DNA from: Neocallimastix sp. 'constans' | Taxonomy: Eukaryota | NCBI GenBank assembly: GCA_050613775.1 | Contig: JBODTK010000014.1 | Location: 620,001 to 684,000, forward strand | DNA: 64,000 nucleotides | Direction: 5' to 3' | Shown: one piece after another, positions 1 through 64,000 of the stretch | How the letters are laid out: each line of letters opens with the position of its first letter | How positions within the stretch are numbered: the first letter of the stretch is position 1 | The notes under the pieces: generated by a model | The model's database searches: none | The model's input: the letters and a program-made list of their open reading frames with translations, nothing else | Told to the model about the DNA's origin: nothing | Translations under genes and position numbers: made by a program

Positions 1-719
1 GTAATTTAGTTAAACTATGTAACTAAAATTACTCTATATTGTATAATGTATTCTGTATTTTATAATATATCTTATATTTTGTTTAATACATAATTTAATA
101 TTATTTATATATTGTTTTCCTTATATGTAAACTCATATTTATATGATCGAAATATCTTTTATTCTTATTCTTTTATTTTCGATTATTAGATTAGATTAGA
201 TTAGGAATCGGTTAATTAGTGTTTTTTCCAATTTCTTCTTAAAAGTAATTGGTTTTACCTAATTGATACGATGATCGATATGGATAGAATATCGATCAAA
301 AGCTTATCTAGGTTTTTCTATCTAATCTTTTCCTAGATAAGAGAATTGTTAAGATTAGAACCCCTTTTGATTTTAACCTTATTTTGACAAAAAAGTATAA
401 ATAAGGCTCTTGAGTTCACTTTGAGAAATCAAGAGTTATTATTATAACAATTATAATATAATAATAATAATAATAATAGTTTTAACATTTAAAGTTTCTA
501 ATAATTAATAAAACAAATTATTTTAATAAAACAAATTTTATAATTAAAACTTTTCTTTATCAATTTTAGTGTTTCGTCTATTATAATTCGTTATAATAAA
601 CTCGATAATTAGAAAGAACCATAGGTAAGTATGATTCTTTTTAAGCCTTTAATATTAGCACTTAGAGCTAATATTAATGATTAATAATTTAATTATAATT
701 TTTTAATTAAATTATTACA
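1..719 (+). mobile_element. LTR, family A (Tf1-like lineage), truncated by window start
   Basis: Contains the family A core GATACGATGATCGATATGGATAGAATATCGATC and CTCTTGA..TCAAGAG; ends ATTACA like the LTRs of 51209-58490. Confidence 0.85.
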
Positions 720-733
720 CATTTTATCAATTA

Positions 734-2577
734 TGTAAGAAATAATAATTATTTACTAATAAATAATTATTATTTCTTAGTCTTTATAATTATTGATAAT
801 AATTATAAATTTATTTAAATTATAACAAAATTTTATTTAATTAATTATTAATTATTCATTTATAAATAATTATAATTTATTATATATTTAATTATTAAAT
901 TTATTAGTTTTAGTTTATTTATTTAATTAAATTGTAAACAAACACATTATGTATTCTATTATGTATTTAATAATGTATTCTGTATTTTATTTAATATTTT
1001 ATTTTCCTTTTTTGTAAATTTATGAATTTATGATCGAAATATTTTTTTATTATTTTATTCTTTTATTTTCGATCATTAGATTAGATTAGGAATCGGTTAA
1101 TTAGTGTTTTTTCCAATTTCTTCTTAAAAGTAATTGGTTTTACCTAATTGATACGATGATCGATATGGATAGAATATCGATCAAAAATCTTATCTAGGTT
1201 TTTCTGTCTAATCTTTTCCTAGATAAGAAATTTATTAAGGTTAGAAAAACCTTTTTTATTTAACCTTATTTTAACAAAAAAAATATAAATAAGGCTCTTG
1301 AGTTCTCTTTAAGAAATCAAGAGTTATTATTATAAAAATATAGTTATAATAGTAACGATTTTATATTTTAAACTTTAACAAATTAATAAATTATTTTATT
1401 CAAAAAACATACTTTAAAAATTAAATTTATACAAATCTTTCTTCCTTCTTATTTTTCGTGTTATTATTATAATTAATTTTATAATAAACTCCACTAATAT
1501 TTAGGTAAAACTTTTTTTTATTTTCTCAACTTAATGAATTAATCGTTAAGTTGAAGTTAATAATCATATTAAGTGATAGTACTTAGTATGATTGTAAGAA
1601 ATATTAATTATTTATTAATAATATTTCTTAGTCTTTATAATTATTGATAATAATTATAAATTTATTTAAATTATAACTAATTCATACATTGAGATATTAT
1701 TATTAAATTTATTATAATTATAATTATTCATACACTTATATAATATTAGAAATTTTATTTAAATAATTATTATATATACATTTATTAATATTATTGATTT
1801 TATTTAGTTATTCATTTAATTATTAAATTAATGTAAACATTATTTTTATTTATTTTTTATATTGTACATTTAAAAGAATAATTAATAAGTTTCTGTATTT
1901 TTTATAATTCTGTATTCTAGTTTAAAGATAGTTTTATGTTAATAAGTTTAGATTAGATTTTAAAAATGATATTTAGAAAATAGAATAATTTAGATCATTC
2001 CGGTTATTATTTATTTTTCCTTTTATCTGATGATCTAAATTAAAATTTAGAAAATCGATATACTAAGGTTTTACCCAAATATAAAATAATATATTTGGTT
2101 TTACTTAATATATACGATGATCGATATGAATAGAATATCGATCAAAACTTATCTAGTTTTTTCTTCTAATCTTTTTCTAAATAAGATAATTTTAAGATTA
2201 GAAAGCCTTTTTTTATTTAACCTTATTTCCATAAAAAAATATAAAAAGGGCTCTTGATTTCCCTTTAAGAAATCAAGAGTTATTATTATAAAAAAAGATA
2301 GTTATAATAATAACAATATTATATTCTAAACTTTAATAAATTAATAAAATATTTTATTTAAAAACATATTCTAAAAAAAAACCAACTTTAACTTTATACA
2401 AATATTTCTTCCCTTGGTTTTTGTGTTGTTATTATAATTAATTTTATAATAAACTCTTTTTTAGTTAAGATTTTTATTTTTATTTTATTTCTCAACTTAA
2501 TGAATTAGTCATTAAGTTGAAGTTAATAATCATATTTAGTAATAAAACTTAGTATGATTATTACAATGATTATTACA
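734..2577 (+). mobile_element. Solo LTR family A, interrupted near its 3' end by 1593-2565
   Basis: TGTAAG...TATTACA; TSD AATTA at 729-733 and 2578-2582. Confidence 0.85.
1593..2565 (+). mobile_element. Solo LTR family A, nested
   Basis: TGTAAG...ATTACA; TSD ATGAT at 1588-1592 and 2566-2570. Confidence 0.85.
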
Positions 2578-3487
2578 AATTATGTAAGAATCTATAATTA
2601 TTTTTAAATAAAATAATTATATTTTCATAGTTAAAGTTATAATTATAACTTTATTTAATTATATAATATTTATTCATTTAAATATTATTAATAATTTATT
2701 TAACTCCATATTAAATATTCATTAATTTAATACAACAAATTTTATTTAATTAATTATTATTCATACATTTATAAATAATTATAGTTTATTTAATTATACA
2801 TTTAATTATTAAATTTATTAGTCTTAGTTTATTTATTTAATTAAATTGTAAACAAATATATTATGTATTCTAATATGTATTTTAATAATGTATTCTGTAT
2901 TTTGTTTATTAATATCATTATTATATTGATTTTCTTATTTGTAAATTTATGATTTTATGATCGAAATATTTTTTATTATTTTATTTTTTTATTTTCGATC
3001 AATTACATTAGATTAGCGAATCGGTTAATTAGGGTTTTTCCCAATTACTTCTTAAAAGTAATTGGTTTTACCTAATTGATACGATGATCGATATGGATAG
3101 AATATCGATCAAAATCTTATCTAGGTTTTTCTCTCTAATCTTTTCCTAGATAAGAGATTTGTTAAGATTAGAAAAAATTTTTTAATTTAACCTTATTTTT
3201 CAAAAAAGTATAAATAAGGCTCTTGAATTCTCTTTGAGAAATCAAGAGTTATTATTATAACAATTATAATATAGTAATAACATTAATAAATATTTTATAT
3301 TTCTATTTTAATAAAGTAAGTTTTAATAAAACAAATTTAAAAATAAAATAAAATAATCTTTTCTCTTTGACAATTCTGTGTTATTAGTTTATTATAATTA
3401 GTTATAATAAACTCTTTCTTATAGAAGATAAGTATATTTATCTTTTTTGCTTTCTCAATTTAATAATAATTATTATTTAGTTATTAT

Positions 3488-4821
3488 TGTTAAGATAATA
3501 ACTGAATTTCAATTCAATTTCAATTTCAATAATTCAGTTATTTGAATTTCAATATTAATGAATAAATAATAATATAATAATTATTATTATATTAATTTTA
3601 TTAAAATATTTAGGAAATAGTCTAGGCCAACTAATTGACTAAATATTATTAACATATTGAAATTAATATATATTAAATAATGTAAACACGTGATTGTCAT
3701 ATTAAATTAATTTTTATATTAATTTATTATCGAATCTTTACATATTATATTTTAATTATTAAATATAATATTTAGCTATATTAGATTCTTATATTTTATT
3801 TATATTAAATATTTATATTATTATCTTACTTTATATTATCAATATCAAACTTATATTAATATTATTTACATATTCATATTAATAATTAATATTTTAATAA
3901 TTGTAACGGAGGTGCTTCTATTGTAAAGGCGGGATGAGATATAGAAACACAGAAAGGAGAAAACTCAATAGGTTTACACTATCTGTATAAATAATTCGTT
4001 TTATTAGAAATATTTTTTATTAATTATAAAATTTAAAATAATTATTAATATTAATCAACAAGGTAATATTTCGAATTACTTATACGTTAATTATTATTAA
4101 TAAAAGCACGAAGAAAAATATTTTCATTCGTGAAGTTCGCACTATTTATACTTTTAACGGAAAAACAGTTTTAACATGTAAAAATAATTTTAAAGAAATA
4201 TTTAGAAATATGTTTGTAATAATTAATAATGTAAAGTTTCTAGAATATAGATTTTAATTGATGAAAATGAATCTTATCAAAAAAGAATAAAATAATTTAT
4301 ATAATAAGAATTTCTAAATTCATTTCGATTGAATTACGAACCGAAAGAATCTTTAACTTTCTATAATTTTATACAGAAAGAATATTCAAGAAGATATTAT
4401 TAATAATTAATAAAATAATTAATAAAATAATTATTTATGCAAAATGGGTTGAGGTGTGAGTCGAACCCATGAAGTATTGGTCATGGTCAATGTAACTAAC
4501 CATTGAACCAGAGTTCTAATTTTACTAACTGAAGATTTCGTTACAATAATTAATTATTTTATATAAATACATGTTTAAATCTTTTGATTAATCCTTTGTA
4601 GGATTATTGTAATTTAAATTATAGTAATAATTATATAAAATAATAATGTAATAAAATATTATTAAGATTAAATAAAATTTATATTTTAAATAAAAACTTA
4701 ATTATAAAATTTACTAATAACAATATGTTTTAAATAAGAGTAAAATTAAATTATTAATTAATTACTATAATTTGGCATCTTGACCTAATCGTTAAGACCA
4801 AATTATCACAAAACTTTGACA
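3488..4821 (+). mobile_element. Solo LTR family B (related to K), interrupted by 3902-4545
   Basis: TGTTAAG...TTTGACA; TSD ATTAT 3483-3487 / 4822-4826; reverse complement of 30813-31455. Confidence 0.85.
3902..4545 (-). mobile_element. Solo LTR family C with Pol III A/B boxes
   Basis: TGTAACG...CGTTACA; TSD ATAAT 3897-3901 / 4546-4550; homologous to 23973-24546. Confidence 0.8.
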
Positions 4822-4883
4822 ATTATTAAGTTGTAGTTAATAATTTAATTATAATTAATTTTATAATTAAATTATTACAAATT

Positions 4884-5760
4884 TGTAATAATTCTATTAA
4901 GAACTAACTCAAAATAGAATTATTAACTACAACTTAACGACTAATTCATTAAGTTGAGAAAATAGAAAATAAAATAAAATAATTTTTTTTACCTTTGGAG
5001 TTTATTATAAAATTAATTATAATAATAACACGAGAAGCAAAAGAAGAATTATTTGTATGAATTTGATTTTAAAAATATGTTTTTGAATAAAATATTTTAT
5101 TAATTTATTAAAGTTAAAAATATAAAATTGTTACTATTATAACTATGTTTTTATAATAATAACTCTTGATTTCTCAAAGAGAATTCAAGAGCCTTATTTA
5201 TATTTTTTTATGAAAATAAGGTTAAATAAGAAAGGGTTTTCTAATCTTAACAAATCTCTTATCTAGGAAAAGATTAGATAGAAAAACCTAGATAAGTTTT
5301 CGATCGATATTCTATCCATATCGATCATCGCATTAATTAAGTAAAACCGATTACTTCTAAAAAGTAATTGGAAAATATCTTAATTAACCGATTTTCCAAT
5401 CTAATCTAATGATCGAAAATAAAAGAATAAAATAATAAAAGATATTTCGATCATATAATTTATCCTTATATTAAAAATATAAAATTAAATAGTTAATAAA
5501 ATACAGAATACATTATAAAATACAGAATACAATACAATACAGAATACAATACAATACAGAATACATTAGTTACAGTAGAGAATTTAACATATTGTAAATA
5601 TATTATTTAAAATTAAATAAATTTTGTTAAATTAATGAATATTTAAAATTAAATTAAATAAATTTAATAAATATTATATGTAATTAAATAAAGTTATAGT
5701 TATAATAACTTAACTAAGAAAATATAATTATTTATTAGCAAATAATTATAGATTCTTACA
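4884..5760 (-). mobile_element. Solo LTR family A, inverted
   Basis: Reverse-complement family A core; TSD AAATT 4879-4883 / 5761-5765. Confidence 0.85.
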
Positions 5761-5767
5761 AAATTAA

Positions 5768-6786
5768 TGTAAGAAATCATAATTATTCAATAATGAATAA
5801 TTAATATTTCTTATAATTAATGAAAAATAATTAATAATTTATAATTATTTATAAAATAATAATTATTTTTAAAAAATATTTATTTAAATAATAATTAATA
5901 TATTCATTGATTTTAACTTATAAATTTATTTAATAGTTATATTTTCATATATTGATCTAAATTTATTTACATATTATAATTTATACATTTATATAAATAA
6001 TATAAAATTTATTTACTTACTATTATTATTCATTTAAATAGAATTTTTACAAAAAAATTATGTAAATTTGTATTTAATATTTTACCATAAAAATATTAGT
6101 TATTTTAATTAAAATGAATTATGTATTTTATAATGTATTATAAACTATAAATGTATCTAATCTATCATATTATTTAATATTTATTTTTTAAATGGAAAAA
6201 AAAAAAAAAATTCTTTTTTTTTATTAATTCCTATCCTATCAATATTTAATATTTTAATAATTAATTAGAAAATCGGTAATTAATGTTTTTCCTAACAAAT
6301 AGGTTTTCTTTAATTATACGATGATCAATATGATTAGAATATTGATCGAAAAACTATTTAGGTTTTTCTTCTAATCTTTTCCTAAATAGATTTTTTGTTA
6401 AGATTAGAAAATAAATTTATTTAACCGATAAATTTTTTAAAAAAATATAAATAGGACTCTTGAATTCTCTTTGAGAAATCAAGAGAGAGTTATTATTTTA
6501 AGAAAATATAATAAATAATAACAAATAAAATAAATTTTTTTATTTATATATCAAAAAACTATTATTAATCATAAAAGCTTTTTTTTATTATTTTAAAAAT
6601 ATTTACAACTACTATTCTACTGTAGCTTGGTTATTGTTTATTATATTTACTTACAATAAACTCGGCATAATTTAAGTATAATTTTTATTTTTTAATTTTT
6701 ATTTTCTCAATTTTAATATTATGTAAAAATAATATTAAAATTGTAGATAATAGTTATATTAATTAATTTTAGTTTTAGTATAGCTA
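5768..6786 (+). mobile_element. Diverged LTR family A, 3' end interrupted or lost
   Basis: Starts TGTAAGAA, has a diverged family A core; no CA terminus before 6787, so the end is approximate. Confidence 0.7.
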
Positions 6787-7340
6787 TGGTACGTGTTGTT
6801 GTACCTTGGGCTTTTGACACTTCTCTGGTTAAGATAAATTATTCTAAATTGAATAGCACAAAATTTATTTCTTTTATTTCTTATTATTATTTAGAACTTT
6901 TATTTATTCTTTTTTTTTTATTTTTATTTTTTTTTTTTTTTTTTTTTTTTTAAGAATTATTTTTTTTTTTTTTAATACAATAAAATATTTTATTTATTAT
7001 AATTCTCAAAATTCATATTTCAATATGAAGGATATTAAATTATTAATTATCTCTTTTATAACTCTATAATTTTTAATCCTAACTGCGTTCTTGAAACATT
7101 ATGTATCTCCGAATTATAAACACCTCTATTTCTAATTATTATTATTATTATTATTTTAATTTTGTTTATATAAATCAATTTTAATATATACATCCTAAAT
7201 ATATTTAATAAACTTTTTTTTTTTAATTAATGAAATAAATTTTTTTTTTTATACAATTTATTAATAATCTAATCTATCAAACTATTTTAATATCATATTC
7301 TTCACTCTGAATTTTATATTTTTATGGGTGCATCGCACCA
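6787..7340 (-). mobile_element. 3' LTR of an F/G-lineage gypsy element
   Basis: TGGT...ACCA; preceded on the minus strand by a PPT-like AGTGGGGGCGTCT (7341-7353), as at 16197 and 38923. Confidence 0.65.
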
Positions 7341-7583
7341 AGACGCCCCCACTAATTTTAGACTTACTATGGAAGTCTACAAATTACGAAATAATATTGA
7401 AACTTAGAAATAATATATTATTATTATTATTATTATTATTATTTTTTTTTTTTTTTTATTTTATTTATTTATTTTGTTTTTTATTATTATTACTATTTTT
7501 ATTATTATTATTATTATTATTATTTTTTTATTATTATTATTATTATTATTTTATTTTATTTTATTTTTTTTTTATTTACATAT

Positions 7584-10500
7584 TTACAAATTACCTATTT
7601 CAGTAAAATATGGTATAATGTTTTTGAGGTGCACATTTCTTTCAGCTGTTTCTCCCGAAATTGGATCACAAACAGTAACGGTATTTAATTCTCTCTTAAC
7701 AATTTTTAGTGGGCCTATAAAATAAGGGTCCAATTTCCTTCTATTAAAGGCTCTTATCAGAATTAGATCTCCCGGTTTGAAATCAGCTCTCAATCTCTTC
7801 ATTTGTTTTCGTCTATCCATCCATAAATTGTTAGCAGTTTCAATATTTTTAATTGCCTCTTCTATCCACTTATGGTGATTAATAAATTTTCTCATCCAAT
7901 ATTCTTCTTCATCTTCATTTTTATTTATTCTTCCCACATTCAATCCGAGTTCGAAAGGCTGCAAATCTTTTCTCCCATATAATAACTCAAAACTACTAAA
8001 TTTAGTAACTTCATTTTTGCACGTTCGGAGAGCCCACAAAGCACTTGGTAGCACGTCATCCCAGTCTTCTTCTGAATTTCCTAATATCCTCAAGTACTTA
8101 GATATTTCCTTATTCCGGATTTCAACTTCACCATTGGAGGCAGGATGACAGGTAGTAATGAATCGAACAAAGAAGTCGTAAAGATCTAAAAATGCCTTAG
8201 TCTTATCCGAACAAAATTGTGGACCATTGTCAGTTATTAATTGTTCTGAGGTTCCATGTCTTGCAAAAACACCTTTTAAGAACCTTATAACATCCTCGGA
8301 TTCTGTCTTTTGTAAGGGCTCTGCTTCGACCCACCTGGTTAAATAGTCCACCAATACAATTATGTACTTATTTCCTCTCCTTGTGGTGGGCAAAGGGCCA
8401 ATGAGGTCTAGTCCTACCCTCGAAAATGGTAATCCTGGCGTAGTAGGAATATCCTCGGTATATTGGTTTAAGGCTTGAGGCTTGTAAGTCTGACATTTAT
8501 GACATCCCTTTACTTATAATTTCACGTCACGGCTCATGTTGCTCCAGTAGTAGTCACGTTTTAATCTACAATATGTTTTGAAAATTCCTTCGTGACCTAT
8601 ATTGTGTGCAGACTCCAATAATCGTAATTTTTCTTCTGGGTTTACCACTATTCTTCTAAGACTGTCACCTTGCTTATAATATTTAATACATTTATTTCGA
8701 TAATTTTATTCTTAATAAAATTTTGTATATTTATATTATTATGGAAATTATCCTCCTTATTAGATTCTGACGTCCCATTTACTTCACTGTTTATATTTAT
8801 TAATTCGATCCCAGTACTTATAGACTTATCATTGGGTATTACTGGATTCAATGATAATCTTGATAGAGCGTCTGCGACTACGTTCTTCTTACCCTCTTCA
8901 TATTTCACTTTCACCTTTAGAGAACTAAGAAAAATTATCCATTTAGTGTGTCTAGAGGAGGTTGGTTCCGTATTCTTAAAGAATCCCACTAATGGCTTGT
9001 GATCTGTTATTAATATCGGCTCATGTTTACCGCCACATATATAGTGTTTGAATTTTTTCACACAATAAAAAGCAGCAAGTCCTTCTAGATCTGTAACACT
9101 GTAATTTAGTTCAGCCGACTTCAAAGTTCTACTAACAAAATGTAAAGGATGTTCATTTCCATCCTCATCCTTTTGTATTAAAACTCCTCCAATCCCCTTT
9201 CTTGATGCATCAGTTCGGATAATAAATTCTTTGTCATAATCTGGTAATGAGAGGACTGGAGCAGCTATTAATCTATCCTTTAATGTTTGAAAGGATAGAT
9301 CCTCCTCAGGGCCCCTGTGAAAGTTAGAATTTTTCTTTAATAATTTAAATAAGAAAGTAGCTTCTGCAGCGAAGTTCGGAATGAACTTCCTGTAATAGCC
9401 AACGGCACCCAGAAACGATCTCACTTCTGTAATATTTTTCGGAGGTAACCATCGTTTTATTACTTCAACTATAGTAGGGACCGGCTTTTAGCCATCCACC
9501 GTAAGTAAATGACCCAGCAATTCCACTTCTTTTTGGAAGAAGTGACATTTTTCTATGTTGATTTTTAAATTGTTTTCTCTGAGAATTTTAAAGACTTTTA
9601 CTATATCCTCCAAATGTTTTTCAAAGGAGCCAGAAAAAATAATAACATCATCGATATAAATAAAAATACAGTTCCCTATAAGTTCAAAAAAAATTCTATT
9701 CATCTCCCGTTGAAAGGTAGCAGGAGCATTAGTTAGCCCAAATGGCATTACATTAAACTCATAGTTACCAAAAATTGTAGTGAATGCTGTTTTATCCTTA
9801 TCTTGTTCAAACATGGGTACCTGATGGTACCCAGAAAAGAGATCTAAGGTAGTAAGTATTTTAGCTGTATTCCCAATGGCATAAAGAATTTCGTCTATTC
9901 GAGGAAGCGCGTAAGAATCCTTAATCGTACAATTATTCAACTTACGATAATCTATGCACAATCTATATTTCCCGTTTTTCTTTTCCACTAAGATCACAGG
10001 AGAAGTCCAAGCAGAATCTGAGGGTTCTATTAGTTTATTTTTGATTAATTTATTGATCTCCTCCTTCAACACCTTGAAATGTACACGGGACAATCTATAT
10101 GGTTTCTGCTTAAATGGTGTAATCCCTGGTAGAAGATTTATTCTATGAGGTAATAGCTTCGTATTCCCTAAATCGTCAGTTTTTATGGCTAAGACTTCTT
10201 TATACTCCTCAAAGATTCGATCCACTCGGCTTTTAAATTTATTCGGTACTTCCTCAACAATTTTCTTAATAATATTCTGTTTAGATTCTACCTCCTCTTG
10301 GTCTAATATAGTTGATTTGGAGTCTTCCATTATCTCTTCAAGTTCGTTATTGTTCTTCCTAACTGTTAACAGCATAGGTACGCTATTATTTATCTCTTCG
10401 ACGTCCTCCTGATTCTCAACCTCTTGCTCTTCACTTTCGGAATCAGAATTCGTTGGTAGTTTAATATCATACCTAAGACGAGCAATCTCCACATTATTAT

Positions 10501-10837
10501 CAGAATTATCAATAAGATACAGTTTATCATTAACAAAGTCCAATATGAATCTATTTCTTTTTAATGAATCGATCCCAACAAGTAAGTCGAATAGGTCACT
10601 CTTTTCAATTACACGGAATTTTTCTTCGAACGTATAAGAGCCAATTTTTATCTTCAATTTATAAATGTCAGTATGTGTGTTTGTATTCGAGAAGGCTTGA
10701 AATATGGTTTCCATTATTCTACCTATTGGTTTTAAGGTGGATTTTAATTTTCTTAAAAATTCTCTTGATACCATATTAACACTGGCACAGGAATCTAACA
10801 AAATATCCGTATTTACTCCTTCTACCAATGTCTCCAA
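7584..10837 (-). pseudogene. pol: Frameshifted, 5'-truncated gypsy pol (PR-RT-RH-IN), F/G lineage
   Basis: Three ORF pieces: LLDSCAS protease and YIDD RT (9488-10837), TDAS RNase H (8648-9424), integrase core TDNG..E (7584-8393). Confidence 0.9.
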
Positions 10838-12978
10838 GCAATAAAAGCATCCCTTATAGCAAGTAGTTCTTTATCAGTAATTGTATAATTTATTTCGGCG
10901 TTTAGTAAACTTCTAGAATAATATGCTACTGGATGTAAATTATTATCTTTATCTCTTTGAGATAGAACAGCACCAATAGCATAATTACTTGCATCACATT
11001 CTACTATAAAAGGTTTTGTAATATCAGGATGAAGTAGAATTGGAGAAGTAATTAATCTTTTCTTTAATTCCTTAAAAGCATTTTCACATTCATTTGTCCA
11101 TAAAAATTTAATATTTTTCCTTGTTAAATTATGTAAGGGTTTTGCAATTTTTGCAAAATCTTTAACAAATCTTCTATAGTAATTACATAGGCCAATAAAT
11201 CTTTGAACATCTTTTAAATTTTCTGGTCTTGGCCACTCTTCTATTGATTTAATTTTCTTTGGATCAGTAGATACACCATCACCAGATAAAATGTAACCTA
11301 AAAATTCAACTTTGTTCTGGTCAAATTCACATTTTTCTAATTTTGCATATAAATTATTATTAATTAAAGTTTGAAGGACGTTTCTGACTTGATTATGATG
11401 CTCCTCTAAATCTTTGGAATAAATTAAAATATCATCTAAATATAAGATCACACATTTTTCCAAGTATGGTCTAAGAATAGAGTTAATAAATGATTGGAAA
11501 GTGGCAGGCGCATTTTTTAATCCAAACGGCATAACTAAATATTCATAATGACCATATTTAGTTCTAAACGCAGTTTTATATTCATCACCTTCTTTAATTC
11601 TTATTAAATTATAAGCAGAACGTAAATCCAATTTCGTAAAATATTTTGCTCCCTTTACTTTTTCTATTATATCTGTTATTAGAGGGAGAGGATATGAATT
11701 TCTTATAGTTACTGCATTTAATTTTTTATAGTCTACACATAACCGAAGGGAACCATCTTTTTTCTTTTGGAAAAGGACAGGATATCCAGCAGGAGATTCT
11801 GATGGTCTAATAAATCCTTTTTCTAAATTTTCTTTTATATAGTCCTTAAGAACTTGTGATTCTTCTTCAGTTAATGGATAAATTGGGCCGTAATGGAGTG
11901 TAGCGTCTTTTTCTAAAACAATCTTACAGTCGGTTAAACGGTGAGGAAGTAATTTATCTGCCTCTTTTTTGCTAAATACGATTGCTAAATCTTGATATTG
12001 ATGAGGAATTTCTTCTATTTTTGGTTCCTCATTTTCAATTTCAACTTTATCTTTAGTTGAAAGAAAACAATATATTAAAAAATTATAACTAAACTCTTTT
12101 TTATTATTATATAAATCTCGATGATTTTTGTTAAATTTTTTGGAAGAAAATTTACTTTTAGATTTATTTAAATATTTTATATATACATAAATTTTAGAAT
12201 TTTTATTAATAGAATTTTTATATTTATTAAACTTTGGATTTTTTGAAAAATTTTTTAAATTTTTTAAATTAAATTTTTTGGAGATATTTTTTGAATTATT
12301 TTTTGATCGATTTTTTGAAAAATTTTTATAATAAAATTTATTTTTTATTTTTCTTTTAAAAAATTTGTTTTTAAAAATTTTTCTTTTCAACGAGTTTAAA
12401 TAAAAATTATTTCCCTTATATTTTATGGATTTATTTTTATGATCATTTAAAGAATTATAATTTAAATAAGAATATAAGGTATTATTTTTATAATTGTAAT
12501 GTATTTTGAATTTCCTAATAAACTGATTTCCAAAAAGTAAATCAGTAGGAATACAATTTGAGATTAAAAATTTTTCTTTAAAATCTTGAAAATAAAATTT
12601 ATTATTTTTAAAAATTTTAATTTGAAAATTTAACCAAACAAATTGATCTAATTTGGTAGTTCTGCCTGAAATACCTTTAACTAGGATTTTATTTTTTGTT
12701 TTTTGAATATTTAGTTTTAATTTATTTGCTAATTTTTCTGTGATAAAATTGCAAAAGGATCCTGAATCTAACATAGATTCAGATGTTAATTTTAGAATTT
12801 TTTCATTTTTAATTGTAAAATTATTTAAAAATTTAATAGGAATATAGGATTTAAATAAAAGGAAAGTAGATGGGAGATTTGATTCATTAATTGAATCAAG
12901 TGTAGGAAAATTATAATAAATTGTTTTTATATTTTTTGATGTTCTGGACTCCTTTTGAAGCCCATCAATTAGTTTTTT
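10822..12978 (-). pseudogene. pol: Gypsy pol of element K (PR-RT-partial RH), truncated at a chimeric junction
   Basis: LDSGS protease, YLDD RT, CDAS RNase H ending at AWRH; frame is open back to the slippery site at 12978. Confidence 0.9.
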
Positions 12979-13991
12979 TGATTAACATTTTGATTATTAT
13001 TATTATAGTTATTATTATTAAAATAATTATTACTTGTTTTATTTTTAGTATAATAATTATTATTATTATAATTCTTGTTATTGTTTACGTGTGGGCTTGA
13101 ATGTTTCTTTCTTAAATTTTTATTACCATTATTATTTTTTAATTGGTCCTTACTTTTAATATTATTTTCAAATAAGATACACTTGGTATAAATATCACCA
13201 AGCTTTGTAGGGAATTCTTCCATTTTATCTATTTCTTCTTGGAACTTTGGGTGAAGTCCATTATAGAAAAATAAGACTAAAGCTTCTTCATCCCAAGACA
13301 GACCAGTAGTTAACGTTCTGAACTTTTCTATATAATTATTTATTTTACCATACGAATGTTTTAATTTTACTAACTGGATCTTAGCCAATTTTTTACTTGC
13401 AACATTCGTAAAAGTTTTCTTTATATCACTTAATAATTTCTTTAGTGTTCCTGGACGATTGTTCTCGTTATAGGTAGCAATATACCAATTTCTTGCGCCG
13501 TCTCTCAAACGAGATTTAACAAAGTTTATTTTTACTTCTTCTGGTAAACCTAAGTTGGGATAAGTTGAGAAAGTATCTTCATATAATTGACAGAATAAAT
13601 CGGTGTCATTAGTGTTACCTGAGAAGAATCCAGGTTCAGGTACTTGTTGCAAATTATTAGAATAACTATTTTTCATGATGACATCATTGTCTGCATCACG
13701 TCTGGTAGAAATAGAGGCGTTATCATCTTGATTTTGTGGTACAGATTGGCTAGAAGAGGGACCATCATTGGTACTAATTTTTATATCTAATTTCTCATTG
13801 AATATTTTAGTTAAATTAGAAAGTTGATTAATAATATTTTTATTATCTCTATTAAGTGTATAGAGTTTTTTCTGTAAGTCTTGATTATATTTATTAAAAT
13901 CTTCTTTTAATAAAAAGCTATCATTAACAGAAGAAGCTAATTCTGATACGGTAACTTGGGCGTCAGATCTTAACTTATTAACTTCTGACAT
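12969..13991 (-). CDS. gag: Gag of element K
   Basis: 340 aa ORF with PEPGFFSG...GARNW...FYNGL retrotransposon Gag motifs, between PBS and pol. Confidence 0.85.
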   Translation of the reverse strand: MSEVNKLRSDAQVTVSELASSVNDSFLLKEDFNKYNQDLQKKLYTLNRDNKNIINQLSNLTKIFNEKLDIKISTNDGPSSSQSVPQNQDDNASISTRRDADNDVIMKNSYSNNLQQVPEPGFFSGNTNDTDLFCQLYEDTFSTYPNLGLPEEVKINFVKSRLRDGARNWYIATYNENNRPGTLKKLLSDIKKTFTNVASKKLAKIQLVKLKHSYGKINNYIEKFRTLTTGLSWDEEALVLFFYNGLHPKFQEEIDKMEEFPTKLGDIYTKCILFENNIKSKDQLKNNNGNKNLRKKHSSPHVNNNKNYNNNNYYTKNKTSNNYFNNNNYNNNNQNVNQKN

Positions 13992-14066
13992 TGGGGCAAT
14001 GTCAGGTATTTCACTAGCCCAGACGTTCGTATAGTAAGATATATCAAGGTAGCAACTAAAACTAGG

Positions 14067-14076
14067 GTAAGGTTAT
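14067..14076 (-). promoter_or_regulatory. Self-priming PBS of element K
   Basis: ATAACCTTAC directly after the LTR, complementary to GTAAGGTTAT inside the LTR (14345-14354). Confidence 0.7.
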
Positions 14077-14789
14077 TGTTAAGATTTTGATATAATTTAT
14101 AGTTTAAATTTAAATAAAATAATATGGTTTATTAAAAAATATTCACTAAGTCGATATGTCTATATAGTAATATACTATATAGATATATAATAAAAATAAT
14201 AAATATTTAAATGTTTAGTTTAATAAAAATTTATTTATAATAAACTTTGATAATTAGAATTATCAAATTAATTTAATTTTAAATTTGTTTATTTTATTTA
14301 ATAATAAAATATCTATAATATATTACTATTAAGGTAATTTTACAATAACCTTACAAAGAACATAAAAGATAGATTTTTACATCTTTCTTTTATACTTTGT
14401 AAGTTACATAATAATAATATTTAATTATAAGATAGTAATAATATAGTAATATAAATAATAATAAAATATAAGGATAAATTTAATTATATAATTAATTTGA
14501 ATAATTGAATTTAATATAGATATGTTGTAAACATATATAAAAACATAATATAAATAAAATACACGTGACGTCAAATGTATCATTGAAATTAATTATTAAT
14601 ATAAACCTTATTTATTAATATTCTCAGAATTATTAGGCCTAAGATAACCCTTTAAATATTAAACAAGAATTTATATTAATTATTAATTATTTAAATATAT
14701 ATATTATTTATAATTAAATAAATAATATTTTTAATTATTGAAATGTAAATAACTGAAATTGAGATTTCAATTCAGTTATAATTTCAACA
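14077..14789 (-). mobile_element. 5' LTR of element K
   Basis: TGTTGAAA...CTTAACA on the minus strand; near-identical reverse complement of solo LTR 35110-35818. Confidence 0.9.
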
Positions 14790-14832
14790 ATTATTAATAA
14801 TAAAATAAAGATTATTAATTCATTCTTTACCA
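14790..14832 (-). mobile_element. Terminal remnant of a family G LTR
   Basis: Matches the last 43 bp of 37909-38922 (...CATTCTTTACCA). Confidence 0.75.
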
Positions 14833-14844
14833 ATTTATCAATTA

Positions 14845-15354
14845 TGATACGATATATTTTATTTATGTATCTAAATTAATATTTATTTTATTTTATTTGG
14901 ACGATAACAGTAGGGAATAATTGACAAAATAATATATTCTAATATTATATAGAATAATACACACAATAATAATATTCACACTTTAATATTTAGTTTATTT
15001 ATTTTATTTATTTATTATCATTCATCAATAAAAATACATCATCAATATAAATATTTGTTAACTAGTTAAAATATAATTAAATCATTCAATAAAATATAAT
15101 TAATACTAAAATCTCTTATGTTATTAATATAAACTAAATATATAAAACTACACTAAACTATACTAATAAACATGTTTTTAGGTTAAATTATTAATAAAAC
15201 TAGATTAATATTAATAAAAGAACCATTCTTTAAACTATTATAATTTACTAACTATATATATTATTACTAAATTATTATTAACCAATAAGATTTCATCAAA
15301 TAATTTCTAACCTAAATTTCACTAAATTATGGTATTTATGGTAGTACCGTATCA
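14845..15354. mobile_element. Solo LTR family H
   Basis: TGATACG...CGTATCA terminal inverted repeat; TSD ATTA both sides; homologous to 34619-35869. Confidence 0.8.
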
Positions 15355-16219
15355 ATTATGTTATGGTTCGGGTTTTATTAAAATTTTTATTTAATTATTT
15401 ATTTTTAATATTTTTCTGTCTACATTTTAATTATTGAAAAACTTCACTTATTTATACTTTTTGAAAAAAAATAAATATGTAAAGCCTTTCTACATTTTAT
15501 TATCATATTTAAAAAAAATAATTTACTATTACTAATTAATTAAAATTTTATATTAATTTAAATTAACTAATTCATAAGTATTTTTATTTTAATAAATTTT
15601 GTTTATATAATTTTATATTATTTTTCATATACTAAAACTAAATTATTTAATATATACGAAAATTAACAAACATAATTTAAAAAGATTTTACAGAAAAATA
15701 AAGTTATTTTAATCAAGAATGTTAATATAATATTCTTATTTTTTATATAAAATAAATTTAAAAACTATAATATATTTAATATTTATTATTAATCAATTAA
15801 GATTTGATTTTATTTGTGGGAAATAAAAATATTAAATAATCAATTTAAAAATAAAATAAAATACTAAAAAAAAAATACAAGTTTAATATTGATACAATAT
15901 AATAATAATATAATAATATATTTGAAAATAAAAATAAAATATTAATATTGATAATAAACACTTTAATAAAATAATAAAATTTAAGGTTAAATTATAGATA
16001 TTGATATTAATAATAAAAATATAGAATTATTGATAATATTTTAGAAACTTTTAATAAAAATAAAAAAAAAATATATTTAGAAAATATTTTAGTATAGAAA
16101 ATATAGTAAAGTAATATTAAGTAAAGAATAATATAATGGATTATAAAGTAAGTTGAAATTCTAATTAATAATCCATTATATGTTCGTTCTTTACCAAGAT
16201 GCCCCCACTAAGACTCAAG

Positions 16220-19200
16220 CTAATCTATAGCTGAGTTATACTTTACTATATTTTTCAAATGAACATTACGATTCATTTGAATCATAGTATTTGGGTCCGC
16301 AAGTGTTACGGTATTAAATTGTTTTTTTATTACTTTTAAAGAACCGACAAAATAAGGTTCTAATTTAGAACGACTAAAATTTCGAACAAGAACTAAATCA
16401 CCGATTCTTATGTTTTTGGAATTTTTCATGCTATTTTTTTTTCTTCCCTTCGATTGGCCCAATATTTACTTGCGTTCTTTACATTTTCAGCTGCTTCCAT
16501 GGTCCACCTATAATGTGAGATAAATTTTTCTAAAAGAATTTCATCTGAAGATTTATTCACTCCTTGTGTAGGTCTAGCAGCAATGTCGAAAGGCTGTTGA
16601 TCCTCATGACCATAAACTAATTCGAAGCTAGAATGTTTGGTTACAGAATTCTTTGAAGTTCTAAGGGCCCACAAGGCTGAAGGTAATACTTCATCCCAGT
16701 CTTTATTTTCTTCACCAAGTAATCTCAATAATTTACCAATTTCTTTATTCCTATTTTCAACCAATCCATTACTTTCTGGGTGATAGGTAGTGGTAAATTT
16801 TACGTAAACATCATAAGTCCAGGAATATTTTAGTCATATCCGATGTGAATTGAACGCCATTATCCGTTGTAATGACTTGAGGAACTCCATGTCTAGCGAA
16901 AACATTTATTAAAAACTTAATGATGTCCTTAGATGTAATATTTTCAGTAGGTTCAGCCTCCACCCACTTTGTGAAATAATCCACCGCAACAATGATATAT
17001 TGGTTTTTATTACCAGTCTTTATTAAGGGACCAATAATATCAAGTCCAAGATGAGTAAAAGGGCCTTCAACTTCTGTTGGAATGTTTTCGGTTGGTTCTG
17101 GATATGGCTGAGGGCGATTTAACTGACATTTTTCGCATTTTGAAATTATCCGTTTTATATCGTTGACCATATCATTCCAGTAGTAACTTTTTCTAAGTCT
17201 TTGATATGTTTTATAATAACCTTCATGGCCAACATGATGTGCTTCGAGAATTAATTTTAGTTTTTCATTTGTTTCGGTAACAAGTTTTCTATAATTATTT
17301 CCATCTATAAAATAATCTATACCATCAATCTTTGTAAATTTTTCTTCAATAAATTCTTTAATTACTTTAGAAAGTGAATCATTTTCATCATCTTTATTCG
17401 TTTTTATAGCTAATACCTTTTGTTCTTTATCGTTCTTCATTCTAGATAAAGCGTCGGCTACTACATTCTTTTTACCTTGCTCATAGCGAATATCCACTTT
17501 TAGCATACTTGCAGTCAAACACCATCTTGCTTGTCGTGCATTATTCGGTTCCTTATTATTAAATAAACCTAGTAAAGGTTTGTGATCTGTAAAAACTATG
17601 GTTCTAAAGGGGCTTCCCATAATATAAGGTTTTAATTTAGTAATACAATAATATAAAGCCGTTCCTTCCAAATCGGTTATTCCATAATTCTTTTCTGCTT
17701 TGGTTAAGCTACGGCTAATGAAATGAATCGGGTGTTCTATTTCCGATTCGTCTTTATGCAATAAAACTCCACCAATACCTTCATATGATGCATCTGTTCG
17801 AATAATGAATTCTTTGGAAAAATCAGGATATTTTAAAATAGGAGCATTAATTAATTTTTCTTTTAATTTGGTAAAACTTTGTTTTTGTTCATTATTCCAT
17901 TTATATTTTACGCCTTTTCTTAATAGCTTACAAAGAGGAGCTGAGGTTTGAGCACATTCATTTATAAAGTTCCTATAATATCCTACAGCACCTAAGAATG
18001 ATCTTAACTCATGTATATTCGTGGGTTCTTTCCAGGCTTTAATTGCTTCAATTTTACTATTTTGAGGACTAAGACCCTTAGTAGAAATCATGTGACCAAG
18101 AACTTCAACTTCCGTTTGCATAAAGTGACATTTTTCAATATTAATTTTTAATTTATGTTCCTTGAAGATGGCTAATACCTGTTTTATGTGTTGGATATGT
18201 TCTTCGACAGTTTTTGAATATATAAGTATATCATCAATAAAGTTGAAAACGCATTTTCCGATTAAAGGAAATAAAATTCTATTCATCTCCCGTTGGAAGG
18301 TAGCCGGAGCTCCAGTTAATCCGAAAGGCATAACTTTGAATTGGTAGTTGCCAAATTTGGTTGTAAAACTGGTTATTTCAACACTTTCTTCGTCCATTAG
18401 GATTTGATGGTAACCTGAGTATAGATCCATAGTAGTAAAGATTTTGGCACCATCTAGACTGTCAAATATCTCGTCAATATATGGAAGGGCATAAGAGTCT
18501 TTTTCGGTTAGATCATTCACCTTGCGGTAGTCCACACACAATCTCCATTTTCCATTAACCTTTGGGACCACAACAACAGGTGAAGACCATTCTGAATAAG
18601 ATGGTACAACTAGCTTTTTCTTAATAAGTTTAATTAGTTCTTCTTTAATAATATCAGATTTAAATTTGGTTACTCTGTAACATCTTTGTTTAACAGGTTT
18701 TGCGTTCGCTTTCAAGTTAATTTTATGAGGGGCCAAGTCTGACGGTGTTAATTCTTCAGAAGATGTCGCTATAATGTCCAAGTTTTCTTCAAGTAATTTT
18801 ACTATTACATCTTTATAATCTTTACAAAGACTTGCTAAAAATTTTTCATCATGGATATACTCTTGCGGAGATAGACCTTCAAGTTTCTTTAATTCATTAG
18901 TTGTGTCTTCATCTTCAAGTATTTTCCTTACTATACATACTAATTCTTCTTCTTCTTGGGAATTATTATTAATAGGAGCTATAACGTCGATTAGTCCTTG
19001 AGAATTAAATTGACATAAACTATATCTTATAGGATGGATAAAAAGATTGTGTTCTACTTGAGTTTGAAAATTAATCAACAAATCATAAAATGGGTCATCA
19101 TCATCAATTATTCGAAAGTCTACTATCATTTTATAATCATTAATCTTAACAGGTATTCGTACAATGATTCCTTCCGAATACTCATCATTCTTAGTCGCTA

Positions 19201-20335
19201 AACGTATCCTTCCACGACTAATACCTACTTCTTCATAATTTCCAGGTAATTTCTCATAAAATTTTTTTGTGATAACATTGAGGTTACTACAAGAATCAAT
19301 AAGTGCTTTACCAGGAATTTCATCTACTGTTACATCAACCATGGCAATATCTTCTGAGGTTTCCTTACTTTTGCTAATATAAGAGTGATCAATATTATTT
19401 ACCAAAGTAGCAGCAGCAATAGTATTGTTTAATGCACCTATTATTTTCTTTTCAGGTTTTTCTAATTTTAATCCTTGACTTACTTGACTTCTGACTTTTG
19501 GAGAAACATTGAGGAGCTGACCGAAACTAATATTACACTTGGTTTCATTCAAATCTTGTAAAACATCATTTTCTTCCTGATCCTTACACATCTTGATGTT
19601 CCTAAGCGTTCTACTAATTGTTGCTTTTTCTTTAGGCTCTTGAAAATCTATGAGCTTCTGTAATGTAATATTCTCATGACCTTCGTCATTAAGCTTTTCA
19701 GGAACTTCAATAACTTCCATTTCATTGACTTGTTTTGTTTTAATAATTTTATCGTTTTCATTATCGATTAATTTATTTAATCGTTGATGCATTTTATCAC
19801 TAGTAGTACTGATGCTATTTCTTTGTTTTGAAGAATCCAGACTTTGCTTTTCTCTTATAGTAATATTATCCTCCCTTTCCTTTCTTTTTCCCTTGTTATT
19901 TCCAAAGTTAGCTCTTTCTTTATTTCGAATTTGTTTTTCTTTGGCTTTCTCAATATTTATATTAGGCTGCGCCATTATCGAAGGATGTAGTTGATTTTTA
20001 TTTTTAACAATTATTCTATTTTCTATTTCTTTCTCTTTTATCTTTCTTATTGCAGGAGTTGTTATAGGGGTAGGATTATCTTTGAGACTTTTACGTTGTC
20101 TCTTTTCATTATTTTCACTAGTTTCATCGTTAGTCGTCAACTTCCTTTTTGTCGCACTAACTATAAATTCTACATCATTCTCATTATCGGATTCTTTGTG
20201 AGTTTCATTAGTGTAGGAAGAATCTTCTTTTTCTTCCTTATTATAATCTTTTGTACTACTAGGAATAGTTTTGTATTGTAATGAAGCTATTTTATTTTTA
20301 TAGGGAGTGCTTCCTCTCCCTTTTAGTGGTTTAAA
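16220..20335 (-). pseudogene. pol: Pol of element F (PR-RT-RH-IN), two frameshifts in integrase
   Basis: ORFs 16811-20140, 16426-16764, 16220-16462 are colinear with intact pol 38946-42995; breaks may be mutation or assembly error. Confidence 0.9.
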
Positions 20336-21216
20336 GATTTTCCACTATATAACCGTTTCTTATTTTCTTGAATAATTGCATTTAACTTAGGACAATTATA
20401 CTGCAAATGTCCTGGATCGCTACAATAAAAACAGGCTTTAATGGTAAGATTTTTCATTTTTTTTGTTAAGTCCTCCAATTCGTAATCTTTATTTCTTTTT
20501 GGGCTTCTAACTTCATAATTCTCTCTTACTACCTTTCTGTTGTTTTGATAATTATTCCTGATATTTATTCTTGGGTTGACAATTTCAGTTGAGTACTCTT
20601 TTGAGGGTCTCAAATTCATTACTCTATCAACTTTTTCGGCAATGTCAAACGCCCGATTTAAAGAAATGTCATCCTTAAGGGAGACCCTTTTCCAAGCTTC
20701 TTTATTGTTCCTAAGAGCATCAATATAATCGAGAACACTGACTCGCTTCTTTCTTTTCTTATCTAATTTCAAATATATGGATCGGAAACGAGTATTAAAG
20801 TCTTTTACTCGCTCATTTCTTTTAATTCTTAAAGCACGGAGCTCACGAAGTAACATATTCTGGTCTTCTTTAAGACCATAAAAAGTTTCTATTGCTTCTA
20901 CAATTTCCTTTAAGGAAGGATATTCATCTTTTTTCTTTTCTTCTGAATCAGATTCTTCTTCTTCTTCGTCCTCACTTTCTGATTCAGAATCGGTACTGTA
21001 ACTGTCAATTAAATCCTGGATAACTTCGCGAGGCTCTCCAGTAGACGTGAGTAAGCAGGCGGTAAAAATCTTTTTGGGATCAGTAACTTCCTCAAGTTTT
21101 ATCCATAATCGGATTTCTGATTCCCAAGATTTGATATCGAGATTTTCCTTTGAAATTTTCTCGATATCTTTTAATTCCTTTTTTAATTCTTTAAAATTGA
21201 TTTTATTTTCAGCCAT
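20323..21216 (-). CDS. gag: Gag of element F with CCHC zinc knuckle
   Basis: CFYCSDPGHLQYNC; first ATG at 21216 (MAENK) aligns with gag 42992-43936. Confidence 0.9.
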   Translation of the reverse strand: MAENKINFKELKKELKDIEKISKENLDIKSWESEIRLWIKLEEVTDPKKIFTACLLTSTGEPREVIQDLIDSYSTDSESESEDEEEEESDSEEKKKDEYPSLKEIVEAIETFYGLKEDQNMLLRELRALRIKRNERVKDFNTRFRSIYLKLDKKRKKRVSVLDYIDALRNNKEAWKRVSLKDDISLNRAFDIAEKVDRVMNLRPSKEYSTEIVNPRINIRNNYQNNRKVVRENYEVRSPKRNKDYELEDLTKKMKNLTIKACFYCSDPGHLQYNCPKLNAIIQENKKRLYSGKSLNH

Positions 21217-22500
21217 TTGAAAATTTAAAAATGGTATTAATGCTATGATATCCAATTTAAAAATATGTTTACTTTAAAAATATATTTAATAACAAAAAAA
21301 AATAAATTTATCTTTGTTTTATACTAATATAATTATGGACTCAGAAAACCCTCTGACAATCCAATTCTTTATTCCAATAATAATTCAGACTCAGAATCTC
21401 TCTCTGAAAATCTGATAAATTAATTCAGACTCGAAAACACCCTCCGAAAATCTGAAACAAAAAAAAAAAAAATTAAAATTCAGACTCAAAAACGCAATTT
21501 GAAAATCTGAAGCTTTTTATTATGAATTTTAATATTTATTATATTCTCTTAAGCATTAATACACAGAATATGTATATCTTGATTTTTTTTTTTATTTATT
21601 TGTAGTAATAACTTATTTATTTAATTTTATTCAATATATTTATTTCCTTTATTAAAATAATTAATATAACATAAAACAAATTGTATAAATACTTAAATAA
21701 TAATAATAATATATATTTATTTTTATTTTTATTTTTTTTTTTTTTTTTTTTTTTGTATATATTTAATATTCTATTAATTCTTTGTTATAACATTTAATGA
21801 AATGAAATATTAAATAAAAAGTTAAAATACAAGCCAAACTATATAGTGTTGAACCATCAAATATATAGCTTGTTAACCCTTCTTACAATAAGTCCCCTTA
21901 GCTCTTTATTGATAAGTTGATAATGTCGATTGCTAATTATTAAGAAACTTAATAAAAAGAAGGTAGCAATATTAAATTCTTTTTAATTTGGCTAACTTAT
22001 TGTTAGTAATAAAGAAGATAATAACGTATCCTTCCCAGTATCAACAAGATCAAAACAATAAAGTATTATGTGTGGGTGTTCAACTATCCCGCGTAGAGAG
22101 TTGTAAGACAGCTTATTTATATTTTTCTTTTTAATTAAAATTTAATTAATTATATAACGAATAATAGAAAATTTAACACACAAAAAAAAAAAAAATTCAA
22201 TTATAAAAATTTCAATAAAAAAAAATTTAATTATATAAAATCATAAAAATAATACACTTATTTGAAAAATAATAATAATAATCTAATTTTATATATTCTA
22301 TATATATATATTGTACATGTATAATTAAAAAAAATAAAATAAACTGATAAACATAAAAAAATTACAATTTATTATTTAGAATTAAAAAAAAAAAATTTAT
22401 TTATAAAATTTATTATTATTTAAAAAAAATTAAAAATTTGTACTACAAAAAAAAAATTTTTGCTTATTATTTTAATATTTATCATTAATTAAAAAAAAAA

Positions 22501-22543
<43 letters not shown>

Positions 22544-23972
22544 TATATAAATCTATATCTATGATAATACTATTGGTTAAAAAAAAATTTTTTTTTTTTA
22601 AAAAGTTTGTTCTACACTAAAGAAAAATTTAATTTATTATTTATTAAAAAAAAAAAATTTATTAATGAAATATGAAATATTTATTATTTTAATAAAAGGA
22701 AAAAATATATATATTTTTTTATTTTATTGCAAAAAAAAAAATAATAATAATAATAATAATAATAGACGAACAAATTTATAAAAGCCTAAAATAAAAATAA
22801 AAAAAAAAACTATATATTTTAACGTCACTTCGCAAGAATGACCAGGGTTTTATCAGGGATCGAACCTGACCCACCTCTTATTTTCTACGCGAGTGAACAA
22901 ACTATCACCTGTTGAAGTGTGTAGTTGCCTTCAGCGTGAAGGTTTTATAGTTCTAGGGCGTATTTGCCTAATTGTCAAGGATTTGTTCCTTGAGATACTC
23001 GCTGTATGTAAAATATTTAATAATTTGAATACGTATTTAAATGTAATGTAATGTAAATTATTGTGGATAAAAATGTTTTCCAAATTTTTAATATAAATTT
23101 AAATGTATTCCAAATTATTAATTTAAATAATTTTCTCAAAAATTTATGACTAAATTATTTGGAGAATTTATGTAACAATTACTCAGTTGAATCACGAAAC
23201 TTCATAAATTAAAAAATAATTAGTCATTAATTAGTTAAATTAAAATAATTAAAGGAATATTGCCTTTTCCGTTTGTTTACAAAAACTTGCCGTTTTGTTT
23301 ACTTGTCTTTTAAATTATAGAAATTCTAAAAATAAAAATAGCAAGTTGTGGTTTAGTAAATTGGTTTTCACAACTTGGCAAAATTTAAATTAAATATATG
23401 GATAGAATATATTTAATCATATAATTAATGAATTAAACTCTAAATTTTCTTCATAGAAAATTTTAGAAAAATTAGATAGTTTTAAATAGGATTTATATTA
23501 AAATAATTCATAACATTTCATGTAATTTATTAAATAATGTAATTGATAATATAAAATAATATGTTTATGTAATTTATTAAAATTTATTTTGATTTAAAAC
23601 TTTATTTTGAAAAAGTATAAAAAGAGTTAATTTTTCAACTATTGAACGATAGTTGGAAAATCGTATAGAATAGGAAAATTTAAATTTTATTATTAGTCTC
23701 GTAACTATTATTAGAATAGTTACTTTCTTATAAAACAATTATATTATAGTTTGTAAAATCTTAACTGCTAGTGGGAACTCCGGAAAGGACCCTGCGTTAC
23801 CCAGTTAAGTGGTTGTTGAAAATTAGTTAATAAATAAAATAAATAAATAAAAGAAATTAAAAAAGAAAATAATTAATTAAATAATAGAGGTTTAAGATAT
23901 AGTGTTATTAGTGTAGTAAAGTTAGTTTAGAATAGCCACAAACCTAGACTTGATAAGTACTTTATTTTACAC

Positions 23973-24546
23973 TGTAACGAAACTCATAACTAGTAAATTA
24001 GTAATTATGGTTCAATGGTAAGTTATCATAACCATCGGGCTGAACCCTTAGGGTTCGACACCTACTCTTTCCAAATTTTAATAACTTTTTATTTATTATA
24101 ACTAGAATATTAAAGAAATTACTAGTTTTTATCGGTTAAACAATTGAACCGATAAAACTAGAAAAATCTATTTTATTAATATTTTTTATCATTTTTTATC
24201 TAAGATTCATTTTCTAGAAAGAAAACTTGTTTTCTTTAATTTTCTTTAATTTTCTTTTATTTCTAATAATTACTAATAACAACTGATAACTTAAAATAAT
24301 TAATTTTCCTGAAAAACTATAAATAGGTGTAAAATTTCATAATAAAATATTTTTACTTGTGCTTTTATTAATTAATTTTAAAGTAATTTAAAATATTACA
24401 ATGATTAATTAATAAAATAATAATTTACATTTTTTACTAATAAAAAAACTTATTTTAATAAAACATATTTTAAATTACTTTAGTGTCGAGAACCTTTCGT
24501 GTAAAAAACCTTATAACAATCTTAAGTAACATTAAGATTTGTTACA
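23973..24546 (+). mobile_element. Solo LTR family C nested in the leader of element F
   Basis: TGTAACG...GTTACA; same A/B-box layout as 3902-4545; no clean TSD. Confidence 0.65.
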
Positions 24547-24747
24547 CTCGCGTTTACAATCTACAAAACCTTGCAAAATTGTAAATAAGAGTTTATGAAA
24601 TTAATATCCTGCAAGCTAACACTGTCTTACTCAATATTATTAACTTCGTAAATTTGTTAACTTTTTATTATTTTTTTTTTTATTATTATTTTTTTTATCT
24701 ATAATCTATAATTAAATAAAGTTACTACAAAAACTAAAGTTTTCCAA

Positions 24748-24791
<44 letters not shown>

Positions 24792-25073
24792 ATAACTTTT
24801 ATTATTATTAATATTAATATTAAATTATTAATTATTATTATTTAACAAAACTTATGGATAATCTGATAGTATACCCTGTCTGACGTGCAGCTTGCCTCTT
24901 CACGGCGTCATGCCACGCGGGTACCACGGCTACTGTATTCAATATAAAATACAGCAGTCCAGAGCCTACTAGCCCAATTACTATGTAGGTTAAACTTAGC
25001 CCGGAAATCTATATCCAAGGCTTTGTTAAATAATTTAATTAATAAATAATATTAAATTTTATTTTTCTAATAA

Positions 25074-25091
25074 TCCCCGATATCTCCACCA
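25074..25091 (-). promoter_or_regulatory. PBS, probably tRNA-Ala
   Basis: TGGTGGAGATATCGGGGA, complementary to a tRNA 3' end ...TCTCCACCA; identical at 45676-45693. Confidence 0.8.
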
Positions 25092-25943
25092 TAAATTATG
25101 TTATGGTTCGGGTTTTATTAGAATTTTTATTTAATTATTTATTTTCAATATTTTTCTGTCAACATTTTAATTATTGAAAAACTTCACTTATTTATACTTT
25201 TTGAAAAAAAAATAAATATGTAAAGCCTTTCTACATTTTATTATCATATTTAAAAAAAATAATTTACTATTACTAATTAATTAAAATTTTATATTAATTT
25301 AAATTAACTAATTCATAAGTATTTTTATTTTAATAAATTTTGTTTATATAATTTTATATTATTTTTCATATACTAAAACTAAATTATTTAATATATACGA
25401 AAAGTAACAAACATAATTTAAAAAGATTTTACAGAAAAATAAAGTTATTTTAATCAAGAATGTTAATATAATATTCTTATATTTTATATAAAATAAATTT
25501 AAAAACTATAATATATTTAATATTTATTATTAATCAATTAAGATTTGATTTTATTTGTGGGAAATAAAAATATTAAATAATCAATTTAAAAATAAAATAA
25601 AATACTAAAAAAAAAATACAAGTTTAATATTGATACAATATAATAATAATATAATAATATATTTGAAAATAAAAATAAAATATTAATATTGATAATAAAC
25701 ACTTTAATAAAATAATAAAATTTAAGGTTAAATAATAGATATTGATATTAATAATAAAAATATAGAATTATTGATAATATTTTAGAAACTTTTAATAAAA
25801 ATATAAAAAAAAAATATATTTAGAAAATATTTTAGTATAGAAAATATAGTAAAGTAATATTAAGTAAAGAATAATATAATGGATTCTAAAGTAAGTTGAA
25901 ATTCTAATTAATAATCCATTATATGTTCGTTCTTTATTAATTA

Positions 25944-26865
25944 TGTTGAGGTTCGGGACAGAATAATAATAAATATAGAAATAAACACTAAAATAAAAAA
26001 AAATTAAAAATTAAAATATATCTTTTTTTAAAATATTTTATTTATTTATTTAATAAAAATTATTCAATTAAAAACTAAAAATAAATTAATTTCTTTAATA
26101 AGATGATATCTTTAAGCATATTTCTTTTATTCAAAATACAATTTTCTCATCTATTTATATTTTTTTTTATCGTTAGAAATGGTCAAGCCATTTCTTTAGA
26201 ATATATTAGAATTTTAGTTTGAATTGTATTTAAATTATAAATTCATAATCTATTCTATTATAATAAATAATTATTACATATTATTAAATTCTAAACTATT
26301 TATTATTAATTGTAGTGATAATATATTTTAAAAATAATTTTATTACTTTTACAGAACTATTAGTAATAGAGTATTATTTAATTTTATACTATTTTTAAAT
26401 AAAAGTATTTTAGATTATTATCTATTATTAATCTTATTATAAATAGGGTGTATTTTGGAAGGAAGTATTACTAATTTTAATGACAAGGATCATGGATTTA
26501 AGTAAAATATTTTTAAATCATTATTAATTATATTAATTTTTATTAATAATAAATAATCTGTATTAGTAATATTTGTAAAATAAAATTTTCTTTAATAATA
26601 AAATATTGATAGAATAAATCATATTAATAAAACTAGATATTGATAATAATATTGATATTAATAATATAGTATTAATTTTAATAATAAAGTATTGATATTA
26701 ATAAAGAATTTATATTAATAATAATAAATTTAATATTAGTAATAATTTGGCAGTAATAGAACATAAGAAAGTTCCCCAAGTAAGGAAATAAATAATTTAA
26801 TTTTAGTGGTTAAGTTATTTTTATGAAAAATAATAAAATTAACATTATTTGTTCATTCCTTAACA
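25944..26865 (-). mobile_element. Solo LTR family I (related to F)
   Basis: TGTTGAGGTTCGGG...TTAACA; TSD ATTA recovered after removing later CAATT insertions. Confidence 0.75.
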
Positions 26866-28636
26866 ATTTGTAAGAAACTTAGATAAATTTATTATAAAAT
26901 TTATCTATCTTTCTTATTTAATACATTAATTTAATACATTAAATTATTGTATTTATTTTAACCAATAATATTTAATTATTAATTTATATATATTTGATTC
27001 TCTTGAGTTCTCTTCGAGAAATCAAGAGTTATTATTTTAGAATTTTTATAATAAATAATAATTCAAATAAAATAATTAATTAATAAAACAAAACCTTTTA
27101 ATAAAACATATTTTATAAATATTTGTGTCTTTTATTCCTTTTGTGTTATTGTTTATTATAAACTTTCTATAATAAACTCTATCTTATATTTAAGTTAAGT
27201 ATAATTATTTATTTATATTATTTTATATTTATTTAATTATATTTAATAATTTTATTTTCTCAAATTAATGTTAATTAGTAATAATTAATGTTAATTTGTA
27301 TGTTGAAATTATAACTGAATTGAAATCTCAATTTCAGTTATTTACATTTCAATAGTTAAAAAATATTATTTATTTAATTATAAATAATATATATATTTAA
27401 ATAATTAATAATTAATATAAATTCTTATTTAATACTTAAAGAATTATCTTAGGCCTAATAATTCTGAGAATATTAGTAAATAAGATTTATATTAATAATT
27501 TCAATTATCTACATATGACGTCACATGTATTTATTTATATTATGTTTATATATATGTTTAAATCATATATATTAACTACTATTTTTAATTATTCAAATTA
27601 ATTATACAAATTAAATTTATTTAGTTATATTAAATATTTTAAACATATCGATATTGTTATTATCTTAATATTTTATTAATATTCATATTACTATATTATT
27701 AATATCTTATAATTAAATATTATTATTATGTAACTTACAAAGTATAAAAGAAAGATGTAAAAATCTATCTTTTATGTTCTTTGTAAGGTTATTGTATTTA
27801 CAATAATTATATACTAATAATTCATTAAATAAATATTTTCATTAAATCCTTCAAAGAAATTATTATTTAAAATATTTTTAGATATTAAGTGTTTAAATAA
27901 CTTAACTATTTATCTTATATTATTTTAATTATATTATTATTAATTAATCATTGTTGGATTATTAATATATAATTCAACATATTAACCTAGTAACGTTATT
28001 AAAATCACATATATTTTATATCGTATTATCATTGACACTCTATATGTATTCTATATTATTATATCATTTATATCACTATCCTATCATATCACCGTCCTAA
28101 TAATTTATCATATATTTGTTAATACAACCTACACACGCACACCAATCATATAATAACATACATAATATAATATATTTTAGCTAGACACAGCCCTAATATT
28201 CATATAACCTTATATAGACATATGGCGAACCTTATATGTAACATACTATATTATTAACACATTTATAATCTCAGACAGCCAATCAAATCATGACATATCC
28301 AATTTATACACCCTGCATCGATCTAATTACCATCTCATGACTTATCTTAATTAATTTAATTTAAACACCATAAACGCCATCTATCATCTATCATACACTT
28401 TTTAATTAACACTCTATACTATAATCAATTAAACATATTAAGCATACCTAACATACACACTTTAATCAACACTAAACTTAATTATATACACTTTTATAAA
28501 TTTATTTAATATCTTAATCTTTTATTCATTTATTTAATTATTTTTTAACAAACAATCAAACTACACTACACTTTAATGAATAAGGATGTTTTTACATAAT
28601 TGAAGTATATTGTTAAACATTTGTATTTTATCCATA

Positions 28637-29056
28637 TCATTTAAGAATTCTAATCTCTTCATAATTATTACATAAGTTTTTAATTTGATTGATTTCTTCA
28701 TTAATCCTAAACTTTCTTGCAATAAATCTTTGGTAGTTTACCCTTGGATTCTTCAAAATGTTCGCCTCATAGTCCAAACGTTCTTGAAAGTCCTCTAAAC
28801 AGTCGTACCATAATTCTAAGTCATTCTTAATATTTAAAATAAGTCTACTATTTTGCATGTTTAATAAAGATAATTTTCTAGTTAACTGTCTTTTTATTTC
28901 ATAATAATTTTCATTATCCTTTTCTAATGTTACTATTTCTAGTTTAATATCTAAAAGTTCTTTAATATGATCTACACTAACATCTAAATTTCTTTCAAAA
29001 GATGAATAATGTAAATCAAACTTTTCGAAATAAGTGTTAAATAATCTTCTAGACAT
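28637..29056 (-). CDS. Hypothetical helical/coiled-coil protein, 139 aa
   Basis: ATG-started ORF of normal complexity amid AT-rich DNA; no motif recognised. Confidence 0.55.
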   Translation of the reverse strand: MSRRLFNTYFEKFDLHYSSFERNLDVSVDHIKELLDIKLEIVTLEKDNENYYEIKRQLTRKLSLLNMQNSRLILNIKNDLELWYDCLEDFQERLDYEANILKNPRVNYQRFIARKFRINEEINQIKNLCNNYEEIRILK

Positions 29057-29747
29057 TTGTTAAATAAAATAAAAAAGTTTATATTTTGTTGATGTTAAAA
29101 AAAAAATCATAAACTTTATTCTTGTTTATATGTATAGTTTGAATCTATCGCTTAATCGGTTATTTAATATTTAACCGGATATCATCAAAGGTTACTTTTC
29201 GTTAATTCAAGTTGTTTGTTGTTGTTTTCTTAATAATCCTAATCCTATTAAAAAATGTTAACTATAACCCTTTGTATCAAGTTTATCCTTTTATTTAATG
29301 ATTATAATATTCATTCATTTAATTTTTAAATTAATTATTAAAACTATTTTTAGATATTAACTATTTGTCTACTAATGTTATTGTTAAATTAAAAAAATTA
29401 TTATGATTCATTTTTAACAAAATTAACACACACACACTATTACGTCATATTAACCAATCATTGTAAAAATTTATTTTGGGTTTTAATATAATTTATTAAT
29501 AATATAATAGAATATAACATACATCATATACATAAACATATACAATCATACCACAATAATAAAACATTTTTTTTTCAACGTTTATATTTTGCAAATAGCC
29601 AATAATATAAAATAAATAACAATAAATAATAATAGATAATAATAAATAATCACATATACCATCATATTTCAAATTTTATTAATAAAGCATTTCATTCAAT
29701 AATTCATTATTTATTTTAACTAATTAATAATCATACCAACGTTTTAA

Positions 29748-30779
29748 TCAAACGTATTTAGAATAACGCAAACCCCTAAAGGTAACGTCAATTGTAAAAT
29801 CAAGACAAAAAGTACTATCTTGTAAAAGATTGTTAAATTCAATTTGTCCATTACTAAACTTATAAGTAGGTCCATCACCAGTAATAACATTTATTAAAAA
29901 TGTTGGTTTAAAGGATACAGATGGATTATTTACAGGATTAGTAGGTAAATTAGTATTCCAACCTAAAGATTCATATCTTTCTTCAATATATTCATTTGTA
30001 TCTTTATTAAATGTTTTATACATATTATAAACATTACTATCTTTATCACGAACATATTGAGCCTTAATACTACTAACTGGAACATACTGCGATTTCTCAA
30101 CTAAAGATTCTGGATACAAATATCTTGTTAATCTCAAACTACTACCAGAACCAAGATTTCTTATTAAACTTGATGAATAAGTAGTAATTCTATTACCAAC
30201 AGTACAAAAAAACTTTTGATCAGTAAATGATATATAATCCTCTATATTATCATCTTCATCAAGAGGATCAGCATTAGAATCATAATGATTAGCTGGTAAA
30301 TATATCGGAGATTCTGAATCAGGTTTTCCATACGCAAATTGAATATCTTCTTTAGATAAACCAGTTCTATCCCATGCAGTAACAACAGTTAATTGTTTAG
30401 GATAAACAAAACCACTATTAGTACCATCATCAGGAGAACTCTGAGGCCAATCAACAGATGTTACATCCACTTTAACAGCATTAATTTTAATTTGATCATA
30501 TATTTCTGAAATATTTTTAAAATAATCACTTTGTCTTATAACTTCATAAATATTAACAAAAGCACAACCGGTATTTCTAATTGTGATTAATCTCTTATCT
30601 AAAAGTTCATTATCTTCATAAAAAGGATTAGCGTGTAAATCGATAGCTTCAAGATATTGTCCACATTGAACATTCATCTTATGTCTTAACACAATATTAC
30701 AAGAATCATTTTGGTTAAATGATGCTCGCATATTACCAACAGACTTCCGTCTGGTAATACCTGACCGAAAATTAATCAT
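29748..30779 (-). CDS. Putative CRESS/circovirus-like ssDNA virus capsid protein, 343 aa
   Basis: Intact ORF; basic N-terminus, F-x5-YDQIKINAVKV strand motif, LTRYLYP and terminal VTFRGLR resemble single jelly-roll CRESS capsids (recognised by eye). Confidence 0.6.
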   Translation of the reverse strand: MINFRSGITRRKSVGNMRASFNQNDSCNIVLRHKMNVQCGQYLEAIDLHANPFYEDNELLDKRLITIRNTGCAFVNIYEVIRQSDYFKNISEIYDQIKINAVKVDVTSVDWPQSSPDDGTNSGFVYPKQLTVVTAWDRTGLSKEDIQFAYGKPDSESPIYLPANHYDSNADPLDEDDNIEDYISFTDQKFFCTVGNRITTYSSSLIRNLGSGSSLRLTRYLYPESLVEKSQYVPVSSIKAQYVRDKDSNVYNMYKTFNKDTNEYIEERYESLGWNTNLPTNPVNNPSVSFKPTFLINVITGDGPTYKFSNGQIEFNNLLQDSTFCLDFTIDVTFRGLRYSKYV

Positions 30780-30812
30780 AAAACTATTTTATATCTTAAT
30801 TTTAACATTGTA

Positions 30813-31455
30813 TGTCAAAGTTTTAAGATAATTTGGTCTTAACGATTAGGTCAAGATGCCAAATTATAGTAATTAATTAATAATTTAATTTTATTCTTAT
30901 TTAAAACATATTGTTATTAGTAAATTTTATAAATAAGTTTTTATTTAAAATATAAATTTTATTTAATCTTAATAATATTTTATTACATTATTATTTTATA
31001 TAATTATTACTATAATTTAAATTACAATAATCCTACAAAGGATTAATCAAAAGATTTAAACATGTATTTATATAAAATAATTAATTATTAAAATATTAAT
31101 TATTAATATGAATATGTAATAATATTAATATAAGTTTGATATTGATAATATAAACTAATATAAATATTTAATATAAATAAAATATAAGAATATAACTAAA
31201 TATTATATTTTATAATTAAAATATAATATGTAGAAATTAATTTAATGACAGTCACGTGTTTACATTATTTAATCTATATTAAATTCAATATGTTAATAAC
31301 ATTTAGTAATTAGTTGGCCTAGACTAATTCCTAAATATTTTAATAAAGTTAATTTAATAATAATTATTATATTATTATTTTTTATTAATATTGAAATTCA
31401 AATAACTGAATTATCGAAATTGAAATTGAATTGAAATTCAGTTATTATCTTAACA
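30813..31455 (-). mobile_element. Solo LTR family B
   Basis: TG...CA; TSD TTGTA 30808-30812 / 31456-31460. Confidence 0.85.
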
Positions 31456-31509
31456 TTGTAGTTAAGAAATTATTTATAATTAATTTTATAAGTAATTTCT
31501 TACACAATT

Positions 31510-32536
31510 TGTAAGAAACTTAGATAAATTTATTATAAAATTTATCTATCTTTCTTATTTAATACATTAATTTAATACATTAAATTATTGTATTTATTTT
31601 AACCAATAATATTTAATTATTAATTTATATATATTTGATTCTCTTGAGTTCTCTTCGAGAAATCAAGAGTTATTATTTTAGAATTTTTATAATAAATAAT
31701 AATTCAAATAAAATAATTAATTAATAAAACAAAACCCTTTTAATAAAACATATTTTATAAATATTTGTGTCTTTTATTCCTTTTGTGTTATTGTTTATTA
31801 TAAACTTTCTATAATAAACTCTATCTTAATATTTAAGTTAAGTATAATTATTTATTTATATTATTTTATATTTATTTAATTATATTTAATTTTATTTTCT
31901 CAAATTAATGTTAATTAGTAATAATTAATGTTAATTTGTAGTTAAGAAATTATTTATAATTAATTTTATAAGTAATTTCTTACAATAATAACTCTTCTTT
32001 TTAGGAAGAAAATATTTTATAAATAATTTAATATGAATATAACAAAAAATAATAATTATAATTATAATGGAATAATTAAATTAAATAAATTCATTTTATA
32101 TTATTTACGAAATTTTTTCTTTCTCTCAATTTAAATTTATAAATTTTTTTTTTGTTTATTTTTTATTTTTCTTTTAATTGTTTATGTTTGTTTATGTCAT
32201 ATATATATTATTTATTTTGTTTAATTTATTATTACATTAACTAACAATTCTTTATTATTATATATATTAAACATTATAACTTTATAATAATATGACAACA
32301 CTTATTCTGTTTACTTTGCCTATTTACTTTTAAAAATAAGTCTTTATAAATTTCATAAAAATTAACAATATTAAATACTAACTATTTTACTTTATTTTAT
32401 TTTATATAACATATTTATCTATTATAATATTATATTTATATTATATTTTAATATTATATAATTGTTTTTATATATAACATTATATACATTATATACATTA
32501 TATACATTATATACATTATATATATATATTTTTCTT

Positions 32537-32577
<41 letters not shown>

Positions 32578-32738
32578 AAATAAAATAAAACAAAAATAAA
32601 AACAAAAATAAAAACAAAAAACAAAAACAAAACAAAAAACAAAAACAAAAAATAAATAAAATAAATTAATAATTTAAAAGATAAGTTGTTCAGTTTTCTT
32701 TTCTTTAAAATAAATAAAAATAAAAAATAAATAAATTA

Positions 32739-32783
<45 letters not shown>

Positions 32784-34612
32784 AATAAATAAATAAAATT
32801 ATAATTATGGTAAATAAAGTAATAATAATAATAAATAATAATAATAAAAAAAAAGTTTTTAATATTGATCATACGAACGAAAATAAAATTTTAAAAATTA
32901 TAAGATATATTTAAATATATAATTACAATGTTCTATGATCACATATAGATATTAACACGTGGGCTGAAGTGATATAAAAATTGAAATTCACTTCTATGTA
33001 ATTGAAATAATATATTATTATTAATAATATAATTGTTAATTACTAATTGCCCTTTGTTAAAACAGATATCGGCAAAAGCTATATCTCGTTATATCTATTA
33101 AAAAAAAAAAAAAAAAAAAAAAATACATATATATATATATGTAATATAAAAATTATAAAATATTATTATTATTTATTTAATACATATTTCAAAATATACA
33201 TATAAAATTTAATATAAAAAATTATAAAATATTATTATTTATTTATTTAATAAATAATTCATATGTATAATTTAAATTATTACTTATTTATTTATCTAAT
33301 GAATAATATAACATATATATAATATAAATAATAAAATGTTATTATTTATTTAATAAATATGAAAAATATATAATATATAATATATAATTTAAAATTATTA
33401 TTATTTTCATTCATTTAATGAATAATATACAATATATATATATATTGTAAAATTAATTATTATTATTATTTATTTATTTATTAATACAAAATATATATAA
33501 TATATAATATAAATTTATAAATTATTGTTCATTTAATTATTTATTTAAAATAAATTTTAATTCAAATTTTAAATTTCAATTTTTTAAATTGAAATTGCAA
33601 TTAAATATTTATTTTAATTTTATTTAAATTTTATTTCTTTTTAATATTTCTTAATTTATTATTTCTTAAATTGTTCTTCTTTCATTGAACAATTCAAATG
33701 AAAAGGAGCAATGTAAGAAATACAAATAAATTTATTAATAATTTATTTACATTTCTTAGTTATTATAATTTATTTAATTTAATATTTATTTATTCATTTA
33801 ATAATATAGTCATTTTATTTAATTTTATATTTATTTATACATTTAATAATTATAGTTATTTTATTTAATTTTATAATTATTTATTCACTTACATTTATAT
33901 ATTAGTTTAGAAAACAATATTAAGGTTTTTCCCAAGTTAATTGGTTTTACTTAATATTGATTCGTCTAGAGTTTTTCCGCTAATCTTTTCTCTAGATGTT
34001 AAAAAGTTAAGGTTAGCAAAACTTTCAATAAATTATTTAATTTTATATTTTTTTTGGTTAATTATAATTTTTATTTTAAATATACTACTTCCTATATAAT
34101 AATGAATTTATACAAATTCATTAAGTAAAGGGAGCAATGTAAGAAACTTAGATAAATTTATTATAAAATTTATTTATCTTTCTTATTTAATACATTAATT
34201 TAATACATTAAATTATTGTATTTATTTTAACCAATAATATTTAATTATTAATTTATATATATTTGATTCTCTTGAGTTCTCTTTGAGAAATCAAGAGTTA
34301 TTATTTTAGAATTTTTATAATAAATAATAATTCAAATAAAATAATTAATTAATAAAACAAAACCCTTTTAATAAAACATATTTTATAAATATTTGTGTCT
34401 TTTATTCCTTTTGTGTTATTGTTTATTATAAACTTTCTATAATAAACTCTATCTTAATATTTAAGTTAAGTATAATTATTTATTTATATTATTTTATATT
34501 TATTTAATTATATTTAATTTTATTTTCTCAAATTAATGTTAATTAGTAATAATTAATGTTAATTTGTAGTTAAGAAATTGTTTATAATTAATTTTATAAG
34601 TAATTTCTTACA
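31510..34612 (+). mobile_element. Non-autonomous LTR element E (LTRs 31510-31984 and 34138-34612)
   Basis: Two 475-bp LTRs, PBS ATAATAACTCTT 31985-31996, PPT AAAGGGAGCAA 34127-34137, TSD CAATT, no ORF. Confidence 0.9.
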
Positions 34613-34618
34613 CAATTA

Positions 34619-35869
34619 TGATACGTATCTTTTATATTTAAAGATGTATCTAAATAATTTTATTTGTTTGGACGTTGTCAGAAGGGAATTATTAACAAAA
34701 TAATATATTCTAATAAATATAATAATAACACATAATGTATAAATATAAATATATAATTTAAATGTAAAGATTTGTCTTTATTTATTTATTCTTATTTCTT
34801 TATTTATTTTTATTACATTATTCTCAATGTTTACAAAAATATAAAAATACAAGTTATATATTTATTATTATCTTTCTCACTAACTATCTAATTATACACT
34901 TAATAATTAATATTTAATACTCTATAAACTATTATATTTTCTACTAATAAACCTGTTATTTTGAAGTATCTTTATTATATATTTCCTATATTATAACAAA
35001 GAACTCCTCGTTTTATTATTAATGAATTATCAAAATATGTATCTAACTATTTAGTCTTATTTAATTATCTACCAATCATTATTAATTTTTAATTTATTAC
35101 TTTAACTAATGTTGAAATTATAACTGAATTGAAATCTCAATTTCAGTTATTTACATTTCAATAATTAAAAATATTATTTATTTAATTATAAATAATATAT
35201 ATATTTAAATAATTAATAATTAATATAAATTCTTGTTTAATATTTAAAGGGTTATCTTAGGCCTAATAATTCTGAGAATATTAATAAATAAGGTTTATAT
35301 TAATAATTAATTTCAATGATACATTTGGCGTCACGTGTATTTTATTTATATTATGTTTTTATATATGTTTACAACATATCTATATTAAATTCAATTATTC
35401 AAATTAATTATATAATTAAATTTATCCTTATATTTTATTATTATTTATATTACTATATTATTACTATCTTATAATTAAATATTATTATTATGTAACTTAC
35501 AAAGTATAAAAGAAAGATGTAAAAATCTATCTTTTATGTTCTTTGTAAGGTTATTGTAAAATTACCTTAATAGTAATATATTATAGATATTTTATTAAAT
35601 AAAATCAATAAATTTAAAATCAAATTAATTTGATAATTCTAATTATCAAAGTTTATTATAAATAAATTTTCATTAAACTAAACATTTAAATATTTATTAT
35701 TATTATTATATATCTATATAGTATATTACTATATAGACATATCGACTTAGTGAATATTTTTATTAAAACATATTATTTTATTTAAATTTAAATTAAAAAT
35801 TATATTAAAATCTTAACAACTAATTTCTAAAACTATTTCTAATAATGTTTTTAGTGTGGTATCGTATCA
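34619..35869. mobile_element. Solo LTR family H, interrupted by 35110-35818
   Basis: TGATACG...CGTATCA; TSD ATTA (right copy split by a later insertion). Confidence 0.8.
35110..35818 (+). mobile_element. Solo LTR family K
   Basis: TGTTGAAA...CTTAACA; TSD ACTAA 35105-35109 / 35819-35823. Confidence 0.9.
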
Positions 35870-35872
35870 ATT

Positions 35873-36835
35873 TGTAAGAATCTATAATTATTTTTAAATA
35901 AAATAATTATATTTTCTTAGTTAAGTTATAATTATAACTTTATTTAATTATATAATATTTATTCATTTAAATATTATTAATAATTTATTAAACTCAATAT
36001 TAAATAATCATTAATTTAATACAACAAATTTATTTAATTAATTATTATTTATACATTTATAAATAATTATAGTTTATTTAATTATATATTTAATTATTAA
36101 ATTTATTAGTCTTAGTTTATTTATTTAATTAAATTGTAAACAAATATATTATGTATTCTAATATGTACTTAATAATGTATTCTGTATTTTGTTTATTAAT
36201 ATCATTATTATGTTATTTTCCTTATTTGTAAATTTATGATTTTATGGTCGAAATATCTTTTATTATTTTATTCTTTTATTTTCGATCAATTAAATTAGAT
36301 TAGCTAATCGGTCAATTAGGGTTTTTCCCAATCACTTTTTAAAAGTAATTGGTTTTACCTAATTGATACGATGATCGATATGGATAGAATATCGATCAAA
36401 AATCTTATCTAGGTTTTTCTCTCTAATCTTTTCCTAGATAAGAGATTTGTTAAGATTAGAAAACATTTTTTAATTTAACCTTATTTTTCAAAAAAGTATA
36501 AATAAAGCTCTTGAATTCTCTTTGAGAAATCAAGAGTTATTATTATAACAATTATAATATAGTAATAACATTAATAAATTTTTTATATTTCTATTTTAAT
36601 AAAGTAAGTTTTAATAAAAAACAAATTTAAAAAAAATAAAATAAAATAATCTTTTCTCTTTGACTATTTTGTGTTATTAGTTTATTATAATTAGTTATAA
36701 TAAACTCTCTCTTATAGAAGATAAGTATATTTATCTTTTTTTTGTTTTCTCAATTTAATAATAATTATTATTTAGTTATTATTAAGTTGTAGTTAATAAT
36801 TTAATTCTAATTAATTTTATAATTAAATTATTACA
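35873..36835 (+). mobile_element. Solo LTR family A
   Basis: TGTAAG...ATTACA; TSD CAATT 35868-35872 / 36836-36840. Confidence 0.9.
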
Positions 36836-36841
36836 CAATTA

Positions 36842-37904
36842 TGGTAGACTCGGGGTTGACACTTAGATATTTAAAATCAAGCAGGGGGGACGGGTATTAC
36901 CCTGCTTTGATTTTAAATAAAAAAAAAAAAATAATTCTTTATTAAAAGTTATTTATTTTTTTTATTAATATAAAATTTTATTATTTAAAGTACACATATT
37001 TAATTTTTAAGAAATTGTTACAATATTTATATTTTTTTATAAATTTAAGGTATAATTAATTGTTTATAATTTAAGTAATTTTATAGAATTATTGAATTAA
37101 TTTTATATCAATAATTCATTTTTGTTTTAATTTTTATAAATATAATAATATAATATTCAAATATAATTTAATTAAAAATAATTATAAAATAAATATATAG
37201 AAAATAGTTTTTACTATTTTCTTTGATATTTTTAAGTTAAATAAATTGTTTTTAAAGATTAATATAATAAATTTAATAATCTTTAATTATTTTAAATAAT
37301 ACTTGTAATTATTTTCAAAATAAAATAAAATTTTTATAATATTTAATTAATAAATTTGATAATATTTAAATAATAATTTTTATAATAATTAAAAATTTTT
37401 AATAATAATTTTTAATAATAAATTTAATTAATAATCTTAATAATTTTATAATAATATTTAATAGTTATAATATATAAATTTTTATAATAATATTTAATAA
37501 TTTTAATAATTTTATAATATTAATAATTTATAATAATTTTTAGAATAATATTTAATTAATAATTTTAATAATTTTATAATAATTTTTATAATAATATTTA
37601 ATTAATAATTTTAATAATTTTATAATAATTTTTATAATAATATTTAATTAATAGTTTTAATAATTTAGTATCTTAAAAGTATAATTTTAATATTTACAAT
37701 TGTATTTTAATATACATATATTTAATAATATAACAATAAAGTAATTAATTAAAATTTATTTACATTATTTACAAGTTAAAATTAATTTATATCAAAATAA
37801 ATTAAATTTTATTATTAAGTTTAGGTTATCAAGAATATAGGAAAGTACAATTTAGTAAAGAATTATTAATAATAAAATAAAGGTTATTAATTCATTCTTT
37901 ACTA
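36842..37904 (-). mobile_element. Solo LTR family G
   Basis: Highly similar to 37909-38922; flanked by ATTA; terminal CCA reads CTA. Confidence 0.9.
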
Positions 37905-38945
37905 ATTATGGTAGACTCGGGGTTGACACTTAGATATTTAAAATCAAGCAGGGGGGGACGGGTATTACCCTGCTTTGATTTTAAAAAAATAAATCTTTAT
38001 TAAAAATTATTTATTTTTTTTTTTTTTTATTAATATAAAAGTTTTTTATTTAAAGTACACATTTAATTTTTAAGAAATTGTTACAATATTTATATTTTTT
38101 TATAAATTTAAAGTATAATTAATTGTTTATAATTTAAGTAATTTTATAGAATTATTGAATTAATTTTATATCAATAATTCATTTTTGTTTTAATTTTTAT
38201 AAATATAATAATATAATATTCAAATATAATTTAATTAAAAATAATTATAAAATAAATATATAGAAAATAGTTTTTACTATTTTCTTTGATATTTTTAAGT
38301 TAAATAAATTGTTTTTAAAGATTAATATAATAAATTTAATAATCTTTAATTATTTTAAATAATACTTGTAATTATTTTCAAAATAAAATAAAATTTTTAT
38401 AATATTTAATTAATAAATTTGATAATATTTAAATAATAATTTTTATAATAAGTAAAAATTTTAATAATAATTTTTAATAATAAATTTAATTAATAATCTT
38501 AATAATTTTATAATAATATTTAATAGTTATAATATATAAATTTTTATAATAATATTTAATAATTTTAATAATTTTATAATATTAATAATTTATAATAATT
38601 TTTAGAATAATATTTAATTAATAATTTTAATAATTTTATAATAATTTTTATAATAATATTTAATTAATAGTTTTAATAATTTAGTATCTTAAAAGTATAA
38701 TTTTAATATTTACAATTGTATTTTAATATATACATATATTTAATAATATAACAATAAAGTAATTAATTAAATTTTATTTACATTATTTACAAGTTAAAAT
38801 TAATTTATATCAAAATAAATTAAATTTTATTATTAAGTTTAGGTTATCAAGAATATAGGAAAGTACAATTTAGTAAAGAATTATTAATAATAAAATAAAG
38901 GTTATTAATTCATTCTTTACCATGATGCCCCCTCTAAAACTCAAG

Positions 38946-41900
38946 CTACATCGAAGCTGAGTTATACTTGACTATATTCTTCAAATGAACATTCCTATTC
39001 ATTTGAATTCCAGAATTTGGATCAGCCAAGGTAACCGTATTAAATTGTTTTTTTATAACTTTAAGAGGACCAACAAAATAAGGTTCTAGTTTAGTTCTTG
39101 AAAAATTTCTAACTAGAACTAAATCACCTTCCCTAATTCTTTTTCCCTCATTCAAACTATTTTTTTCCTCTCTTCTAGCAGCCCAATACTTATTTGCATT
39201 TTTAACTTTTTCGGCTGCTTCTAAAGTCCATCGGTAATGATTTATAAATTTTTCTAACAACACTTCATCCGATGACTTATTAATATCCTTGGTAGGTCTA
39301 GCAGCAATATCAAAAGGCTGCTGATCTTCCCTACCATAAACCAACTCAAAACTTGAATGTTTTGTTACCTTATTTTTGGTAGTTCTAAGAGCCCATAAGG
39401 CGGATGGTAAAACTTCATCCCAATCCTTATTCTTAGAACCCAACAACCTCAATAACTTTCCGATCTCTTTATTACGGTTTTCCGTAAGTCCATTACTTTC
39501 TGGATGATATGTGGAAATAAACTTCACATATACATCATAGAGATCTAAAAATATTTTCGTCATGTCCGAGGTGAACTGAACACCATTGTCAGTTGTTATT
39601 ACCTGTGGAACACCATGACGAGCAAACACATTAATTAAGAACTTAATCACATCCTGTGATGTTATATTTTCCGTGGGTTCTGCTTCAACCCATTTGGTGA
39701 AGTAATCCACCACAACCATAATATATTGATTATTATTCTTCGTTTTAATCAAAGGTCCAATAATATCTAAACCCAAATGTATAAAAGGACCTTCTACTTT
39801 AGTTGGAATATTTTCTGTAGGTTCTGGATATGGTTGTGACCTATTCAACTGACACTTGTCACAACTTTGCACCACTCTTTTAATATCCATCACCATATTA
39901 TTCCAATAAAAACTTTTACGAAGCCTTTGATAAGTCTTATAATATCCCTCATGACCTATCTTATGGGCTTCTAAAATAAGTTTTACTCTTTCCGTTTGAT
40001 CAGTAATTAATTTACGATAGTCATTACCATCAACAAAGTAATCTTCACCATCTATCGTAACAAATTTTTCATTTATAAAGTCTTTAATAGTTTTAGAAAG
40101 CAACTCTTCTTCTTCCTTTGAAGTTAACTTAGTTGCCAATACCACAGAATCATCTCTTTTCTTCATCCTAGATAATGCATCGGCTAACACATTTTTCTTA
40201 CCCATTTGATATTGAATTTCAACACCAAGGGTACTAACAGTTAAGCACCACCTTGCTTGCCTAGCATTATTAGGTTCCTTATTTTTAAAGAAACTGATTA
40301 AAGGTTTATGATCTGTTATTACTACTGTTTTATTAGGATTTCCTAATATATAAGATTTCAACTTAGTAATACAATAAATTAATGCAGCTCCTTCCAAGTC
40401 AGTAATGCCATAATTTTTCTCGGCTTTACTTAAACTTCTACTTATATAATGAACTGGATGTTCCTTTTTGGTTTCTAAGTCTTCTTGGAGTAATACTCCT
40501 CCAATACCTTCATAGGAAGCATCCGTTCTAATTATAAACCTTTGATTAAAACTTGGATATTTTAAAATTGGAGCATTTATTAATTTTTCTTTTAACAGAT
40601 CAAAACTTTGTTGATGTTCATTATTCCATTTATATTTAACATTCTTTCTTAATAATTTACATAAAGGAGCAGAGATTTGGGCATATTTATCAATAAAGTT
40701 TCTATAATATCCTACTGCTCCAAGAAAAGATCGTAATTCATGAACATCAACAGGTGCTACCCACTCCTTGATAGCCTTAATTTTGCTATCCTGGGGACTT
40801 AAACCTTTCACTGATGCCTTATGACCTAAGACTTCTACTTCAGTCTGCATAAAGGCACATTTTTCAATGTTAATTTTTAACTTGTGTTGGCGAAATACTT
40901 CCAACACTTGCCTAATGTGGCTTATATGTTCTTCTATACTCTTAGAGTATATTAAAATATCATCTATAAAGTTAAAAACAAACTTTCCTATAAATGGGAA
41001 AAGAATCCTATTCATTTCCCTTTGAAATGTAGCTGGGGCTCCGGTTAAACCAAAAGGCATAACCTTGAATTGGTAGTTACCAAATTTTGTGGTGAAGGTG
41101 GTAATTTCTACACTTTCCTCATCCATCAAAATTTGATGATAACCAGAATAAAGATCCATTGTTGTAAAAATCTGTGCCCCATCTAAACTATCAAATATCT
41201 CATCAATGTAAGGTAATGAATAAGAATCTTTAACTGTTAAATCATTAACCTTACGATAATCAATACATAATCGCCATTTACCGTTCTTCTTCGGTACTAA
41301 CACTATTGGCGATGACCATTCGGAACAAGAAGGTTCAATTAATTTCTTATTAATTAATTTAATTAATTCCTCCTTAAGTATATCCGACTTAAATTTAACT
41401 AATCTATAGCACCTTTGCTTAACTGGTTTCGCACCAGGAATTAAATTAATCTTATGTGGAGGAAGATCAGAAGGTGTTAATTCTTCTGAAGAAGTAGCAA
41501 CTATTTCTAAGTTCTCCTCCAGAATTTTAATTATTTCATCTTTATATTTTTCGTTTAAAGTATTTAGGAAAATTTCATGATGAATATACTGCTTTGGGGA
41601 TAATCCTTCAATTTTCTTTAAATCATTCTTTTTGGAATCCTCATCCAAAGCCTTAATCATACACAACAACTTTTCTTCATCTTCATAATCATTATTAATA
41701 GGTGCAATAACGTCAATTACTCCCTCAGGAGTAATTTGACACAAACTATATAAAATGGGGTGGATAAACAAATTATAATCAATTTGGGTTTTTAAGTTAA
41801 TTAGAATATCGTAAAAAGGATCCTCCTTTTCTACTATTCTACAATTAACCATTAATACAAGATTATTAATCTTTACTGGCACCCGAATGATATAACCTTC

Positions 41901-43001
41901 CGAGTAATCATCATTCTTAGTTGCCAACCTAATTCTGCCACGACTAATATCAATAGGTTCATATTCGGACGGAAGCTTATCTAAAAATTGTTGAGTAATT
42001 ATACTTAAATTACTACATGAATCAATTAAAGCCTTCCCCGAAACACCTTCAACTGTAACATCAACCATGGCAATATCCTCTTCACATGGTTCGTTACCTT
42101 TACTTTTATAAGTGTGGTCTATGTTATTAACGACCACAGTCGTGGCTGACACATTATCCAACACCCCAGAGATATTAGATTGGTCCCTATCCAATTTAAT
42201 ACCCTGTGACACCTTATATCTTAATTTTGGAGCAGCATCCAATAACTGTCCAAAAGTAATATTGCAATGGGCAGAATTTAAATCTTTAAGAATATCATAT
42301 TCTTCTTCCCCCGATTGCATCTTAATTTTCCTAGATACTCTAGAACTTTTATTTTCTTTTTGAGTATCTTTATCTTTACTAATTAACACCTTTGTTAAAT
42401 CAATTACTTTATTATTCTCCTTCACAATACTTTTATTATTATCATTATTTACTTTCATTAAATTTTTATTCTTTCTTTTATCATTATTTACATTATTTAT
42501 AATAACTTCATCATTCACTAATGAATTATTATTAATATTATCATTACTATTATCATTACTATGATTATTACTATAATTAGTATTACTATTACTAGCTCTT
42601 TCATTATCACGAATTTGTCTTTCAATCTCTTTTTCTTTTTCAATTCGTGGTTGAGCTAGAATAGATGGTTTAATTTGTTTAACAATTTTATTACTTATAT
42701 TATTTTCTTTTACTTCTCGTTCTTTCTGTTTTCGTAATGCAGGAGTTATTATAGGTTTAGGATTCTCCTTCAACGACTTATGAATCCTTTTCTCTGCACT
42801 ACCTTCATCATTATTAACATCATAAATTTTACGTTTAGATGCTCCTACTAAATAATCAACTTTCTTTTTATTAACCACCCTTTTATTAGCAGGAGTTTCT
42901 TCAATATTAGAAAGACGAGAATTTTTAATTTCTTTTTGATATTTAATTGAAGCTGCTTTATTAAGTATGGGAGAGCTTCTTATCCCATTACTCAATTTAA
43001 A
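38946..43001 (-). CDS. pol: Pol of element G (PR-RT-RH-IN), entered by -1 frameshift
   Basis: 1349 aa ORF: LIDSCS, FIDD, TDAS, HHCC zinc finger, D..TDNG..E, GPL C-terminal motif. Confidence 0.95.
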   Translation of the reverse strand, partial: FKLSNGIRSSPILNKAASIKYQKEIKNSRLSNIEETPANKRVVNKKKVDYLVGASKRKIYDVNNDEGSAEKRIHKSLKENPKPIITPALRKQKEREVKENNISNKIVKQIKPSILAQPRIEKEKEIERQIRDNERASNSNTNYSNNHSNDNSNDNINNNSLVNDEVIINNVNNDKRKNKNLMKVNNDNNKSIVKENNKVIDLTKVLISKDKDTQKENKSSRVSRKIKMQSGEEEYDILKDLNSAHCNITFGQLLDAAPKLRYKVSQGIKLDRDQSNISGVLDNVSATTVVVNNIDHTYKSKGNEPCEEDIAMVDVTVEGVSGKALIDSCSNLSIITQQFLDKLPSEYEPIDISRGRIRLATKNDDYSEGYIIRVPVKINNLVLMVNCRIVEKEDPFYDILINLKTQIDYNLFIHPILYSLCQITPEGVIDVIAPINNDYEDEEKLLCMIKALDEDSKKNDLKKIEGLSPKQYIHHEIFLNTLNEKYKDEIIKILEENLEIVATSSEELTPSDLPPHKINLIPGAKPVKQRCYRLVKFKSDILKEELIKLINKKLIEPSCSEWSSPIVLVPKKNGKWRLCIDYRKVNDLTVKDSYSLPYIDEIFDSLDGAQIFTTMDLYSGYHQILMDEESVEITTFTTKFGNYQFKVMPFGLTGAPATFQREMNRILFPFIGKFVFNFIDDILIYSKSIEEHISHIRQVLEVFRQHKLKINIEKCAFMQTEVEVLGHKASVKGLSPQDSKIKAIKEWVAPVDVHELRSFLGAVGYYRNFIDKYAQISAPLCKLLRKNVKYKWNNEHQQSFDLLKEKLINAPILKYPSFNQRFIIRTDASYEGIGGVLLQEDLETKKEHPVHYISRSLSKAEKNYGITDLEGAALIYCITKLKSYILGNPNKTVVITDHKPLISFFKNKEPNNARQARWCLTVSTLGVEIQYQMGKKNVLADALSRMKKRDDSVVLATKLTSKEEEELLSKTIKDFINEKFVTIDGEDYFVDGNDYRKLITDQTERVKLILEAHKIGHEGYYKTYQRLRKSFYWNNMVMDIKRVVQSCDKCQLNRSQPYPEPTENIPTKVEGPFIHLGLDIIGPLIKTKNNNQYIMVVVDYFTKWVEAEPTENITSQDVIKFLINVFARHGVPQVITTDNGVQFTSDMTKIFLDLYDVYVKFISTYHPESNGLTENRNKEIGKLLRLLGSKNKDWDEVLPSALWALRTTKNKVTKHSSFELVYGREDQQPFDIAARPTKDINKSSDEVLLEKFINHYRWTLEAAEKVKNANKYWAARREEKNSLNEGKRIREGDLVLVRNFSRTKLEPYFVGPLKVIKKQFNTVTLADPNSGIQMNRNVHLKNIVKYNSASM

Positions 43002-43675
43002 CGTTTATTGTTTCTAATTTCTTTCCTATTTTTCTCAACAATTGCTCTCAACTTTGGGCAATTGTTTTGATAATGACCTGGTTCTTTACAGAAATAACAA
43101 GCCTTTATTGTTAAACTTCTCATTTTTCTTGTTAATTCCTCTATGTTATTATCTTCTTTAGGTTTAATATTAACTTTTTGTTCTAATTTATTTTTAATAG
43201 GAGGATGAAAATTAACTCTATTACTAAAAGAAGATGTATTTGCAGAAGGTGAAGGGTTAGTAGGATGTCTTCTTTGATTACTACCCATATAAGTTAACCT
43301 ATCTGCTTTTTCAGCAATTTTAAAGGCTTTTGACAGAGAAATGTTATCAAATAAGGTTAGACGTTTCCAGGCTTCAACATTGTTTTCAATGGAGTCTGTG
43401 TAATCTAAAACACTTATCTGACTTCTTTTCTTTTTATTTAATTTTAAATATAAAGTTTTATACTTAATATTAAAATCTTTGATTCTTTCATTTCTCTTAA
43501 TTCTTAGAGCACGTAGCTCTCTTAATAAATTATTTTGATCCTCCCTAATGCCATAAAATTCTTCTATCGCTTTTACAATTCTATTAAGGGAAGGATAAGC
43601 CTTATTCTTTTTATCAATTTCTTTATCTTCTTCATTATCATCATCCTCATCTTCATCATTAATATCCTTATAATT

Positions 43676-43706
<31 letters not shown>

Positions 43707-43936
43707 CTATCATCATCTTTATTATTATCATCCATTAATTCTTGGATGACTTTCCTGGTTTCACCAATTGAGGTTAAAACACAGGCATAAAATATAATCT
43801 TGGAGTCTTCAACATGTTCAAGCTTTATCCAAAGCTCTAAATCAGACTTCCAAGTTTTAACATCTAAATTTTCTTTGGATATTTTTTCAATATCCTTAAG
43901 TTCCTTTTTTAAATCTTTAAAATTAATTGTACTCAT
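42992..43936 (-). CDS. gag: Gag of element G with CCHC zinc knuckle
   Basis: CYFCKEPGHYQNNC; homologous to gag of element F. Confidence 0.92.
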
Positions 43937-44911
43937 TTTAAAAAAAACACACTTTTAAAAAAAAAAATAAAATAAAAAAAAAATTGTTTTATTAATTATT
44001 TAATTGCTATATTTTTATTTATTTATTTATTTATTTACAATTAAAATTATATATTTAAGTAATTTATATCTCTAGTGAGACGTTTCCGGCTAGTGTATAT
44101 TTAATTTTGCTATATACACCCGTACTCCCCCTCCTGGACACTAGAATAAATATAAATTAATAAACTAGTTGGAGTGTTCACTATTCTTTCAAGCTAATAA
44201 CCCCTTTCGTTTATCTTTACTTAAATAAAAAAAAATATATACAATTATTTACAAAAAAAATTTTTTTTTTTTTTTAATATAGCAATTAAAAATATTTAAA
44301 AACACAAAAATTAATATTTTTTTTTTTTTTTTTTTTTTATTTATTTATTTATTTGTTATCGGTTATTATTACAATATTTACAATTACAATTACAATTATT
44401 ATTAAGTTTATATAATTACAACTTAAAAAAAACAAATAAACTTAATTAAAAACAAGGTAAATTAACAAACCTAATACAACTTGAAAAACCGCTATCTATT
44501 ACAACTGCCGACCACGCAGAGGGACCTTAGTATTTCGGTATACTAAGTGAATTTGCCTGAGTCAAGTGGAGGAGCACCCAAACCGTGTTGAACGTATAAT
44601 GGGTGATCTATAGGGTAATTTCTGCTTCCCAACAGTATTTACCGCTATATCTAATCGGGGTTCGATTAGTTCGTAACCGGCCCCTCTCCAAACACCTGAT
44701 TAAACCACTCGCAATTATAGAATTATCTATAACTGCTTAGTACGCAGTAAACTCAGTATATAGTTTTATTTGGAGCACGCGAAGACCAAATAAAACTGAT
44801 GTTAATTTTTATTACTACCACAACAACAATCACAACAACAACACCAACCACAACAACAACACAAAAACCGATAACAAAAAAAAATTTGATGATGATGAAT
44901 GTAAAAGTGTG

Positions 44912-44977
<66 letters not shown>

Positions 44978-45061
44978 TAATTTAATTTAATTTAATTCTA
45001 TTAAATTTAATTTAAAAAAATTATTCTCATAATTCCAAAAAAAATAAGTCCTAGTAGTTCC

Positions 45062-45632
45062 AATTTCCTTCTTGGTCTTCTCCTTCTTGGTCTTCTTCTT
45101 GGTCTTCTTCTTGGTCTTCTTCTTGGTCTTCTTCTTGGTCTTCTTCTTGGTCTTCTTCTTGATTTTCTTCTTGGTCTTCTTCTTGGTTTTCTTCTTGGTC
45201 TTCTTCTTGGTTTTCTTCTTGGTCTTCTTCTTGGTTTTCTTCTTGGTTTTCTTCTTGGTCTTCTTCTTGGTCTTCTTCTTGGTTTTCTTCTTGGTCTTCT
45301 TCTTGGTTTTCTTCTTGGTCTTCTTCTTGGTTTTCTTCTTGGTTTTCTTCTTGGTTTTCTTCTTGGTCTTCTTCTTGGTTTTCTTCTTGGTCTTCTTTTT
45401 CTTGGTCTTCTTCCACTTGGTTTTCTTCTTGGTCTTCTTTTTCTTGGTCTTCTTCCACTTGGTCTACTTCTTGGTCTTCTTTTTCTTGGTCTTCTTCCAC
45501 TTGGTCTACTTCTTGGTCTTCTTTTTCTTGGTCTTCTTCCACTTGGTCTACTTCTTGGTCTTCTTTTTCTTGGTCTTCTTCCACTTGGTCTACTTCTTGG
45601 TCTTCTTTTTCTTGGTCTTCTTCCACTTGGTC

Positions 45633-45664
<32 letters not shown>

Positions 45665-45676
45665 CTTCTTCTTCTT
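45062..45676. repeat. Minisatellite (12-bp TTCTTCTTGGT(C/T) units, 39-bp higher-order unit, TTC run)
   Basis: Direct reading; abuts the PBS of element G. Confidence 0.95.
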
Positions 45677-46726
45677 CCCCGATATCTCCACCAATTTTGG
45701 TAGACTCGGGGTTGACACTTAGATATTTAAAATCAAGCAGGGGGGGACGGGTATTACCCTGCTTTGATTTTAAAAAAAATAAATCTTTATTAAAAATTAT
45801 TTATTTTTTTTTTTTTTTATTAATATAAAAGTTTTTTATTTAAAGTACACATTTAATTTTTAAGAAATTGTTACAATATTTATATTTTTTTATAAATTTA
45901 AAGTATAATTAATTGTTTATAATTTAAGTAATTTTATAGAATTATTGAATTAATTTTATATCAATAATTCATTTTTGTTTTAATTTTTATAAATATAATA
46001 ATATAATATTCAAATATAATTTAATTAAAAATAATTATAAAATAAATATATAGAAAATAGTTTTTACTATTTTCTTTGATATTTTTAAGTTAAATAAATT
46101 GTTTTTAAAGATTAATATAATAAATTTAATAATCTTTAATTATTTTAAATAATACTTGTAATTATTTTCAAAATAAAATAAAATTTTTATAATATTTAAT
46201 TAATAAATTTGATAATATTTAAATAATAATTTTTATAATAAGTAAAAATTTTAATAATAATTTTTAATAATAAATTTAATTAATAATCTTAATAATTTTA
46301 TAATAATATTTAATAGTTATAATATATAAATTTTTATAATAATATTTAATAATTTTAATAATTTTATAATATTAATAATTTATAATAATTTTTAGAATAA
46401 TATTTAATTAATAATTTTAATAATTTTATAATAATTTTTATAATAATATTTAATTAATAGTTTTAATAATTTAGTATCTTAAAAGTATAATTTTAATATT
46501 TACAATTGTATTTTAATATATACATATATTTAATAATATAACAATAAAGTAATTAATTAAATTTTATTTACATTATTTACAAGTTAAAATTAATTTATAT
46601 CAAAATAAATTAAATTTTATTATTAAGTTTAGGTTATCAAGAATATAGGAAAGTACAATTTAGTAAAGAATTATTAATAATAAAATAAAGGTTATTAATT
46701 CATTCTTTACCAATTAATTTCGTATT

Positions 46727-46798
46727 GGCTCAATGGTTTAGTGGTATAATTCTCGCTTAGGGTGCGAGAGGTCCCGGGTTCAATTCCCGGTTGAGCCC
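46727..46798 (+). tRNA. trnP: tRNA-Pro(AGG)
   Basis: GGCTCAA/TTGAGCC acceptor stem, CTCGC-TTAGGGT-GCGAG anticodon arm, GGTTCAATTCC T arm, oligo-T terminator at 46799. Confidence 0.97.
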
Positions 46799-47349
46799 TT
46801 TTTTTTATTTTCTACTTATATAGAAGGTTTTCTACTCTATATAATATAAATATTATATATAAAATATTTATATAATATATTTAACTGTATCTTTTAACGA
46901 AATTTTGTCTCAATTTTCAAAAGAAATTTGTTATTTACACATTAGAGGATGCGCAAAGGTTTTTGGGATAATCTAAGATTAGAAAAAGAACACTTAGATG
47001 TGTTTGAAACAAAGATTAACTAAAATACCAAATTACTTAAAAAATCAGTCTGATTATGCCAACAAAATGGCAGAAAGAAGCAATGCGAAAAAAACATCTC
47101 TTTCACTACTTTCTCAGATGATAACTTCGAACCCATAATGAGGTTCGTGAATAAAATGACCTTAGAAGAACGCGTCTTAAAAGATCAAAAAGAAGAATAT
47201 ATATTACTTAATTACCCTAAACAATCTAAATCATATAAATAAGAAAAATTTTTTATAAAAATTCTAAAAGTAGAACTAGAAGTAAAATAAAGAGATCTAC
47301 TCAAAATATTAATAATATTAGCAACACTAAAAGGGATTCAAATAATGCA

Positions 47350-47386
<37 letters not shown>

Positions 47387-48099
47387 TAGTAATTGTCCTG
47401 GATATAAAGCATATAAGAAGGACAATCAACACCTTAAAAGAAGACAAGCCTTGTATTTTAGTATAATTGATGAAATCACTGAAAATAAGGAAGAAGAAGT
47501 TAACATAATGAAACAGCAATTCCAAGGACATACTTTCATCCAAAGACGATACTTACACCAAACAGGAAATAGAATGCTCTGATGAAGTATCTCATGACTT
47601 CGTCGAAGAAATATTCCGTTCGGATCTAAAACTTTTTTAAGGATAGGGTAGAGCTTCAAAAAAATCATAGATAAAATATAAGTAGCCGTTCCATGGAAAT
47701 CACCAAATACGCAGAAGCTTACTTAAATCCTGTTATACTAATGACCAAGATAAGCAACCTTTGATAAGAAATCCTTATGCCTTTTCGATACTGGTGGCTC
47801 TCTTAATTTAATTTAATTTAATTAGTAAAAAAAAAAATTTGTTGATACTTTGAAACTTCCATGTAAAGCGTCTTATCGTGAATTCTCAACTATCGCTGGA
47901 AAAGCTAAAGCAACTAAGAAAGCTTTAGTATCATTTTTTGTTGCAAATTAAAGGACCGCCTCAGGGAATCCAATAATGAATCATTCATTAATGCAGTACC
48001 CGAATACACATATTTCTTAGTCATAAAAAATGGAACTTTGTTATCAAAATAAATCCAGAAGATTTGAAAAAAACTACCCATGGTACCCAAGGTTAAAGA

Positions 48100-48540
48100 A
48101 ACAACCCACGAAGCCTTTCTAGCAATGAAGAAACCATGTTAGAATCTTATATTCAAGAAGGATGGATTGAAACCTGCTGCTGTCCTTCCCCACGCCATTA
48201 ACATGTTTCCTATACCAAAACATGATAGCTCTAATAGATACGTATATAATTACGTTCCGGTTAAAAAAAAAAAAACTTTGCGATATTGCCCAAAATCAAA
48301 TTCCCAATTTACGTAATCAAGTGAACGAAATTAACTAAACATAAGTATATCATCTGCTTGGTCCTTAGGTTTGCTTACAACAAAATAAGTATTTACTGAC
48401 CCTGTTGTTACTAAAAGAAGCTACTTCCTTTCGTGTGGGAATAGGGAACATTTGTCTGAAATGTTATGCCTTTCGGTCTTAGTGATGCGCCACCCTTCTT
48501 CCAAGCTTTTATGAATCACATTTTTATTCCATAAAAATAT
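48100..48540 (+). pseudogene. pol: Degenerate gypsy RT relic
   Basis: MPFGLSDAPPFFQAFMNH at 48466 and an LRFAYNKI-like stretch near 48365; boundaries approximate. Confidence 0.6.
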
Positions 48541-48779
48541 ATAACGGCGTTCTCTTGTTACTTGGAGAAATGCTGAAGAAGCATTAATCCAAGCTTTTTG
48601 ATTTTCTTTAAATTCTGGAGCGACTATTCTTTTCTTATCAGATTGTCTTTTATATAAGTTCCTATGTACGAATGTAGCACTTCTTTTACTAAAGGAAAGT
48701 TATCACTTACATTTTAAAATATATTTTAATTTAGAAGTAGTACCATTAAATAAGAAAACATTATCGATTGATGGATCAA

Positions 48780-49010
48780 AGCCATAGTTAATAAAGAATG
48801 GGGTTCGTTTGGTAGATTCATTAATAGTATTATTATAAACAAATTCTTCCAAAGATGTAGCCATTCAATACAGTCATCATGGAAAAAAAAAGCTCTTGAA
48901 TAGCATTCTTAAATATTGTTCAATGAAGGAATTACAACGTTCTACTTGCCCAACGGTTTCATGATGAACGGTAGTAGCAATTTTTGATTGAATTCCAAGT
49001 TTTTCCATCA
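48780..49010 (-). pseudogene. pol: Degenerate gypsy integrase relic
   Basis: IATTVHHETVGQVERCNSFIEQYLR at about 48900-48985, similar to the integrase of element A; boundaries approximate. Confidence 0.65.
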
Positions 49011-51208
49011 ATACTATCAGGAGCAGTCTTAGAAACATCTTGTCTTAGTTGTTCAACTTCAACTTCTTCGGCCATAGGAAATCTCAGAAGTAGCAGTGGT
49101 CGCTCTAAAAGAATTTTCAAACATCTTAAGGTAACCAGAAAACGACGGGTAAGATTATTGTAAAATTTAAAATTGAGTGTTTAGGTAAGATTCTTGCTAT
49201 ATCTTTCCTAGTTTTGGGTTAAATTGGTCAGGTCAAGATGTTTTTTATTAATTATAACAATTTAATTAAATTTAAATAATAAATAACACACACAGAGTTT
49301 TATAATTAAGATTTCAATATTTAAGATTTATGTTTTATTAGAACTTTTATTTAATATATATTTTAATAATAAATTTTAACTAAGATTAATATAAAAAATT
49401 ATTTATTGTTATAATTAATTCATTAACTTTATGTTAATAGTTTAAAATTTATAGTTATAAAGTTAAAGGTTACTAAGTTAATAATCTTACAAAGAATTCA
49501 AAATATGGAATTTCAAATCTTTTTTATACTAAACTAAAATAATAATTAATAATATAATTAAATAATACATTTTAATCTTAATCTATTCATACATGTATAT
49601 AAACTATATAAAATATAATAATAAAATAATATTGATAAGAATCTTTTAATAAAATAACTATATAATTATTCATAAAACAATTTAATAATAAAACTAATTT
49701 AATAATAAAATATAAAATAAAATAAAATAAAATATTAAAACTAATTAAAAATTCTCTTTCGGAAATCTTTAGAATGTGTAAAGATATTATTAATATCTTT
49801 ATAAATTTTAATTAAATTTAATCATAAATTTAAGTAAAATTGAAATAAATCTATTAAAAATCACGTGTATAAAATTATTGCAAATAATTTTAAACAAAAC
49901 TTCGACTTCTTCCCAATCATATTAATAAATTAAAAATTTCTCTTGTGAAACTAGTAATTGAAAATCATTTCTTTTTATGTAATTTAATTTAAATAATAAG
50001 AGTTAAGGTTTTTTACAAGATAAATTAACAACATGAAACTATGCAATTAGTCATGTTGAAACTTACGGCATTTTATGCTAAATTTATATTAAATAATTAT
50101 GACAACTTTTATATTATTTTAAAATAGAAAATATATAATAAATTTACTAATAATATTTAAATAATAAATAAATAATAAATGAACTCAATTAGAATTGATT
50201 ATATTTATTTTAGTTATTAATTATAATTCTCTTTATTTAGTAATAGTTAATTATTTATTATTAGTTTAGGTTAGTATTATTTTTAAATAAATAGTTAGAT
50301 AATATAATTCAATAGGAATTATATATTCTAAATGTAATAAGATAAAAATATAAATAGTTAACCAAATTTCATGTATTTTAATCGATGTAATTGTTATTAA
50401 CGATTTATTGTTAATAACACTAATAATTAATAAAGATTATTTTAAAATCTAAATATAATAAAACTTATTTGTTTATAAAACATTTTTGTGTTATTTAGTG
50501 TTATTATAATTTTTGACTTATAATCTATTTTTTAAATCAAAACTTTATAGAATGATAAAGAATTCCTTAGAATCTTTTAGAAAATAATTGAATAAAAATA
50601 TATACTAATAAAATATATAAAACTTATAAAACTTATTTAAAATGTTATAAAGTTATTACTAATAACTAATTCTGTATTTTTAATTAATAATACAAATTAA
50701 TAATATAATTTCCAAGTTAAGAGATTTATCTAATATAAATTTCTTAATAATTTAGGGTCTTAATTAAATAATTAAATTATATTTTTATATTTAAATATCT
50801 TTAAAGTCCAATATCTCGTTATCTAGTTGTCCAATAAGGTTGATTTTAACATATGTTGTAGTTCTCGACCGTAGCTTTCTAATGAATATAATTTTAGCGT
50901 GAATATCAATATAATATTTCCATTTTTTGTCGTGTTGTCGTTGTTTTTCTTCAAGTTATTTTTGTCAATTTCTTAAGGGTTAAATTAAATTATTAATTAA
51001 ATAGTCCAAACCCTTTGGTTTCTAATTATTTAATGTTGCTAATATTTATTTTTATAATTAAAATCGGATTAAAATAATTTTTTGTCAATAACTAAATTAA
51101 ATTTCAATTGATCTAATAGTGAATTTTAACCTTGAATCCACTAGTATTCGTGACAAAAAAAAAATAAATATTTTGTTAAAAATAATTATAGATTTTTACT
51201 TCCTTTGA

Positions 51209-54200
51209 TGTAATAATTTAATTAAAAAATTATAATTAAATTATTAATCATTAATATTAGCTCTAACTGCTAATATTAAAGGTTTAGAAAAGAATCATAC
51301 TTACCTATGGTTCTTTCTAATTATCGAGTTTATTATAACGAATTATAATAGACGAAACACTAAAATTGATAAGGAAAAGTTTTAATTATAAAATTTGTTT
51401 TATTAAAATAATTTGTTTTATTATTTATTAAAAATTTTAAATGTTAAAACTTATTGTTATTATTATTATATTATAATTGTTATAATAATAACTCTTGATT
51501 TCTCAAAGAGAACTCAAGAGCCTTATTTATACTTTTTTGTCAAAATAGGGTTAAAATCAAAAGGGGTTCTAATCTTAACAAATCTCTTATCTAGGAAAAG
51601 ACTAGAAGAAAAACCTAGATAAGTTTTTTGATCGATATTCTATCCATATCGATCATCGCGTTAATTAAGTAAAACCGATTACTTTTAAGATGTAATTGGA
51701 AAAACCTTAATTAACCGATTACTTAATCTAATATAATGATCGAAAATAAAAGAATAAAATAATGAAAATTATTTCGATCATAAAATTTAAAATTTAATCT
51801 ATTTAGTTCTATTTTATAGAACTTTACATAAAAAATATAAAACAATACATTAATAATAAAATACGTGATTAATACAATACAGAATACATGATAGAATACA
51901 GAATACATGATAAAATACAGAATAGTGTTTTAGTTTATGATTTAATAAGTGAGAGAAAACTAAAACTAATAAATTTAATAATTAAGTGAATAATTAAATA
52001 AATTTAATATTATTTTAAATGTATAAAAATTATTTGATTAAATAAATTTTTAATATTAAACTAAATAAAATTTTAATATATAATTAAATAAATTATTAAT
52101 TATAATTAATTGTATAAATGAAATATGAGTTAAATAAAAGTTATATTAATTATAACCTAACTAAGAAAATATAATTATTTTGTTAAAAATAATTATAGAT
52201 TCTTACATTGCTCCCTTTATGGTGATGGTTCCTTTAATCCTATGTCTCTTTCAGTATAAGGCTCCAACTGCGAGATATGAAATACCGGGTGTAAATGAAG
52301 ATTTTCTGGTAATTCAAGCCGGTAGTTCATTCTTTCCCTCACTTCTATGACCTTAAAGGGTCCAAGATACTGGTTAGAAAGCTTTTTTGCAGGTTCATTG
52401 GAGAAGTAATACCTTTTCAACCAAACCATGTCGTTAACATGGAAAGTAGGACCAGAAGCTTTCCTAGAGTCACCAAACTTTTTGAAATCTTCTTTAGCTT
52501 TGATAAGGTGCTTTTTAAGGGCATCAAAATGGGCAGACCAATCCCTAGTAAGTACAGAGGCATTATCTTTTAAAAGAACAGGAGGAGAGTCAATATTGCA
52601 TACTGGATTAAAACCATAATTTGCACAGAAAGGCGACATGTTTATTGATTTGTGAAATGAGTTGTTATAAGCCATTTCACAAAGAGGTAGATAAAAGCAC
52701 CATTCATTTTGGGCAGTAGAACAGTAGCATCGTAAATATTGTTCGATTACGGAATTAGCCCTTTCGACTTGACCATTTGTTTGTTGGTGATGAGCAGTAG
52801 CGAGTCTTGGCTTAGTATTTAGAGCTGAGCAGAGTGAAGTCCAAAATTCAGAAGAGAACTTGGAGCCATGATCAGAGACAATGATTTTAGGGAATCCATG
52901 ATACCGAAAAACGTTGTAAAGGAGCATCTTGGCGGTCAGGTCAGCGGAAGGGACGTCGGAGCAAGGAACTAAATGGATCATCTTTGTTAAGTGATCCGAA
53001 ACCACCATAATACATGTGCAATCTTGTGAACTAGGTAACGAAACTATAAAATCAACCCCAATAATTTCCCATGGTTTATTGGGAACAGGCAACGGTTGAA
53101 TTTTTCCGTAGGGTTTATGTCTACGAATTTTACACCTAGCACAAGTTGAACAAGAAAGTACATAATTATGAATATCTTTCTTCATATTAGGCCACCAGTA
53201 GTATCTCTTGATTTTATCAAGAGTTTTGTCAATACCTTGGTGTCCGTTGGTGGGTGAGTCATGAAAAGATTTCAAAATTCTTGCTCTTAAAGTGAATGGG
53301 ACGATGATTCTGTTTTGGAAATGTAAGACCCCTTCATTTAAAGAAAATAAAGAACTTTTAACTGTGTTTGACTTAGTTTTAATCTTTTCTAAAATAGATT
53401 TGCAATATGTGTCAGCCGTTTGGGCATCAATCAAACTACTAATATTATCAGTGTTTGTACAACATAAGGCATTATCATCCAATAAAGGACGGTCTTTGTT
53501 GTGGAGGGAAACCACGGAATTATAATCCGGACGTCTCGACGACGAATCTGGTTCACTACTCCTTGATCCACAAAATTTGTCAGTCGGTTGGGTATCAATC
53601 AAGCTACTGATAATAGTGTTTGCACAACAAAAGGCATTATCATCCAATAAAGGACGGTCTTTGTTGTGGAGGGAAACCACGGATTTATAATCCGGACGTC
53701 TCGACAACGAATCTGGTTTACCACACCTTGATCCAGGTCTGAACGAAATCCTAAAGTCAAACTTAGAAAGAAAGAGGCTCCATCTTATCTGGCGTTGGTT
53801 TAAATGTTGAGGCTTTTTAAAATATAATAAATTCCTGTGATCGGTAATGATTTGAACAGGAAACTTAGCCCCTTCAAGGTGGTGACGCCAGGTTTCAAAA
53901 GCGGTGATAATAGCGAGTAGTTCCTTGTCATATATTGTATAATTTAATTCAGAAGATGACAAAGACCTAGAATGAAAAGCGACAGGGTGAAGTTCGTTAT
54001 CCTTGTCACTGATTTGAGAAAGAATGCAACCCACAGCAAAATCACTGGCATCAGTTTCAACAGTGAATTCCTTATCTGGATCGGGGTAGATAAGGATTTC
54101 GTATGTGGTAAAAGCAAGTTTTAATTTTTTGAAGGCATTCTCAGCATCATCATTCCATTTGAACTCGTTATTCTTTTTGAGGAGTATTCTTAAGGGTTCC

Positions 54201-57200
54201 ATAATTATAGCGAAATTCTTTATGAATTTCCTATAGTAGTTACAGAGTCCGAGGAAACTTTGAAGTTCATTCATGTTTTTTGGAGTAGGCCATTCAAGAA
54301 TTGATTTTACTTTGTTTTTATCCATAGAAAGGCCATTTATTGATACAACAAACCCTAAAAAAGTAGTTTCAGGAACGTGAAATTCACATTTTTCAAGTTT
54401 TACATAGAGACCATTTTTGACTAACAAGGAAAGGACATGATGAACATGTTTAATATGTTCAGTAAGGTTTTTCGAATATATTATAATGTCATCTAAGTAG
54501 AAAAAAAAGAGAAACAAGCCAATATCATCAGAAAAAATGTCTTGGATAAAGCGTTGAAAAACCGAAGGTGCATTACGTAAACCAAAAGGCATTACACGGT
54601 ATTCAAAATGACCAAAAGGAGTACGAAAAGCAGTAAGGTATTCATGGCCTTTCTTGACACGAACTAAGTTATAGGCAGATCTTAAGTCAAGCCGAGAGAA
54701 AATAATAGCACCTTTAAATGATTCTATCAAATCAGATATCCTAGGAATTGGATAACTGTTTCTAATGGTGATAGAATTGAGCTTTCTATAGTCAACACAA
54801 AGTCTAAGAGAACCGTCACGTTTTCTAACAAATAGCACCGGGGCACCAGCAGGAGATTTTGATTTTCTATGAATCCTTTAGCAAGGTTTTCCTTAATGTA
54901 TTCACGAAGTGCCTTCTTTTCTTCAACAGTCAACGAATAAATTGGTCCAAAATAAAGTTGAGCACCGGGAACTAAATCAATGGATATATCATAAACACGG
55001 TGTGGAGGGAGTTTATCAGCTTCTTTCTTTTCAAATACAATACAAAGGTCATAATAATATTTTTTAATTATTTTTTTATTTCTTTTGGTATTCTTAATTT
55101 CACTATTGTGAACTAAAGCAGCGCAAATGTTCATATCGCTAAGTTCGTCTTCAGGTATGGAATCTGGAATTATTGAGTCAAGAGGAATTTCTTCCTTCTG
55201 TTCATTATTGGGTAAGAGAGAAGCAGTAATATCTGATGAATGGAAAACAAACCTATTACCCTTAGCAAAAGGGCAATGGTTTTTACAGTAGCTTTCCAAG
55301 AAGTAAATTTTATTATTTTTGTAATCAATGTAAGGTGAATGAAGGCTTAACCAATCTCTTCCAAGGATTGCAGATACGTCTTGAAGTTGTAAATTGGCTA
55401 TAAAGAATTCAAATGTTTCCGTATGGTCCATGAAAGTAAGCTTAAGACGTTTTGTAACTTGTTTTATAGCCATATTCTTTTCATTAGGAAGTTTTACATT
55501 GATCGTATTTGAGAGGTTTGAATAAGGAATTTTGTTTGCTGTTACGAAGCTTTTGCAGAGATAACTTCTAGCAGAGCCCGAGTCAATAAGGATTCTGGTT
55601 TTAATCTTTTTGTTATTAACGGTTAACAAGAAAGTTGTAGTCATTTTATTATTATGACTTGGGGTGTAATTTGCTGATAAAATACTTCCATTGTCTCGTC
55701 CCTTACGGTGCTTATTGCGTTTAAATTTGTTTTCGATCATGTTAGTTTCGTTTCTTTTTCGTTTGAAAGATTTACTACTCTTTGGCTTGTAGTCATTGGT
55801 CTTTACTTTTTGCTTAAGTAAACATTTTCTATCAATATTGATAATAGAATTTGTTGCCTCAAATAAACTTTTAGGTTTGTCTAATTTATTGAACTCTGTT
55901 TTAACATCCTCAAGAAGACCTCTTTTGATTAGGTCAATGAATACATCGTCCGGCCATCCAATACGTCCAGCTAACCTTCGAAATTCAATAGTATATAATG
56001 CGGCTCTTCCTAAATGAAGTTGTTTTAAGTTTAGAAGTTGTTCAATAAGAACATCCTTCTGTTCTTTAGTATCCCCAAAATTGCTTATCAAAATATCTTT
56101 AAAGGTGTCATAGCTTAACGAATTTAAAGTCCCATCAGCCTTCAATGAAAGTCCCCATTTCTTTGGAGGTCCATGTAACATGCTGATAACATAAGAAATT
56201 TTTAAGTCGTCCGTGGAAAAAGAGTTGGGATGTTTTTTAAAAAACAATTCACTCTGTTCCAGGAGCTCATTAACATTAAGTTTGTTGTTATCAGCTAAGT
56301 CCTTGGATAACACTCCGTTGGCGGAAAAGAAGGTAGGAATAAATTCTGTTAAAGCTGTTATAAGCTTTGAGGATTCAACTTCACTTGGAATTTGGGCGTT
56401 ATTACTATTGGATTCCATTTTTACCTAAATTATAAATTATATTAACTATGAAATATATATATATGTTTATTATGATTATAAGGTCATAGTTAGGAAGTTT
56501 TGGCGAAAGAAAACAGTTGAATAAGAAAATACTCAAGCATTTCCAGACGATTTTCCAGAAGCACGTTAGCAGTAAACAGTAGTATGTACTTAATGACGGG
56601 AGCAGCTTGCCTATTACTGGTGTCATGTTCCCGCGTACACCACGATTGCAACCTACCACACATCGGATAGGCCAGTCCAGAGCTGCCCAGATCGCTGCCT
56701 GTGACAGATAAACTTAATCCGGAAACTGTTACCTATATGCAAACACACTTCTGCTTCTAAGGTCTGTACTAAGTCTTGGTTCTTCTATATTGTTTCCTTG
56801 GCCTACTTCTTCCAGTTCTATTTCCCTAAAATCATGTAAACATATGTTAGTGTATTTATGTGTTCTTATTATTGTTATTATTTATTTTATTATTGCTATT
56901 TATTGTTGTTTAATTTTTTTTATTATTTATCATTTATCATTTATCATTTATCATTTATTATTTACTATCATTATTTATTATTATTTATTATTATTTATTA
57001 TTATTTATTATTATTTATTATTATTTATTATTATTTATTATTATTTATTATTATTTATTATTATTTTATTATTATTTATTATTATTTATCATTATTTATT
57101 ATTATTTATTACTATATATCTATTCTTTTAATTTTTTATGATTTTAATTATTTATCCAACTAATTATTACTATTTACTTATTTTTTAATATTTAATTTAT

Positions 57201-58490
57201 GGTTTATATTAATTTATTCTTATAATTTCTATACTAAATTATTAATTAATGATTTTTGATCTGATTTACTAATATTATCTACTTATATTTTAATATTTAA
57301 TTTATTTACTATATATTAATTTATTTTTTTAATTTCTAGATTATTCTATATAATTTATATTATTTTATTTATTATTAATCATAAAAATTTTTATTGTACT
57401 ACACTAAATTATTTTGTACTACTTGATTCTAGAAATTAATTATATTATTAAATTAACTATTCTATTAAACTATACTAAGAAGAGTTATTATTGTAATAAT
57501 TTAATTAAAAAATTATAATTAAATTATTAATCATTAATATTAGCTCTAACTGCTAATATTAAAGGTTTAGAAAAGAATCATACTTACCTATGGTTCTTTC
57601 TAATTATCGAGTTTATTATAACGAATTATAATAGACGAAACACTAAAATTGATAAGGAAAAGTTTTAATTATAAAATTTGTTTTATTAAAATAATTTGTT
57701 TTATTATTTATTAAAAATTTTAAATGTTAAAACTTATTGTTATTATTATTATATTATAATTGTTATAATAATAACTCTTGATTTCTCAAAGAGAACTCAA
57801 GAGCCTTATTTATACTTTTTTGTCAAAATAAGGTTAAAATCAAAAGGGGTTCTAATCTTAACAAATCTCTTATCTAGGAAAAGACTAGAAGAAAAACCTA
57901 GATAAGTTTTTTGATCGATATTCTATCCATATCGATCATCGCGTTAATTAAGTAAAACCGATTACTTTTAAGATGTAATTGTAAAAACCTTAATTAACCG
58001 ATTACTTAATCTAATATAATGATCGAAAATAAAAGAATAAAATAATGAAAATTATTTCGATCATAAAATTTAAAATTTAATCTATTTAGTTCTATTTTAT
58101 AGAACTTTACATAAAAAATATAAAACAATACATTAATAATAAAATACATGATTAATACAATACAGAATACATGATAGAATACAGAATACATGATAAAATA
58201 CAGAATAGTGTTTTAGTTTATGATTTAATAAGTGAGAGAAAACTAAAACTAATAAATTTAATAATTAAGTGAATAATTAAATAAATTTAATATTATTTTA
58301 AATGTATAAAAATTATTTGATTAAATAAATTTTTAATATTAAACTAAATAAAATTTTAATATATAATTAAATAAATTATTAATTATAATTAATTGTATAA
58401 ATGAAATATGAGTTAAATAAAAGTTATATTAATTATAACCTAACTAAGAAAATATAATTATTTTGTTAAAAATAATTATAGATTCTTACA
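51209..58490 (-). mobile_element. Full-length Tf1-like gypsy element A (LTRs 51209-52207 and 57492-58490)
   Basis: Two 999-bp near-identical LTRs, PBS 57480-57491, PPT 52208-52218; TSD imperfect (TTTGA vs TTTTGA). Confidence 0.95.
52217..56418 (-). pseudogene. gag-pol: Single gag-pol polyprotein of element A with a 1-nt frameshift near 54868
   Basis: Gag, LIDSGS, YLDD, TDAS, HHCC, DDE, GPF; adding one base restores GFIRKSKSPAGAPVLFV. Confidence 0.9.
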
Positions 58491-58506
58491 TTTTGAATTT
58501 CGTGTT

Positions 58507-58578
58507 GGCTCAATGGTTTAGTGGTATAATTCTCGCTTAGGGTGCGAGAGGTCCCGGGTTCAATTCCCGGTTGAGCCC
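58507..58578 (+). tRNA. trnP: tRNA-Pro(AGG), identical to 46727-46798
   Basis: Same cloverleaf; oligo-T shortly downstream. Confidence 0.97.
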
Positions 58579-59179
58579 CACGTTTTTTATTTTTGAATTT
58601 TTTCACCATTTACTTCATATATAAGTAAAAAAAAAACATATATATATATATATATATATCTAAAGTCAAAAAAAAAAAAAATGGTTTTTTAATAATAATT
58701 AACGATTATTATTATATTATTATTTTTTTTTTACTTAAGAAAAGAAAAAAAAAAAAAAAGGCTTTTAATAATAATTAATGATTTATTTTATATTATTATT
58801 TTTTTTTACTTATATACAAAATAAAAAAAAAAAAAAGGTTTTTTAATAATAATTAACGATTATTATTATATTATTATTATTTTTTTTTACTTAACATATA
58901 AAGTCAAAAAAAAAAAAAAAAAAAAAGGTTTTTAATAATAATCAACGATTTATTATTATATATATAGATATATTTTTTTTATTTTTTATTTTTTTTTTTA
59001 AAGAAAAACAAACAAAATGAAAATAAATTAAATGAATTTAAATAAAGCAATTGATATCAATCCCCTTATCGTCTAATAGTTATTACAATAAATAATTTAA
59101 TAAGCAAAAAAATAAAAAAAAAGTAAAAAAAAGTAAAAAATAAATAAATAAAACTTTTAAAATAGATAATCAGTTTTTT

Positions 59180-59215
<36 letters not shown>

Positions 59216-60547
59216 TATTAAGAAATTTTGTGTATTCATTATAATTTTTTTTTTTTATTTTATTTTATTATATTTTATTTATATATATATTTTTTTTATT
59301 GGTATTAAGTTTCTATAAAACAAAAAAAAAAAAAATTTAGATACACTATAAATGGAGTACCCATCTTCCGGAGATGATGACCATAACCAGATTATCACTG
59401 CTACCGTGTGATATACTGGCATACTAGTTTTAAGTATAGAATCACCCCCCTCCACACTGTCATGTTTAACATATCTGCCTTGGGGCTGTCTTCCCTACCA
59501 TTCCTACATATATCCTTCCATTTGATCAATGAGTATCGGGGAAATAGGAATCATTCACACCTCCAGGTGGGTGTAATCCTTTGGTGTGAGGACATATCAT
59601 CATCAGTGCCTAATAATAATGATTAAGTCATAAGGTGTAGTAATCGCAGGAGGTTGGGTTCCAATATGCTGTCAAGAGAGAAAAGTTTCCATAAGACGTT
59701 CTCAACGATAAGTTTAAATTTTTTAGGAATTCCCCCAATGAATCCCAGAAGCGATCCATTGGGATTGATTAATTCAATTCACTAGCATGAGCATGAGCAT
59801 GAGCATGAGCATGATCATTGGTTATTGCTAGTTTCCTTAGTGGTGGTGTTGGGTTGAACTTTCTCAGATTTCCAACTTGATCTTTTGTAGAGAGGAGGCA
59901 TTAGCCACTCTTAAATCTTTTTCAATTACAAGAGTCGAGAATCAATTTTTTATTGTTAATTTTCAAATAAGTTTTTATTTTATTTGGTTTGTTATTTAAG
60001 TTTATTTTATATTTATATATTAAAATATACTTTATTTCAAAATAAACTATTATATTTCAATTATTAACAGAAACCACCCTACACTTAACTTTTAATTAAT
60101 CATTACAATCAATCAAAGTCTTATAATTAATCAACTATAGAATTAACTATAATATTTTATCAATCATACAACCAATTACACACTTATATTTAATCAATCA
60201 TTTCAATCAATCAAAGACTTAAAATTAATCAGCTAAAGAATTAACCATACACTTATATTTAATCAATCAGTCATAAACTTGTATTTAGTCAACTGTAGAC
60301 TTAAAATTAATAACCCATACGCTTGTATCTAATTATATTTAATAAATCATGGACTCCTATTTTATCAACTACAATTAATAATGCCACACGCTTATATTTA
60401 TTTATATAATATATAGAAAAGAATATAAAATTCTATTTAAATAATAATTACGAATAACACTATTTTTTTTTAAAAAAAAAAAAAATAAAATAAAATAATA
60501 ATAATAAAATAAAATAATAATAATAAAATAAAATAAAAATAACAAAA

Positions 60548-60578
<31 letters not shown>

Positions 60579-61144
60579 ATTATTATTATATTATGAACTC
60601 TATGATGGTCAATAAGAAAAACATTGATTTTATTAATAATAAAATTTTCCATGTAGTTAGTTCTTTTTATTTTTTTTTTTTTTTTTTTTTATTATTATAA
60701 TTATTATTATTATTAATATTATTAATCAAAATAAATATATTAATACCAATTAAGGATTCATATCTATCTAATATAAAATACCATTATGTATATATAATCA
60801 GTAATCCATTTTATTTTATTTGAAACAAATTAAATAAACGCTTACTATTTTTATATTATTCTAAATTACTAATAGCTTATAAATTTATATATCTATGTAT
60901 TAATAATTATATGTTAATTTTTTAATTTATGATATTATATTAATATATATTATTAATATCTCTTTTTATTTTTATCTCTCTAATAACACTAAAAATATAT
61001 TATGGTTCATTTTATTACAATCACTAATAGTATTTTTTAAAATAATAAAAAATTATTAAATAGTTTATAGTACGAAATTATTAAATGTATTAAAGATATT
61101 TGTAATATTTTTTAAAAAAATTAATTATCCTATTTACTAGTATT

Positions 61145-61146
<2 letters not shown>

Positions 61147-61210
<64 letters not shown>
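61147..61210. repeat. (TAA)n microsatellite
   Basis: Direct reading. Confidence 0.9.
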
Positions 61211-61222
<12 letters not shown>

Positions 61223-62849
61223 AAAAATTACACTTTCTAAATTATCAAAAATTATGTTAAATAGTTTTTATTGCTTTTAAATATTAGAATGAATATATAT
61301 TTTATATATATATATATATAAAAAAAATTTACATAAAATAAAGAATTAGATATATAGAAAATGAATTAGTGTTATCATATAATAAATATTTAAAAAAATT
61401 ATAATTATATCTCACATATCAAACTGAATAAAAAAGAATCAAATTAATTTTTAAATAAATAATAAAATACCATTTTTCATATTAGAAATGAACAGAAAAT
61501 AACCAAAACTGATTTTTTTTTTAAAAAAATATTTAAAAATATTCAATAGTATTCAAAATTATCATAAAAGTATCTGTTGAAATATATAACAAAACAATAA
61601 AACAAAAATAAAAAAAAAAAAAAAAATTGTGAAAATAAATTGAAATAAAATAATAAAATAACCAAATATAAAGAAAAAAATATTAGGAAAGCAAATCTTT
61701 CAGTTAATTTTTCCTTTAATCTTCTTTTATTTTTAAATTAATATTTTTAATATAAACGAATAATATTTATATATATAATATATATATATATTTTTTTATA
61801 TTTTAACTCTTTTTAAGAAAATATAAAACCTAATCTTTAAAATTTTATGAAATAAAAAATAAATAAATATAAAGGAAATGAAAAAATATTTTTTTAAAAA
61901 AGTTAAATGCTATCCATTTTCCTTTTTTATATATAAAAAAAAGGTTAAATTAAATATTACTATTTAATTTATTCATTAATAAATTAATTTATTTATTTTC
62001 ATTTATTTATTTATTTATTTTATTAAAATTATTTTAAATTATTAATTTATAAGGATGGCCATTTTTATTAATGGTTGAAGTTAATAATTTTAATTATGGT
62101 ATTAATTTATTAGTACGGGTGATATTTTATATCAACCTTTAATACAATAATATAAATAAACTGTTTAATATATATATATATAATATTATGATTATTAAAT
62201 ATAATACTCCATAGTCAATTAATATGAATTTATTAACAATTATTAACCCAAATATGTGGACATATAGATTATTTAATACAATCATGTGATATAAAATGGT
62301 AAGGGTTTAATTTATGTAGAAAAAAAATTTTTTTGTTTTTTGAACTTTTATTTTATTTTTATTTAAATTATAATAAAATGAATTATTTTAATTCTTTTCT
62401 CTTTAATTTTCATAGTAATAAGAGAAGTCTATCAATATGCTAATTTAAATTATAAAGTTATGCAAGAAGAATGCAAATAGTAATAAGTTAAGAAGCCTTA
62501 TTATTTTTTTTTTCTTGTATTATTTCATTTGTACAAATTGTTATAATATACCTTTATCTAAAATTATTGTATAGCTATTCTATGCTACATTACATTATCT
62601 ATGATATTACTACATTAATTTAATACGTTAAAGATGAAACTAATTTTTGAAATAATTAACATATTTTATTTTAGAAATTTCAAATTATTACAATTAGTAA
62701 TATTCATAGCATATTCCATCATATCGTATTCATCATATCCTATCCTATAAAATTGAATTTATTATGAACCATTCATGTCTTTATTAAAGCAATAAATATA
62801 CAGAAAAAAATTTAGTTGGCTGAGGTAACTCTTAATAAATAAAATTCAT

Positions 62850-62949
62850 TAAAAAATATTTTTAATAACCTATATACTAATATTGTTATACTAATATTGT
62901 TATACTAATATTGTTATATTAGTATATAGGTTATTAAAAATATTTTTTA
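62850..62949. repeat. Perfect ~34-bp inverted repeat with a tandem-repeat loop
   Basis: TAAAAAATATTTTTAATAACCTATATACTAATAT and its reverse complement. Confidence 0.85.
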
Positions 62950-64000
62950 TCATATATAACATCATCTATGTATTTATTGTATATTTTACATATAAAACGT
63001 AAATCCTTAATAATTATATATAACAAGGTTTAAAACATTAAAAAAAAAACTTTTTATTCGTTTCTCTTTTTATATTAACAATTAATAAATAATAAAACTT
63101 TAATAGTAAAAAGATGATATGAAATGAAAATAAAAACCTTAATTATTAATAAATTATTTTATTAATAATTACATAAAAATAAATCAATTAATCACTTGAT
63201 TAATTATCATATGATTTATAAAATGATCCAGAAATAACGTGATATAAGATAAATTTATGTAATATCATAAATTCTCTAAAAATACATAAAATTAATGTAA
63301 ACATAAAATTTATAACATAAATTTTATGTTATGTAAATATGTAAATAATTTATAAATTAATTAAGTTTTATTTTATTTCATTTTAATTATTTTTATTATA
63401 TTTTTATTATATTTTTATATGTTCTAATTATTATAATATTTTATTACTTATACTTTTTAATTCTTATTATTTTAAAATAGTTTATAATTAAATTCTTATT
63501 ATTTTAAAATAGTTTATAATTAAAGAGTATTATATAAAGAATACTTTTTCTTTATATTTATTCTTTGTAATTTTGCAGTTTTGCAAATTGCCATTCATGC
63601 AATTCAAATAGTTAAAATTATAATAATAAATTGCCAAAATAAAAATATTTTATTAGTAAAATTAATTTAGTAATATTTAATATGAAGTTATAAAAATTAT
63701 TAGTTATTTAAATAAATTTAAATTATAAAATAAATAAATAAATATTTAATAAATAAATAAATAAAATTATATTATATTAATAAATTTCATAAATAAATTA
63801 TATAACTTCTCCCAGTAAGAGAGTGAACCAAGGTGTACTTTATCAAAGAGTTAAATAGTTAAACTTTTATATAAATTGATTATTTATAAAAAAAAAAAAA
63901 ATAGCATTACATACTTAATATAAAAGAATATTAATATTAGATATAAAAATATTTGATCTAAATATATTTATTATAATTTAAATATTCTTACATTAATAAA

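Follow-up and report, generated by a model that had tools for sequence, protein, structure and literature searches.

Introduction

The Ty3 integrase carries a chromodomain without the aromatic cage that contacts Brf1 and serves as a ruler; the element cuts at -6/-2 from the transcription start site, with TFIIIB bound at -15 to -32, and clashes with Pol III (PMC8632968). Together with Tj1 and DGLT-A, it represents the start-site type, with insertions about 5-33 bp from the mature tRNA 5′ end. Tj1 of Schizosaccharomyces japonicus, from the Tf1/sushi self-priming group, has a self-priming PBS and sites upstream of Pol III genes (PMC4600332). The copia-clade elements Ty1, Ty2 and Ty4 insert upstream of the TFIIIB zone of tRNA genes over a periodic nucleosomal window of about 1 kb, the tether being the Pol III subunit AC40. 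In dictyostelids, the chromovirus Skipper-2, with a diverged chromodomain, inserts downstream of tRNA genes in windows tens of bp wide, whereas the non-LTR elements TRE5-A and NLTR-B, which have no integrase, are described in broad windows 37-90 and 39-64 bp upstream (PMC5006619). TRE5 elements have a fixed orientation; TRE5-A shares tRNA genes with the proximal LTR family DGLT-A, and its ORF1 product binds TFIIIB subunits. The table of a 2018 review places tRNA-targeted LTR elements at the start site, over an upstream spread of about 1 kb or downstream of the gene, with no sharp site near -65 among its entries (PMC5911963). Our literature search turned up no publication that deals with tRNA targeting in anaerobic fungi.

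The locus described here, probably from an anaerobic gut fungus, holds LTR elements of three families, K, B and D, at -65 or -73 from a tRNA-Pro gene. These positions lie outside the start-site range, whereas those of the A, H, E, G and T families at the same gene lie inside it. The former resemble Ty3 in being Ty3/gypsy LTR elements with a 5-bp duplication of the target site (TSD) and a base-precise position at a tRNA gene, and a CTD plus chromodomain fold without the full aromatic cage is also predicted for relatives of K (compare PMC8632968); in contrast with Ty3, they lie about 50 bp farther upstream. Their distance is similar to that of TRE5-A and NLTR-B, but they have LTRs and occur in both orientations. 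Unlike Ty1-type elements, they show gypsy order, and in this small sample 5/5 copies fall within 9 bp.

Results

A stack of elements upstream of a tRNA-Pro gene provides the coordinate system

In the window, i.e. the whole 64-kb stretch of DNA analysed, Ty3/gypsy LTRs are stacked over 46.7 kb upstream of the tRNA-Pro gene at 46727 (Table 1). When the stack was stripped one element after another, 18 of the 19 TSD pairs matched. In this reconstruction E, G and T elements carry a 4-bp TSD at -14, and A and H elements a 5-bp TSD at -15/-16; altogether 12 elements of families other than K, B and D begin at -14 to -16, and the K/B/D sites lie around 50 bases farther upstream. Every offset is a minimal distance that assumes that the host LTR adjoined the tRNA gene at the time of insertion, and the firm distances come from this one tRNA locus only. 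Misassembly was ruled out by the matching TSD pairs together with empty sites in public contigs: an empty A site was present in contigs of the public runs, and an empty T site was found as a joint skipping 714 bp (709 + 5) in contigs of runs X1, X5 and X4.

Table 1. Features of the tRNA-Pro locus (positions in the window; offsets relative to the tRNA +1).
Feature	Coordinates	Strand	Details
tRNA-Pro(AGG) #1	46727..46798	+	ARAGORN; reference point, +1 = 46727
Native flank of tRNA-Pro #1			ATTA = -14..-11
tRNA-Pro(AGG) #2	58507..58579	+	ARAGORN
Full A-family element	51209-58490		at -15/-16 of tRNA-Pro #2
Proximal-site element stack	734..46712	.	E, G, T, A, H families; basis of the coordinate system
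K1 5′ LTR	14077..14789	-	713 bp; U3 end toward tRNA; right TSD ATTAT at 14790 = -65
K1 self-priming PBS	14067-14076
K1 gag + pol (PR-RT-RNase H)	10822..14072	-
K1 host side	14790..14844	.	43 bp E-LTR end, 8-bp remnant, ATTA (-14)
Host H solo LTR	26869..31504	+	A-related; interrupted by D and B2; own TSD CAATT = -16..-12
D	27301..30807	+	K-like LTR, 77% to K; TSD TTGTA; -65
B2 solo LTR	30813..31455	-	tandem with D, same TTGTA; 31456 = -65
Host T2 solo LTR	34619..35869	.	TSD ATTA (-14); interrupted by K2
K2 solo LTR	35110..35818	+	709 bp; 97.9% to K1; TSD ACTAA both sides; 35819 = -65
B1 solo LTR	3488..4821	+	within A-family LTR 2583-4879; TSD ATTAT both sides; 4822 = -73
X1 solo LTR	3902-4545		nested in B1
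M, deleted K-clade element	48560..51155	-	self-priming PBS and start of gag present; remnant of the integrase C terminus (51% to P0009)

K, B and D insertions lie at -65, and once at -73

The window contains five K/B/D LTRs, all of them at -65 or -73 and none elsewhere. A sequence-only reading of this DNA had placed the first TSD base of four insertions at -65 (14790; 31456 for both D and B; 35819), and all these coordinates and offsets were reproduced; they amount to three independent sites, in hosts of the E, H and T families with the TSDs ATTAT, TTGTA and ACTAA, respectively. The offsets at 31456 and 35819 follow from host ends at -17 (H) and -15 (T2). D and B2 have TTGTA in common, present three times (27296, 30808 and 31456), and close to its end D carries some 2.75 kb of additional DNA. 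For K1 there is the right junction alone, the TSD partner being missing with the lost left part of the element; its integrase and 3′ LTR are gone, and pol runs into another gypsy element near 10850. The K-clade LTRs have TG...CA ends and 5-bp TSDs, with matching pairs for K2, D, B2 and B1, and both orientations are present.

The remaining copy, B1, maps to -73 if ATTAA at 5763-5767 is read as -14..-10, the break near 10850 separating this left block from the tRNA; the same position, about -73 on an uncertain reference, had been proposed for 4822. The unrelated LTR X1 nested in B1 maps to -349.

A further end at 51155, previously suggested to lie near -64 of the second tRNA gene, has an A-type LTR remnant on its right and the deleted K-clade element M on its left. 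The distance held, 51156 being -63 of tRNA-Pro #2, or -64 counting an extra T at 58491. No TSD partner was found for this end, and 50105-51155 gave no LTR match (z -0.3 to K); in a brute-force scan for TG...CA ends with TSDs (1147 candidates, mostly chance), no TSD-bounded element ending at 51155 was among the matches listed. It is thus kept as a tentative further K-clade case. Altogether, the claim that these families insert at exactly -65 is too strong: the mode, reached at three sites, is -65, one copy departs from it to -73, and the less firm cases cover about -63 to -67.

Position rather than target sequence is fixed

Under a uniform distribution over the host LTRs, the probability that at least three of four sites are identical is 7e-6, and it is 3.9e-4, 1.6e-3 and 9.6e-3 for windows of 100, 50 and 20 bp, all calculated post hoc. 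Repeated counting of a single insertion was ruled out by the differing hosts and TSDs. The targeted host end is U3 in E and U5 in H and A, always the tRNA-proximal one, and the three reconstructed upstream regions had no motif in common at -45..-30. These data support the earlier conclusion, drawn from the differing TSDs, that position and not target sequence is fixed, with three LTR families as hosts.

Junctions in public contigs

In one contig of run X4 a K end is joined to a K start over a 5-bp spacer, like the D-B2 join. In both of the two joints listed, a distance of 48 bp separates a B-type end from the end of an A-type LTR, the same offset as at the H site; these joints are single contigs with depths of 6.6 and 7.3, a short side of 24-25 letters and a likeness of 85, without a tRNA within them, from one sample that is possibly the window's own source. 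Since the TTGTA-like site of H is also the one used in both joints, they do not distinguish an effect of position from one of sequence. In one pile of loose ends the distance between B and an E end is about 52 bp, which corresponds to -67 if E ends at -15. Run X2 gave one loose end (4825) without placement. Summed contig depth, which is not a copy number, was tens of times higher on K than on T, indicating that many K copies exist. Among the 15 of 42 joints listed, none showed K entering an A LTR within its first 88 bp, which does not speak for absence.

K, B and D form one self-priming chromovirus lineage

A common terminal motif, the self-priming PBS and LTR similarity (z 8-59) indicate that K, B and D belong to a single lineage; LTR likeness was judged by shuffle-controlled scores, low-stringency LTR BLAST being overrun by A/T noise. 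The PBS is a 10-nt complement to the element's own LTR in K1 and M, and contigs of runs X5 and X14 contain a B end with a matching PBS behind it. In K1 pol, RT-RH lies downstream of a protease-like region, and relatives carry IN after RH, the gypsy order. The closest named relative of K is an Orpinomyces protein (85%). In the tree, K belongs to a clade of 20 rows (SH-aLRT 99), itself nested in one of 38 rows (99) that includes elements bearing a canonical chromodomain; the latter placement comes from a quick search, and family A lies on a separate branch. Judged from these sequence features, K is a self-priming Ty3/gypsy chromovirus of Tf1/sushi-like type. Ty3 is tRNA-primed, and K differs from it in this respect.

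Matches to the 21-nt K/B terminal motif at one viral-contig locus and 32 metagenome-contig loci were rejected, as 0/33 had an LTR continuation or a BLAST match to the window. A search of viral contigs with K-clade pol found no relative.

A diverged chromodomain is predicted in the integrase tail of close relatives

The integrase of K1 is lost and no coding sequence of B or D was seen, so the tail was read from relatives that are 78-87% identical in RT-RH. Of the 16 close relatives reaching the integrase end, 14 had a chromodomain-like tail in which Pfam recognised no chromodomain, and the other two lacked this tail; PF00385 at E up to 1 had no match in any of the four K-clade pols scanned, all relatives of K1. 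In the alignment of relatives the first and third aromatic-cage residues are replaced. The predicted tail model (pLDDT 85.7) had Ty3 integrase as its top Foldseek match (E 7.4e-4), and its residues 88-146 gave moderate Z scores of 6.4-7.1 with the chromodomains of Chd1, Chp1, HP1 and cpSRP43, values under 8 that may reflect a common fold. The sequence profile of the tail matched cpSRP43 chromodomains (E 6.4e-4) and, weakly, the canonical chromodomain profile (hhalign probability 5.6, E 0.0068). The tail is predicted to consist of an SH3-like CTD and a chromodomain that has lost the first and third cage aromatics, which would match the domain arrangement by which Ty3 docks on TBP and Brf1. In the start-site families A and E of the window, pol ends after the CTD with no chromodomain, indicating that a chromodomain is not required for start-site targeting here.

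Discussion

The sites of K, B and D at -65, and once at -73, are probably reached by an integrase docked on the upstream side of the TFIIIB complex at the tRNA gene. We infer this tethering from its fit to the geometry of the offsets and to the Ty3-like CTD and chromodomain predicted for close relatives. TFIIIC would position TFIIIB irrespective of which DNA is found upstream, in this case the terminus of the last-arrived LTR. Cutting would take place at the start site for A, H, E, G and T elements and beyond the TBP-bound DNA for K-clade intasomes, close to where the Ty3 site would fall in mirror image. Host and insert would then be pushed away by the following proximal insertion, each host LTR being one recorded episode. 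When the Ty3 site is reflected across TBP, by arithmetic from the positions given in PMC8632968, the resulting position differs from the K/B/D site by about 2 bp at most. A more specific version, in which the K clade docks on TFIIIB as the mirror image of Ty3, a repurposed, basic and cage-less chromodomain senses the upstream side of TBP/Brf1/Bdp1 and fixes a base-precise cut at -65 genome-wide, and three separate anaerobic-fungal gypsy lineages share out one Pol III promoter as distinct landing sites, is conceivable, and we hold it to be rather doubtful.

It seems unlikely that the tRNA gene acts only as an anchor and chromatin as the ruler, with an intasome held by Pol III or TFIIIC cutting at the first upstream nucleosome edge. 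This model likewise predicts a distance independent of sequence; the -73 copy is 8 bp farther out, near one helical turn, and the predicted retention of a chromodomain fold in the element would suit it. Nucleosome positioning is usually looser than three base-exact hits on different sequences, and three such sites were found on three sequences, with no copy farther out although the hosts span 475-1015 bp. Periodic sites on upstream nucleosomes are described for Ty1 (PMC7459421), but these cover about 1 kb and three nucleosomes (PMC5911963), whereas here 5/5 copies are within 9 bp.

A feature of the LTR end itself could also be the target, either a distance of about 48-52 bp from the terminus or a bendable A/T site (TTGTA), the link to the tRNA gene being indirect, through the accumulation of LTRs there. 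The sites lie at comparable distances from the closest host end (48, 50, 57, and 43 or 51 for K1), and a homologous TTGTA-like site was used by D, B2 and both contig joints. We regard this explanation as improbable: the offsets agree exactly in tRNA coordinates only, the hosts belong to different families and were entered at U3 (E) or U5 (H, A) ends, 4/4 sites are at the tRNA-proximal end (chance 1 in 16), and the TTGTA site is present in A4, yet B1 inserted 9 bp away from it. Slightly less probable still is a broad preference upstream of tRNA genes, like that of TRE5-A, reported to cover 37-90 bp (PMC5006619), in which the exact -65 would be a property of this locus or a coincidence of small numbers. 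The firm and weak cases together do include -63, -65, -67 and -73, and one tRNA gene supplies all the firm ones; on the other hand, three identical sites of four have P values of 1.6e-3 (50-bp window) or 9.6e-3 (20-bp window), and the upstream DNA was different at each event.

Tethering to TFIIIB would be a second way of measuring a precise distance from the same host complex, making the control of insertion distance by the integrase C-terminus directly testable, in a lineage whose sister branches variously keep, lose or alter the canonical chromodomain. A site outside the start-site zone might also avoid the conflict with Pol III that has been described for Ty3, which is relevant to the design of safe-harbour vectors. 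If mirror docking were true, the stack would be a record of the TFIIIB footprint in an early-diverging fungus.

A stack of LTR insertions upstream of a tRNA-Pro gene

The GC content of the window ranges from 10 to 36%, and the 46.7-kb stack upstream of the first of its two tRNA genes consists of LTRs and Ty3/gypsy coding regions. Starting at the tRNA and moving outward, elements were peeled off singly together with one TSD copy apiece, and the first TSD base was located relative to tRNA +1. On peeling, 18 of 19 TSD pairs matched, the single mismatch being one extra T at the full element of LTR family A at the second tRNA. The proximal starts of 12 elements lay at −14 for families E, G and T (4-bp ATTA) and at −15/−16 for A and H (5 bp); three elements occupied intermediate sites at −24 (720), −27 (2566) and −22 (14833).

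Between 734 and 46712, one tRNA received at least 12 insertions in succession at −14 to −16, and these derive from two unrelated gypsy lineages: A/H, self-priming and with a 5-bp TSD, and E/G, with a pol matching that of K at ~35%, TGGT...ACCA-type ends and a 4-bp ATTA TSD, the latter length common to T too. A non-autonomous A-related element (31510-34612) has 475-bp LTRs 99% alike, a self-priming PBS, a polypurine tract and a 2.1 kb internal region without a long ORF. The 5′ internal region of the E element contains a tandem array of 12-bp units with open frames (45040-45680). At ~10850 the K1 pol (RNase H) runs directly into the protease region of F, another gypsy element, and the TSD chain is broken there because of deletion or recombination. 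Other families contribute nested solo LTRs that lie far from the tRNA sites and are apparently untargeted: the unrelated X1 (3902-4545; not the run of that name) maps to −349, and candidates lie within the G element at ~23003-24546.

A distal site used by the K/B/D lineage

Positions of K/B/D insertions and tRNA genes (offsets to +1 of the first tRNA, with the host LTR assumed to adjoin it at insertion)
Feature	Position	Strand	Offset	Host	TSD
K2	35110-35818		−65	LTR T2	ACTAA
D	27301-30807		−65	LTR H	TTGTA
B2	30813-31455		−65	LTR H	TTGTA
K1, right junction (left partner lost)	14790		−65	E end	
B1	3488-4821		−73		ATTAT
tRNA-Pro(AGG), first	starts 46727	+			
tRNA-Pro(AGG), second	starts 58507	+			

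The K/B/D LTRs in the window are exactly the five tabulated, according to a motif census, and three copies of TTGTA are common to D and B2. The sequence-only reading had this lineage inserting at exactly −65; four copies do so, but B1 does not, so that the value is a mode with some spread. The offset of about −73 proposed for B1 was itself reproduced, its left block being anchored with 5763-5767 taken as −14 to −10. The post hoc chance of at least three of four sites coinciding was 7e-6 when uniform over host LTRs and 1.6e-3 for a 50-bp window. An end at 51155, proposed to fall near −64 of the second tRNA, maps to −63 or −64, with an A-type remnant to its right and, to its left, a deleted K-clade element carrying a self-priming PBS and an integrase remnant (51% to protein P0009); but no TSD partner was found for it, 50105-51155 showed no resemblance to K (z −0.3), and it stays a tentative further case. 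The distal site is a real observation, far exceeding chance at this one locus.

A 21-nt terminal motif recurs in K, D and B, and LTR scores against shuffles gave z values of 59 for K-D, 8-12 for K-B and below 5 for other LTR families. Since 10 nt of K's own LTR are complementary to the K PBS, and in contigs of public runs a B end is followed by a like PBS, K and B are self-priming, a mode described for Tf1 and Tj1 in PMC4600332. Among named proteins, the K RT-RNase H is most closely related to one of JGI Orpinomyces (Orpsp1), at 85% identity, which makes an anaerobic gut fungus the likely host. One half of B1 and B2 is 98.6% alike and the other 85%, which suggests a recombinant LTR. Near the end of D, a K-like LTR, ~2.75 kb of extra DNA holds a 343-aa ORF (29748-30779, minus strand) resembling the capsids of single-stranded DNA viruses (ESM Atlas 0.93, with clusters mostly of Cressdnaviricota; Pfam Circo_capsid E 0.058).

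Contigs of public sequencing runs

Window DNA was present in 18 of 24 listed public runs. Viral and metagenome contig collections yielded no true relatives, all 33 terminal-motif loci being chance matches, nor did a K-clade pol search of viral contigs. Contigs of four runs were aligned to 34980-35960. Among the 15 of 42 joints listed, one skipping 714 bp, a T LTR without K, occurred in runs X1, X5 and X4, and in one X4 contig a K end is followed, after a 5-bp spacer, by a K start, as in D-B2. In region 4740-5000, both listed joints place a B-type end 48 bp from an A-type LTR end, the same offset as at the H site; these are single contigs of one sample, maybe the window's own source, with short sides of 24-25 letters, the tRNA absent and a target that is the homologue of TTGTA in H, and their weight is modest. 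Among the 24 of 188 loose ends listed, a pile of six contigs in run X1 has a B end ~52 bp from an E end, which would correspond to −67 were E to end at −15; a second pile, of 10 contigs, marks an empty A site. Summed contig depth, which is not copy number, was tens of times higher on K than on T, and most K copies therefore lie at positions beyond those placed here.

The integrase tail

As K1's own integrase is lost, the protein was studied on K relatives. A quick maximum-likelihood tree, built from 66 of the 120 hits and four window proteins, placed K within a 20-row clade (SH-aLRT 99), nested in a 38-row clade (99) that also includes canonical-chromodomain pols, as well as family A on a branch of its own. 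A tail of ~80 residues past the SH3-like CTD was found in 14 of the 16 clade members reaching the integrase end, two ending sooner. Pfam gave no chromodomain in the four K-clade pols scanned, and the profile match to canonical chromodomain tails was weak; the tail alignment matched Ty3 Gag-Pol at E 9.8e-7 and the chromodomains of cpSRP43 at E 6.4e-4. For the predicted tail model (pLDDT 85.7) the top structural match was Ty3 integrase, and residues 88-146 matched the chromodomains of Chd1, Chp1, HP1 and cpSRP43 (Z 6.4-7.1). The K-clade alignment lacks cage aromatics 1 and 3 and has a basic strand. The A and E integrases of the window stop after the CTD, without a chromodomain. The site is best described as a distal one whose mode is −65, with some spread, and its users as a lineage of self-priming chromoviruses in which the chromodomain is degenerate.

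Discussion

The review table of PMC5911963 lists Ty3, Tj1, Tca8, Tyl3, Ylt1, Tyl6 and DGLT-A at the start site, Ty1, Ty2 and Ty4 in a 1-kb window, and Skipper-2 downstream; PMC5006619 assigns the 40-90 bp zone to non-LTR elements only (TRE5, NLTR-B). Literature searches, with subscription journals and repeat databases mostly outside their scope, returned nothing relevant, either on elements of anaerobic fungi that target tRNA genes or on an LTR site near −60. K/B/D shares its precision, and likely its tether, with Ty3, but does not take the Ty3-type position.

In the Ty3 structure, according to PMC8632968, a cage-less chromodomain touches Brf1 and the CTD touches TBP, with cutting at TSS −6/−2 and TFIIIB bound at −15 to −32; the coordinates that its methods give for the oligonucleotides led us to place the TATA box between −31 and −24. 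Should the −16 site of family A correspond to the Ty3 site, the TSS would lie near −10. Reflected across the TATA centre, that site would then start at −63, against the observed −65, an arithmetic that presupposes yeast geometry. No motif common to the three upstream regions was found, which is consistent with the sequence-independent positioning of TFIIIB by TFIIIC reported in PMC6673722. Docking of K/B/D on the upstream face of TFIIIB is the reading that we favour, as moderately probable, over three rivals. A ruler set by a nucleosome edge could also fix the distance, and appears rather unlikely. A preference for the LTR end or for sequence is improbable; the targets at −65 do differ, as had been claimed (ACTAA in K2, TTGTA in D and B2). 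A broad upstream window is slightly more improbable still. The TFIIIB, nucleosome-edge and broad-window models jointly make the tRNA gene the anchor of these insertions, which is very probably the case.

Follow-up and report, generated by a model that had tools for sequence, protein, structure and literature searches.

Retrotransposon integration directed to tRNA genes has been described in yeasts and social amoebae. Ty3/sigma of S. cerevisiae has the Ty3/Gypsy domain order and makes 5-bp duplications whose gene-side edge lies less than 20 bp from the mature tRNA; PMC6673722 places a start-site-like CAA at the target, and PMC8632968 describes a vestigial chromodomain region after the integrase. 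DGLT-A of dictyostelids, with one ORF and a short integrase extension without a chromodomain, inserts in most species some 15 bp upstream (13–16 bp) and at 63–64 bp in D. lacteum (A.1/A.2, 63–64 or 55–65 bp), and the source mentions a tRNA gene that carries several elements (PMC5006619, Table 1 and section 6). Tj1 of Schizosaccharomyces japonicus, in the Tf1 group, has a self-priming site complementary to its LTR, a stop codon after gag and 5-bp duplications, and is inserted just upstream of tRNA genes, with which it clusters (PMC4600332). TRE5 of Dictyostelium, a non-LTR element, uses a target upstream of the TFIIIB site, within a window of 40–54 bp (PMC5911963, Table 1).

The window analysed here, 64,000 nucleotides of a gut-fungal contig (Neocallimastix sp. 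'constans'), contains a 32-kb stack of 12 insertions, nine side by side and three nested, upstream of a tRNA-Pro(AGG) gene. These LTR-type insertions, from several Ty3/Gypsy families, were likely steered by the RNA polymerase III initiation complex at that gene. The mode of action would be that of Ty3, Tj1 and DGLT-A, and no published report of it was found for gut fungi; tRNA-directed integration would thereby be extended to an early-diverging fungal phylum. The layers are listed from the gene outward, with registers given relative to the tRNA.

46727–46798, forward strand: tRNA-Pro(AGG), the anchor gene, with a T run after its 3' end (Rfam and sequence)
46713–46726, forward: tRNA-proximal target, ATTA at -14 to -11 and then a 10-nt spacer
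37909–46712, reverse: G, full-length Ty3/Gypsy element (LTRs 37909–38922 and 45698–46712; 4-bp duplication ATTA; gag 42992–43954 and pol 38946–43004)
36842–37904, reverse: solo LTR of G that differs from the LTRs of the full-length G by 0.8% substitutions and 7 indels; ATTA duplication
35873–36835, forward: J, solo LTR of the K/L/J lineage, 76% to the K LTR; CAATT (5 bp) at -16 to -12
34619–35869, no strand assigned: H2, 537-bp element with TGATACG..CGTATCA ends, inserted at ATTA
35110–35818, forward: M, solo LTR nested in H2; ACTAA duplication at -65 to -61
31510–34612, forward: L2, 3.1-kb element with 475-bp LTRs, self-priming site and polypurine tract; CAATT duplication; no ORF of at least 100 aa
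26869–31504, forward: L1, solo LTR of 476 bp once its inserts are subtracted; CAATT duplication
30813–31455, reverse: N, solo LTR nested in L1; TTGTA duplication at -65 to -61
27301–30807, forward: M', 3507 bp, an M-type 5' part with its own 3' end, in L1 in tandem with N; TTGTA at -65 to -61
25944–26865, reverse (orientation inferred from termini): I0, solo LTR with F/G-like termini, at ATTA
15359–25939, reverse: F, full-length element related to G (65% identity in pol; LTRs 15359–16196 and 25099–25939); ATTA duplication
14845–15354, no strand assigned: H1, 510-bp element, about 80% to H2; ATTA duplication
14790–14832, reverse: G', 43-bp end piece, reaching to -23, of an older G-type LTR
10822–14789, reverse: E, truncated autonomous-type M-family element inserted into G', with its right junction at -65

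H2 may be a solo LTR or a miniature element. The ORFs at 45.0–45.7 kb were rejected as genes, being a tandem repeat in the G leader that is open in several frames.

The first-pass annotation had described six units separated only by ATTA. The tetranucleotide is present at 7/7 of the positions named, the last at -14 to -11 of the mapped gene, and the proposed empty site was recovered after deletion of all inserts with one target-site copy each. Most of the units stood, except that 'I' and the second 'H' are composites and were rejected as single elements. Hidden junctions carrying the 5-bp duplication CAATT divide 'I' into solo LTR I0, solo LTR L1 with two nested inserts, and L2; the second 'H' is divided likewise into H2, with one nested insert, and solo LTR J. 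Taken by itself ATTA is weak evidence in this DNA, because 810 copies lie within the stack. What exceeds chance is that every junction ATTA lies exactly between TG..CA element ends, and so does the single tRNA-relative position of the nested inserts described below.

After peel-back, six of the nine top-level layers occupy -14 to -11 with a 4-bp duplication and three occupy -16 to -12 with a 5-bp duplication. The tRNA-side edge of these two registers is the same within 1 bp, and they differ by duplication length. All nine, together with element K at a second tRNA gene (below), show Ty3-like near-gene placement, which the M and N elements do not. The insertions had been assigned to one site; they occupy three registers (-14, -16 and -65).

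The -65 register was computed by removing all layers nearer the tRNA, and appears only after that removal. In the main stack 4/4 M/N ends then fall at -65 to -61, in three hosts (G', L1 and H2) and three pentamers (ATTAT, TTGTA twice, ACTAA). Their distance to the host end varies (43, 49 and 51 nt), while that to the tRNA is always 65 nt. One of these elements, E, retains a 5' LTR (14077–14789), gag and PR-RT-RH but has lost its left end and integrase, so its duplication is seen on one side only; the M copy at 14077 was rejected as a solo LTR, since a self-priming site and gag lie behind it.

The register had been noted before reads of other public samples were examined, and the alignment of those reads covered a 246-base stretch at the G end. 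In run X12 an M start is joined to the G LTR at 46666, and in run X2 an N end is joined to it at 46662 (both among the listed loose ends); each gives AGTAA at -65 to -61, a register that assumes a G LTR at -14, as the junction contigs stop short of the tRNA. Reads of X1, X10 and X2 have zero coverage past the G end in the 246-base region, an absence that carries no evidential weight, and the mixed loose ends at 46713–46714 did not resolve into single flanks. Overall, 6/7 M/N ends (two external) lie at -65 in four pentamers, with one exception under an assumed anchor. Because the register holds across hosts and pentamers, insertion position follows tRNA distance and not sequence for M/N, apart from that exception.

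These observations bear on a reading in which the integrases favour a CA-ATT motif or resident LTR ends and the tRNA is a bystander. The proximal duplications are all A/T-rich and overlap CAATTA, a second stack to the left has the same flank now without a tRNA, and the external M/N junctions lie in G LTRs on contigs carrying no tRNA. Nevertheless only 5 of the 35 CAATTA sites in the stack are at junctions, the M/N ends use four pentamers at a constant distance from the gene, and K uses another sequence at its own tRNA. Homing of this kind is improbable, and steering by the tRNA gene is the preferred reading. The loci concerned are as follows.

58507–58578, forward strand: second tRNA-Pro(AGG), identical in sequence to the first
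51209–58490, reverse: K, Tf-like element with self-priming, whose end lies 16 nt upstream of the second tRNA-Pro
720–6790, no strand assigned: second stack of K/J-type solo LTRs, with a flank matching that of the first tRNA

Both tRNA genes in the window (2/2, the same tRNA species) have an element at the near register, and the Rfam search of the window gave no other match. The K target differs from that of the main stack, and its duplication fits only with one extra T. No tRNA remnant was found beside the left stack; with an anchor assumed for it, N lies there at -73 to -69, c at -27 to -23 and O at -349. The ends of G' and of LTR 'a' also lie farther out, by about 8 bp. One further candidate, an O-like LTR with its end at 51155, was rejected for want of a match to O.

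A pile-up without targeting, in a refuge of heterochromatin or centromere that contains tRNA genes and with selection sparing the gene, would account for a window filled with repeats throughout, in which no host protein gene with Pfam support was found among 15 ORFs scanned, and for O, nested at an untargeted-looking place; in S. japonicus elements and tRNA genes both cluster at centromeres (PMC4600332). Random nesting would, however, scatter over 32 kb, whereas the three nested inserts all fall in the same base-exact register (rough chance 4e-6 for three hosts and uniform insertion), and F, G and L2 (22 kb) hold no insert bounded by LTR ends mapped here. A refuge is thus very improbable beside tRNA-directed insertion.

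The proposal that newcomers push older layers away from the tRNA was supported, the nested M/N inserts at -65 marking successive tRNA-adjacent hosts. G', L1 and H2 were each likely in turn the tRNA-adjacent layer, because their nested inserts reach -65 only once nearer layers are peeled away; such inserts form a built-in order check. By the 5-bp duplications, I0 preceded L1 and H2 preceded J, and the order H1–F–I0 would follow from the model alone. The LTR pair closest to the gene is the youngest: G has 0 substitutions over 1014 columns and a single 1-bp indel, with gag and pol both open as had been reported, while the more distal F has 9 substitutions in 838 columns, 2 indels, a mutated right LTR end and, as noted previously, frameshifts (two frame breaks, both in the integrase). 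Age was expected to track stack rank, and divergence does rise with distance (G 0%, L2 0.63%, F 1.07%), albeit over three datable layers only. G and F differ in divergence (p = 0.0008), L2 and F not significantly (p = 0.55), and the 5' LTR of L2 shows 0 differences in 473 from L1, though L1 should be older. The stack is likely a record of arrival order.

Chaining of repeats from several tRNA-Pro loci through shared ends during assembly is the least probable account, and a remote one. Identical tRNA copies and near-identical LTRs are present, the stack is known from the assembled contig, the D/E junction near 10830 is chimeric (D and E are truncated), and the frame breaks could be sequencing errors. 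Against this, adjoining layers are mostly unrelated families joined by 3–4 bases, and chaining is unlikely because so few shared bases are too short; moreover, the duplications at the two ends of each insert agree and remain consistent through the successive layers. At the G–tRNA junction a contig of X12 matches with no difference over 58 nt, of which only 25 nt are on the LTR side, below the 31-nt bridging rule. A metagenome scan for F/G LTR ends gave six loci, five of them chance matches and one true (L004, an internal polypurine junction), with a tRNA beside 0/6. No match to the M LTR, the tRNA, G pol, K pol or the capsid described below came from the viral and prokaryote collections.

By their PR-RT-RH-IN order, direct LTRs, TG..CA ends, primer site and polypurine tract, G, F and K are Ty3/Gypsy elements, and Ty3 is the best PDB match of both G pol and K pol. 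The primer site of G is TGG-type, which we take to be tRNA-Ala. The 5-bp duplication of Ty3 is made only by L, J, M and N, in contrast to the 4 bp of G, F, H and I0, and G and F use two frames for gag and pol, unlike the single ORF of DGLT-A. Self-priming sites complementary to the element's own LTR, as in Tj1, were found in K (12 nt), L2 (12 nt) and E (10 nt), and K has a Tf2-type SH3 domain (PF24626); unlike the Tf1/Tj1 group, however, the self-priming M/N branch uses -65. Two Ty3/Gypsy reverse-transcriptase lineages of the stack are separate in an RT tree built from 53/117 RT domains (unnamed rows thinned to one in three; 8/125 proteins too short) without Ty3, Tf1 or DGLT-A sequences. In that tree E and K group with plant/algal SH3/chromo-bearing elements (99/97), on long branches with unsettled bootstrap.

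The G, D and K integrases end 38–45 residues past a GPY/F-like motif; their alignments stop at Ty3 residues 1443–1447 of 1547, and the proteins end within 10 residues. No Ty3-type vestigial chromodomain follows the integrase SH3 in these three, a shortness shared with DGLT-A. From these sequences the docking surface likely differs from that of Ty3, because the integrases end without its chromodomain. With the apparently intact G and these short integrases, it becomes possible to ask how an integrase lacking one recognises TFIIIB.

In the proposed mechanism, integrases would dock at the tRNA gene on its RNA polymerase III initiation complex. Those of G/F and K/L/J would cut at the transcription start, like Ty3 via TFIIIB, and that of M/N about 50 bp further out, presumably where the TFIIIB footprint ends on its upstream side. 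With each insertion the same start-site context would be rebuilt at the tRNA and older layers displaced; the target could renew itself because tRNA promoters are internal and each element ends in CA before a duplicated A-rich target. Solo LTRs likely arise later by LTR–LTR recombination. The near and far registers match those of Ty3 and of DGLT-A (PMC5006619), but in DGLT-A they occur in different species, whereas here both act on one gene. The tables consulted list no -65 register for Ty3. TRE5 resembles M/N in its target but is a non-LTR element with a wider window, whereas M/N insert as LTR elements at a base-exact site. The locus could suggest safe-harbour integration in fungi hard to engineer. 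A broader scheme is possible but rather doubtful, in which two deeply separate Gypsy lineages of anaerobic gut fungi evolved Pol III targeting independently and without the chromodomain of Ty3, dividing each tRNA gene between a start-site dock and a base-exact one at -65, in which the resulting ordered stacks of tens of kilobases drive the large AT-rich genomes of these fungi, and in which one -65 family acquired a CRESS-virus capsid gene within its LTR-like unit and moves it as cargo, an LTR–ssDNA virus chimera.

The capsid in question lies in M', which has two ORFs of at least 100 aa.

29748–30776, reverse strand: 342-aa ORF for a CRESS-DNA-virus-like jelly-roll capsid
28637–29059, reverse: 140-aa ORF of no assigned family

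M' has no Rep gene, the 140-aa ORF giving no Rep match, and the capsid profile had no match among PDB sequences. As cargo it would point to a route for ssDNA virus genes to enter and spread in these genomes. The predicted capsid structure is a single jelly-roll (pLDDT 87), with Cressdnaviricota capsids among its best BFVD matches (E 6.6e-19, TM about 0.5), and its structural matches in the PDB are ssDNA virus capsids. The 140-aa ORF has 6 homologues at 79–93% identity.

LTR termini were mapped, and the inserts were then peeled off starting from the tRNA side. The window has a G+C content of 21.7% and carries tRNA-Pro(AGG) twice, in identical copies at 46727 (tRNA 1) and 58507 (tRNA 2). The first-pass annotation had described a stack of six ATTA-separated units upstream of tRNA 1. 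The stack itself is upheld, with ATTA present at all seven of the places named (7/7) and an identical empty site after full peel-back, but the supposed single elements "I" and second "H" are both composites, and the count is revised from six to 12 insertions. Nine elements are top-level (H1, F, I0, L1, L2, H2, J, G-solo and G). Relative to the tRNA, the duplication is ATTA at -14..-11 in six of these (H1, F, I0, H2, G-solo and G) and CAATT at -16..-12 in the other three (L1, L2 and J), where it consists of the preceding element's final CA plus ATT. The right-hand ATTA of I0 and of H2 is interrupted by the next 5-bp insertion and restored on peel-back. Three further elements sit inside others: L1 holds M' and N in tandem, with TTGTA present three times, and H2 holds M, a solo LTR with an ACTAA duplication.

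Once nearer layers were removed, the duplications of M, N and M' each fell at -65..-61. Left of the stack, the 5' LTR of element E joins G', a 43-bp G-type LTR end, also at -65; the other end of E is lost. The duplicated pentamer varies among the inserts, as does their spacing from the host end (43, 49 or 51 nt); only the tRNA distance is constant. The chance of three hosts agreeing under uniform insertion is ~4e-6, a rough figure for a pattern spotted post hoc. The register was written down before public contigs from 4 of 24 listed sequencing runs were aligned to the last 213 bases of G plus the tRNA start. An M start is joined behind 46666 in run X12 and an N end before 46662 in run X2, implying AGTAA, a fourth pentamer, at -65..-61, provided that this G copy lies at -14, there being no tRNA on the same contigs. 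Both runs also contain a 51-nt contig starting exactly at 46662. The G-tRNA junction itself is matched for 58 nt by one contig from X12, of which just 25 nt fall within the LTR. Because G', L1 and H2 hold -65 inserts, the data indicate that each was once the gene-adjacent layer.

Split duplications show that I0 preceded L1 and H2 preceded J; H1, F and I0 would have arrived in that order on the push-away model alone. The proposal that age follows position was borne out in part among the three datable layers. G, as first described, has near-identical LTRs (0/1014 substitutions) and open ORFs, and F has LTR mismatches (9/838) and two frame breaks in its integrase, although the latter could be sequencing errors. 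The G pair is less diverged than that of F (p = 0.0008) and that of L2 (3/475; p = 0.03), but L2 and F do not differ significantly (p = 0.55). No difference separates L1 from the 5' LTR of L2 (0/473), yet L2's own LTRs differ at three places, which speaks against a tidy clock. Every datable layer is young, with divergence of about 1% or less. C-to-T changes were observed in the terminal ACCA at the U3 ends of displaced F (25934-25939) and G-solo (37899-37904), beside the junction.

Ty3 inserts 2-3 bp ahead of the site where Pol III begins transcription, its integrase contacting TBP and Brf1 and a vestigial chromodomain serving as its ruler (PMC8632968), and yeast tRNA transcription starts near -13, within a TCAACA-like motif (PMC6673722). 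The target at tRNA 1 is TCAATT (-17..-12). The -14 and -16 groups would putatively dock on TFIIIB at the start site, and M and N at its upstream edge. Since every element ends in CA ahead of the duplicated target, the start-site context would be remade with each round of insertion. The stack is real and its mode of action resembles that of Ty3, Tj1 and DGLT-A. By the features tested, its elements belong to neither Ty3 nor DGLT-A. Earlier work describes tRNA-targeting Gypsy elements in budding yeasts, S. japonicus and dictyostelids (PMC5911963, PMC4600332), D. lacteum DGLT-A.1 at 63-64 bp upstream and, in a footnote, several insertions at one tRNA gene (both PMC5006619); stacking and registers are therefore not new in kind. 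No report of gut-fungus retrotransposons at tRNA genes appeared among the matches listed in searches of mostly open-access literature.

Two element groups are represented, with RT-RH identity of ~40% between them. G, F and D (a broken G-lineage element) have the U3 end toward the tRNA, with TGG-type primer sites where preserved (G and F) and 4-bp duplications in G and F. K (the element before tRNA 2), L2 and E are self-priming (LTR complementarity of 12, 12 and 10 nt, respectively), occur in both orientations, and have 5-bp duplications where both ends survive. In an RT tree with rough supports and no reference elements, E and K cluster with SH3/chromo-bearing elements of plants and algae (99/97), separately from G/F/D, whose group is largely made up of unnamed and Orpinomyces sequences. 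For the pol of G and that of K alike, the top PDB match is Ty3; the G, D and K integrases stop 38-45 residues past a GPY/F-like motif, short of the Ty3 chromodomain region. Named relatives of the window's proteins are from Neocallimastix and Orpinomyces, and G is also present in sequencing runs from animal faeces metagenomes and from three coded organisms; together these make a gut-dwelling anaerobic fungus very likely as the host, with Neocallimastix probable. No coding copy of H lies within the window. Long leaders separate the 5' LTR from gag in F (21274-25098, ~3.9 kb) and G (43955-45697, ~1.8 kb); their G+C-richer islands might be structured RNA, with no Rfam match. Directly behind the G primer site, 45060-45680 is a purine/pyrimidine-skewed tandem repeat with several open frames, one a Glu/Gln/Asp-rich repeat. 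The L2 interior (33705-33840) contains a second polypurine tract and an L-like LTR start (76% over ~130 bp).

M' (27301-30807) resembles M over its first 535-719 bases only and has its own 3' end. Its 342-aa CRESS-virus-like capsid ORF, starting ~30 nt inside that end and antisense to the LTR, has 106 homologues, many with Pfam Circo_capsid. Comparison of the predicted structure (pLDDT 87) gave matches to Cressdnaviricota capsids (E 6.6e-19) and, in PDB, to the capsids of ssDNA viruses; the capsid profile is matched by 313 representatives. M' also contains a 140-aa ORF and no Rep gene. Close capsid copies occur in other Neocallimastix records; since the N. lanati homologues of both ORFs are listed with the 971,875-bp longest contig, the two are suggested to travel together. 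Several public contigs bearing the M'-type capsid measure 5.27-5.33 kb, hinting at a larger unit. Searches of the same literature listed no report of CRESS capsids in gut fungi.

Features outside the main stack include the following (window positions):
51156-51199, short K-type LTR end, just before K
720-6790, second (left) stack, made up of K/J-type solo LTRs (a-f), c, N and O being nested

K ends 16 nt upstream of tRNA 2, where the target sequence differs from that of tRNA 1; its TTTGA duplication fits -15..-11 given one extra T. The K-type LTR end preceding it suggests an older layer. The left stack has no tRNA beside it now, and its flank matches that of tRNA 1; anchored by that flank, its duplications would lie at -16, -15, -15 and -14, N at -73..-69, c at -27..-23 and O at -349. 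N (in d), G' and LTR a each lie ~8 bp outside their own family's register (sites including 14833-14840 and 720-728), which may reflect a second placement of the initiation complex, or simply scatter. In region 6787-14076, D is fused near 10830 to the Tf-like E at a chimeric junction, probably by a deletion that took D's 5' half and E's integrase; the left stack's tRNA may have been lost through this junction. Between tRNA 1 and K, 47000-50100 holds degraded remains of Gypsy pol along with LTR-like sequence.

Follow-up and report, generated by a model that had tools for sequence, protein, structure and literature searches.

In the genome of the anaerobic fungus Neocallimastix sp. 'constans', a ~734-bp retrotransposon LTR is present whole, but 2,773 bp of virus-derived sequence break it 32 bp before its end. 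This insert includes an undamaged gene whose product is predicted to be a single jelly-roll capsid of the CRESS type. The locus is likely an endogenous viral element lodged in a solo LTR, and not an LTR that spreads a capsid. We consider it probable that it arose by a single insertion, via microhomology-guided DNA repair during infection of the fungus by a CRESS-type ssDNA virus, with no later spread. The firm ground is a complete LTR, two positioned junctions with ATTAA on both sides, a capsid fold, and close relatives that lie outside any LTR.

The interrupted LTR and its setting

The window, by which we mean the whole 64,000-nucleotide stretch analysed here, consists mostly of nested Ty3/gypsy elements and solo LTRs, plus two tRNA-Pro genes, with a GC content of 9-18% between coding stretches. 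The unit of interest (27301-30807) opens with TGTTG, closes with TTAACA, and is flanked by a TTGTA target-site duplication (27296-27300 and 30808-30812), as an earlier note on this DNA had described. The ~495 bp of LTR-family likeness claimed there was also borne out: positions 27301-27794 match two other LTRs of the window over 419 and 418 of 442 aligned bases (~95%). A gag-pol element has one of the two as its 5' LTR, and the complement of the self-priming motif GTAAGGTTATTG, found at 27783 in the unit, stands directly behind that LTR at 14077. We take this arrangement of motif and primer site to resemble Tf1-type self-priming. Self-priming Ty3/gypsy elements like Tf1, and Ty3-type elements that target tRNA genes, presumably share with this locus a primer site complementary to their own transcript start, 5-bp duplications and stacked insertions upstream of tRNA genes; to our knowledge, none of their known members carries genes inside its LTR. 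With its termini and 5-bp duplication, its homology to a gag-pol LTR and a complete U3-R-U5, the host of the insert has what belongs to the solo LTR of a self-priming element. TTGTA comes directly after 30807, and downstream of that position we found neither a primer site nor a polypurine tract, nor another LTR of the element.

The first 702 bp of this solo LTR (27301-28002, plus strand) hold U3, the self-priming motif, R and most of U5, and close with ATTAA (27998-28002); the final 32 bp of U5 lie at 30776-30807 on the same strand. Between them, the insert occupies 28003-30775 (minus strand), including a second ATTAA at 30771-30775. The earlier note had proposed that the usual ~215-bp remainder of the LTR was replaced by the cargo, a view that the read data contradict. 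In four public runs mapped onto 29740-30870, the loose contig ends before 30771 correspond to window positions 27973-27997 (seven contigs in run X17 and two in run X6, among the loose ends listed), and their 11-base core occurs only once in the window. Insert-free contigs in these two runs thus join 27997 directly to 30771, and the LTR is therefore complete (702 + 32 = 734 bp) and interrupted. The same contigs exclude a candidate LTR end at TTCAACA near 27979, with its degenerate primer site, since they read through it into 30771. Across 27795-28002, the two matching LTRs align weakly (of 1000 shuffles, 49 and 233 score as high), and we therefore regard this LTR as a diverged subfamily; the stretch 27796-28020 and the terminal 40 bp likewise aligned with the other LTRs of the window weakly or no better than shuffles.

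Mapped reads covered the right junction, and the left one was placed from a match to the metagenomic contig L002 together with the junction comparison. L002 matches 29930-28009 at 84.6%, so that the match ends no more than 7 bp from the left junction; it contains no LTR match. At the right border, the ATTAA falls within codons two and three of the capsid gene, which starts with M-I in the window and with M-V in all 12 close relatives listed. A viral-metagenome contig fits 30562-30779 with 14 differences (94% identical), a fit that ends right after the ATG, and its final 13 letters beyond the ATG are unlike the LTR tail. Compared in this way, the sequences suggest that the start of the capsid gene was most likely supplied by the LTR.

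The unit is itself nested in a 475-bp host LTR, uninterrupted copies of which lie at 31510-31984 and 34138-34612 with a single TTGTA. A further solo LTR, of a related family and in the opposite orientation (30813-31455, minus strand), which the earlier note had overlooked, adjoins the unit at the same TTGTA site; the two share the copy at 30808-30812, and a third TTGTA follows at 31456-31460. The earlier note had also placed the unit at the -65 tRNA-relative site of its LTR family. This stands as a reconstruction only, with no tRNA nearby today: the sole Rfam match in 24000-47000 is the tRNA-Pro at 46727, now ~16 kb from the unit. The reconstruction draws on the TTGTA at 31456-31460 and on the ACTAA at 35819-35823, which belongs to the solo LTR 35110-35818; each ends 49 bp before a CAATT end, and the CAATT end corresponds to -12 of that tRNA-Pro.

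The viral genes and their genomic copies

The capsid gene (29748-30779, minus strand) encodes 343 aa, starts 28 bp inside the CA end of the unit, and overlaps the LTR junction with its first codons. It had been read from motifs as a CRESS- or circovirus-like capsid, and structure prediction together with Foldseek comparison to viral capsids upholds a jelly-roll fold. The AlphaFold2 model, built from a 58-sequence alignment, reaches a pLDDT of 84.7 and a pTM of 0.83. The Foldseek matches listed from the PDB are capsids of parvoviruses, circoviruses and nodaviruses (best E 4e-7), the best match in BFVD is a Cressdnaviricota capsid (E 5e-19), and the top Atlas clusters are mostly Cressdnaviricota; VIA-align against jelly-roll capsids gave Z-scores of up to 10.5 (rmsd 3.5, 169 aligned). 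On this modelled structure, the protein is predicted to be a single jelly-roll, CRESS-type capsid. It shares with the Circoviridae capsid (PF02443) the single jelly roll and a basic N-terminus, and aligns with a bat circovirus capsid at Z 9.8 (rmsd 4.4, 168 aligned). However, it differs from that family in its length of 343 aa with large insertions, in a weak Circo_capsid score of 14 bits against a cut-off of 36.2, and in that its closest predicted structures are unclassified Cressdnaviricota capsids. PF02443 is annotated on 20 of its 62 homologues.

A profile search found 333 representatives (at 50% identity) among 1.84 billion sequences, and among the close matches that bear a name is a Neocallimastix protein (80%). 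Ten further clusters of capsids yielded no names of organisms. A sequence search of the PDB with the capsid returned nothing below E 0.4; scans of IMG/VR with the capsid, the capsid alignment and ORF2 found no relative, and neither did the GTDB contigs.

The second gene, ORF2 (28637-29056, minus strand), is a virus gene of 139 aa. The earlier claim of two intact antisense ORFs holds for the capsid, but not for ORF2, which is frameshifted near its end in comparison with L002 and most other relatives: 22 of the 25 family members compared have 161-164 aa. No Pfam family scored above its cut-off. That no Rep, gag or pol is present was confirmed, as 24000-34000 holds just these two ORFs of at least 60 aa; absence of an HUH-SF3 Rep from the element is expected for a fragment. 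A search of the insert for a nonanucleotide within a stem gave three loose pattern matches, none between obvious arms.

Capsid pieces from runs X6, X17 and X14 differ from the window copy at 0-1 positions, and a second genomic copy of the capsid is ~86-89% identical to it. That copy starts with M-V and has a one-base gap in the capsid. Between it and the window copy, 25 of the 40 differences listed (76 in total) are synonymous, where 20% would be expected, and this excess indicates divergence under purifying selection. In the capsid tree, the window sequence groups with ten metagenomic sequences (support 100/98 with 71 rows, 97/98 with 18 rows), and a topology test rejects a tree that unites the genomic copies in one clade (p-AU 0.03), though marginally and with gapped gene models as input. 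Given its different start and the mostly synonymous differences, the second copy is probably a separate integration. Two independent integrations would suit ORF2 less well: it is shortened at the identical place in both genomic copies, and a single origin is not rejected (p-AU 0.11). The second capsid lies between two identical ORF2 models, as judged by accession order, which suggests a head-to-tail viral integration at that locus. A third capsid-like locus, in run X6, had no match among the 419 proteins compared.

As for abundance, contigs identical to the window copy have depths of 40.5 and 41.5 in run X6, the second copy stands at 47.9-56.3 and the third locus at 51.7. The bin that contains the LTR tail sums to a depth of 16,314 in the same run, a measure that gives no copy number and has no single-copy host gene as a baseline, and in run X17 the insert stands at ~6 against 9,536 for the LTR tail. 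The exact ORFs sit on assembled contigs that reach 4,845 bp and so exceed the unit's own 3,507 bp. These figures suggest that the cargo is low- or single-copy, although a rare or identical second copy may exist beyond the pieces listed.

How the insert arrived

We posit the following course of events. A self-priming Ty3/gypsy element would have integrated upstream of a tRNA gene, at a distance of ~65 bp, and would have been reduced to a solo LTR; before or after that reduction, viral DNA would have been joined into its U5 via the few bases that LTR and capsid start have in common, with the start codon kept by luck; and the second LTR and later elements may have landed on the tRNA side, displacing the locus by 16 kb. 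Being a fragment with neither a Rep nor a recognisable origin, the insert would be an inert endogenous viral element. There are counterpoints to such a repair event: a 5-bp direct repeat is also left by LTR integrase, and microhomology is also typical of template switches by reverse transcriptase. Perhaps, then, reverse transcriptase captured the viral sequence through two template switches at ATTAA, placing the cargo in both LTRs of an element; one integrated copy would later have shrunk to this solo LTR, and the element would not have gone on to spread. The microhomology at the junctions and the position in U5 fit this scenario, as does the LTR-mediated uptake of non-retroviral sequence in mosquito and nematode genomes (10.1101/127498; PMC5177903), although the cases as given in these sources concern RNA viruses. 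The make-up of the insert - two genes, 691 bp of intergenic sequence and 634 bp downstream, with no sign of poly(A) or splicing - looks like DNA and not like a co-packaged mRNA, and no second cargo-bearing LTR copy was seen among the mapped pieces listed from the four runs. We therefore consider capture by reverse transcription unlikely.

The earlier note went further, in that it saw the capsid-bearing LTR as a mobile unit, or as the LTR of a larger element, by which the capsid is spread. Part of that reading survives, namely that a CRESS-like capsid sits inside an LTR at a tRNA-relative site. Spread by the LTR does not, despite the TG...CA ends and perfect target duplication around the full 3.5 kb, the intact capsid, and the two or more copies of the capsid that Neocallimastix genomes contain. 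The ends and the duplication are accounted for by the LTR alone, within which the cargo has borders of its own; insert-free LTRs predominate, being abundant in two runs, and the cargo itself looks low- or single-copy. The tail at 30807 lacks what should follow it in a larger element, and the other genomic capsid has no LTR-derived start, shows mainly synonymous differences and, going by accession order, has an ORF2 model on either side. What we find points to a single endogenisation event in a solo LTR, with independent boundaries, and this is the outcome that the earlier note had itself named as fatal to its model, to which we give a very slim chance. Scarcely better are the prospects of a related scenario, in which a tRNA-targeting self-priming retrotransposon took the capsid into its U5 during reverse transcription, gave it a start codon, and survives as an uncommon element whose 3.5-kb LTRs encode the capsid; were this slim chance to prove true, it would be a retroelement carrying the jelly-roll capsid of an ssDNA virus of its fungal host. 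Lastly, near-identical virus-like sequence in faecal metagenomes could point to an assembly chimera of fungal and free viral DNA. Against this, an independent contig covers 30206-30807 with zero differences, reaching 32 letters into the LTR tail; the exact M-I capsid protein is present on 20 contigs; and ORF2 has a 99% match in named Neocallimastix records, on a 934-kb contig. A chimera is thus extremely improbable.

Insertion by DNA repair, the course we favour, is compatible with a present use of the insert, and the likelihood of such a use is not to be added to it. Two facing LTR promoters might yield dsRNA, or capsid protein might be made, either of which would interfere with related viruses. 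The capsid ORF is intact, the LTR at 30813-31455 aims at its ATG from 34 bp away, the host LTR aims the opposite way, and seven RNA runs contain part of the stretch, with contigs of X14 identical to this copy. The contigs from RNA runs, however, may derive from DNA and tell nothing of strand or transcription; 29 bases ahead of the capsid ATG there is another ATG, out of frame; and the capsid of the second copy carries its one-base gap. The intact capsid and the 0-1 differences among runs may speak for some selection, but a young insert stays intact without any; on balance, a benefit to the fungus seems quite unlikely.

The donor viruses and their fungal hosts

In the full-text literature, a scope that leaves most subscription papers outside, none of the papers listed deals with CRESS viruses of Neocallimastigomycota, with endogenous elements from such viruses in these fungi, or with a capsid placed in an LTR. 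A 2021 survey by Zhao, Lavington and Duffy is said to treat endogenous CRESS Reps across eukaryotes, and may list anaerobic fungi. One source gives Genomoviridae as the fungal CRESS family for which hosts are known by experiment, and also reports endogenous viral elements (EVEs) of oomycetes (10.64898/2026.04.22.720165). Endogenous elements of Cressdnaviricota serve host assignment (Kinsella et al. 2022, PMC9615429), in a text whose available part does not name anaerobic fungi. As in those elements, a fragment of a Rep-encoding ssDNA virus here lies in a eukaryotic genome and has close free relatives in metagenomes; it differs in its host, a zoosporic anaerobic fungus of the Neocallimastigomycota, a phylum that goes unmentioned in that part of the text, and in that its relatives occupy contigs of 5-10 kb, often with two capsid paralogues. 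A parallel for the LTR setting is eBxnv-1, a nodavirus RdRp in a Bel/Pao retrotransposon of Bursaphelenchus xylophilus (PMC5177903). In both cases, an intact non-retroviral gene lies in LTR-element sequence, in some strains and, as far as the available part of that source goes, apparently with no further full copies; the nematode case, however, has an RNA-virus gene between two LTRs with pol remnants, whereas here DNA-virus sequence lies in the U5 of a solo LTR. EVEs of Aedes aegypti, gained through recombination with LTR retrotransposons (10.1101/127498), likewise place virus fragments in LTR-dense loci, with possible small-RNA immunity, but those described there involve RNA viruses and piRNA clusters, and ours is a DNA-virus sequence.

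The ten metagenomic capsids that group with the window capsid are 92.7-94.2% identical to it. The cluster of this type shares seven contig sizes (5,267, 5,284, 5,289, 5,296, 5,325, 6,293 and 10,012 bp) with a second capsid-like cluster of 487-493 aa, and ORF2 relatives occur on contigs of 6,293 and 10,012 bp; judged by these equal sizes only, the two capsid clusters and ORF2 would be linked on the same contigs. Among the seven metagenomic loci of the capsid family, most of the others being short, one (L006; 7,397 bp, 24% capsid identity) has both a Rep, with Viral_Rep at E 1.4e-8 and an SF3 helicase at E 1.1e-8, and a nonanucleotide stem-loop, with TAGTATTAC between inverted arms. Another (L003; 5,419 bp) carries a pair of capsid-like genes but lacks a Rep, and in one Rep cluster, five of the six members lie on contigs of 4,985-5,028 bp; because of this, a divided or a ~10-kb genome of the donor lineage is possible.

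A search with the L006 Rep showed an abrupt drop in score past 34 hits. In a quick tree, comprising search hits only and no classified references, a long-branched clade of the L006 type makes up 38 of the 51 rows, against 13 other hits. Within this clade, five Anaeromyces and two Neocallimastix genome proteins occupy scattered positions. In UniRef, one N. californiae protein carries a label for a CRESS Rep domain. An IMG/VR scan with the Rep alignment yielded only generic CRESS Reps at 21-34% identity and short motif hits. A Piromyces capsid falls on a distant branch of the capsid tree. Pieces of the lineage thus occur in Neocallimastix, Anaeromyces and Piromyces, all of which belong to a single fungal phylum. 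Runs with a small share (X20-X24) were not counted as evidence of habitat, with the exception of X21.

Taken together, the insert is likely a trace of circular DNA viruses of anaerobic gut fungi that form a group yet to be described. Considering that the closest free relatives are 93-94% identical, the donor viruses probably circulate to this day, and cultures are a place to look for them. The locus offers a base-resolved case of DNA-virus sequence entering an LTR, and as a fossil it ties to the Neocallimastigomycota, the fibre-degrading fungi of the herbivore gut, both a separate clade of Reps and a capsid family that is large and has poor annotation.

LTR elements upstream of tRNA-Pro genes

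Upstream of the tRNA-Pro at 46727, some 20 kb of the window (26864-46726) consists of LTR elements stacked head-to-tail. The motif CAATT, which occupies positions -16 to -12 of this tRNA gene, is present at several of the joins, and another class of LTR in the stack has its insertion point 49 bp farther out; different families in this stack thus use two target positions. The element adjoining the tRNA gene contains a 12-bp tandem repeat (45051-45722) that encodes an acidic low-complexity ORF.

CAATT is also the target duplication of a non-coding element at 31510-34612, whose 475-bp LTRs are 99.4% identical to each other. Its primer site is complementary to a motif within its own LTR, a purine tract is present, and the element contains no ORF of 100 aa; it appears to be a non-autonomous element that primes itself and is still young.

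Elsewhere in the window, a gag-pol element (51209-58492) with 1-kb LTRs that are 99.7% identical ends ~15 bp upstream of the tRNA-Pro at 58507. Related solo LTRs of ~950 bp each lie in tandem at 682-3534, and a relative of the minus-strand solo LTR 30813-31455 is found at 3488-4821, with another insertion nested inside.

Metagenomic relatives of the capsid

The metagenomic contig L006 (1-7397) is CRESS-like, with a Rep, an origin stem-loop and a capsid, as well as three more ORFs of 210-470 aa without a Pfam family. Contigs carrying its relatives measure 7.1-7.4 kb, which is large for the phylum Cressdnaviricota. A second contig, L003 (1-5419), holds two capsid paralogues and three ORFs of no known identity, and no Rep; it may be a single component of a divided genome, or else an incomplete contig.

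Further capsid-like loci

In the public sequencing run X6, a 3,918-bp contig of similar depth carries a third, more distant capsid-like sequence, which matches window 30469-30528 and could be paired with none of the proteins compared. At the second Neocallimastix locus (KAG4093243-KAG4093247 and KAL6599445-KAL6599448), accession order places the capsid model between two identical models of ORF2, the other virus-derived gene of the insert, and this locus is possibly a viral integration of more than unit length.
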